Program-made: the position numbers and the translations under genes
The notes under the pieces: model-generated
What the model saw: the letters and a program-made list of their open reading frames with translations, nothing else
What the model was told of the DNA's origin: nothing
Database searches by the model: none
Part shown: positions 1 to 33,686 of the stretch, piece after piece
Position numbering within the stretch: position 1 is the first letter of the stretch
Layout of the letters: every line of letters begins with the position of its first letter
NCBI GenBank assembly: GCA_000934665.2
Contig: JYFJ02007101.1
Location: forward strand, 1-33,686
Direction: 5' to 3'
Length of the DNA stretch: 33,686 nt
Origin: Catajapyx aquilonaris
Taxonomy: Eukaryota

Positions 1-396
1 TGTCCACTTCAATCTTCCTCCATTTATTTGTTCCAAGTACAAAATAGTTTGGAAGATGTAACAAAAATCTCTGGACTAGTATAAAGAACATATGTTTGTG
101 GCCAACTATCGGGTCATACTTTCCACAGTACTTGCACCACACCTGCATGGTCCGGCATGTGCTGCTGCAAAACTGATTTTTCAGTGAAGCCTTTCTTACA
201 CAGTATTCACACAACAGCATGCACTTTGGCATGCACTGCCATGTGCTTGTCCAATCCCTGCTTGTGCGCAAACCCTTTGTGTGCAGGAGAAGGGCCTTTC
301 TCCCGTGTGAGTTCGCATGTGGACAACCATGTTCGACTTTAATGTAAACCCCTTTCCACACACAGTGCAAGAAAAGGGTCTTTCTCCGGTGTGAGT

Positions 397-1557
397 TCAC
401 ATGTGCCGGTCCAAGTGGTACTTTTGTCCAAACACGTTTCCACACTCAGTGCACAAAAAGGGTTTTTCTCCAGTGTGAGTTCGCATGTGCTGGTCCAAGT
501 GGCACTTTTGTCCAAACCCCTTTCCGCACTCCGGGCAAGAAAAGGGTTTTCCACTCGTATGAGTTCCCATATGCTGGTCCAAGTTGCACTTTTGTCTAAA
601 CCCTTTTCTGCATACAGTACATGAAAAGAGCGCTTCTCCAGTGTGAGAAAACATGTGTCTATCCAATAGGCACTTTTGCTCAAATGTCTTAGCACATACC
701 CTGCAAGAGTATGTGTGGGTTTTCATATGCTTCCCCAACAGGTCCTTTCGATAGAAGCCCCTATTGCAGACGTCACAAAAATATTTCCTTTCACCGTGCA
801 CCTCACTGTGCAGAGTCAAATTCCTTTTATACTTGAATGATTTCTCGCAGATCATGCACTGGTGTGGTCCTTCATTTGGGTGGACCCTCCTGTGATACCC
901 TAATTGGCGACCAGTTTTAAACAACTTCAAGCATACGTTACAAGAAAAGACTTTCTGATTTACATTATTGCTCTCGTCATTGTCCAAACACTGTGATTCT
1001 TCAGGTGCTGGGAATCCAGAAGGCAGCCCTCCTGCGGCATCTATTCCAGTTGGCGGTTCACCCTCCTGAAAGAAGCCAACATATTGTATATTAGAACACA
1101 CTGCTGTACGACCTCATAGTCTTTCATTTCTGTGCACATGCATGACTCTTTAAGATGCGATTCAGTTTAAACAACTTCAGGCATACCTGACATGAAAACT
1201 CTTCCTGATCGTATGAGTTGTGTTGCACATTCAGCACTGTCTCATGCTCCATCTTGACAAACAGCTGCTCTTCCATGCTGTTGCTTCCTTCTTGCGGATA
1301 CTCCTGTAAATATCAGTCATGTACTGTACGCAGTTATTCGCATGCAAAAATGAATGCCACAAGTCCTTCCTTCACACCTCAATAATGAAGACGGCTATGA
1401 ATTTGCATGAGTCGTTGGGATTGTCATTATTAGTTATTATAAAAATGCTGATGAACAGTATTGTCTTGGCTTGTTCATTAACTAAGATCATAGGACAGAA
1501 ATGTAAGATTTTTTACAAAAGTAGAGAGGCTGTGAAAGTCCCACACCAATCAAGCAA

Positions 1558-1631
<74 letters not shown>

Positions 1632-3887
1632 TTAATATTAATAATAATAGATACCCCATTATCAGCCCTTTAGGCTTTATTAGGGGGGGATTTTTCCCAA
1701 TTTTTTTGTCTGGAACTCTCCATTTTTACTATACTTTTCATCGGAATTGAGGCAAGGATAGGTAAGGAAGGAAGCGGCTGTGGCCTATAATTACGGTAAC
1801 GACCCCGGAATTATCCTGCGGTGACCATGGGAAACCACAGAAAACCATGATCAGGGTTGCCGGCCTCCGGGATTCGAACCCAGGACCTCCCTATTAGCAG
1901 TCGGACACAATACCACTACACCCCTACTGCTTCGGTTCAATCAAGCAAATATATTTTTTCCTAATCACTTGTGCAAATGAAAATGATTAGGCATATAAAA
2001 AACGTCTTGTAATAGTAATTAGAGCGGAAATCATTGCTAATAATATTTGTTGCAAATGTACGAAGACTGTCTTATTCAACGAGCTACTGCGCAAACATAA
2101 GTTTACCGTATTTGACGGCATATAAGACGCACCCCCACTTCAGTAGATCATATACAGGAAAATAAAAGTTCTTAAGTGTATTTTCCCATATAAGATGCAA
2201 GGTCATTTCTTGAGCAATTTATTGGGGGGAATAGTGTCTCTCATATGACTTCAAATATGGTAATTAAAATTGTAGTGGGCATCTTGCCAGTTAATAAAAA
2301 TAATTGACGGCTCTGCCAGCCATCGGGGCGTATTTATCAATCGTGAAATTAACACCCTGCACTTCTATGCACTGTAAATAGAGGAAAATAACTGTGCTAC
2401 AAAAATATTATTAGCAACAAATTGTAATTTTAACAAGCTGATAATAATTGGACACTAATTTCTCTCATGACCAATCAATGTCCAATCGAACAAGGAAGTA
2501 AATTTCCCAATCAGTTCTGAAGAGGACATAAATTTTCACAAAATAAAAGCAGCATGCTCATATTCACCTTGGCGGTAATTCCTTGGCTCACTTTAAGAAG
2601 TCCTCCTGGTGGTTGTTGCTCCGAGATACTGTCACCTGTTTTCATGGCAGTGCTGGAAGAAGGCTGGCTCGGTTCATGCACTGGCACCAGAGGCGTCAAA
2701 CCCTCTTCCTATGAAAGGTTAAAGTAAAATATATTTTCGACAACACATGCTTCAAGCCCCTATAACATTTACCTAACGGGGTAAATGCATGCTGTAATAC
2801 ACTTTTCACATGTGAAATTGCCTCCCCTTTTCAACAAAAAATGTTCATTTTCCGATCGCTGTGCAAGTCACTGGTAAAAAGCGAGATTTTTGCAAACAAA
2901 TGTAATTTCCAAATGAGGGCCAAAGTCAAATGCCATCACATTGACATCAAAATGCGATCCAAAGTGTCCTCTCCCTGCGATACAAATGACATTTCGGAAG
3001 GAATTATAAGAAGTCGGTGTCAAATTACGGAAGAAAATAGTAGACTACGGAGGTGTGTATTCCGAGGCGAAACTCGGGGGTATAAAGGACTCTCAAGATG
3101 TGCTTGTTGCCAGTGCGTCACACTTTGCAGACAAATTCTAAACGCAAGCAATCTAAGCAGATCATCCTCCCAAACCAGATTGTACCTGATGCGAAGAGAC
3201 TTCATGATATTCCCAGGATGGTTGGAAACCCGCACTCTCTTCCTCCCAGTCCTCCTGCGAAAATAAGCATCGCAGTGTCTGATATCACGTTATACCTAAG
3301 GTGACGCACAATTTACCTCGCCATGAGGCTGTTGCTTAACAGTGGTGTCGTCAGGGATGGCCTGCTCCTCCTCCGCAGCCTGTTGCGACTCCCACTGGTC
3401 CTCAACCTCCACTTTGACGCAACTCACCGGCACTTCTTCTTGCGGCTGTTCTGCCGGCAACTCCTGACAGTGAGCTTCACTTGCAGGCGGCTCTGGAATT
3501 GAGCGGCACAGCGTTGATCCTACGCAGTGCAAACGGGACATATCAATGGAACCCTTTCGCTAATGCGCTTGTGTTGCTGTGAAGGGATGACCCACCGTCC
3601 CTCCCCGTGGCGTCTGCTGCTGTCCCACCACCAGCGGCGGCCTCCCTCCTCCTCCTCCGGCCGGCCATCCCTTCCCATGGTGGCCCTTCCCCCGCCCAGA
3701 GGAGGTCCTCCACCTTCCCCAGCAGCCTCCTCTCCATCTCCTCCATCCGGACCTCCATCTGGCCCAGCAGCTTCCAGGACACCTGGTCCCACCTGGACAC
3801 CAGCCCTTCCAGGAGGAGCCTGTTCCCCTCCACCGCGCCCAGCACCAGCCCCACACTGCCGACCATCTCCTGCTGGCCCATCTCCAT
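397..3887 (-). CDS. C2H2 ZnF gene unit A (about 496 aa), C-terminally truncated by a premature stop
   Basis: Exons 3887-3596, 3519-3317, 3254-3186, 2708-2568, 1303-1187, 1065-397, all GT..AG with compatible phases (1,0,0,0,0). Six intact fingers. CGA>TGA at 399-397 breaks finger 7, finger 8 follows in frame, and finger 9 has an 8-nt deletion near 280. Confidence 0.75.
1563..1937 (-). mobile_element. tRNA-derived SINE with (ATT)n tail and 16-bp TSD
   Basis: Minus-strand head has A-box-like GGTGTAGTGG and B box GGTTCGAATCCC. (AAT)n tail at about 1563-1648. TSD CAATCAAGCAAATATA at 1547-1562 and 1938-1953. Paralogous empty site at about 24124. Confidence 0.92.
2106..2260. mobile_element. pogo/Tigger-like MITE, ancestral to the duplications
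   Basis: TA-flanked imperfect TIRs, CCGTATTTGACGGCATATAAGACGCAC ... consensus GTCTTATATGCCGTCAAATACGG. Confidence 0.75.
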
Positions 3888-4048
3888 CCCTCTCAATTAG
3901 TATAATGCCCTAATTAATAATAATTAGCCGATTAATTAATAGCTCCTGGAACTGGAGAAGAGAGAGAAAATGTCTGGAGATATCACTAGTTCAATGAGTT
4001 GCCGAGTGGGGGCAGCACGTGACATTCAGGGTTTGGCCTATCCAAATT

Positions 4049-4090
4049 GGACCAAAGATGGCGGACAGTGTATGCCGCCATGTTTGGTCC
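4049..4090. promoter_or_regulatory. Inverted repeat containing two YY1/Pho-like motifs upstream of E1 (unit A)
   Basis: GGACCAAAGATGGCGG-N10-CCGCCATGTTTGGTCC, repeated at the same position in units C, E and G. Regulatory role is inferred. Confidence 0.5.
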
Positions 4091-4312
4091 AGAACTTAAA
4101 ATGAAACTTCCAGAGAACAAGCCTTGCTGTCCACTTCAATCTTCTTCAATTTATTTGTTCCAAGTTACCAAGTACAAAATAGTTTGGAAGATGTAACAAA
4201 TATCTCTTGACTGGTATAAAGAACATATGTTTGTGGCCAACTATCGGGTCATACTTTCCACAGTCCTTGCATCACACCCGCATGGTCCTGCACGTGCTGC
4301 TGTAAAACTGAT

Positions 4313-4999
4313 TTAAGCCGGATCTTTGGCATGCACTGCCATGTGCCTGTCCAGTACCTGCTGGTACGCAAACCGTTTGCAGCACATTGTGCAGGAGAAG
4401 GGCCTTTCTCCCGTGTGAGTTCGCATGTGGACAACCATGTTCGACTTTAATGTAAACCCTTTTCCACACTCCGTGCACGAAAAGGGTTTTTCTCCAGTGT
4501 GAGTTCGCATGTGCCGGTCCAAGCCATACTTTTGTCTAAACCCTTTTCTGCATACAGTACATGAAAACACTACAATGTGAGAAAACATGTGGCTTTCCAA
4601 TTGGCACTTTTGCTCAAATGTCTTAGCACATACCCTGCAAGAGTATGTGTGGGTTTTCAAATGCCTCCCCAACAGGTCCTTTCGATAGAAGCCCTGATTG
4701 CACACGTCACAAAAATATTTCCTTTCGCAGTGCACCTTGCTGTGCAGAGTCAAATTCTTCTTATACTTGAATAATTTGTTGCAGATCATGCACTGGTGTG
4801 GTCCTTCATTTGCGTGGAGCCTCATGTGAGACTTCAATTGGCGATCAGTTTTAAACAACTTCAGGCATACGTTACAAGAAAAGACTTTCTGATTTACATG
4901 AGCGCTCTCGTCATTGTCCAAACGGTGTGCTTCTTCAGGTGCTGAGAATCCAGAAGGCAGCCCTCCTGTGGTATTGATTCCAGTTGGCGGTTCATCCTC
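4313..4999 (-). CDS. Orphan ZnF exon B (7 fingers) with no E1-E5 of its own
   Basis: Open frame from acceptor TTCTTTCAG|GAG at 4999. Homology upstream ends at about 5050, followed by unrelated DNA and then the 3' end of unit C. Confidence 0.65.
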   Translation of the reverse strand, partial: EDEPPTGINTTGGLPSGFSAPEEAHRLDNDESAHVNQKVFSCNVCLKLFKTDRQLKSHMRLHANEGPHQCMICNKLFKYKKNLTLHSKVHCERKYFCDVCNQGFYRKDLLGRHLKTHTYSCRVCAKTFEQKCQLESHMFSHIVVFSCTVCRKGFRQKYGLDRHMRTHTGEKPFSCTECGKGFTLKSNMVVHMRTHTGERPFSCTMCCKRFAYQQVLDRHMAVHAKDPA

Positions 5000-5600
5000 C
5001 TGAAAGAAGCCAACATGCTGTATATTAGAATAACACGCTGCTGTACGACTGACTCTCTTCCATAGCCTAAGATACCGCATTAATAAAACCGGACACAAGA
5101 CAAGGTCCAAAAGCCAGCGTAGGGGCAGGGCCAATGACAGGAGCAAAAAATTGATCGCAGCAGGCGAATTTTTGGGGGTTAAGCTTCAAGGCCACACAAG
5201 CCTCGGTGAATTTTCGTTTAAGTTTTGTACATCCCCCCCATGCCCCTCCTAACATCGTCGATGAACTTCATTGTCGCATCGATCCTGTCCGCAGCGGCCA
5301 GGAGTGGTTCTGTATTACTGTTGGATGGCCGTGGTTCAAACCCTGTCCCCGCCACCTCTGCTTGTCCTGGTCTTTTTCCACTTTTCTCCCGACATGCCGG
5401 CGCCGAATACAACTTAAAATGAAACTTCCAATGTACAATCTTCAATTTATTTGTTCCAAGTGCAAAATAGTTTTGGTAAGACCACAGATGATTGTGGTTA
5501 CAAAAATGACACTGCCGCTGCCCTAGTACAAAAATAAATAAATTGAGGTCATTGGAAGTTTATCCAGAAAGTACATTTTCAATTGTCTACGTACACTATA

Positions 5601-5690
5601 CGAGGTGTGATCAAAAAGTTCCCAGACTGTGTTCATAAAAACATTAACATTCACTTATCGACAGTCCGGGAACTTTTTGATCACACCGTG
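5601..5690. mobile_element. 90-bp mariner-type MITE
   Basis: About 30-bp TIRs CGAGGTGTGATCAAAAAGTTCCCAGACTGT / ACAGTCCGGGAACTTTTTGATCACACCGTG. TA on both sides (5599-5600, 5691-5692). Empty site GTACACTATAGCCTTTT at about 17241. Confidence 0.92.
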
Positions 5691-6213
5691 TAGCCTTTTA
5701 CTGAACGGAAACATTGGTTTTTAAGAACTTATGATAAACCCATCAAATGTTTCATCCAAAGACATTTTCCGAGCAGCTGATGTGACAGCATTAGAACAAG
5801 AATGCAAAAAGAGCAGACAATATTGCGTGCTACGTACAATACCAATTGTAGACATTGCGTTTTAACAAAACCAAAGATATTATTGTGAAAAGTCGCAACT
5901 GCTACCCAGAGGCATCTGCCGCAACATTGGGGAAGATGGGTCAATGCAGAGGACACTGAAATGCTTGACTCTAACCAGTTCTGTATGAATGACTTCATTA
6001 CTTCTCATGACACCAGTTAGCATGTTCAATTAAGGGGGAAAAATCTTGAAACAAAAGAGAATATGGCACGTAACAAAAATTTCTGACTGGTTTGAAGAAC
6101 ATATATACGTCGCCAACTATGAATCGGGTCATACTTTCCACAGTCCTTGCACCACACAAAGGCACTTGCTGCTGCAAACCGGATTTTTCAGTGAAACGTT
6201 TCTTACACAGTAT

Positions 6214-8723
6214 TCACACAAAAGCCGGATCTTTGGCATGCACTGCCATGTGCCTGTCCAATACATGCTTGCGCGGAAACCCTTTGCAGCACAGCTTACA
6301 AGAAAAGGGCCTTTCTCCCGTGTGAGTTCGCATGTGGGCAACCAAGTTGCACTTTAATGTAAACCACTTTCCACACTCCGCGCAAGAAAAGGGTTTTTCT
6401 CCAGTGTGAGTTCGCATGTGCTGGTCCAAGTCAGACTTGCATCTAACCCCCTTTCCACACTCAGTGCACGAAAAGGGCCTTTCTCCCGTATGAATTTGCT
6501 TGTGGACGACCAAGCTGGACTTTAGTCTAAACCCTTTTCTGCATACAGTACATGAAAACAGCACTTCTCCAGTGTGAGAAGACATGTGGCTTTCCAATTG
6601 GCACTTTTGCTCAAACGTCTTTTCACATACCCTGCAAGAGTACCTGTGGGTTTTCAAATGCGTCCCCAACAGGTCCTTTCGAAAGAAGCCCTTATTGCAC
6701 ACGTCACAAAAAAAATTCCTTTCACCGTGCATCATGCTGTGCTTAGTCAAATTCTTTTTATACTTGAAAGATTTCTCGCACACCGTGCACTGGTGTGGTC
6801 CTTCATTTGCGTGGGGCCTCATGTGAGACTTCAATTGGCGATCAGTTTTAAACAACTTCAAGCATATGTTACAAGAAAAGACTCTCTCATTTACATTAGC
6901 ACTCTCGTGATTGTCCAATCGCTGTGCTTCTTCAGGTGCTGAGAATCCAGAAGGCAGCCCTCCTGCGACATCGGTTCCAGTTGGCGGTTCATCCTCCTGA
7001 AAGAAGCCAACATACTGCATATTAGACCACACTGCTGTACGACTACGTACAGTCTTTCATTTGTGTGCAGCTGCATGACTCTTTAATATGCGATTAAGTT
7101 TAAACAACTTCAGGCATACCTGACATGAAAACTCTTCCTGATCGTTTGAGTTGTGTTGCCCATTCAGCACTGTCTCATGCTCCATCTTGACAAAGAGCTG
7201 CTCATCCATGCTGCTTCCTTCTAGCGGATCCTCCTGAAAATATCAGTCATGTACTGTACGCAGTTATTCGCATGCAAAAGTGAATCCCACAAAAGTCCTT
7301 CCTTCACACCTCAATAATGAAGACGGCTACGAATTTGCATCCTTCTGTATGAGTCGTTGGTATTGTCATTACTAGTTATTATAAAAATGCTGACAAACAG
7401 AATTGTCTTGGCTTGTTGATTAACTAAGGTCATAAGACCGAAATGTAAGATTTTTTTACAAAAGCAGAGAGGCTGCGAAAGTCCCACGCCATTCAAGCAA
7501 ATATTTTTTACAAATCAAGTACGCAAATGAAAATGATTTGGCATATAAAAAACGTCTCGTAACAGTCATTAGAGTGGAAATTATTGCTAATAATATTTGT
7601 TGCAAAAGTACGAAGACTGTCTTATTCGACGAGCTACTGTGCAAACATTAATTTACAGTATTTTACGGCATATAAGACGTACGCCCACTTCAGCAGTTCA
7701 TATTCACGGGAAAAAAAAGTGTATTTTCGCACATAAGATGCAAGCCGATTTTTTGGGCAATTTCTTGGGGGAAAAGTGTAATTTCCAAATGGGGTCCAAA
7801 GTGTCCTCTATCTGCGATACAAACGACATTTTGGAAGGAATTATTAGACGTCGGTGTCAAATTACGGATGAAAATAGTAGACTATGGAGGTGTGATTTCA
7901 GAGGCAAAACTCAGGGGTAGAAAGGACTCCTTCAGGAATATATGTGCTTTGTTGCCAGTGCGTCATGCATTCCAGACTAATTCTTAACGCAAGCCGTCTT
8001 AGCAGATCATGCTCGCAAACCAGATTGTACCTGATGCGAAGAGACTTCATGATATTCCCAGGATGGTTGGAAACCCGCACTCTCTTCCTCCCAGTCCTCC
8101 TGCGAAAAGAAGCATCGCAGTGTCTGATATCACGTTATACCTAAGGTGACGCACAATTTACCTCGCCATGAGGCTGTTGCTTAACAGTGGTGTCGCCAGG
8201 GATGGCCTGCTCCTCCTCCGCAGCCTGTTGCGACTCCCACTGGTCCTCAACCTCCACTTTGACGCATCTCACCGGCACTTCTTCTTGCGGCGGTTCTGCC
8301 GGCAACTCCTGACAGTGCGCTTCACATGCAGGCGGCTCTGGAATTGAGCGGCACAGCGTTGATCCTACGCAATGCAAAGAGTACATATCAATGGAACCCT
8401 TGCGCTAAGGTGTTGAAGGGAGACCCACCGTCCCTCATCCCCGTGGCGTCTGCTGCTGTCCCACCACCAGCGGCGGCCTCCCTCCTCCTCCTCCGTCCGG
8501 CCATCCCTTCCCATGGTGGCCCTTCCCCCGCCCGGAGGAGGTCCTCCAGCTTCCCCAGCAGCCTCCTCTCCATCTCCTCCATCCGGACCTCCATCTGGCC
8601 CAGCAGCTTCCAGGACACCTGGTCCCACCTGGACACCAGCCCTTCCAGGAGGAGCCTGTTCCCCTCCACCGCGCCCAGCACCAGCCCCACACTGCCGACC
8701 ATCTCCTGCTGGCCCATCTCCAT
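6214..8723 (-). CDS. C2H2 ZnF gene unit C (about 487 aa, 8 fingers), intact, lacks E4
   Basis: Exons 8723-8429, 8364-8162, 8099-8031, 7233-7120, 6996-6214. E4 was removed by a deletion with junction near 7775; the frame is kept because the exons are phase 0. Confidence 0.8.
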
Positions 8724-8884
8724 CCCTCTCAATTAGTAACGCTCCCTAATTAGTAATTATAGCCGATTAATTAGCAGCTCCTGGAGAAGAGAGAGAGAGA
8801 GAAAAATGTCTGGAGATTTCACTAGTTCAATGAGTTGCCGAGTGGGGGCAGCACTTGACACTCAGGGTTTGGCCTATCCCATTT

Positions 8885-8928
8885 CGGACCAAAGATGGCG
8901 AACAGTGTACGCCGCCATGTTTGGTCCG
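8885..8928. promoter_or_regulatory. Inverted repeat with paired YY1/Pho-like motifs (unit C)
   Basis: CGGACCAAAGATGGCG ... CGCCATGTTTGGTCCG. Confidence 0.5.
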
Positions 8929-9094
8929 GATAAGGTTTGGCGGTCGAATTCAAACTGTTAATTATACTTCATCATCATTTACTTCACGGCATACATCCCG
9001 TGTACAGGGGTGACAATTTGCAATTATTGCACATCATGACGTCATTTACTCAACTAACACGTACATGAAATAATCCTCCAATTATATTGTACGA

Positions 9095-11125
9095 CTAGCA
9101 GGATACCCGGCGTTGCTCGGGTTATGAAATACTTTTCCATGTAGGTGTAGGCTAAGTCATTGATTTGCTAAGTAACCTTTGAAATAATTATGGCTATACA
9201 ATGTTGGCATACATGTAACATGGAGCATATTGCATGTGCATGAAGTCGAAACATCACAAACGTTACAAAGTGAAAAAACACACAAATGCAAAAAGATTGA
9301 AAACTACATGACACAGTACCTACGTAGACCACATTATGCCACACCTTATACCTTTATACCACACCTTAAACACGTTAAACCACATCCCATAACGACTTTT
9401 GAATATGGGTGATTTTCCAAATACTTACCATTTTCAAAGCAAGAATTAATGAATTTCAAAACTTGTTTTAAAAATCTGGAAAAATTCTCACTTACTCTAT
9501 ATGAGGTCACAAATCAGGGAAAAATATGGGGAACTAACTCTGATATTCTAATGCCAGGAGAGTGAATATTTCCAGGAGTTCGGGAGCCAGAAGAATGACC
9601 TATGCATGCAATAGGATTAATATCACGGTCCAGAACAAACGTTGTCTATGGAGATTTCGGTGGGTTCAAGAAGACCCTTCATTCCATGGAATCACAGTTA
9701 TTTCAAAACCTTTAAGCCATTATGTGACAGGGAAAAATGAGCCAGGAGTGTGAACTTTTAATTTCCGGGAGAAAAATGACCTTTGGATGCATTAGGATTA
9801 ATGTCACGGCCAAGAACAAACGTTGACTCTGGACATTTCTGTGGGTTCAAGAAGACCCTTCATGCCATGGAATCAGAGTTATTTCAAAACATTTAAGCTA
9901 TTTTGTGACATAGAAAAATGAGCCAGGAGTGTGAACTTTTTATTTCCGGGAAAACTCGGGACACACTTTGGAGTGATGCAGCAAGGTCATGTCAAATGAA
10001 TAAATCGTTTAAAAAATGTTGTTTTATACCTGCAACATTTAATTATAGTATTGAAACTTGTCTAATGTTAATAATGAAATTGTAAGAAAATATAGCATGC
10101 TTTAAAATGAGATCGGGACATGCCAAGAATAGTGATTTTAGGCCCTTTGACATTTTTTGCAGTAAAACTTAATTTAACATTTGTCTTTGTTTTCATGGGG
10201 ATGGCTAGGTGTCAACTGCTTCTCCAAATGTTTAAAAAATCAACTCGCTCAGTCAAGTCATTTTTGAGTTATTATGCTGGGACATGGTATTGGTAAGTTT
10301 TTGGAGAATCACCCTTATACATGGAGAATGTGGAGGTCCAAATTTAACAAAGGGGGAAAAAACAAATAAAAGCAAAACGATTGAAAACTACATGACAGAA
10401 CGTAACACAGTTCGGAACAGGAGAATTCCGACAAAAAGCACATGACACAGTATACGTAGAGGAAAAGGCATGGCAGAAAAAGTACGCCAAGAAAATCCCG
10501 ACAGGCTGCCTGAGCAAACAATAAACCACAACCGCGATTAGTCTACTATTCTTACACACAGCGCATTTGTAACACCAGCTCGAACCCTGGGCCTGCCCCG
10601 AGGCCGTAGGTGGACCGTGCCACCGTGTCTAGGGTAAAAATGGAATAAGATACCAGGATAGCAAGATATGGAACTTATATGAACAAAACGTGATGATTAC
10701 CTATAATTACACCAACATTCTCGTAACCAAGGTAACAGTGTGTAAGGACTTGGAAATGGAACAACGTATGCAGCCAGTGTGAGTACAAAACTCTGACCAA
10801 AGTACAGCCACCGTGTAGAAATGTAATAACACTGCTGAAGCGCTGCTGGAGGAGGGGGGAGGGGGGTGAGGGGAGGAGAGGAGGGAAGGACATGGTTTCC
10901 AGGGCAACTCAACAGCATTATTGGAACACAGGGGGCCAACTTCCCAAAGTACCTCCGCCTCCTGTGGCCAAGGAGGACCTCGGAGGTCAATTCCAATGCG
11001 CTAAGAACCTTCCCGGTAAAAAACTACCCCTGGTGATACCCCTGGGGCATATGTGGAGGCCTCCGTGTGGATTTGCATAGGTCACAGACATCCAGACAGA
11101 TATAGGTCTTGAAATATGTATTAGA
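9095..11125 (-). mobile_element. Complete non-autonomous Helitron (2031 bp)
   Basis: Minus strand starts TC (TCTAATACATATT) and ends CTAG, with a subterminal hairpin at 9105-9122. Inserted between A and T with no TSD. Empty site TTGTACGA|TTGCTGAT at 14456/14457. No Rep/helicase ORF. Confidence 0.9.
9590..9952. repeat. Diverged tandem duplication with about 181-bp period inside the Helitron
   Basis: TGGGTTCAAGAAGACCCTTCAT occurs at 9661 and 9842, and the flanks align on both sides. Confidence 0.85.
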
Positions 11126-11959
11126 TTGCTGATGATTAATTCCAGTTTCATTCCAAAGAACAAGCCTTGCTGTCCACTACAACCTTCTTCAATTTATTTG
11201 TTCCAAGTACAAAATAGTTTTGGTCCGACCACGGATCATTGTGGTTACAACATGACATTGCCGCTGCCCAAGTAGAAAATTAAATAAATAGAAATCATAG
11301 GAAGTTCATACAGAGAGTACATTTTCAATTATTGTCTACGTCTCCGTACACTATAGGCTAGTCTTTTACTGGACGGACACATTGGTTATTAAGAACTTGC
11401 GATGCACCCATCAAATGTTTCATCCAAAGACATTTTCCGAGCAGCTGAAGTGACAGCATTAGAACCAACAAAATGCAAAAAGAGCAGACAATATTGCTTG
11501 CTACTTACAATTCCAATTGTAGACACAGGGTGTTAAAAAACCAAAGATATCATTTTCGAAAGTTGCAACTGCCGCGCAGAGGCATCTGCCCCAGCAATGG
11601 ACCAGATGAGTCAACTTAAGGACATGTAAATACTGGACTCGGACATGTTCTGTACCAATGACTTCATTACTTCCCATGACAGCATTTAGCAAGTTAAATG
11701 ACGGGGGATAAATAATTAAACAAATAAGAATATGGCACTTGGAAGATGTAACAAAAATCTCTGACTGGTTTGATGAGCATACGTATGTGGCCAACTATGA
11801 ATCGGGTCATACTTTCCACAGTCCTTGCACCACACAAGGGTGGTCCTGCATGGGCTGCTGCAAACCGGATTTTTCAGTGAAGCCTTTCTTACAGAGTATT
11901 CACACAAAAGCAGGATCTTTGGCATGCACTGCCATGTGCCTGTCCAATACATGCCTGCG

Positions 11960-12179
11960 TATCCCTGCCGATACTGTGTGAGCTGGCAGAAGAGACCCGT
12001 CGCTGGGTCGTCCGCGTCACTCCCTCCATTTGTGAACAGTGGCTACAATGGAAGCACTCTCCATGAGCTGATGTTTGAATTGGCCCGCCAGACAAGGTTG
12101 CCAGGTAACGGGCTACAACATAAGCAGCTTAGGCCGAATTTGTCAATAACTAAAAGGACAAAAAAGTTTGATCACCCTG
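11960..12179 (-). mobile_element. Tc1/mariner-like terminal fragment
   Basis: Non-paralogous DNA ending ...TTTGATCACCCTG|TA (minus strand TA|CAGGGTGATCAAA), joined to host TATATGTGCTTGTTGCC. The other end is missing. Confidence 0.5.
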
Positions 12180-12885
12180 TATATGTGCTTGTTGCCAGTG
12201 CGTCATGTTTTCCAGACTAATTCTAAACGCAAGCCGTCTTAGCAGATCATGCTCGCAAACCAGATTGTACCTGATGCGAAGAGACATGTTGAGATCCCCA
12301 GGATGGTTGGCGAACATGATTCTCACCCGCACTATCTTTCTTCCTGTCCTCCTGTGAAAAAGAGGCATCGTAGAGTCTGGTATCAAGTTATCTGGTACAA
12401 GAACTTGACGCACAACCATTTACCTCGCCATGAGGCTGTTGCTTAATACTGGTGTCGTCAGGGATGTCCTGCTCCTCCTCCGCAGCCTGTTGCGACTCCC
12501 ACTCATCCTCAACCTCCACTTTGACGCACCTCACAGGCACAAACCCTTGTTCTTGCGGCGGTTGTGGCGGCAACTCCTGATAGGCAACTCCTCATAGTTT
12601 ATCTCAGTTTAGCAGCAGAAGTAAAGGCAACTAAGGTCATAAGACCGAAATGTAAGGTTTTTTACTAAAGTAGAGAGGTTGTGAAAGTCCTATGCCACAG
12701 AGACAATCAAGCAAATATTTTTTACAAATCACCTGTGCAAATGAATATGATTTGGCTAGAAAAAAATGGTCTGGGTATCAGTAATGAGAGTAGAAATGAT
12801 TGCTAATAATATTTGTTGCAAAAGCACTAACAGTAAATGCGTCTTATTCGACGAGCTTGATTGAATCTGCGCAAACATTAATTTA

Positions 12886-13035
12886 TCGTACTGGATGGCA
12901 CATAAGAAGCACCCCCATTTCGGCAGGACATATTCAATAGAGAAGTTCTTCGTGTATTTTCGCACATATGTAGAGGGTTCTTTCTTGAGCAATTTTTGGG
13001 GGAAAAAAGTCTCTCTTATATGCCGTCAAATACGG
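12886..13035. mobile_element. pogo/Tigger-like MITE copy
   Basis: Paralog of 2106-2260. Right TIR TCTTATATGCCGTCAAATACGG|TA. Confidence 0.7.
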
Positions 13036-15645
13036 TAATTAAAATTGCAGTGGGCATCGTTGCCAGATATTCAAACTAATTGATGGCTCTGCCAGCCATC
13101 AGGGCATATTTATCAATAGTGAACTTAACAACCTGCATTTCTAACGATGCCATAGATTTGCACGAAATAAAATCAGTATGCGCATAATATTCACCTTGGC
13201 TGTAATTACTTGGCTCACGTTAAGAAGTGCTCCTGGTGGTTGTTGCTCCGAGATTTGCATGGCAGTGCTGCAAGAAGGCTGGCTCCACTCTTCATGCCCT
13301 GGCACCAGAGGCGTCGAGCCCTCTTCCTACGAAAGGTTAACGTAAAATATATATTCGACAACACGTGCTTCAAGAGCTTGTTCCCAGTGCGTCATGCTTT
13401 GCAGACTAATTCTGGACGCAAGGAGATCATGGTCGCAAACTAGATTGTACCTGATGCGAAGAGACATCATGAGCTTCCCAGGACGGTTGGAGCACGTGAT
13501 CCTCACCCGCACTCTCTTCCTTCCAGTCCTCCTGTGACAAGAAGTATCGTAGTGTCTGATATCACGTTATACCTAAGGTGACGCACAATTTACCTCGCCA
13601 TGAGGCTGTTGCTTAACAGTGGTGTCGCCAGGGATGGCCTGCTCCTCCTCCGCAGCCTGTTGCGACTCCCACTGGTCCTCAACCTCCACTTTGACGCACC
13701 TCACCAGCACTTCTTCTTGCGGCGGTTCTTCCGGCAACTCCTGACAGTGCGCTTCACATGCAGGCGGCTCTGGAATTGAGCGGCACAGCGTTGATCCTAC
13801 AAAGTGCAAACGGGACATATCAATGGAACCCTTGCGCTAATGCGCTTGTGTTGCTGTGAAGGGATGACCCACCGTCCCTCCCCGTGGCGTCTGCTGCTGT
13901 CCCACCACCACCAGCGGCGGCCTCCCTCCTCCTCCGGCCGGCCATCCCTTCCCATGGTGGCCCTTCCCCCGCCCGGAGGAGGTCCTCCATCTTCCCCAGC
14001 AGCCTCCTCTCCATCTCCTCCATCCGGACCTCCATCTGGCCCAGCAGCTTCCAGGACACCTGGTCCCACCTGGACACCAGCCCTTCCAGGAGGAGCCTGT
14101 TCCCCTCCACCGCGCCCAGCACCAGCCCCACACTGCCGACCATCTCCTGCTGGCCCATCGTCTCCATCCCTCTCAATTAGTATAACGCCCTAATTAATAA
14201 TTATAGCCAATTAATTAGCAGCTCCTGGAGAAGAGAGAGAGAGAGAAAATGTCTGGAGATTTCACTAGTTCATTGAATTCAAACTGTCCTTTTCATTTAT
14301 TTAATTATACTTCATCATCATTTACTTCACGGCATAAATCCCGTGTACATGGGTAGCCAGCGGAGTCCAGGTTACAGGTGACAATTGCAATTATTGCACA
14401 TCATGACGTCATTTACTCAACTAACACGTACATGAAATAATTCTCCAATTGTACGATTGCTGATTAATTCCAGTTTCATTCCAAAGAACAAGCCTTGCTG
14501 TATACTGCAATCATCTTCAATTTATTTGTTCCAAGTACAAAATAGTTTTGGTCCGACCACGGATCATTGTGGTTACGAAAATGACACTGCCGCTGCCCAA
14601 GTAGAAAATTAAATAAATTGAGGGCATTGGAAGTTCATCCAGAGAGTACGTTTTCAATTATTGTCTACGTACATTCTAGTCGCATACAACCCCAGCAGTG
14701 TATCCGAAGTGCAGCAAAAGATTTAATGATCTTCAAAAATGAGAGAACTGCGACTTTAAAAAAGACAATAATGAATCTGAGAAAATGCAATGCTGCTCAT
14801 TGTCACGCAGAATACGAAAATGTTCTGTCGCAATTTTAAAAAAAACCTTTAAAGTTTAATAGATCAAACAGACACAAATTATAATACTTTTTAACGTGAT
14901 TGGCAAAAAAAACCTGATGTGATTTGACTCAAGTGCAGCCTGCACTTGAGTCAAATGCAAAATCGTCTCTGTTTGTGAGTGATATAGTACATGTGTACCT
15001 GCTGCAAGATGTATCCAGTTCGATTTCATACTGCACATGATTTTTTAGAATCTGGCATTACATGAGTGCATGATTTTAATAATAAATATATCAGAAGTTT
15101 TCGATCAACTGCATGAATCAACATGGACGGAAACATTGGTTTTTAAGAACTTATGATGAACCCATCAAATGTTTCATCCAAACACGTTTTCCGAGCAGCT
15201 GATGTGACAGAATTAGAAACAACAAAAACGCAAAAAGAGCAGATAATATTGCGTGCTACATACAATACCAATTGTAGACACTGTTTTTAAAAACCAAGGA
15301 TATTCTTTTGAAAAGTTGCAACTACTGCGCAGAGGCATCTCCCGCAACATTGGGGAATATGAGTCAACGCGGAGGAGTTTAAATGCTGGACTCGGAGAAG
15401 TTCTGTGCCAATGACTTCATTACTTCCCTCGAGAGCATTTAGCATGTTCAATCAAGGTGGAAAAAAACTTGAAACATATGGCACTTGGAAGACGTAACAA
15501 AAATCTCTGACTGGTTTGAAGAACATACGTATGTGGCCAACTATGAATCGGGTCATACTTTCCACAGTCCTTGCACCACATAAAGGTGGTCCAGCAAGTG
15601 ATGCTGCAAATAGGACTTTTCATTGAAACGTTTCTTACACAGTAT

Positions 15646-16599
15646 TCACACAAAAGCCGGATCTTGGGCATGCACTGCCATGTGCTTGTCTAATCCCTGC
15701 TTGTGCGCAAACACTATGCAGCACACTGAGCAGGAAAAGGGTGTTTCTCCAGTGTGAGTTCGCGTGTGGACAACCAAGTTCGACTTTAATGTAAACCACT
15801 TTCCACACTCCAGGCAAGAAAAGGGTTTTTCTCCAGTGTGAATTCGAATGTGCCGGTTCAAGCTACACTTGCTTCTAAACCTGTTTCCACACTCAGTGCA
15901 AGAAAAGGGCCTTTCTCCCGTGTGAGTTCGCATGTGGACAACCAAGTTCGACTTTTCTGTAAACCACTTTCCACACTCAGTGCACGAAAAGGGTTTTTCT
16001 CCAGTGTGAGTTCGCATGTGCTTGTCCACGTGACACTTGCGTGCAAACGCCTTTCCGCACTCAGTGCATGAAGAGCGGTTTTCTCCTGCATGAGTTACCA
16101 TGTGCTGGTCCAAGTTGGACTTTCGTCTAAACCCTTTTCTGCATACAGCACATGAAAACAGCAATTCGTCTCTACTGTGAGAAAACATGTGGCTATCCAA
16201 TAGGCACTTTCGCTCAAATATCTTTTCACATACCCTGCAAGCGTATGTGAGGATTTTCATATGTTTCTCCAACAGGTCCTTTCGATAGAAGCCCTGATTA
16301 CACACGTCACATAAAAATTTCATATCACCGTGCACCTGGCTATGCAGAGTCAAATTCCATTTATACTTGAATAATTTGTTGCAGATCATGCACTGGTGTG
16401 GTCCTTCATTTGCGTGGACCCTCCTGTGAGACCTCAATTGGCGATCAGTTTTAAACAACTTCAAGCATACCTTACACGAAAAGACTTTCTGATTTACATT
16501 AGCGCTCTCTGGATTGTCCAACCGCTGTGCTTCTTCAGGTGCGGAGAATCCAGAAGGCAGCCCTCCTGCGGCATCGATTCCAGTTGGCGGTTCATCCTC
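15646..16599 (-). CDS. Orphan ZnF exon D (10 fingers; finger 3 has His>Leu)
   Basis: Open frame from an intact TTCTTTCAG acceptor at 16599. No E1-E5 lies between it and the 3' end of unit E. Confidence 0.65.
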   Translation of the reverse strand, partial: EDEPPTGIDAAGGLPSGFSAPEEAQRLDNPESANVNQKVFSCKVCLKLFKTDRQLRSHRRVHANEGPHQCMICNKLFKYKWNLTLHSQVHGDMKFLCDVCNQGFYRKDLLEKHMKILTYACRVCEKIFERKCLLDSHMFSHSRDELLFSCAVCRKGFRRKSNLDQHMVTHAGENRSSCTECGKAFARKCHVDKHMRTHTGEKPFSCTECGKWFTEKSNLVVHMRTHTGERPFSCTECGNRFRSKCSLNRHIRIHTGEKPFSCLECGKWFTLKSNLVVHTRTHTGETPFSCSVCCIVFAHKQGLDKHMAVHAQDPAFV

Positions 16600-16688
16600 C
16601 TGAAAGAAGCCAACATACTACATATTAGACCACACTGCTGTACGACTACATACACTCTTTCATTTGTCTCTGCGCAAACATTAATTTA

Positions 16689-16837
16689 CCATATTTAAGG
16701 CACATAAGACGCACCCCCATTTCAGCAGATCATATTCAGGAAAAGAAAAGTTCTTAAGTGTAATTTCGCATATGCAGGGCGATTTCTTGATGAATTTTTG
16801 GGGGGTGAAAGTGTCTCTTATATGCCGTCAAATATGG
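16689..16837. mobile_element. pogo/Tigger-like MITE copy
   Basis: Paralog of 2106-2260. Confidence 0.65.
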
Positions 16838-17796
16838 CAATTAAAATTGCAGCGAACAGTAACTATACATATTGGGCATCATTGCCAGATAATAAAAATA
16901 ATTGACGGCTCTGCCAGCCATCGGGGTGTGTTTATGAATAGCGACCTTAACAACCTGCATTTCTATGCACAGTAAATAGAGGAAAATAACTGTGCTACAA
17001 ATATTATCAGCAACATATTGTAATTTTAAAAAGCTACAATACTACTTAAAATGAAACTTGCAAAGAACAAGCCTTCCTATCACTACAACCTTCAATTTAT
17101 TTGTTCCAAATACAAAATAGTTTTGGTCCGACCACAGATCGTTGTGGTTACAAAACGACACTGCCGCTGCCCAAGTAAAAAAAAGAAAAAAAAAGAGGTC
17201 ATAAGAAATTCATCCAGAAAGTACATTTTCAATTGTCCATGTACACTATAGCCTTTTACTGGACAGAAAAACATTGGCTTTTAAAAACTTACGGTAAGCC
17301 CATCAAATGTTTCATTCAAACACCTTTTCCGAGAAGCTGAAGTGACAGCATTCGAAACTACAAAAATGCAAAAAGAGAAGATAATATTGCTCGCTACTTA
17401 CAATACCAATTGCAGACACTGCGTTTTAAAAAACCAATGATATTATTTTGGAAAGTTGCAACTGATGCGCAGAGGCATCTGCCGCAACATTGGGGAAGAT
17501 GGGTCAACGCAGAGGATATTTAAATGCTGGACTCTAACCAGTTCTGTATGAATGACTTCATTACTTCTCATGACAGCATTTAGGAAGTTAAATTAAAGGG
17601 GGGAAAACACTTGAAACACAAGAGAATAAGGCACTTGGAAGATGTAACAAAAATCTCTTGACTGGTTTGATGAGCATACATATGTGGCCAACTATGAATC
17701 GGGTCATACTTTCCACAGTACTTGCACCACACAAAGGTGGTCCTGCATGTGCAGCTGCAAAACGGATTTTTCATTGAAGCCTTACTGACACAGTAT

Positions 17797-20700
17797 TCAC
17801 ACAAAAGCCAGATCTTTGGCATGCACTGCCATGTGCCTGTCCAATCCATGCTTGTGCGCAAACCCCTTGCAGCACACCTTACAAGAAAAGGGCCTTTCTC
17901 CCGTGTGAGTTCGCATGTGACGGTCCAAGCCATACTTGCTTCTAAACCCCTTTCCACACTCAGTGCACGAAAAGGGTTTTACTCTCGAATGAGTTCCCGT
18001 GTGCTGGTCCAAGTGGCACTTTTGTCTAAACCCTTTTCTGCATACAGTACATGAAAACAGCGCTTCTCCAGTGTGAGAAGACATGTGGCTATCCAATAGG
18101 CACTTTTGCTCAAACGTCATTTCACATACCCTGCAAGAGTATGTGTGGGTTTTCTTATGCTTCCCCAACAGGTCCTTACGATAGAAGCCCTGACTGCACA
18201 CATCACAAAAAAAATTCCTTTCGCCGTGCACCGCGCTGTGAAGAGTCAAATTCTTTTTACGCTTGAAAGATTTCTCGCATATCATGCACTGGTGTGGTCC
18301 TTCATTTGGGTGGACCCGCATGCGAGACCTTAATTCGCAACCAGTTTCAAACAACTTCAAGCATACGTTACAAGAAAAGACTTTCTGATTTACATTAGTC
18401 CTCTCGTCATTGTCCAAATGGTGTGCTTCTTCAGGTGCTGGGAATCCATAAGGCAGCCCTCCTGCGGTATTGATTCCAGTTGGCGGTTCATCCTCCTGAA
18501 AGAAGCCAACATACTGTATATTAGAACACACTGCTCTACAACTATGTATAGTCTTTCATTTGTGTGCAGCTGAGGGGGAGGCACGGTGGCCGAGATGGTA
18601 ACGTCTCGGCTTGCTATGCGAAAGGTCCCGGGATCAAATCCCCACCCGGGAGCAAACATTTCGCTTGCATCAATGGGTCGTGACCCGCGCCTAAGGAGGC
18701 GTCTTGGCAACCTGACCTCCTGGGGGGACTGCACCTGGCCCACCGCTGGACAATGCACCTGCACATGTGTCCCCTCCCCAAACCCTCCAACCCTTACCCC
18801 ATTTCCTAGTATTCTTTGCACCGGAGTCCGAAGATAAATACCAAGAAAACTGTATGGTGGTCTGCCACCTGCTTTCCGACTACATAGAGTCTTTCATGCA
18901 TGACTCTTTAAGATGCGATTAAGTTTAAACAACTTCAGGCATACCTGATATGAAAACTCTTCCTGATCGTATGAGTTGTGTTGCATATTCAGTACTCTCT
19001 CATTCTCCATCATGCCAAATAGCTGCTCTTCCATGCTGCTTCCTTCTTGCGGATACTCCTGAAAATATCAGTCATGTACAGTACACGGTCAATCGCATGC
19101 AAAAATGAATGCCACAAGTCCTTCCTTCACACCTCAATAATGAAGATGCCTATGAATTTGCATCCTTCTGTATGAGTCGTTGGCAATGTCATTATTTTAT
19201 TATAAAAATCCTGATTAACAGTACTGTCTTGGCTTGTTCATTAACAAAGGTTCTGAAGAAGCCATAAATTTGCACACACAAAAAAAAGCAGTCATGTGCA
19301 TATTCACCTTGGCTGTAATTACTTCGCTCACGTTAAGAAGCGCTCCTGGTGGTTGTTGCTCCGAGAAACTGTCGGCTGTTTGCATGGCAGTGCTACAAGA
19401 AGGCAGGCTCTCTTCATGCCCTGGCACCAGAGGCATCGAACCCGCTTCCTACGAAAAGTTAAAGTAAAATATATTTTCGACAACACGTGCTTCAAGAGCT
19501 AATTTGTCTTATTCTTAAGAGTCCTCTACAACCTGAGAAAGCTTTTTCCCCTTCTGGATTCCAAATTTTGAAGCTATCCAGGGTTCACAGGGGGAATTTT
19601 TTGGCCTCCGAGAAGTGTCAAAAAAAAATTCATTTTGCTACGTAACATCGGCAACTACTCAAAAAATGACAGTTTTCCTTGTTCTTCTTGCAATAAAAAT
19701 TACACAATGAAGATAGGTACACAACTCGCATATATGTTACCGATATTTCAACAAGCTTCTTATGATCAATACAGTTATTTTTTGGAGCATTTTCCTGGAA
19801 GTTATTTAGAGTCAAACACAAGGGTCATTATTTTAAAAAATGGATAGTAGGCAGTTGTCTATAGAGCGGCAGATTTCAAGGGTCAGTGCCATTCGAAAGA
19901 GACTCTCTGACTCCTTCGGCACTGCTTCTTACCAATTTAAAATAATTTTGCTTACCATCGCGCTGAGAGCAGGCTTTAAAAATCCAGATTTCGTTAAATT
20001 TCTGAATTTTTATTGGCCAAAATAATAGATATTTTAAAAAACTGACAAGCAGCGATGACAGAGGGACATCTTCTAAGCTTATAACAATTTTTATATTAGA
20101 AGTCGGTGTCAAATTACGGAAGAAAATAGTAGACCACGAGGTGTGTTTTCAGAGGTGAAACTCGGGGGTATAAAGGACTCTTAAGTAATATGTGCTTGTT
20201 GCCAGTGCGTCAAACTTTGTAGACAAATTCTAAACACAAGCAGTTCATGCTCGCAAACTAGATTGTACCTGATGCGAAGTGCCATCATGAGATTCCCAGG
20301 ATGGTTGGCGAACATGATTCTCACCCGCACTCTTTTCCTCCCAGTCCTCCTGCGAAAAGAAGCATCGTAGTGTCTGATATCACGTTATACCTAAGGTGAC
20401 GCACAATTTACCTCGCCATGAGGCTGTTGCTTAACAGTGGTGTCGTCAGGGATGGCCTGCTCCTCCTCCGCAGCCTGTTGCGACTCCCACTGGTCCTCAA
20501 CCTCCACTTTGACGCACCTCACCAGCACTTCTTCTTGCGGCGGTTCTTCCGGCAACTCCTGACAGTGCGCTTCACATGCAGGCGGCTCTGGAATTGAGCT
20601 GTACAGCGTTGATCCTACGAAGTGCAAAGAGTACATATCAATGGAACCCTTGCGCTTGTGTTGCTGTGAAGGGATGACCCACCGTCCCTCATCCCCGTGG

Positions 20701-20980
20701 CGTCTGCTGCTGTCCCACCACCAGCGGCGGCCTCCCTCCTCCTCCTCCGGCCGGCCATCCCTTCCCATGGTGGCCCTTCCCCCGCCCAGAGGAGGTCCTC
20801 CAGCTTCCCCAGCAGCCTCCTCTCCATCTCCTCCATCCGGACCTCCATCTGGCCCAGCAGCTTCCAGGACACCTGGTCCCACCTGGACACCAGCCCTTCC
20901 AGGAGGAGCCTGTTCCCCTCCGCCGCGCCCAGCACCAGCCCCACACTGCCGACCATCTCCTCCTGGCCCATCATCTCCAT
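17797..20980 (-). CDS. C2H2 ZnF gene unit E (about 511 aa, 7 fingers; finger 1 has His>Arg), all six exons open
   Basis: Exons 20980-20683, 20614-20412, 20349-20269, 19448-19308, 19058-18945, 18495-17797, with canonical splice sites and phases. Confidence 0.8.
18573..18876 (+). mobile_element. tRNA-derived SINE (second family), apparently 3'-truncated, in intron 5 of unit E
   Basis: A box TGGCCGAGATGG at 18587-18598 and B-box-like GGATCAAATCC at 18631-18641. Absent from paralogous introns. No tail seen. Confidence 0.75.
19519..20180. mobile_element. TTAA-flanked non-autonomous DNA transposon (Kolobok-like) in intron 3 of unit E
   Basis: TTAA|GAGTCCT ... GGGTATAAAGGACTC|TTAA, with TTAA at 19515-19518 and 20181-20184. 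Termini start with purines. Confidence 0.65.
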
Positions 20981-21168
20981 CGCTCTCAATTAGTATAATG
21001 CCCTAATTAATAATAATTAGCCGATTAATTAACAGCTCCTGGAGAAGAAAGAGAGAGAGAGAAAATGCACGTGGCAACTGGCACGTGGAAAATGTCTGGA
21101 GATTTCACTAGTTCAATGAGTTGCCGAGTGGGGGCAGCAAGTGACACTCAGGGTTTGGCCGATCCCGT

Positions 21169-21216
21169 TTTGGACCAAAGATGGCGGACAGTGTATGCCG
21201 CCATGTTTGGTCCAAA
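21169..21216. promoter_or_regulatory. Inverted repeat with paired YY1/Pho-like motifs (unit E)
   Basis: TTTGGACCAAAGATGGCGG-N10-CCGCCATGTTTGGTCCAAA; 18 of 19 positions pair. Confidence 0.5.
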
Positions 21217-21272
21217 TAAGAATGGCGGTCAAATTCAAACTGTCTCTTTTATTTCATCCATTATACTTACTA

Positions 21273-21500
21273 CTAGCAGAGGAGCCCGTTGTTCGCACGG
21301 CCTGTTTCCATGGTGATCACCAATAAAATGCTGTTGCCATGAGCAAACAAAGAAACTTTGCAGTACATACGTAGACATGATCAAAACATGTTATTTATTT
21401 ATTAATTTATAGCAGCTAACCCGTGTGCAGTGTCATTTATTAGTCACTGTGTAGCAGAGGAGCCCCGTTCTTAACATGACCTGTTCCCATAGACATCCCG
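21273..21500 (-). mobile_element. Possible degraded Helitron-like 3' end
   Basis: A|CTAGCAGAGGAGCCCGTTGTTCGCACGG with a weak hairpin. The paralogous site at about 31612 reads TACTTACTA|TTT. The other end is not defined. Confidence 0.35.
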
Positions 21501-22276
21501 TTGTCATGGGGAATTTTGGACAAGCAAACCAACAAATCATGCCTTTTATACTATTATATAATTATATGCAGTTTATTATCTTTAAAGTATTTATATTTTA
21601 TTCGTTCATTCATTTACTTAGTCATTTATTTACATTTTCTTCATTCATGCGCATGTTCTGTCATGTATTATTAATAATTGTTTCGGCTTGTCCATTGCCA
21701 GCCTGGCACGTGGCTTAATCATTACGAATATTGCTCGTACACCGTCCTTAAAATGAAACTCCCCAGACCAACTCTCCCTATACAATTGATCAATTTATTT
21801 GTTCCAAGTAAAAATTAGTTTTGGTTGGACCACAAACCATTGTGATTACAAAACAACAAAGCCTGGTACACTAGGTAAAAATATTTGAGGTCATATAAGA
21901 AGCTCATACAGAAAGTACATAAGACAGGGGGAGGAGGCAGTCTTGAATTACCCGCAACAGTCTAATGGCAGTGCAGTGAAAGTATTAATGCGCTTTAAAT
22001 TAGAGTGTTGCATCTTTAAAAAAAAACAATAATGAACGTAAAGGTTTGAACTGAGAAATCGGATGTTGCTCATTTTCGTATGTAAGGTGAAATTCTCACT
22101 CGGACAATAAACCTGTCAAGGACCCCTTGTGATCAAACGCAAATATTAAAATACTTAAATACATTAATTACTTTAATTCTACATTGTAAACACTGCTGTA
22201 ATGGATACCCTTTGATAAGCCTCCTTGGGCTTTTTAATCATTGCCTTTGCACTTGCACCGGTGTCCCCTGCACCGG

Positions 22277-22289
22277 AGAGGGAGAGAGG

Positions 22290-22325
<36 letters not shown>

Positions 22326-22326
22326 N

Positions 22327-22369
<43 letters not shown>
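22277..22369. repeat. (GA)n microsatellite containing an N
   Basis: Directly visible; N at 22326. Confidence 0.95.
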
Positions 22370-22374
<5 letters not shown>

Positions 22375-22861
22375 TCTGGAAGAAAAAATTAGCATAGAAA
22401 ATGGAGGTAATATCCCCCCTACATTGATTACAGTCCCAAGGGGTACCACAATAATAATAAAATTAATTAATTAAAAAAAAACACAGCTTTAAAAAAAAAC
22501 CAAAGATATTATTTTGAAAAGTTCCCACTGCGGCGCAGAGGCATCTGCCGCAGCAATGGAGAAAATGAGTCAAAGTAGAGGACATTTAAATGCTGGACTC
22601 GGCCAAGTTCTGTGCCAATGACTTCATTACTTCCCATGACAGCATTTAGCATGTTCAATTAAGGGGGGGAAACACTTGAAGCACAAGAGAATATGGCACT
22701 TGGAAGATGTAACAAATATCTCTTGACTGGTTTAAAGAACATACGTATGTGGCCAACTATGAATCGGGTCATACTTTCCACAGTACTTGCACCACACAAA
22801 GGTGGTCCTGCATGTCCTGTTGCAAAACAGATTTTTCAGTGAAGCCTTTCTTACACAGTAT

Positions 22862-25741
22862 TCACACAAAAGCAGGATCTTTGGCATGCACTGCCATGTG
22901 CCTGTCCAATACATGCTTGCGCGGAAACCCTTTGCAGCACACGATGCAGGAAAAGGGTGTTTCTCCCGTGTGAGTTTGCATGTGCCGGTCCAAGTCATAC
23001 TTGCTTCTAAACCCCTTTCTACACTCAGTGCACGAAAATGGTTTTTCTCCCGTGTGAGTTCGCATGTGCTGGTCCAAGTGGCACTGTCGTTTAAACCCCC
23101 TTCCACACTCCAGGCACAAAAAGGGTTTTTCTCCGGTATGAGTTCGCATGTGCTTGTTCAAGTCTGACTTTTGTCTAGACCCTTTTCCACACACCGTACA
23201 TGAAAACAGCACTTCTCCAGCAGTGTGAGAAAACATGTGGCTATCCAATTGGCACTTTTGCTCAAACGTCATTTCACATACCCTGCAAGAGTATGTGTGG
23301 GTTTTCAAATGATTCTCAAACAGTTCCTTTCGATAGAAGCCCGGATTGCACACGTCACAAAAAAATTTCCTTTCACCGTGCACCTTGCTGTGCAGAGATA
23401 AATTCCTTTTATACTTGACAGATTTGTTGCCGATCATGCACTGGTGTGGTCCTTCATTTGCGTGGACCCACATGTGAGACTTTAATTGGCAACCCGTTTT
23501 AAACAACTTCAAGCATATGTTACAAGAAAAGACTTTCTCATTTACATTATTGCTCTCTGGATTGTCCAACCACCGTGCTTCTTCAGGTGCGGAGAATCCA
23601 GAAGGCAGCCCTCCTGTGGCATCGATTCCAGTTGGCGGTTCATCCTCCCGAAAGAAGCCAACATACTGTATATTAGACCACATTGCTTTACGACTAAGAG
23701 TCTTTCATGCATGACTCTTTAAGATGCGATTAAGTTTAAACAACTTCAGGCATACCTGACATGAAAAATCTTCCTGATCGTATGAGTTGTGTTGCACATT
23801 CAGCACTACGTCAGGCTCCATCATGACAAAGGGCTGCTCTTCCATGCTGCTTCCTTCTTGCGGATCCTCCTGAAAATATCAGTCATGTACTGTATGCAGT
23901 TATTAGCATGCAAACATGAATGCCACAAGTCCTTCCTTCACACCTCAATAATGAAGACGGCTACGAATTTGCCTCCTTCTGTATGAGTCGTTGGTATTGT
24001 CATTATTAGTTATTATAAAAATGCTGACAAACATAATTGTCTTGGCTTGTTGATTTACTAAGGTCATAAGAGCGAAATGTAAGATTTTTTTACAAAAGCA
24101 GAGAGGCTGTGAAAGTCCCACGCCAATCAAGCAAATATATTTTTACAAATCACCTGTGCAAATCAATATGATTTGGCATATAAAAAACGTCTGGTAACAG
24201 TAACTAGTGCAGAAATTATTGTTAATAATATTTGTTGCAAAAGTACGAAGACTGTCTCATTCGACGAGCTACTGTGCAAACATTAATTTACGGTATTTGA
24301 CGGCATATAAGACGCTCCCCCACTTCAGCAGTTCATATTCAGGAAAAAAAAAAAGTTCTTAAGTGTATTTTCCCACATAAGATGCAAGCCAATTTTTTGG
24401 GCAATTTTTTGGGGGGAAAAGTGTGTCTTATATGCCATCAAATATGGTAATTAAAATTACAGCGAACAGTAACTATACATATTGGGCATCATTGCCAGAT
24501 AATAAAAATAACTAATGTCTCTGCCAGCGTATTTATCAATCGTGAAGTTAACAACCTGCATTTCTAGGCACTGTAAATAGAGGAAATTAACTGTGCTGCA
24601 AATATTATTAGCAACCAATTGTAATTTTGAGAAGCTGATAAATGGTCACTATAATTTTAGCTGATGACCAATCAGTGTCCAATCGAACAAGGAAGTAAAT
24701 TTCCCAAGCATTTCTAACAAGCCCATAAATTTGCATGGAATAAAATCAGTATATTCACCTTGTATGTAATTCCTTGGCTCACGTTAAGAAGTCCTCCTGG
24801 TGGTTGTTGCTCCAAGATATTGTCGCCTGTTTGCATGGCAGTGCTGCAAGAAGGCTGGCTCTCTTCATTCCCTGGCACCGGAGGCGTCCAGCCCGGAACC
24901 TGCGAAAGGTTAACGTAAAATATATTTTTGACAACACGTGCTTCAAGAGCTTGTTGCCAGTGCTTCATGCTTTGCAGACTAATTCTAAACGCAGGCAGAT
25001 CATGCTCGCAAACCAGATTGTACCTGATGCGAAGTGCAATCGGGAGATTTCCAGGACGGTTGGCAAACATGATTCTCACTCGCACTCTCTTCCTCCCAGT
25101 CCTCCTGCGAAAATGAGCATCGTAGTGTCTGACTGATGTAAAATTATACAAACGTGACGCACAATTTACCTCGCCATGAGGCTGTTGCTTAACAGTGGTG
25201 TCGCCAGGGATGGCCTGCTCCTCCTCCGCAGCCTGTTGCGACTCCCACTGGTCCTCAACCTCCACTTTGACGCACCTCACCAGCACTTCTTCTTGCGGCT
25301 GTTCTGCCGGCAACTCCTGACAGTGAGCTTCACTTGCAGGCGGCTCTGGAATTGAGCTGTACAGCGTTGATCCTACTCAATGCAAAGAGTACATGTCAAT
25401 GCAAGGCTTTCTTTAATGCGCTTGTGTTGAAGGGATGACCCACCGTCCCTCATCCCCGTGGCGTCTGCTGCTGTCCCACCACCAGCGGCGGCCTCCCTCC
25501 TCCTCCTCCGGCCGGCCATCCCTTCCCATGGTGGCCCTTCCCCCGCCCAGAGGAGGTCCTCCAGCTTCCCCAGCAGCCTCCTCTCCATCTCCTCCATCCG
25601 GACCTCCATCTGGCCCAGCAGCTTCCAGGACACCTGGTCCCACCTGGACACCAGCCCTTCCAGGAGGAGCCTGTTCCCCTCCACCGCGCCCAGCACCAGC
25701 CCCACACTGCCGACCATCTCCTGCTGGCCCATCGTCTCCAT
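22862..25741 (-). CDS. C2H2 ZnF gene unit F (8 fingers; finger 2 has Cys>Gly), possibly pseudogenising
   Basis: Exons 25741-25444, 25372-25170, 25104-25024, 24899-24759, 23869-23756 and 23647-22862 are all open. The E6 acceptor is CGG instead of CAG (23650-23648), and the upstream conserved block is replaced from about 25795. Confidence 0.6.
24291..24447. mobile_element. pogo/Tigger-like MITE copy
   Basis: TA|CGGTATTTGACGGCATATAAGACGC ... GTGTCTTATATGCCATCAAATATGG|TA. Confidence 0.75.
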
Positions 25742-26416
25742 CGCTCTCAATTAGTATAAATGCCCTAATTAATAATTATAGCCGATTAATTAATAACGTG
25801 AAACGACGGACCGGACCGTGCTGAGGAACTGGCCGATTCTTTTCCACTGGACAGGTATACATAGGCTTTTAACCTATAGGGCGGGTTATTATTGCGTCCT
25901 GAGCTATAAATTCAAGGTTTGACCATGACTTTCACATACTTTGATGCTTTTTGGTAAACAAAGAGCCGAAGCCAAGAGAATTCGGCCTTTTGTGGAAGCC
26001 ATCTCAAGTCAGGGACATTGAAAATAGCCCTTATTGGGAGTTCTGGTAAAGGAGAGCCCATAAAAATTAGACGCGGCTACCTTTTTCCACCACCGACCCT
26101 TCCTTTGTAACGGGATCCCCTCAACATGGGGGTGAAAAAGTAGGGAATGACCTTCCAAGATTGAGACATTCATATTTTAGAAACTGGGTCGCATGTCAAT
26201 GGAAATTTATAAGGTCACTGACATCCGAGAGAGAATTGCCTGATTCCTTGGGCGCTCTTTTTTTTTTCCTTCTTCTTCATTTTTGCGATATTTAAATGTT
26301 GCCTGCCTTCATGCTGAAAGTAGGCTCATATTTCGCCAGATTTTGGAATTTTTATTGGAAATAAATAAGGAAGTGTTTGCCGATAAGACAAAAAATCTAT
26401 GTAGAGAGTAGCCCTA

Positions 26417-26443
26417 CTCTTCTTCTTCTTCTTCTTCTTCTTC

Positions 26444-26477
<34 letters not shown>

Positions 26478-26487
26478 TACTACTTCT
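26417..26487. repeat. Compound trinucleotide microsatellite (CTT)n(ATT)n(ACT)n
   Basis: Directly visible. Confidence 0.95.
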
Positions 26488-26911
26488 TACCCAACAACAT
26501 TGGGTTGGGAAGACATTATTTTTGCGGAAAAAAAATTGGCCGGGATTTTAGACTATGCAGTTTTTGACTTATGACAATATTTTCCTTCGGTTTTACAGAA
26601 AACATTCTCCGCAGGCTCAGAGGCGGAGATGTACTGAACCGATTATCAAAATCCTCGTCGGCTTGTTCATCATTTTCAGGCGCTTGCAATTCCTGAAGTA
26701 GTTGCCTAGCCAACTTTTCCTTCGCAGATCTGTCGAGCTTCTCAACTTCTTGAAGCAAAATTGGCTGATTCGCTTTCCGATCCCTAGTTCGCAATTAAAG
26801 TCGGTTTAACGATGCCACTTTAAATAATCAGAAATTAACTTACCAATTATCAACAATTTCATGCCCAAACAGGCCGAGCTTTCCCATGTAATCTGCGCAA
26901 ACATTAATTTA

Positions 26912-27062
26912 TCGTATTGGATGGCTCATAAGACGCACCCCCATTTCAGCAGGACATATTCAATAAAGAAGTACTTGGTATATTTTTGGATATAACAAGC
27001 AGGGCGATTTCTTGAGCAATTTTTGGGGGAAAAAAGTCTCTCTTATATGCCGTCAAATACGG
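26912..27062. mobile_element. pogo/Tigger-like MITE copy
   Basis: Paralog of 2106-2260. Right TIR TCTTATATGCCGTCAAATACGG|TA. Confidence 0.7.
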
Positions 27063-28044
27063 TAATTAAAATTGCAGTGGGCATCATTGCCAGATAATCA
27101 AAATAAATGATGGCTCTGCCAGCCTTCCGGGGCATATTTATCAGTCGTGAAATTAACAACCTGCATTTCTATGCTCTGTAAATAGAGAAAAGTAACTGTG
27201 CTACAAATATATTAGCAACAAATTGTAATTTTAAGAAGGCTAAAAATACTACTTAAAATGAAACTTCCAAAGAACAAGCCTTGCTGTCCACTACAACCTT
27301 CCATTTATTTGTTCCAAGTACAAAATAGTTTTGGTCCGACCACGGATCACTGTGGTTACAAAACGACACTGCCGCTCCATTGATAACCTTACCCTAGTAA
27401 AAAAAATAAAAAATAAAATAAAATAAAAATTGAGGTCATAAGAAATTCATCCAGAAAGTACATTTTCAATTGTCCACGTACACTATAGTCTTTTACTGGA
27501 CAGAAACATTGGTTTTTAAGAACTTACGATAAGCCCATCAAATGTTTCATCCAAACACGTTTTCCGAGCAGCTGATGTGACAGCATTAGAACCAACAAAA
27601 TGCAAAAACAGCAGGTAATACTGCGTCCTACGTACAATACCAATTGTAGACACAGGGTGTTAAAAAAACCAAAGATTATAATTATATTATATTATTTCTA
27701 AAATTGCAACTGCTGAACAGAGGCACCTGCCGCAACAATGGAGAAGATGAGTCAACCCAGAGGACATTTTAAATGCTTGACTCGGACAAGTTCTGTGCCA
27801 ATGACTTCATTACTTCCCATGGCAGCAATTAGCAAGTTAAATTAAGGAGGGGAAACACTTGAAACAAAGGAGAATATGGCATTTGGAAGATGCAACAAAT
27901 ATCTCTTGACTGGTTTGATGAGCATACGTATGTGGCCAACTATGAATCGGGTCATACTTTCCACAGTCCTTGCACCACACAAAGGTGGTCCTGCATGTGC
28001 TGCTGCAAAACGGATTTTTCAGTGAAGCCTTTCTTACAGAGTAT

Positions 28045-31000
28045 TCACACAAGAGCCAGATCTCTGGCATGCACTGCCATGTGACTGTTCAATACATGCT
28101 TGTACGCAAACCCTTTGCAGCACACCTTACAAGAAAGGGGCCTTTCTCCCGTGTGAGTTCGCATGTGGACAACCAAGTTCGACTTTTCTGTAAACCCCTT
28201 CCCACACTCAGTGCAAGAGAAGGGTTTTTCTCCAGTGTGAGTTCGCATGTGCTTGTCCAAGTGAGACTTGCACGTAAACCTCTTTCCGCACTCAGTGCAT
28301 GAAGAGGGTTTTACACTCGTATGAGTTCGCATGTGCTGGTCCAAGTTGGACTTTCGTCTAAACCTTTTCCCACATACAGTAGAAGAAAAAGGCACTTCTC
28401 CAGTGTGAGAAGACATGTGGCTTTCCAATAGGCACTTTTGCTCAAACGTCTTTGCACATACCCTGCAAGAGTATGTGTGGGTTTTCAAATGCCTCCCCAA
28501 CAGGTCCTTTCGATAGAAGCCCCTATTGCAGACGTCACAAAAATATTTCCTTTCACCGTGCACCTCACTGTGCAGAGTCAAATTCCTTTTATACTTGAAT
28601 GATTTCTCGCAGATCATGCACTGGTGTGGTCCTTCATTTGGGTGGACCCTCCTGTGCCACTTCAATTGGCGATCAGTTTTAAACAACTTCAGGCATACGT
28701 TACAAGAAAAGACTTTCTCATTTACATTAGCACTCTCGTGATTGTCCAACCGCTGTGCTTCTTCATGTGCTGAGAATCTATAAGGCAGCCCTCCTGCAGT
28801 ATAGATTCCAGTTGGCGGCTCATCCTCCTGAAAGAAGCCAACATACTACATATTAGATCACACTGCTGTACGACTACATAGAGTCTTTCATGCATGACTT
28901 TTTAAGATGCGATTCAGTTTAAACAACTTCAGGCATACCTGACATGAAAACTCTTCCTGATCGTATGAGTTGTGTTGCACATTCAGCACTGTCTCATGCT
29001 CCATCTTGACAAACAGCTGCTCTTCCATGCTGTTGCTTCCTTCTTGCGGATCCTCCTGAAAATATCAGTCATGAACAGTACGCACTCATCCGCATGCAAA
29101 AGTGAATGCCACAAACGTCCTTCCTTCACACCTCAATAATGAAGACGGCTATGAATTTACATCCTTCTGTATGAGTCGTTGGCAATGTCATTATTTTATT
29201 ATAAAATTACTGATGAACAGTATTGTCTTGGCTTGTTGATTAACAAAGGTCATAAGACCGAAAGGTAAGATTTTTTACAAAAGCAGAGAGGCTGTGAAAC
29301 TCCCATGACAATCGAGCAAAAAATTTTTACAAATCACCTGCGAAAATGAAAATGATTTGGCATTTAATAAATTTGGCATTTAATAAATGTCTGGGTAACA
29401 GTAATGAGAGCGAAAATTATTGCTAATAATATTTGTTGCAAAAGTACTAAGACTGTCTAATTCGACGAGCTTGATTGAATATGTGCAAATATTAATTTGA
29501 AGTATTTGACGGCACATAAGAAGCATCCCCATTTCAGCAGGGCATATTCAGGGAAAAAAAGTTCTTGCGTTAGTATATTTTCGCATATAAGAAGCAGGGC
29601 GATTTCTTGAGCAATTATGAACTCGAGTGCTTGAGCATGTATGATTCGCTATTATGCTCGCTTCCTACGAAAGGTTAACGTAAAATATATTTTCGACAAC
29701 ACATGCTTCTAGAGCTAATTTGTCTTATTCTTAAGAGTCCTTTCTACCCAGACAGCCTGAGAAAGCTGACTTTTTCCCCCTCTGGATTCCAAATTCGAAG
29801 CTATCCAGTGTTCACAGGGGAAATTATTTGGCCTCCGAGAAGTGTAAAAAAAAAATCATTTTGCCGCATAACGTAGGCAACTACTCAAAAAATGACACTT
29901 TCCTGTGTTCTTGCGATAAAATTTACACAATGAAGATAGGCAAACAACTCGCATATCTGTTACCGTGATTTACACAAGCTTCTAACGATGAATAAGGTTA
30001 TTTTTTGGAGCATTTTCCTGGAAGTTATTTAGTCAAACATAGGGGTCAATATTTTTAAAAATGGATAGTAGGCAGTTGTCTATAGAGCGGCAGATTTCAA
30101 GGGGCGGCAAATTGAGTGGGAGATATGTTTGAGTCCGGGTCAAGTTAGGCCATTTCCCATAAGGATTTGCTCTGCTGATGTGTGGTTGCCTATCTACAGA
30201 TGCTACTTGTAATTTTATCAGATTTACGGGCTATTACATATCCCTAATGGCGTAAATGCATGATGTAATACTTGTTTCAAATGTGAAATTGCCTGCCCTT
30301 TTCGGCAAAAAAAATTTCATTTTTTAACAGCTGCACAAATCACTGGTAAAAAGTGATATTTTTGCAAACAAATGTAATTTCAAAATGAGAGCCAAAGTCA
30401 AATGGCATCACATTGGCATCAAAATGCGGTCCAAAGTGTCCTCTACCTGTGATACAAACGACATTTTGGAAGGAATTATTAGAAGTCGGTGTCAAATTAC
30501 GGAAGAAAATTGTAGACTACAGAGGTCTGTTTTCCGAGGCGAAACTCGGGGGTAGAAAGGACACTTTATGTAATACATGTGCTTGTTGCCAGTGCGTCAT
30601 GCTTTCCAGACTAATTCTAAACGCAAGCCGTCTTAGCAGATCATGCTCGCAAACCAGATTGTACCTGATGCGACGAGACATCATGAGATCCCCAGGATGG
30701 TTGGAGCATATGATCCTCACCCGCACTCTCTTCCTTCCAGTCCTCCTGTGACAAGAAGTATCGTAGTGTCTGATATCACGTTATACCTAAGGTGACGCAC
30801 AATTTACCTCGCCATGAGGCTGTTGCTTAACAGTGGTGTCGGCAGAGATGTACTGCTCCTCCTCCGCAGCCTGTTGCGACTCCCACTGGTCCTCAACCTC
30901 CACTTTGACGCACCTCACAGGCACTTCTTCTTGCGGCTGTTCTGCCGGCATCTCCTGACAGTGGGCTTCACATGCAGGCGGCTCTGGAATTGTGCGGTAC

Positions 31001-31357
31001 AGCGTTGATCCTACGCAGTGCAAACGGGACATATCAATTAAATGCGCTTGTGTTGCTGTGAAGGGACCCACCGTCCCTCCCCGTGGTGGCTGCTGTCCCA
31101 CCACCAGCGGCGGCCTCCCTCCTCCTCCTCCGGCCGGCCATCCCTTCCCATGGCGGCCCTTCCCCCCGGAGGAGGTCCTCCACCTTCTCCAGCAGCCTCC
31201 TCTCCATCTCCTCCATCCGGCCCTCCATCTGGCCCAGCAGCTTCCAGGACACCTGGTCCCACCTGGACACCAGCCCTTCCAGGAGGAGCCTGTTCCCCTC
31301 CACCGCGCCCAGCACCAGCCCCACACTGCCGACCATCTCCTCCTGGCCCATCTCCAT
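28045..31357 (-). CDS. C2H2 ZnF gene unit G (about 489 aa if the E4 remnant is skipped; 8 fingers; finger 5 has Cys>Ser)
   Basis: Exons 31357-31072, 31010-30808, 30745-30665, 29055-28939, 28827-28045. Only the acceptor and first codons of E4 remain, at 29664. Confidence 0.75.
29735..30564. mobile_element. Kolobok-like element, longest copy (intron 3 of unit G)
   Basis: TTAA|GAGTCCTTTCTACCC ... GGGTAGAAAGGACAC|TTTA; 14/15 TIR match. Right-end remnants in unit A (to 3092) and unit C (to about 7929). Confidence 0.65.
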
Positions 31358-31519
31358 CCCTCTCAATTAGTAATGCGCCCTAATTAATAATTATAGCCGA
31401 TTAATTAATGGCTCCTGGAGAAAAGAGAGAGAGAGAGAAAATGTCTGGAGATTTCACTAGTTCAATGAGGTGCCGAGTGGCGGCAGCACTTGACATGCAG
31501 GGTTTGGCCTCTCCAATTT

Positions 31520-31561
31520 GGACCAAACATGGCGGACAGTGTATGTCGCCATGTTTGGTCC
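31520..31561. promoter_or_regulatory. Perfect 15-bp inverted repeat with paired YY1/Pho-like motifs (unit G)
   Basis: GGACCAAACATGGCG-N12-CGCCATGTTTGGTCC. Confidence 0.5.
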
Positions 31562-31669
31562 GGAAAAGGTTTGGCGGTCGAATTTATTTCATTTCATCTA
31601 TTATACTTACTATTTACAATAATTAGTCACTAATAGGAGTTCTTAACACGGCGTGTTCCCATAGACATC

Positions 31670-31830
31670 AAGACATGTGGCTGTCCAGTTGGTACTTACG
31701 CTGAAATGTCTCTTCACATTTCGAGCAAGAGTATGCGTGGATTTTCATATGATCTTTCTAATAGATCTTTTCGATGGCCTTATCGCACAAGTCACAAAAA
31801 AAAATTGCCTAACACCATGCACCGCACTGT
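31670..31830 (-). pseudogene. Diverged, frameshifted ZnF exon fragment (end of finger 2 to finger 4)
   Basis: Reads approximately SAVHGVRQFF..CDLCDK..RKDLLE..HMKIHAYSCSKCEETFQRKYQLDSHMS, with indels. Confidence 0.75.
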
Positions 31831-32302
31831 AATTTATGGACACAATTTATTCGTTCCAAGTACAAATTAGTTTCGGTCGGACCACAAACCATTGTGATTA
31901 CAAAACAACAATGCTGGTACACTAGTTTAAAAAATTTGAGGTCATAAGAAGCTCATACATAGAAAGTAATTACATAAGACAGGGGGAGGAGGGAGTCTTC
32001 AATTGTGTACATGCACTGCCTGGAATTGCCTGGAATTGACTCGGCCAAGTTCTGTGCCAATGACTTCATTACTTCCCATGGCAGCAATTAGCAAGTTAAA
32101 TGAACGGGGGGAAAACTTGAAACAAAAGAGAATATGGCACTTGGAAGATGCAACAAACATCTCTTGACTGGTTTGATGAGCATACGTATGTGGCCAACTA
32201 TGAATCGGGTCATACTTTCCACAGTCCTTGCACCACACAAGGGTGGTCCTGCATGTGATGCTGCAAAACGGATTTTTCAGTGAAGCCTTTCTTACACAGT
32301 AT

Positions 32303-33307
32303 TCACACAAAAGCGGGAGCTTGTGCATGCACTGCCATGTGCCTGTCCAATACATGCTTGTGTGCAAACCCTTTGCAGCACACGATGCAGGAAAAGGGCC
32401 TTTCTCCCGTGTGAGTTCGCATGTGATAGTCCAAGCTGGACTTCCATCTAAACCCTTTTCCACACTCAGTGCACGAAAATGGTTTTCCTCCCATATGAGT
32501 TCGCATGTGCTGGTCCAAGTGGCACTTTTGTCCAAATCGCCTTCCACACTCCAGGCAAGAAAAGGGTTTTTCTCCAGTATGAGTTCGCATGTGCTTGTCC
32601 AAGCCATACTTTTGTCTAAACCCTTTTCTGCATACAGTACATGAAAACAGCACTTTGTGAGAAGACATATGTGGCTATCCAATTGGCACTTTTGCTCAAA
32701 CGTCATTAATTTCACGTACCCTGCAAGAGCATGTGTGGGTTTTCAAATGATTCTCAAACAGTTCCTTTCCATAGAAGCCCTGATTGCACACTTCACAAAA
32801 AAATTCCGTTTCACCATGCACCTTGCTGTGCAGAGTCGTATTCCTTTTATACTTGAAAGATTTGTTGCCGATCATGCACTGGTGTGGTCCTTCATTTGCG
32901 TGGACCCACATGTGAGACTTTAATTGGCAACCCGTTTTAAACAACTTCAAGCATATGTTACAAGAAAAGACTTTCTCATTTACATTATTGCTCTCTGGAT
33001 TGTCCAAACACTGTGCTTCTTCATGTGCGGATAATCCAGAAGGCAGCCCTCCTGCGGTATTGATTCCAGTTGGCGGTTCATCCTCCTGAAAGAAGCCAAC
33101 ATACTGTATATTAGAACACACTGCTTTACGACTAAGAGTCCTTCATGCATGACTTTTTAAGATGCGATTAAGTTTAAACAACTTCAGGTTTACCTGACAT
33201 GAAAACTCTTCCTGATCGTATGAGTTGTGTTGCACATTCAGCACTACGTCAGGCTCCATCATGCCAAATAGCTGCTCTTCCATGCTGCTTCCGTCTTGCG
33301 GATCCTC
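32303..33307 (-). pseudogene. Unit H: E5 (33307-33194) and a frameshifted E6 (33085-32303, 8 fingers); upstream exons not in the window
   Basis: A +4 insertion near 32708 and a +2 insertion near 32668 disrupt finger 4, with a stop at 32698-32696 between them. Confidence 0.75.
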
Positions 33308-33453
33308 CTGAAAATATCAGTCATGAACTGTATGCAGTTATTCGCATGCAAAAATGAATGCCACAACTCCTTCCTTCACACCTCAATAATGAAGACGGCT
33401 ACGAATTTGCATCCTTCTGTATGAGTCATTGGTATTGTCATTATTAGTTATTA

Positions 33454-33686
33454 CTAGCAGGTTACCCGGCGTTGCCCGGGTATGTTGGGGTGCTGGTAAA
33501 GATAGGGGTACATATCTGTGATTGATTACCTGCTTGTCTTATAGCGTACAGTCGACACGGATATTCTGATTGGATGTGTAAAAGGAGGAATGCGGATGGA
33601 GTTGGCCCAGGAAAAGACTGCACAGCCATGTGTTTTTTCCCCTGCATTTTTGACCTCTTGACCCCCCCCCCCTTAACCCCACTTCA
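33454..33686 (-). mobile_element. Helitron 3' end (runs out of the window)
   Basis: A|CTAGCAGGTTACCCGGCGTTGCCCGGGTA gives a CTAG terminus plus a perfect 7-bp hairpin at 33463-33482. Paralogous empty site TAGTTATTA|TAAAAATG at about 24015. Confidence 0.85.

Follow-up and report, generated by a model that had tools for sequence, protein, structure and literature searches.

The minus strand of the window (the whole 33,686-nucleotide stretch of Catajapyx aquilonaris DNA analyzed here, contig JYFJ02007101.1) carries six near-identical, G-rich first coding exons (E1) and eight C2H2 zinc-finger exons (E6), arranged in tandem units of about 5 kb (Table 1). A repeat analysis of the window recovered E1 as family D10 (6 copies, spaced 4836–6813 nt apart) and the finger exons as family D8 (8 copies). 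Whole units, introns included, are 83–93% identical. Units 2, 4, 5, and 6 hold seemingly intact gene models of six or five exons each, which join in frame with no internal stops (lengths in Table 1); E4 is absent from some units (2 and 6), and in unit 6 only its acceptor region is left (29664–29716). With splice boundaries modeled as AG/GT, the donors agree at 28/28 sites and the acceptors at 27/28. The sole non-AG acceptor is the upstream candidate of the unit 1 finger exon, which reads AA, and an alternative acceptor 18 nt inside that exon is intact. E1–E6 are predicted to be spliced as modeled, and the genes of the cluster may be expressed. Units 1, 3, and 7 are damaged, unit 3 being dead with no E5 or E6 after its E4, and two finger exons (Z2b and Z4b) have no E1–E5 of their own. 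The unit structure, the paralogous units, and these decayed copies bear out the original prediction that C2H2 genes evolve here by birth and death in a tandem cluster whose N-terminal module stays constant. In unit 5, paralogy to the beginning of finger 1 in E6 extends from the 3′ end of E5 into the first part of the following intron. About 125 nt 5′ of the ATG lies a conserved element that could be a promoter element.

Table 1. Exons, exon relics, and upstream elements of the zinc-finger cluster, in window order
Feature	Position	Strand	Remarks
Unit 1 finger exon Z1	397..1083	-	six complete fingers, seventh cut by nonsense codon; decaying copy
Unit 1 E5	1187..1303	-	117 nt
Unit 1 E4	2568..2708	-	141 nt
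Unit 1 E3	3186..3254	-	69 nt
Unit 1 E2	3317..3519	-	203 nt, acidic, VKVE motif
Unit 1 E1	3596..3887	-	292 nt; ATG at 3887; GT donor next
Orphan finger exon Z2b	4313..5017	-	7 fingers; open frame; AG acceptor present
Unit 2 finger exon Z2a	6214..7014	-	8 fingers, every zinc ligand intact; model 494 aa
Unit 2 E5	7120..7233	-	
Unit 2 E3	8031..8099	-	69 nt
Unit 2 E2	8162..8364	-	
Unit 2 E1	8429..8723	-	295 nt
Unit 3 E6 relic	11739..11959	-	finger-exon 3′ end, sole remnant of unit 3 E6
Unit 3 extra partial copy of E2–E3 region	12187..12583	-	
Unit 3 E2–E4	13195..13796	-	E2 13796–13594, E3 13531–13451, E4 13326–13195
Unit 3 E1	13873..14167	-	295 nt
Orphan finger exon Z4b	15646..16617	-	10 fingers; finger 3 minus a His ligand; AG acceptor present
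Unit 4 finger exon Z4a	17797..18513	-	7 fingers, finger 1 minus a His ligand; model 518 aa
Unit 4 E5	18945..19058	-	
Unit 4 E4	19308..19448	-	
Unit 4 E3	20269..20349	-	81 nt
Unit 4 E2	20412..20614	-	
Unit 4 E1	20683..20980	-	298 nt; copy used in searches and fold
AT-rich TAATTA-type block (unit 4 copy)	21004..21032	-	immediately 5′ of ATG; conserved in 6/6 units
Conserved upstream element core	21105..21120	-	about 125 nt 5′ of ATG; 5/6 units; other copies 3983–3998, 8819–8834, 14262–14277, 31454–31469
Unit 5 finger exon Z5	22862..23665	-	8 fingers, finger 2 minus a Cys ligand; model 547 aa
Unit 5 E5	23756..23869	-	
Unit 5 E4	24759..24899	-	
Unit 5 E3	25024..25104	-	
Unit 5 E2	25170..25372	-	
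Unit 5 E1	25444..25741	-	298 nt; conserved upstream element absent
Unit 6 finger exon Z6	28045..28845	-	8 fingers, finger 5 minus a Cys ligand; model 496 aa
Unit 6 E5	28939..29055	-	
Unit 6 E3	30665..30745	-	
Unit 6 E2	30808..31010	-	
Unit 6 E1	31072..31357	-	286 nt, most divergent E1 copy
Unit 7 finger exon Z7	32303..33103	-	3 + 4 fingers; frameshifting indels between 33103–32696 and 32674–32303; pseudogene
Unit 7 E5	33194..33307	-	E1–E4 would fall past window end

Dense transposable element insertions had also been noted, and this was not confirmed. None of the 12 window ORFs of 80 aa or more (11 of them reaching 100 aa) and none of the 250 further ORFs of 45 aa or longer showed a transposable element protein domain. 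The window contains no inverted paralogous copies besides simple repeats, and it gave 0 matches with Rfam at the gathering threshold and 0 with ARAGORN. The lone sign of an element, at 1563–1937, is a tRNA-like, SINE-type head with an (ATT)n tail behind it; the head scored below threshold (Rfam tRNA, 20 bits, E 0.14). Fourteen segments, amounting to 17% of the window (5786 nt), have no paralogue inside it and may be insertions. Outside the fingers, domain searches of the window ORFs returned no known domain; KRAB and ZAD gave no match, as anticipated, and SCAN and BTB were likewise unmatched.

The six E1 copies proved as near-identical as first noted, with lengths of 286–298 nt (95–99 codons) and a mean pairwise difference of 2.1% in alignment. 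E1 encodes neither Cys nor His. AlphaFold2, run on the unit 4 copy as a single sequence, predicted a long helix at residues 6–66 (pLDDT 92–98 at residues 11–60) and a second helix at 71–87, with a mean pLDDT of 83.5; an RRRRR tract follows the long helix. The hydrophobic moment of residues 31–66 was 1.11 vs 0.48 for shuffled sequences and was reached by 1.2% of 3000 shuffles. Heptad (3.5-residue) periodicity showed no excess over shuffles (fraction 0.44), so a canonical coiled coil is not demonstrated for the helix. A phmmer search of E1 against 1.84 billion representative proteins gave 0 matches, none of 2795 longer-protein candidates was related, Pfam and PDB gave no match, and the ESM Atlas gave no usable match (low recognition value, 1523). 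Across these libraries, the E1 front end appears to be previously uncatalogued. The acidic E2 (68 codons) carries VKVEVEDQ in 6/6 copies, in which VKVE is a SUMO-type motif. Gap runs are absent from E2; E3 has one of 12 nt, E4 has +3 and −12 nt, and E5 has 3 nt.

E1 and E2 are far more constant than the introns beside them. Variable columns numbered 31/501 in E1 plus E2 vs 33/142 in introns 1 and 2 (Fisher p = 4e-8), and both exons are overall 4–6 times less divergent than their own introns. Synonymous divergence (pS) was 0.017 in E1 and 0.031 in E2, 3–8 times lower than the 8–13% (0.08–0.13) of the adjacent introns, and nonsynonymous divergence (pN) was 0.022 and 0.039, giving pN/pS of 1.28 and 1.26, respectively. 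With such ratios and a pS far under the introns, the conservation is not codon-specific, and constancy alone is no proof of a conserved protein domain. Because the synonymous sites are conserved too and the few changes are mostly nonsynonymous, the constancy appears to stem from concerted evolution or a constraint at the nucleotide level rather than from plain protein-level purifying selection.

The eight finger exons had been described as differing in finger number and recognition helices. Their count stood, while variation in number and type is limited to the middle two to five fingers; the type is constant for fingers 1–4 and for the last one, and helix residues differ mainly mid-array. Selection was tested on 17 nearest-neighbor pairs from 23 variable-zone fingers. 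The DNA-contact residues (−1, 2, 3, and 6) gave pN/pS of 1.54, the scaffold (other finger positions) 0.46, and the zinc ligands 0.01. Contact residues differed from the rest with Fisher p = 6e-10 and an odds ratio of 4.3, their pN being 0.236 vs 0.066 elsewhere, a 3.6-fold denser change, and the four contact positions rank among the five most-changed of 28. The variable fingers show selection, with diversification centered on the DNA-contact residues. A dN/dS near 1 throughout, the contrary outcome named in the original prediction, was found for E1–E3 and the opening 128 codons of E6 (0.9–1.3; E3 0.9, E6 0.91) but not for the variable fingers.

We consider it fairly probable, though well short of assured, that the locus holds a family of C2H2 zinc-finger transcription-factor genes that is young, restricted to its lineage, and expanded by tandem duplication, with a constant helical front and fast-changing fingers. 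It is unlikely that E1, or E1 and E2 together, is instead an untranslated element conserved at the RNA or DNA level (a leader, promoter-proximal element, small-RNA target, or similar), with the protein starting at one of the in-frame ATG codons present in E4 and E5. Synonymous sites as conserved as nonsynonymous ones and the empty library searches would agree with such an element, and the substitution pattern favors no frame: the 16 variable E1 sites divide into 3 synonymous and 13 nonsynonymous in the modeled frame and 3:13 and 5:11 in the other two. Base composition (the sense strand has 50% G and 13% T) leaves all six E1 frames open, so an open frame there is little proof. Translation is nevertheless favored by the gap runs, all of 3 nt in E1 against 12, 8, 5, 3, 12, 4, and 1 nt in the adjacent introns, and by a GC periodicity (GC1/2/3 = 0.69/0.48/0.88, hence GC3 > GC1 > GC2) that fits the modeled frame only. 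In 6/6 copies, the E1 ATG is flanked by G at −3 and +4 and a stop lies in frame at −12, and the phase of the conserved GT donor continues into the sole sensible E2 frame. E1 is also no CpG island (observed/expected 0.45 vs 0.62 for the window), and its RNA fold is ordinary (z = −1.64).

An essentially dead array, in which a recent block of zinc-finger pseudogenes drifts neutrally and the selection signals come from functional ancestors, is decidedly unlikely. Six of the eight finger exons are stop-free; a rough neutral simulation premised on independent lineages put the chance of this at 0.06–0.16 for a single exon and at about 6e-5 for at least six of the eight. None of the 8 copies has an indel in the opening 128 codons of E6 despite a synonymous divergence of about 12%, and the zinc ligands of the variable fingers show 1 nonsynonymous vs 9 synonymous changes. 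The dense change at contact residues, the 55/56 intact splice boundaries, and the low divergence of E1 and E2 also speak against it. These observations have to be set against the lesions in Z1 and Z7, the truncated unit 3, the orphan finger exons, the near-neutral ratios of E3 and early E6, the upstream element lost in unit 5, and at least four arrays with one or more fingers lacking a zinc ligand (Z4a, Z4b, Z5, Z6, and Z7 being named). Least probable of all is that the constancy of E1–E2 comes solely from GC-biased gene conversion between loci at a local hotspot, with an unselected peptide and an apparent domain as its by-product. Divergence and GC3 do run opposed along the gene (pS/GC3 of 0.017/0.88 in E1, 0.031/0.63 in E2, and about 0.12/0.51–0.56 in E3–E6), and the leftover changes lean nonsynonymous as this would have it. 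Site patterns are mosaic and 335/630 informative-site pairs fail the four-gamete test, which suggests gene conversion or recombination among copies. However, conversion tracts homogenizing both exons would span intron 1, and this stretch of 71–76 nt separating E1 from E2 shows 12.8% divergence and a GC of 0.44, which counts against the hotspot, as does the tolerance of E1 for 3-nt indels only.

The cluster resembles several known systems. KRAB clusters of tetrapods share its tandem birth-and-death, a constant N-terminal module on exons of its own, fingers in one last exon, and arrays in which fingers are gained or lost and contacts −1, 2, 3, and 6 are substituted. KRAB genes have one or two KRAB exons, whereas five front exons precede the fingers here, no KRAB match occurs in the window, and E1 is predicted as a single long helix outside Pfam. 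ZAD binds zinc via four cysteines, unlike the Cys- and His-free E1, and the window holds no ZAD match. According to Bonchuk et al. 2021 (PMC7913770), the arthropod ZAD (Pfam PF07776) is a homodimerization module. ZAD proteins share with this cluster an N-terminal module before C2H2 arrays and a lineage-specific expansion. FiNZ genes of cyprinid fish, as described by Wells et al. 2023 (PMC10547256), are numerous, young, and adaptively evolving, and their acidic-rich N-terminal sequence is unique to cyprinids and without similarity to known domains. The likeness lies in these traits and in the acidic, lineage-restricted front upstream of a single finger-array exon. The FiNZ sequence comprises 28 residues on one exon, and FiNZ genes have expression and knock-down evidence (PMC10547256), whereas E1 has 95–99 residues with four more front exons. 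As the phmmer search of E1 was empty, no sequence relation to FiNZ was seen.

Herein, in a family of transcription-factor genes as we favor it, a complete gene would comprise E1 with its long amphipathic helix and basic tract, the acidic E2 with VKVE, the short acidic linker exons E3–E5 (E4 being optional), and one last exon encoding 7–10 fingers. Unequal crossing-over of whole units would generate new copies, some of which then decay, while arrays would be remodeled as 84-nt finger units are gained or lost and as DNA-contact residues are substituted. The near-identity of E1–E2 among copies would most likely reflect interlocus gene conversion together with selection. The fingers would bind DNA sequence-specifically, and E1–E2 would provide a common module for protein interaction or repression, in which E1 may be the effector domain by analogy with the known families. 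Its helix could serve self-association or cofactor binding, homodimerization as in ZAD being one possible role, the basic tract may direct nuclear import, and VKVE may mediate SUMO-dependent repression. The cluster would then follow a logic like that of the KRAB-, ZAD-, or FiNZ-type zinc-finger families, and its fingers may, by the same analogy, target transposons.

Apart from 5786 nt (17%, in 14 segments) that lack a paralogue, the 33,686-nt window matches itself. Aligning one unit of the zinc-finger array against the window with blastn gave 83-93% identity between whole units, introns included, all in a single orientation, and the minus strand carries all long finger ORFs. The six copies of E1, the G-rich first coding exon, and the eight zinc-finger exons of the original prediction were both recovered by repeat analysis. 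The former correspond to family D10, a GC-rich block in six copies at 4761-6813-nt spacing (4836, 5441, 6813, 4761, and 5619 nt), and the latter to family D8, a 300-nt block in eight copies that comes from the 5' portion of a finger exon, whose fingers are C2H2 by Pfam. Families with 84-nt periodicity, typical of C2H2 arrays, are numerous in the window. GC content is 0.49-0.56 in the 1-kb bins holding the GC-rich block compared with 0.37-0.45 elsewhere, and the position of E1 within the unit is constant for every copy in the window. Smaller features include a single N that probably marks a short assembly gap within a (GA)n/(GAGAGA) simple repeat (about 22280-22400), a MITE-like inverted repeat, and a separate hairpin.

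A six-exon gene was modeled by reading the minus strand and anchoring on conserved borders, so that splicing is predicted. All 28 modeled donors carry GT and 27 of 28 acceptors carry AG; the exception, which reads AA, is the upstream E6 candidate of unit 1. Joining the exons of units 2, 4, 5, and 6 yields models that stay in frame, contain no internal stop, and encode 494, 518, 547, and 496 aa, respectively. E4 was found in four of six units, and since it comprises a whole number of codons, units without it remain in frame. A second candidate E6 acceptor sits 18 nt into the exon and preserves the frame. It has a better pyrimidine tract, is homologous to the E5 acceptor, is intact in seven of eight copies (unit 5 being the exception), and matches the end coordinate of the original prediction, 33085.

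Modeled exons and other located features (positions on the forward strand)
Feature	Position (nt)	Length (nt)	Strand	Remark
E1		286-298	minus	conserved borders
E2		203	minus	conserved borders
E3		69 or 81	minus	conserved borders
E4		132 or 141	minus	conserved borders
E5		114 or 117	minus	conserved borders
E6			minus	finger exon, last exon; conserved borders
E1-intron 1-E2, example	20412-20980			contrast spans all six units
Orphan finger exon Z2b	5017-4313		minus	open, acceptor intact
Orphan finger exon Z4b	16617-15646		minus	open, acceptor intact
3' relic of unit 3	11739-11959
Extra partial E2-E3 copy, unit 3	12187-12583
Likely tRNA-derived SINE	1563-1937		minus	intron 4 of unit 1; perfect B-box at 1870-1880, (ATT)n tail
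TAATTA block, example	21004-21032			matching positions in other units
E5 region resembling finger 1	23756-23869			with intron start at about 23715-23755; compared with 23534-23580
Post-stop finger relics, examples	6094-6213, 17677-17796, 22742-22861, 27925-28044
Single N	22326
Inverted repeat	24283-24455			31-nt arms 111 nt apart; third related arm 2.7 kb off (27041-27070)
Hairpin	5599-5692	32

Upstream of the ATG of E1, an in-frame stop is located at 12 nt in all six copies, and an element at about 125 nt is kept in five of six units, where 0.37 chance matches are expected; it is gone from unit 5. Directly before the G-rich E1, all six copies have an AT-rich block with several TAATTA motifs, a possible site of TATA-like or homeodomain type. 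Unit 5 retains this block despite losing the element farther upstream. At the other end of the front region, E5 seems to be a partly duplicated 5' portion of the finger exon. The final codons of E5, together with roughly 40 nt of the intron that follows, share 80-84% identity with the beginning of finger 1 (FSC..C LKLFK); the E5 donor GT falls within a former finger codon, and the other units show this likeness as well.

Evidence on the coding status of E1 lies on both sides. All six of its frames are open owing to a sense strand with 50% G and 13% T, which is neutral or speaks against coding. In favor of coding, every gap run in E1 measures exactly 3 nt, whereas those in the following intron (71-76 nt) measure 12, 8, 5, 3, and 12 nt. 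Codon-position composition (GC1/2/3 of 0.69/0.48/0.88) fits the modeled frame only, and the conserved donor phase of E1 continues into E2. E1 and E2 vary at 31 of 501 columns, and introns 1 and 2 at 33 of 142 (p = 4e-8). Again neutral or contrary, the 16 variable E1 sites comprise 3 synonymous and 13 nonsynonymous ones, and the other frames are no different.

The E1 peptide contains no Cys or His. AlphaFold2 without an alignment predicted a helix at residues 6-66 (pLDDT 92-98 for 11-60) and a second at 71-87 that contains an RRRRR tract (mean pLDDT 83.5, pTM 0.50). Residues 31-66 are amphipathic, their moment at 100 degrees being reached by 1.2% of shuffles, but power at the heptad period of 3.5 is not above that of shuffles (fraction 0.44); E1 is therefore termed a helix and not a proven coiled coil. 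The absence of any match to a well-characterized domain, on which the original prediction depended, held across the Pfam, phmmer, Atlas, PDB, and Foldseek searches. With phmmer, E1 gave no hits among 1.84 billion representative proteins, and a word-indexed search among longer proteins found no relative in 2795 candidates. The ESM Atlas held no usable match, Foldseek matched the E1 model to nothing in the PDB, and the lone phmmer match in the PDB was a lamin coil at E 0.55. A look-up of E1 in an index of other sequence stretches likewise gave no look-alike. Among Pfam families reported up to E 0.1, the lone likeness of E1 was HSBP1, below threshold at E 0.014-0.017; a presumed resemblance to DUF3669 was dropped on this result. 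E2, E4, E5, and the pre-finger stretch had no Pfam match.

E2 carries VKVEVEDQ in all six copies and E5 carries VKME in three of six. The consensus for SUMO attachment is psi-K-x-E, and VKVE and VKME fit it as putative sites. By a rough estimate, chance alone would give about 0.6 such motifs in a front region this long, which makes the SUMO-type motif a lead rather than a result. In Drosophila, SUMO-dependent heterochromatin silencing is documented (10.1101/533091).

The fingers belong to the C2H2 class (PF00096/PF13465), with tandem C-x2-C-x12-H-x3-H units and TGEKP-type linkers. At 15646-16617, for example, Pfam reported zf-C2H2 at E 1.3e-40 (9 stretches) and zf-H2C2_2 at E 9.3e-59. Across all eight exons there are 6-10 fingers per exon. 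Each array begins with four constant-type fingers with unusual short linkers, continues with 2 to 5 fingers that vary in number and type between arrays, and ends in a constant C-x2-CC finger; several arrays hold one finger with a lost zinc ligand. In a database search with a finger exon, 7304 of 8000 scored candidates passed E 1e-20. The 120 matches listed of the 7304 are generic proteins with many zinc fingers, 35-50% identical and for the most part KRAB-ZNFs of frogs, and they are uninformative for orthology or taxonomy. In the about 120 nt past the finger-exon stop, all copies contain out-of-frame relics of one or two further fingers (C-E-Y-C in one frame, KKGFTEKSVLQQHMQDH in another, then WCKDCGKY), which implies that the ancestral array was longer.

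Selection on the variable zone was measured in 17 nearest-neighbor pairs from different genes among 23 fingers. At the contact positions -1, 2, 3, and 6, pN was 0.236 and pS 0.154, a ratio of 1.54, compared with a pN/pS of 0.46 over all non-contact positions and 0.01 at the four zinc ligands (1 nonsynonymous vs 9 synonymous changes). Contacts differed from the rest by Fisher's test (p = 6e-10) and contact pN exceeded pooled pS (p = 0.015). Both p-values are indicative only, since fingers are shared between pairs and the paired fingers are not strictly orthologous. The first 128 codons of E6, free of indels in all eight copies, gave a pooled pN/pS of 0.91 (pairwise 0.50-2.55), which divides into 0.17-0.25 for ligands, 1.26-1.54 for contacts, 0.73-1.03 for scaffold, and 0.86-1.26 for the pre-finger stretch. 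In a rough neutral simulation, each finger exon had a 6-16% chance of being stop-free at 5.8% divergence. At least six of eight finger exons being open then has p of about 6e-5 under independent lineages, although the lineages are only partly independent. The family is under weak overall constraint: it has kept its frames and zinc ligands, and changes cluster at the DNA-reading residues. The same clustering is described for young KRAB or FiNZ paralogues (Wells et al. 2023, PMC10547256).

Four units (2, 4, 5, and 6) appear complete. In unit 1, a nonsense codon interrupts finger 7 in addition to the AA acceptor. Unit 3 is left with E1-E4 after the loss of E5 and E6, of which only the 3' relic persists, and holds an extra partial copy of E2-E3. 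Unit 7 continues past the window end and has a frameshifted finger exon. The two orphan finger exons stand without front exons and may be relics or alternative last exons. Decaying copies had been claimed for this locus, and the lesions in units 1, 3, and 7 together with the orphans bear this out. The mixture of complete, broken, and orphan copies, with the loss of the upstream element in unit 5, likewise supports the description of the cluster as one of birth and death.

Dense transposon insertions were also part of the original prediction and were not confirmed. Pfam scans of the window ORFs revealed no TE protein domains, no inverted paralogous copies were present except simple repeats, and neither Rfam at its gathering threshold nor ARAGORN returned any family or tRNA in the window. 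Unit-specific segments did not match each other, bar five short, weak stretches of 29-87 nt, and had no match among the other sequence stretches of the index. The B-box motif occurs four times where 1.13 matches are expected, a count that 4 of 100 shuffles reach. The segment in intron 4 of unit 1 is likely, from its sequence features, a tRNA-derived SINE; the Rfam tRNA model scored 20 bits at 1867-1922 (E 0.14), below threshold. B-box-like strings also occur in 5064-5405 and 18573-18864, of which only that in 5064-5405 is a scored motif match, and Rfam gave no tRNA-model match in 18500-18950.

The cluster was compared with known finger families. KRAB (PF01352), which lies N-terminal to the array in a family that recruits TRIM28/SETDB1 and represses transposons, was absent from Pfam scans of E1 in three sense frames, E2, E4, E5, and the pre-finger stretch, with E3 covered inside read-through ORFs only. 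ZAD (PF07776), defined by four zinc-binding cysteines, was missing from the same scans, and E1 has no Cys. Neither of the N-terminal oligomerization domains SCAN (PF02023) and BTB (PF00651) appeared in Pfam, and Foldseek found no PDB match to E1. No Pfam domain was present in any of 250 further ORFs (at least 45 aa, both strands), so the window conceals no protein of KRAB, ZAD, SCAN, BTB, or transposon type. FiNZ is described as a 28-residue sequence encoded by one exon immediately before the finger exon and confined to cyprinids (Wells et al. 2023, PMC10547256), whereas five front exons are present here and E1 lacks hits in 1.84e9 proteins. FiNZ is thus set apart by exon structure and the E1 search. 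The proposed KRAB-like logic without KRAB or ZAD is supported at the sequence level, with a constant front, diversification of contact residues, and birth and death of copies. The anatomy is real and exceeds chance expectation, and the family is best grouped with those C2H2 subfamilies that are restricted to one lineage and marked by a private N-terminal module.

Of the loose ends, the most interesting is that E1-E2 are conserved at silent sites beside a mini-intron that has diverged. The pS values of E1 (0.017) and E2 (0.031) compare with intron divergences of 0.128 and 0.081, so that silent sites are 3-8 times less divergent than the intron in a contrast that spans all six units. E3 (0.12) and E6 (about 0.12-0.14) both have a pS above that of E1 and E2. 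Low pS indicates that conservation of the front exons is at the level of nucleotide sequence and extends to silent sites, and pN/pS is about 1.3 in both E1 and E2. Exchange among copies is evident from mosaic patterns, with 335 of 630 informative site pairs failing the four-gamete test. The GC3 of E1 is 0.88 against a flank GC of about 0.42-0.44, and along the gene higher GC3 goes with lower divergence, a trend suggestive of GC-biased interlocus conversion. Simple conversion tracts, however, do not explain a divergent, AT-richer intron 1 between conserved E1 and E2. A CpG island in E1 was rejected (observed/expected 0.45), and a structured RNA is unsupported, with a fold z of -1.64 and 12 of 200 shuffles folding as well. 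None of the explanations fully fits silent-site conservation beside a divergent intron.

A wider reading, which we consider unlikely, would have E1-E2 as a private repression and oligomerization cassette kept letter-identical by exon-restricted concerted evolution, forming an independent invertebrate analogue of the KRAB-ZNFs whose arrays track transposons or other fast-changing DNA. In a bolder variant, silent-site conservation of E1-E2 may reflect a second function at the nucleotide level, such as a small-RNA or regulatory target that co-regulates the family.

The KRAB, ZAD, and FiNZ families are the best-known cases in which genomes build new DNA readers against targets that change, and every independent case reveals which design parts are necessary. 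What is new here is a front end without a catalogued relative, which combines a long helix with a basic tract and an acidic motif of SUMO type, while the fingers show the textbook pattern of selection. What is unusual is that the front exons are kept even at silent sites and the 70-nt intron between them is not. If expressed, four intact genes in 33 kb would provide a compact system for front-end repression or pairing and for exon-limited homogenization.

What the first reader, a model, noticed from the sequence alone, without database searches (positions are those of the whole stretch)
3596..3887. Unassigned, nearly invariant helical/coiled-coil N-terminal domain
EMVGSVGLVLGAVEGNRLLLEGLVSRWDQVSWKLLGQMEVRMEEMERRLLGK(V/L/M)EDLL differs by only a few residues across six copies (3887, 8723, 14167, 20980, 25741, 31357), and the E1 indels keep the frame. 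It has no Cys (so not ZAD) and no BTB, KRAB or SCAN motif that I recognise. Hydrophobic periodicity suggests an amphipathic helix or coiled coil, followed by an Arg run (possible NLS). An oligomerisation or co-repressor-binding role is inference.
Basis: partly seen in the sequence, partly recalled or inferred. Interest (0 to 1): 0.75.

Follow-up and report, generated by a model that had tools for sequence, protein, structure and literature searches.

The report
Uncatalogued N-terminal helix of zinc-finger genes
Six neighbouring zinc-finger genes start with an almost identical exon that encodes a long helix unlike any catalogued protein domain, and the copies stay alike mainly because they keep overwriting one another, so their sameness alone does not show that the helix is functionally important.

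Summary
Six minus-strand copies of a 286-298 nt first exon start at the stated ATGs. They have no Cys, an Arg run, and only 3-nt indels.

The exon is probably coding.
- Its first 64 codons have GC 0.70/0.31/0.97 by codon position (0 of 20000 shuffles match this).
- It splices in phase through five exons into 449-493 aa zinc-finger ORFs in five of six units.
- No RNA covers exon 1.

No known family fits.
- Pfam gives only a sub-threshold HSBP1 hit.
- phmmer against 1.84 billion proteins gives 0 hits.
- PDB, Foldseek and the ESM Atlas give nothing.
- It is unrelated to the common teleost ZNF N-terminus.

AlphaFold2 predicts one helix over residues 2-64, but heptad and amphipathicity tests are not significant.

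- Core pS is 0.000, against 0.09-0.17 elsewhere in the same genes.
- All six variable codons change the amino acid.
- 318 of 595 site pairs fail the four-gamete test.

The best reading is concerted evolution by short-tract, GC-biased gene conversion, acting on a real lineage-restricted ZNF head domain. Its role as an interaction or effector module is inferred only.

The parts
3596..3887 (-). Exon 1 of unit c1. Codons 1-64 (3696-3887) encode the predicted helix. Positions 3596-3695 encode a Gly/Pro break, a short helix with the Arg run, and a low-complexity tail. The GT donor lies at 3595-3594 (phase 1).
8429..8723 (-). Exon 1 of unit c2.
13873..14167 (-). Exon 1 of unit c3. This unit has exons 1-3 only (exon 2 at 13594-13796, exon 3 at 13451-13531). 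No exon 4 or zinc-finger exon follows.
20683..20980 (-). Exon 1 of unit c4.
25444..25741 (-). Exon 1 of unit c5.
31072..31357 (-). Exon 1 of unit c6, the most divergent copy (V47G, G58E, two 3-nt deletions).
3520..3595 (-). Intron 1 of c1, 76 nt (61-76 nt across the six units). It shows 12-13% substitutions plus indels of 3, 5, 8, 12 and 12 nt.
3317..3519 (-). Exon 2 of c1, 203 nt in all six units. It is acidic, with an invariant VKVEVED-type core and a GTAAAT donor (phase 0).
3186..3254 (-). Exon 3 of c1, 69 nt (81 nt in c3-c6). Its donor is used in contigs of run X5.
1187..1303 (-). Exon 4 of c1, 117 nt, with a second acidic VKME-type box. It holds an in-frame Met that is the start codon in the rival model.
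397..1065 (-). Zinc-finger exon of c1, with 6 C2H2 motifs. It ends early at the stop at 397-399, not at the family's usual C-terminus.
6214..8364 (-). Unit c2 downstream exons: exon 2 at 8162-8364, exon 3 at 8031-8099, exon 4 at 7120-7233, zinc-finger exon at 6214-6996. The in-silico ORF is 487 aa.
17797..20614 (-). Unit c4 downstream exons: exon 2 at 20412-20614, exon 3 at 20269-20349, exon 4 at 18945-19058, zinc-finger exon at 17797-18495. The in-silico ORF is 464 aa.
22862..25372 (-). Unit c5 downstream exons: exon 2 at 25170-25372, exon 3 at 25024-25104, exon 4 at 23756-23869, zinc-finger exon at 22862-23647. The ORF is 493 aa, but the zinc-finger exon acceptor reads CGG instead of CAG.
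28045..31010 (-). Unit c6 downstream exons: exon 2 at 30808-31010, exon 3 at 30665-30745, exon 4 at 28939-29055, zinc-finger exon at 28045-28827. The in-silico ORF is 489 aa.

Best explanation
The stretch is the first coding exon of a tandemly repeated, lineage-restricted family of C2H2 zinc-finger genes. Each gene has five exons: helix exon, acidic exon, short exon, second acidic exon, and finger array.

The exon encodes a helix of about 64 residues that is rich in hydrophobic residues and free of Cys and Pro. It has a GxxxGxxxG stretch near its start. A break follows, then a short helix carrying an Arg run, then a disordered linker. It belongs to no catalogued domain family.

The near-identity of the six copies is produced mainly at the DNA level. 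Short-tract, GC-biased gene conversion among the paralogues keeps overwriting the exon. This has driven third codon positions to 97% G/C and erased all synonymous differences. Selection on the protein keeps second positions A/T-rich and keeps the frame. (Shown: the homogenisation, the mosaicism and the composition. Inferred: the GC bias as the cause.)

The inferred function is a shared protein-protein interaction head, by analogy with KRAB, SCAN, ZAD and FiNZ. A 60-residue helix with 28 of 63 large hydrophobic residues cannot stay exposed. It must pack against itself, against sister paralogues or against a common cofactor. The Arg run plausibly serves nuclear import. These functional steps are not shown.
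For: Coding and frame:
- GC by codon position in codons 1-64 is 0.70/0.31/0.97. 62 of 64 codons end in G or C, and 0 of 20000 shuffles reach this periodicity.
- Intron 1, intron 3 and the 5' flank show no periodicity (17491, 9554 and 16219 of 20000 shuffles reach theirs). Exon 2 (4 of 20000) and exon 4 (41 of 20000) show it in the frame that the splice phases dictate.
- 5 of 5 exon indels are multiples of three, against 3 of 9 in the flanking non-coding DNA.
- Joining the five exons in silico gives uninterrupted ORFs of 449-493 aa in 5 of the 5 units that have all five exons. 4 of these end at the family's usual C-terminus.
- Contigs of run X5 carry GT..AG-type skips joining exon 3 to exon 4 and exon 4 to the finger exon.

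Gene conversion:
- Divergence is 0% at +62..+136 of the exon. It rises to 13% in intron 1 and about 40% further out.
- Core pS is 0.000 (0 observed, where 58-113 summed synonymous differences would be expected at the pS of 0.088-0.171 seen in exon 3 and the finger exon), with pN 0.016.
- All 6 variable codon columns in the core change the amino acid.
- 35 informative sites show 17 split patterns. 318 of 595 pairs are incompatible, and neighbouring sites agree more than permuted ones do (20 of 10000 permutations).
- Exon 1 is pristine even in units that look broken: c3 has no finger exon, c5 has a lost acceptor, and c1 stops early.

Literature:
- Non-allelic conversion in humans has a mean tract of 250 bp and a strong GC bias (abstract of 10.1101/135152).
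- Conversion confined to coding regions while non-coding DNA diverges is a described pattern. It is attributed to purifying selection keeping the homology that conversion needs (passage of PMC3924837).

No known family:
-.

Helix:
- AlphaFold2 predicts helices at 2-64 and 70-86, with mean pLDDT 83.6.
Against: - No RNA evidence covers exon 1 or the exon 1-exon 2 junction.
- One X5 contig that splices exon 3 to exon 4 runs unspliced through intron 2 (window 3185-3345). In c1-c4 and c6 this would end the exon-1 ORF at a TAG inside that intron.
- Between paralogues pN/pS is about 1 in exons 2 and 3 and the finger-exon leader (1.26, 0.90, 1.19). Paralogue comparison therefore gives no sign of purifying selection on the protein.
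- The GC-bias argument rests on composition, not on polarised substitutions.
- The AlphaFold2 input was six near-identical sequences, and long single helices are easily over-predicted.
- Heptad and hydrophobic-moment tests are not significant.
- The organism is not identified, so 'lineage-restricted' rests on databases that lack this species. The best finger-exon hit is only 51% identical.
Confidence: 0.6

Rival explanations
1. Exons 1-3 are untranslated leader, or at most an upstream ORF. The zinc-finger protein starts at the conserved Met in exon 4, just before the acidic VKME box. The 'domain' is then not part of the finger protein.
For: - One X5 contig spliced from exon 3 to exon 4 keeps intron 2, which carries an in-frame TAG in five of six units.
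- The exon-4 ATG is present in all six copies, with A at -3 and G at +4.
- pN/pS is about 1 in exons 2-3.
- All six frames of exon 1 are open, so the ORF itself proves nothing.
Against: - Strong period-3 composition in exon 1 (0 of 20000 shuffles) and exon 2 (4 of 20000), in exactly the frame linked by the phase-1 splice.
- 5 of 5 exon indels are multiples of three.
- All four junction phases are compatible in five units.
- A leader with seven in-frame ATGs before the real start would be unusual.
Confidence: 0.13
2. The invariance, synonymous sites included, reflects a function of the DNA or RNA itself, not gene conversion. Examples would be a promoter-proximal element or a family-wide target for a regulatory RNA or protein.
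For: - The zero-divergence core (+62..+136) is sharply bounded and lies within 300 nt of a conserved upstream block.
- pS is 0 while neighbouring introns diverge by 12-13%.
Against: - Mosaic site patterns show that sequence exchange does occur.
- GC3 of 0.97 beside GC2 of 0.31 is what a conversion bias acting on a coding frame predicts. A nucleic-acid element does not predict it.
- There is no Rfam family and no tandem repeat.
- Exon 2 shows a second, separate low-divergence valley.
Confidence: 0.1
3. One reading: the copies are nearly invariant because strong purifying selection acts on an essential protein domain.
For: - Exons are less diverged than the adjacent introns.
- Frame-keeping indels.
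- A/T-rich second codon positions are retained despite the G/C pressure.
Against: - Purifying selection on the protein leaves synonymous sites free, yet core pS is 0.000 where 58-113 summed differences are expected.
- All six variable codons in the core are amino-acid changing.
- Exon 1 is equally intact in units whose finger part is missing or damaged.
Confidence: 0.07
4. A 5' cassette (promoter plus exons 1-3) was copied very recently onto older zinc-finger exons, so exon 1 has simply had no time to diverge.
For: - There are eight finger exons but only six exon-1 copies.
- The finger exons are more diverged than exon 1 (pS 0.09-0.17).
Against: Within the supposed cassette, divergence swings from 0% to 13%, back to 1.5-5%, then to 8-16% over 700 nt. 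The site patterns are mutually incompatible. One recent copying event cannot give this.
Confidence: 0.05

Closest known systems
FiNZ-ZNF genes of cyprinid fish (Wells et al. 2023, PMC10547256; passages read)
   Same: Both are large tandem C2H2 families. In both, a short, lineage-specific N-terminal sequence with no similarity to known domains sits on its own exon upstream of the finger exon. In FiNZ genes this sequence is conserved enough among paralogues that the authors report targeting more than 400 of these genes together in one morpholino knockdown.
   Different: FiNZ is described as 28 residues, enriched in Glu, and encoded by the single exon directly before the finger exon, in cyprinids only. 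Here the head is a hydrophobic helix of about 64 residues (11 acidic, 7 basic and 28 large hydrophobic of 63). Three more short exons follow it, and two of them carry the acidic boxes. No FiNZ model was available to test similarity.
[quoted passage not shown]
   Same: The architecture is the same: an N-terminal effector exon or exons plus a rapidly evolving finger array, in tandem clusters. An analogous role as a recruiter of a common cofactor is plausible.
   Different: No KRAB (PF01352) match at E<=1. A single long helix is predicted, which to my recollection (no call) does not resemble the KRAB fold. No cofactor is known.
SCAN-domain ZNFs (Pfam PF02023)
   Same: SCAN is a Cys-free, helical N-terminal module on C2H2 proteins. 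Its role in pairing paralogues is recalled, not tested here.
   Different: No SCAN match at E<=1. From recall, SCAN is a multi-helix bundle of about 80 residues, whereas one continuous helix is predicted here. The dimer prediction gave no verdict.
The N-terminal helical region shared by many teleost ZNFs (for example P0022, P0023, P0027, P0094)
   Same: Both are uncatalogued: Pfam finds only fingers in P0022 and P0027. Both are Glu-rich and hydrophobic helix-like N-termini placed ahead of acidic boxes and a finger array.
   Different: Profile-profile comparison gives probability 0.2% over 5 columns. No relationship is detectable.
Concerted evolution of duplicated genes by gene conversion confined to coding regions (review PMC3924837, passages; Harpak et al., abstract)
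   Same: Paralogues are identical at synonymous sites while the flanking non-coding DNA diverges. Mosaic patterns, short tracts and a GC bias are also shared.
   Different: Here the homogenised tract is a single 5' exon (with a weaker second valley in exon 2) of otherwise fast-diverging genes. The GC3 contrast within one gene is extreme (0.97 against 0.53).

Membership tests
KRAB (PF01352) | Match to the KRAB A/B box profile | tested here: not met
   hmmscan of exon 1 against Pfam-A at E<=1 lists only HSBP1. HMMER's filters drop most matches above E of about 0.1.
SCAN (PF02023) | Match to the SCAN profile | tested here: not met
   Not listed at E<=1.
ZAD (PF07776) | Four zinc-binding Cys (recalled definition) and a match to the profile | tested here: not met
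   No Cys in the 63-residue core and none in the six exon-1 translations aligned. No Pfam hit.
BTB/POZ and DUF3669 (Pfam accessions recalled as PF00651 and PF12417) | Match to the profiles | tested here: not met
   Not listed at E<=1.
HSBP1 (PF06825) | Score at or above the gathering threshold of 28.6 bits | tested here: not met
   15.7 bits, E 0.014, residues 39-62 only. This is a generic match between helical segments.
Canonical coiled coil | A sustained heptad with hydrophobic a/d positions, and amphipathicity above chance | tested here: inconclusive
   The best register has 10 of 16 a/d positions hydrophobic, against 16 of 40 elsewhere. The hydrophobic moment of residues 22-64 is reached by 1207 of 5000 shuffles. 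The best PDB sequence hit is a lamin coil fragment at E 0.17.
FiNZ domain (Wells et al. 2023) | 28-residue Glu-rich N-terminal sequence on the exon directly before the finger exon, restricted to cyprinids | not testable with these tools
   No FiNZ profile or sequence was available; the paper's supplements were not opened. Length, composition and exon layout differ from the description read.
Common teleost ZNF N-terminal helix (unnamed) | Profile similarity to the first 75 residues of 13 fish ZNFs | tested here: not met
   hhalign probability 0.2%, 5 aligned columns.
Retroelement ORF1 or gag coiled coils | Match to a Pfam ORF1/gag profile, or structural similarity | tested here: not met
   No such family at E<=1. 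Foldseek against the PDB gives no match with E<=0.001. Sequence-weak coiled coils could still escape both tests.
C2H2 zinc-finger gene (whole gene) | Tandem C2H2 fingers in the last exon, joined in frame to the exon in question | tested here: met
   zf-C2H2 E 5.8e-27 and zf-H2C2_2 E 1.5e-34 on the c1 finger exon. In-frame five-exon ORFs with 6-8 finger motifs. The exon 1-2 junction has no RNA support.

The most novel reading that the evidence does not exclude
The helix is a new class of zinc-finger-associated effector domain, this lineage's counterpart of KRAB, FiNZ or ZAD. It would dock all members of a fast-evolving, probably transposon-directed ZNF family onto one common silencing or assembly partner. 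The family would keep it interchangeable by gene conversion focused on that one exon.
Probability: 0.25. Interest if true: 0.7.

Novelty: new variant of a known kind. Interest (0 to 1): 0.4.

Why it matters
Tandem zinc-finger families with a lineage-specific head domain (KRAB, SCAN, ZAD, FiNZ) have arisen repeatedly, and the head domain decides what the family does. A further, unrelated head would add a case for asking how such families connect to the cell's chromatin machinery.

The more solid result is methodological. Identity among paralogues is not evidence of protein constraint. Here the synonymous sites, the mosaic site patterns and a 97% GC3 point to biased gene conversion. The evidence for a constrained coding sequence comes instead from codon-position composition and frame-keeping indels.

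One 5' exon is frozen while the rest of the same genes diverges by 9-17% at silent sites. That contrast makes the locus a compact natural example of exon-focused concerted evolution.

Tried and rejected
- Homodimer prediction (residues 1-70, two copies): no verdict, score 0.02 against a mark of 0.32. This is evidence neither for nor against pairing.
- RNA support: no RNA holder is listed among 5 runs. Run X5 (kind unknown) has no cover over exon 1, so expression of exon 1 stays untested.
- Foldseek of the model against the PDB: 1 row, E 9.6. A single long helix is a poor query, so the VIA-align libraries were not tried.
- ESM Atlas features: best score 0.84, within the noise range the tool states.
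- The search for homologous proteins with longer lengths: 1453 candidates, none at E<=0.01.
- The whole genome of the window is not held.
- Earlier-findings look-ups by place (near, relatives) and by sequence: nothing.
- Tandem Repeats Finder on 3500-3950: 0 rows. Rfam on 1-9000: 0 matches.
- Considered and dropped: a signal peptide or membrane anchor for the hydrophobic residues 8-19. The stretch is too short and follows an acidic start (sequence only, no predictor run).
- Considered and dropped: an antisense gene. Its Pro-rich frames lack a start.
- I first assumed a fish genome. I withdrew that because the finger-exon hits are generic (45-51% identity to fish, frogs and some insects). The taxon stays open.
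- Literature searches cannot search by sequence, so I cannot say that the domain is not in print.
Full report
**Observation.** The window is a tandem array of C2H2 zinc-finger genes on the minus strand.
- Each copy runs to a GT donor in phase 1, giving exons of 286-298 nt.
- nhmmer (E 1e-89 to 4e-98) and tblastn find these six copies and no others.
- The six translations are 95-99% identical to copy 1.
- The 63-residue core has no Cys or Pro. It has 28 large hydrophobic residues, 11 acidic, 7 basic and 8 Gly, including a GxxxGxxxG run at residues 13-21.
- A run of five Arg (four in c3) follows the core.

**Gene model.**
- A 61-76 nt intron follows exon 1. Then comes a 203-nt acidic exon 2 with a GTAAAT donor, a 62-65 nt intron, and a 69- or 81-nt exon 3.
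- Contigs of run X5, whose kind is not on record, carry skips whose ends are GT..AG on the minus strand. They join 3186 to about 1303 and 1187 to about 1065.
- These skips revealed a 114-117 nt exon 4 that I had missed. It is present in c1, c2, c4, c5, c6 and in the partial unit at the window's end.
- Joining the five exons in silico gives open frames of 449, 487, 464, 493 and 489 aa for c1, c2, c4, c5 and c6, with 6-8 finger motifs. Four of the five end at the family's usual C-terminus.
- Three units look damaged. c1 stops early. c5 has CGG where the finger-exon acceptor should read CAG. c3 has no exon 4 or finger exon at all.
- There are eight finger exons for six first exons.

**Is exon 1 coding?** An open frame means nothing here, because all six frames carry 0-2 stops. 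Three other lines of evidence do bear on the question.
- First, codons 1-64 have G+C of 0.70, 0.31 and 0.97 at positions 1, 2 and 3. Only 2 of 64 codons end in A or T, and 0 of 20000 shuffles reach this periodicity.
  - Exon 2 (4 of 20000) and exon 4 (41 of 20000) are periodic in the frames that the splice phases dictate.
  - Intron 1, intron 3 and the 5' flank are not periodic.
- Second, 5 of 5 gap runs in exons 1 and 3 are multiples of three, against 3 of 9 in the 5' flank and introns 1 and 2. By my arithmetic the hypergeometric chance of this is about 0.03.
- Third, all four junction phases agree in five units.

Against this, no RNA covers exon 1. In addition, one X5 contig that splices exon 3 to exon 4 runs straight through intron 2. 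That would end the exon-1 frame at a TAG in five of the six units. This keeps alive a rival model in which translation starts at the conserved Met of exon 4.

**Why the copies are nearly identical.**
- Divergence along the unit is about 40% far upstream, 13-14% in the last 60 nt before the ATG, and 0% at +62 to +136. It is 13% in intron 1, 1.5-5% in exon 2, 8-16% around intron 2 and exon 3, and about 40% beyond.
- Within the core, all six variable codon columns change the amino acid and none is synonymous.
- By the Nei-Gojobori method the core has pS 0.000 and pN 0.016. The exon 1 tail has 0.056 and 0.033, exon 2 has 0.031 and 0.039, and exon 3 has 0.122 and 0.110. The finger-exon leader has 0.088 and 0.105, and finger-exon codons 45-144 have 0.171 and 0.137.
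- With 44 synonymous sites per copy, 58-113 summed synonymous differences would be expected at the silent divergence seen in exon 3 and the finger exon. None is seen.
- The copies are also mosaics. 35 informative sites show 17 different split patterns among six sequences, and 318 of 595 pairs fail the four-gamete test. Neighbouring sites agree more often than permuted ones (20 of 10000 permutations).
- Exon 1 is as clean in the damaged units as in the intact ones.

I read this as concerted evolution by short-tract gene conversion.
- The 97% GC3 inside a gene whose finger exon has GC3 0.53 and whose introns are 38-51% G+C fits the GC bias reported for non-allelic conversion. That work reports a mean tract of 250 bp (abstract of 10.1101/135152).
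- At G/C-saturated silent sites, such a bias acts like purifying selection.
- Second positions have stayed 69% A/T under that pressure. This is the best sign here that the amino-acid sequence itself is under selection.
- A review describes the same contrast in other gene duplicates: conversion persists in coding regions while non-coding DNA escapes it. The review attributes this to purifying selection preserving the homology that conversion needs (PMC3924837, passage).

**What the domain is.**
- Pfam gives a single sub-threshold hit: HSBP1, 15.7 bits against a cut-off of 28.6.
- phmmer against 1.84 billion cluster representatives gives 0 hits at E<=0.001. A word-seeded search of longer proteins gives none at E<=0.01.
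- That collection does contain animal proteomes. The finger exon finds 3379 proteins at E<=1e-10, mostly fish and frog ZNFs plus some insects, but at only 45-51% identity among the best-scoring hits. This species and its close kin are therefore absent, and 'lineage-restricted' is provisional.
- Many of those fish proteins share their own uncatalogued N-terminal helix. A profile-profile comparison with it gives probability 0.2%.
- A PDB profile search gives a lamin coil fragment at E 0.17. Foldseek gives nothing, and the ESM Atlas gives scores within noise.
- AlphaFold2 on the six-sequence alignment predicts one helix over residues 2-64 (block means 93-98 for residues 11-60), a break, a helix at 70-86 that carries the Arg run, and a disordered tail.
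The best heptad register has 10 of 16 a/d positions hydrophobic against 16 of 40 elsewhere, and 1207 of 5000 shuffles reach the moment of residues 22-64.
- It is safer to call it a long hydrophobic helix than a coiled coil.

**How it most likely works (inference).** A helix with 28 of 63 large hydrophobic residues cannot remain solvent-exposed. It must pack against itself, against the identical helices of sister paralogues, or against a shared partner. All paralogues carry the same head on different finger arrays. The simplest model is a common docking or assembly module, the role that KRAB, SCAN, ZAD and, by proposal, FiNZ play in other lineages (for KRAB and FiNZ; SCAN and ZAD from recall). 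The Arg run is a plausible nuclear import signal, and the acidic exons 2 and 4 resemble the acidic boxes of fish ZNFs seen. None of this was tested. The one dimer prediction gave no verdict (see Tried and rejected).

**Novelty and verdict.** The kind of thing is well known: a tandem C2H2 family with a lineage-specific N-terminal module kept uniform among paralogues. This particular module matches nothing catalogued, so I file it as a new variant of a known kind. Earlier notes of this scan report similar 'novel N-terminal helix' ZNF arrays elsewhere in the same genome. They are AI notes and not independent evidence, and sequence look-ups found no look-alike stretch among them. My two literature searches could not search by sequence, so I cannot say whether the domain is in print. 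Interest is moderate. The sharpest result is that the near-invariance is a DNA-level homogenisation signature and not a measure of protein constraint.

Noticed in passing
window 4049-4090 (minus strand), about 160-200 nt upstream of the c1 ATG: A 16-nt inverted repeat whose arms each contain an ATGGCGG core, 10 nt apart. It resembles a pair of YY1-type sites (motif recalled, not tested). The block is conserved in c1, c2, c4 and c6 and absent from c3 and c5 in the alignment. It is possibly the family's core promoter.
   Followed up: partly
window about 3935-3965 (minus strand), 50-80 nt upstream of the c1 ATG; same place in the other units: A (CT)n polypyrimidine run ending in CAG looks like a splice acceptor. 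'Exon 1' may therefore be preceded by an untranslated exon. There is no RNA to test this.
   Followed up: no
window 4313-4999 and 15646-16599 (minus strand): Two complete zinc-finger exons with intact acceptors have no exons 1-4 of their own, which gives eight finger exons for six first exons.
   Followed up: no
window 1170-1190 (minus strand); exon 4 donor: The exon 4 donor lies inside a decayed zinc finger. Exon 4 ends with FSCQ, and the intron continues with a finger-like VCLKLFK...H sequence closely resembling the first finger of the finger exon. Exon 4 therefore seems to have been made from a partial duplicate of the start of the finger exon.
   Followed up: partly
window 23648-23650 and unit c5 generally: The finger-exon acceptor of c5 reads CGG instead of CAG, and one finger has Gly in place of its second Cys. 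The frame is still open for 493 aa. The gene is probably decaying, yet its exon 1 is pristine.
   Followed up: partly
window 8724-13872 (between the exon 1 copies of units c2 and c3): Unit c3 stops after exon 3. Downstream lie a second copy of the exon-3 region (12180-12360) and a frame-broken finger remnant (11716-12042). The unit is rearranged.
   Followed up: no
window about 1697-1950 (intron 3 of c1): This stretch has a summed contig depth of 7e4 to 3e5 in the DNA runs, against about 100-600 in most other bins. Loose ends there contain a tRNA-type box (GGGATTCGAACCC). It is a very high-copy tRNA-derived SINE.
   Followed up: no
P0022, P0023, P0027, P0094 and others (not in the window): Many teleost ZNFs share a conserved helical N-terminus of about 45 residues. 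Pfam does not cover it (only finger families hit P0022 and P0027), so a widespread fish ZNF head domain seems to be uncatalogued in Pfam.
   Followed up: partly
window about 22.2-22.4 kb: A single N sits inside a (GA)n microsatellite. It is the only ambiguous base of the window, probably an assembly uncertainty.
   Followed up: no

Follow-up and report, generated by a model that had tools for sequence, protein, structure and literature searches.

BTB genes of the lola/fruitless/broad type carry alternative finger exons. C2H2 helices read DNA at positions -1, 2, 3 and 6 (PMC4351887), and tetrapod KRAB zinc-finger genes are described as forming tandem clusters with frequent pseudogenes, gain and loss of fingers and positive selection on the contact residues (PMC4351887, PMC6444547). 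The FiNZ-ZNF genes of cyprinid fish, about 700 in number and reported as specific to cyprinids, have a lineage-specific N-terminal module of 28 amino acids without known domain match upstream of the finger exon; they are young paralogs in which dN/dS>1 is enriched at base-contacting residues, and knock-down evidence of transposon repression has been presented (PMC10547256, Wells et al. 2023). Among invertebrates, the ZF271-like/APEZ genes of Oncopeltus and pea aphid occur four to eight to a cluster, vary in finger number, include pseudogenes and are reported without a domain besides the fingers (PMC6444547), while Drosophila ZAD-ZNF genes combine a head-linker-finger layout and fast turnover with selection mainly on linkers (PMC7655104). 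In PRDM9, whose finger repeats of 84 bp vary at the contacts, these positions account for a share of diversity of 0.687 in human and 0.910 in mouse, the lowest value among the complete PRDM9 entries considered being 0.331 (PMC5519329 Table 1).

The window analysed here is the whole contig C4520 (33,686 nucleotides) of a 286-Mb animal genome, that of Catajapyx aquilonaris. It holds eight C2H2 exons (A-H), all on the minus strand, which we read, with a probability of about two in three, as a tandem cluster of C2H2 transcription-factor genes evolving by birth and death, whose helices were shuffled and selected and which is now partly decaying. In a full unit the three head exons (1-3) are followed by linker exon 4 and a single finger exon, and gene E is in frame throughout. 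By analogy, the cluster resembles the KRAB and FiNZ birth-and-death families and would be a member of neither. Tandem arrangement, gain and loss of fingers and pseudogenes are all present, as in KRAB clusters, but the KRAB domain is absent and the tails derive from a BTB multi-tail locus. As in FiNZ genes, a module without known domain match lies upstream of the finger exon; the head here is a predicted helix of about 60 residues in 9 copies, as against 28 amino acids in the published description of FiNZ. The ZF271-like/APEZ genes, compared by description, are likewise invertebrate clusters. The head-linker-finger layout and fast turnover recall the ZAD-ZNF genes, but the ZAD cysteines are absent from the head, and selection would fall on finger contacts here as against mainly on linkers there. 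As in genes of the lola, fruitless and broad type, a BTB exon stands ahead of finger exons in the adjoining locus, which has 10 finger ORFs, and the headless tails B and D may serve as alternative finger exons do; however, the tails here are long poly-finger arrays and the genes of the window have lost the BTB head. A literature search that covered few subscription journals and no supplements returned no account of this cluster or of a new head taking over a BTB tail. The parts are as follows.

397..1065, minus strand: zinc-finger exon A, extending to a premature TGA; 4 middle units (627 to 292); CxxCC finger frameshifted
4313..4999, minus strand: zinc-finger exon B, open; 2 middle fingers (4567-4400); acceptor intact; own exons 1-4 absent
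6214..6996, minus strand: zinc-finger exon C, open; 3 middle fingers (6558-6307)
13195..14167, minus strand: head exons 1-3 of the tailless unit; exon 4 and finger exon absent
15646..16599, minus strand: zinc-finger exon D, 317 codons without internal stop, TGA at 15646-15648; Pfam zf-C2H2 E=1e-40
15670..15738, minus strand: CxxCC finger of D (start 15738); a remnant of the ancestral next finger continues below 15646, past the common TGA
15739..16158, minus strand: middle block of D, made up of five 84-bp fingers whose starts are 16158, 16074, 15990, 15906 and 15822, with helices RKSNLDQ, RKCHVDK, EKSNLVV, SKCSLNR and LKSNLVV (types 1,2,4,3,4)
16600..16680, minus strand: intron 4 remnant of D, carrying a branch-like CTAAT motif; AG acceptor intact
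17797..18495, minus strand: zinc-finger exon E, open; 2 middle fingers (18057-17890); first His of finger 1 changed to Arg
18945..19058, minus strand: linker exon 4 of E; copies ahead of A, C, F, G and H and of 8 of the 10 BTB tails on the adjoining contig C1500
19308..19448, minus strand: head exon 3 of E, 141 nt, phase 0-0
20412..20614, minus strand: head exon 2 of E, acidic; every exon 1 has an exon 2 copy after it
20683..20980, minus strand: head exon 1 of E, one long predicted helix (residues 6-66)
22862..23647, minus strand: zinc-finger exon F, open; 3 middle fingers (23206-22955); a Cys of finger 2 changed to Gly
28045..28827, minus strand: zinc-finger exon G, open; 3 middle fingers (28389-28138); a Cys of the first middle finger changed to Ser
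32303..33085, minus strand: zinc-finger exon H; 3 middle fingers (32647-32396); frameshift near 32700-32715
About 3596-3887, 8429-8723, 13873-14167, 25444-25741 and 31072-31357: other copies of head exon 1
C1500 2333-1391: exons 1-3 of H, located on the adjoining contig

The tandem C-x2-C-x12-H-x3-H units and TGEKP-type linkers are those of classical C2H2 proteins, and Pfam PF00096 matches D in 10 stretches (135.9 bits against a cut-off of 25.2). Exon D runs from an acidic linker through four N-terminal fingers (finger 3 without its last His) and five middle fingers to the CxxCC finger. Six heads lie in the window, one of them without a tail, while tails B and D have no head of their own and have kept a branch-like motif and acceptor; above the intron 4 remnant of D the sequence matches the 3' trailer of other units, and exons 1-4 of D are absent. 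Head exon 3 was seen in the tailless unit as well as in A, E and F, and was not found in C and G. In exon F the usual acceptor AG has become GG, with another AG 3 nt on. A very high-copy repeat block (about 8950-11130), which includes a 181-bp tandem pair (9589-9951), occupies the place where the finger exon of the tailless unit would be expected. Intron 4 of gene E holds a 341-bp high-copy insert (18544-18886) with very high contig depth, and a joint that skips it may be an allele or a paralog. A degraded finger fragment with 75% identity to the 5' part of D lies at 31670-31823, just upstream of head G. When contigs of four runs were aligned on 4000-21100 we saw no splice joints, the joints listed being explicable by paralogs, nor any usable evidence on alleles of finger number, and no RNA dataset was listed with a match to 15600-21100.

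A preliminary description of 15646..16160, which corresponds to the D middle block plus the CxxCC finger, had counted 4, 2, 3, 5, 2, 3, 3 and 3 middle fingers in A-H and quoted ten helices from them. The counts are right (25 units of 84 bp between finger 4 and the CxxCC finger), and all ten helices were found in the register given, which places L at +4 and His at +7. The 25 units include dead ones, namely the third middle finger of A (TGA 397-399) and the first middle finger of G, which is minus a Cys, and they carry 20 distinct helices. The near fixation of K at +1 and L at +4 also holds (24 and 22 of the 25, respectively), as does the concentration of variation at -1, +2, +3 and +6. Indeed, the most diverse of the 28 finger positions are -1, +6, +3 and +2, with -2 level with +2, and this set ranks second in amino-acid diversity among the 7,315 four-site sets drawn from 22 non-structural positions; further variable sites are -2, +5, a K/R linker site and the residue ahead of the conserved Phe. 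Since such a ranking is blind to kinship among fingers, codon models were fitted.

We used a GY94-type codon model in our own code, with branch lengths taken from M0 and then scaled, relative lengths being fixed and the stop codon of A treated as missing. The main set comprised 29 fingers, 25 from the window and four from module I on C1500. In the fixed-class model contacts had an omega of 2.25, the six structural sites one of 0.12 and the remaining sites one of 0.56 (p=1.4e-4 for omega=1 at contacts; p=9e-12 for contacts equal to other sites); other codon frequencies left the contact value unchanged at 2.3. Contacts change about 4 times faster than other sites, and the zinc ligands are conserved. 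The comparison of M7 with M8 proposed in the preliminary description gave p=2.3e-4 in our own-code models, and that of M8a with M8 gave p=1.2e-3; naive posteriors under M8 were at least 0.99 at -1, +2 and +6, 0.83 at +9, which is not a contact, and 0.70 at +3. Contacts were faster than other sites in six of six re-analyses with other trees and subsets (p<=3.4e-4), and in 32 middle fingers of seven other BTB tails omega was 1.43 at contacts against 0.41 at other sites. The contacts certainly change faster than the other non-structural positions, as had been expected of them. CpG hypermutation, considered as a source of contact change, appears unlikely, the codons at +3 and most of those at -1 being without CG.

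An omega above 1 at contacts was kept in five of the six re-analyses (1.88-2.88, p<=0.011), among them one on the 22 fingers left when A and H are dropped (1.88, p=0.011) and one on the 15 left when B and D go as well (2.24, p=0.003). Tree-based tests on fingers break under conversion, according to a warning in PMC5519329, and the rival that survives best turns on this point: under relaxed drift with helix shuffling, the contacts would be surface positions with few structural demands on them, in redundant and partly dead duplicates, that change at an approximately neutral rate, and short conversion tracts would inflate omega above 1. The helix-codon tree speaks for it, with a whole-finger contact omega of 1.00, whereas the helix block on its own tree gives 2.34 (p=0.005). 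Conversion limited to the helix does inflate false positives, since 28 of 117 neutral simulations with every tract placed on the helix were nominally significant; however, the observed LRT of 12.4 was reached by 2 of these 117 worst cases and by none of the 114 simulations with 0-16 single crossovers. Such tracts would not spare the helix sites between the contacts, and these are slow (+1 0.22, +5 0.49). A tree-free pairwise count gave a pN/pS of 0.94 at the four contact codons, a value that is uncorrected and saturated.

The fingers flanking the middle block, aligned gene to gene in nine copies with finger 4 of H and the last finger of A excluded as broken, had an omega of 1.77 at contacts against 1.06 at other sites (p=0.015); the linker stood at 1.11 and the structural sites at 0.19. 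The values of 1.06-1.11 are what drift would give, but in the flanking fingers of C-G the contact pN is 0.21 against a pS of 0.14 and a 3' trailer distance of 0.16 (bare values), which argues against it. On internal branches contact omega was 3.23 (p=2e-4), with 0.29 at other sites and 0.05 at structural sites, and these branches are also where chimeras distort a tree. At the tips it was 1.62, indistinguishable from 1 (p=0.13), with 0.77 and 0.17 at other and structural sites; recent branches look relaxed at all site classes, a point in favour of drift, as are the many lesions described below. Taken with all of this, drift with shuffling appears unlikely to us, if still to be reckoned with, and diversifying selection on the contacts is likely, not certain. 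It is probable that this selection is mostly old.

The 5' part of D, used in a DNA search of the genome, gave at least 23 matches from 17 candidates, and among the matches listed only the window contig and C1500 occur. On C1500 (8155-30159) a BTB exon (Pfam E=5e-9) is followed on one strand by 10 poly-finger ORFs, with the homologue of linker exon 4 ahead of 8 of them. In a midpoint-rooted tree with seven other BTB tails, the two most divergent tails being excluded, the window tails and module I formed one clade (bootstrap 100) inside the BTB tails. By homology the linker-plus-finger module belongs to the BTB-tail family; module I would be either the donor of the window tails or a copy returned from the cluster. 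C1500 also has a second BTB copy near 35348-34953, with its acidic exons duplicated, and ORFs of an enzyme-like gene at 7717-4888, one piece of which matches an oxidoreductase NAD-binding domain while a 312-aa piece is without Pfam match. The end of the window (33438-33686) and the start of C1500 (1-621) carry the two ends of one element of about 1.1 kb, which is also found in C5214 (L014 4731-5822) and whose empty site is intact in intron 3 of F. The two contigs therefore adjoin across the inserted element, and H thereby gets the head on C1500. The element ends in CTAG (minus strand), a feature reminiscent of Helitron-type elements.

The close tie to the BTB tails raises the alternative that the cluster is an extension of the BTB multi-tail locus, whose tails would be reached by long-range or chained splicing, the heads acting as secondary promoters. 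The linker-plus-finger module and the strand are indeed common to both, and live finger 1 of D holds an AG/GTATG donor-like site near 16473, with like sites in 6 of the 7 C1500 tails examined. We nevertheless consider this alternative very improbable, given that six units have ATG-led exons 1-2 of their own in frame with the tail, and that about 6 kb with ORFs of another gene lie between the last BTB tail and head H.

The middle blocks have an 84-bp period, and finger number changes by whole units of this length, drawn from types that the genes have in common. Finger p-distance is 0.249 within genes against 0.219 between them, the nearest neighbour of every window finger (25/25) sits in another gene, and the fingers group by type across genes, in about four types, and not by gene. 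Module I has the four types in order and D reads 1,2,4,3,4, so that D, to judge from this order, has gained a unit relative to module I; B, C, E, F, G and H each fall short of four middle fingers. The first 30 bases of fingers B1, C1, E1 and H1 are identical to those of A1 while their helices belong to other types, and many fingers across genes agree fully in their last 27 bases. Unequal crossing-over in the flanks would leave such chimeric fingers and identical ends. The contact share of diversity, computed for two position sets, either of which may be the one counted in PMC5519329, was 0.217 (-1,3,6) or 0.27 (-1,2,3,6) in D, and 0.18-0.37 over nine arrays of 4-6 fingers. A PRDM9-like minisatellite array, homogenised within each gene, with contacts that flip and mark fast-turning sites such as recombination hotspots, is scarcely credible, for although the 84-bp period fits it and the identity across genes of the 3' third of many fingers indicates some exchange, distance is larger within genes than between them, the fingers of D are 74% identical with a contact share of 0.22-0.27, and neither SET (nor PR or SSXRD) nor KRAB was matched in exons 1-4.

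Several terms of the preliminary description have to be qualified accordingly. Its likening of the locus to KRAB-ZFPs stands as an analogy, with contacts faster in every tree and subset, whereas its likening to PRDM9 fails on within-gene homogenisation, on the contact share and on domain content. The middle block it called expandable has grown in D, above the four fingers of module I, but most genes hold fewer fingers and D alone more. The flanking fingers it called fixed are constant in number and vary in sequence (omega 1.06 at non-contact, non-structural sites), and the CxxCC finger it called the last ends the present reading frame but was ancestrally second-to-last, the next finger being cut off by the TGA.

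Many copies are decaying, and most carry lesions. Gene A has a nonsense codon, and its CxxCC finger is put out of frame by a small deletion; in H the frame is lost at finger 4; a zinc ligand is missing from one finger in each of D, E, F and G, while B and C retain all zinc ligands. In A, C-H and module I the common TGA cuts off what was ancestrally the final finger, at a site which is a Cys codon in 5 of the 5 related C1500 modules displayed (module I aside).

The heads have a different history. Nine head copies were matched in the genome. Divergence among copies of the head is about 1%, compared with 11% for the finger exon. Seven copies of exon 1 show 4 non-synonymous and 0 synonymous variable sites with a GC3 of 0.96, and the introns flanking the exon 1 copies (e.g. 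20780-20980) vary at 22-30% of columns; at four-fold sites of exons 1-2, 1 of 49 varies against 53 of 221 intron columns (p=1e-4). Purifying selection as the cause of head uniformity was rejected, since the near-zero four-fold variation and the GC3 of 0.96 fit conversion better, and the uniformity most likely arose through conversion. Linker exon 4, together with the intron below it, has the look of an ancient copy of the beginning of a finger exon, the exon being terminated by a GT donor that falls within a dead finger. No Pfam family was above cut-off for the head: in exons 1-4 there was no KRAB at E<=5 and no SET; ZAD, SCAN and BTB gave no match in the head, and a weak HSBP1 coiled-coil match lay below cut-off. 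The head had no clear match to the BTB gene (best E=0.68). Three further searches are weak negatives, namely head exon 1 searched among longer proteins (none of 2,795 candidates with E<=1), residues 30-150 of D against proteins (0 of 7 candidates) and the ESM Atlas, which had no usable match for the queried protein. A single-sequence structure model returned one long helix, as any amphipathic helix would give, and a two-copy complex prediction scored 0.02. Elsewhere, in C5214 (L014 1-3351), a copy of head exons 1-3 is followed by an ORF with a CENP-B/Tc5 transposase DNA-binding domain (1142-1627) and a THAP ORF (3043-3351), and we saw no convincing in-frame acceptor toward either; a Piwi/Argonaute-family gene with PAZ and Piwi matches (L014 6651-9997) lies about 6 kb from that head copy. 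In C767 (L015 5079-5399) there is an isolated, frameshifted piece of exon 1 with 90% DNA identity over 161 bases.

The reading that we prefer, that of a selected and shuffled birth-and-death cluster, would work as follows. Helices would be shuffled by unequal crossing-over and by conversion among fingers, the breakpoints lying in their near-identical flanks, and selection would favour new helices mainly during the divergence of finger types. Each gene would then read a different DNA word and bring the common helical head there, as KRAB and FiNZ proteins do, and many copies would since have become relaxed or dead. The headless D and B could serve solely as alternative last exons, D for E and B for C. 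By analogy, the family most likely consists of regulators that bind DNA sequence-specifically through diversified readers and share one effector head; that the head is an effector and that the genes are expressed we infer from their likeness to KRAB and FiNZ proteins (PMC10547256). Their likeliest targets would, as a tentative suggestion by the same analogy, be fast-changing repeats or transposons. More speculative still, and distinctly doubtful, is a KRAB-like surveillance family at its birth in an invertebrate: a lola-like BTB tail would have been captured by a new helical head kept uniform by conversion, giving interchangeable genes of the kind "one effector, many readers" with helices selected to follow new repeats, to which headless tails such as D would add specificities via alternative splicing, the head perhaps having been tried on transposase-derived DNA-binding domains, as in C5214.

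Rapid contact change in tandem finger clusters is already well described for KRAB and FiNZ genes, and the pattern as such will not surprise a specialist. The value of the locus is that of a small, traceable case outside the vertebrates, in which the source of the tails, a new head, finger shuffling and decay are legible in about 80 kb. PMC6444547 and PMC10547256, as far as their accounts go, leave open the question of unrelated heads building KRAB-like systems in invertebrates. Should the genes prove to be expressed and to bind young repeats, the cluster would allow a direct test of whether unrelated heads do so repeatedly.
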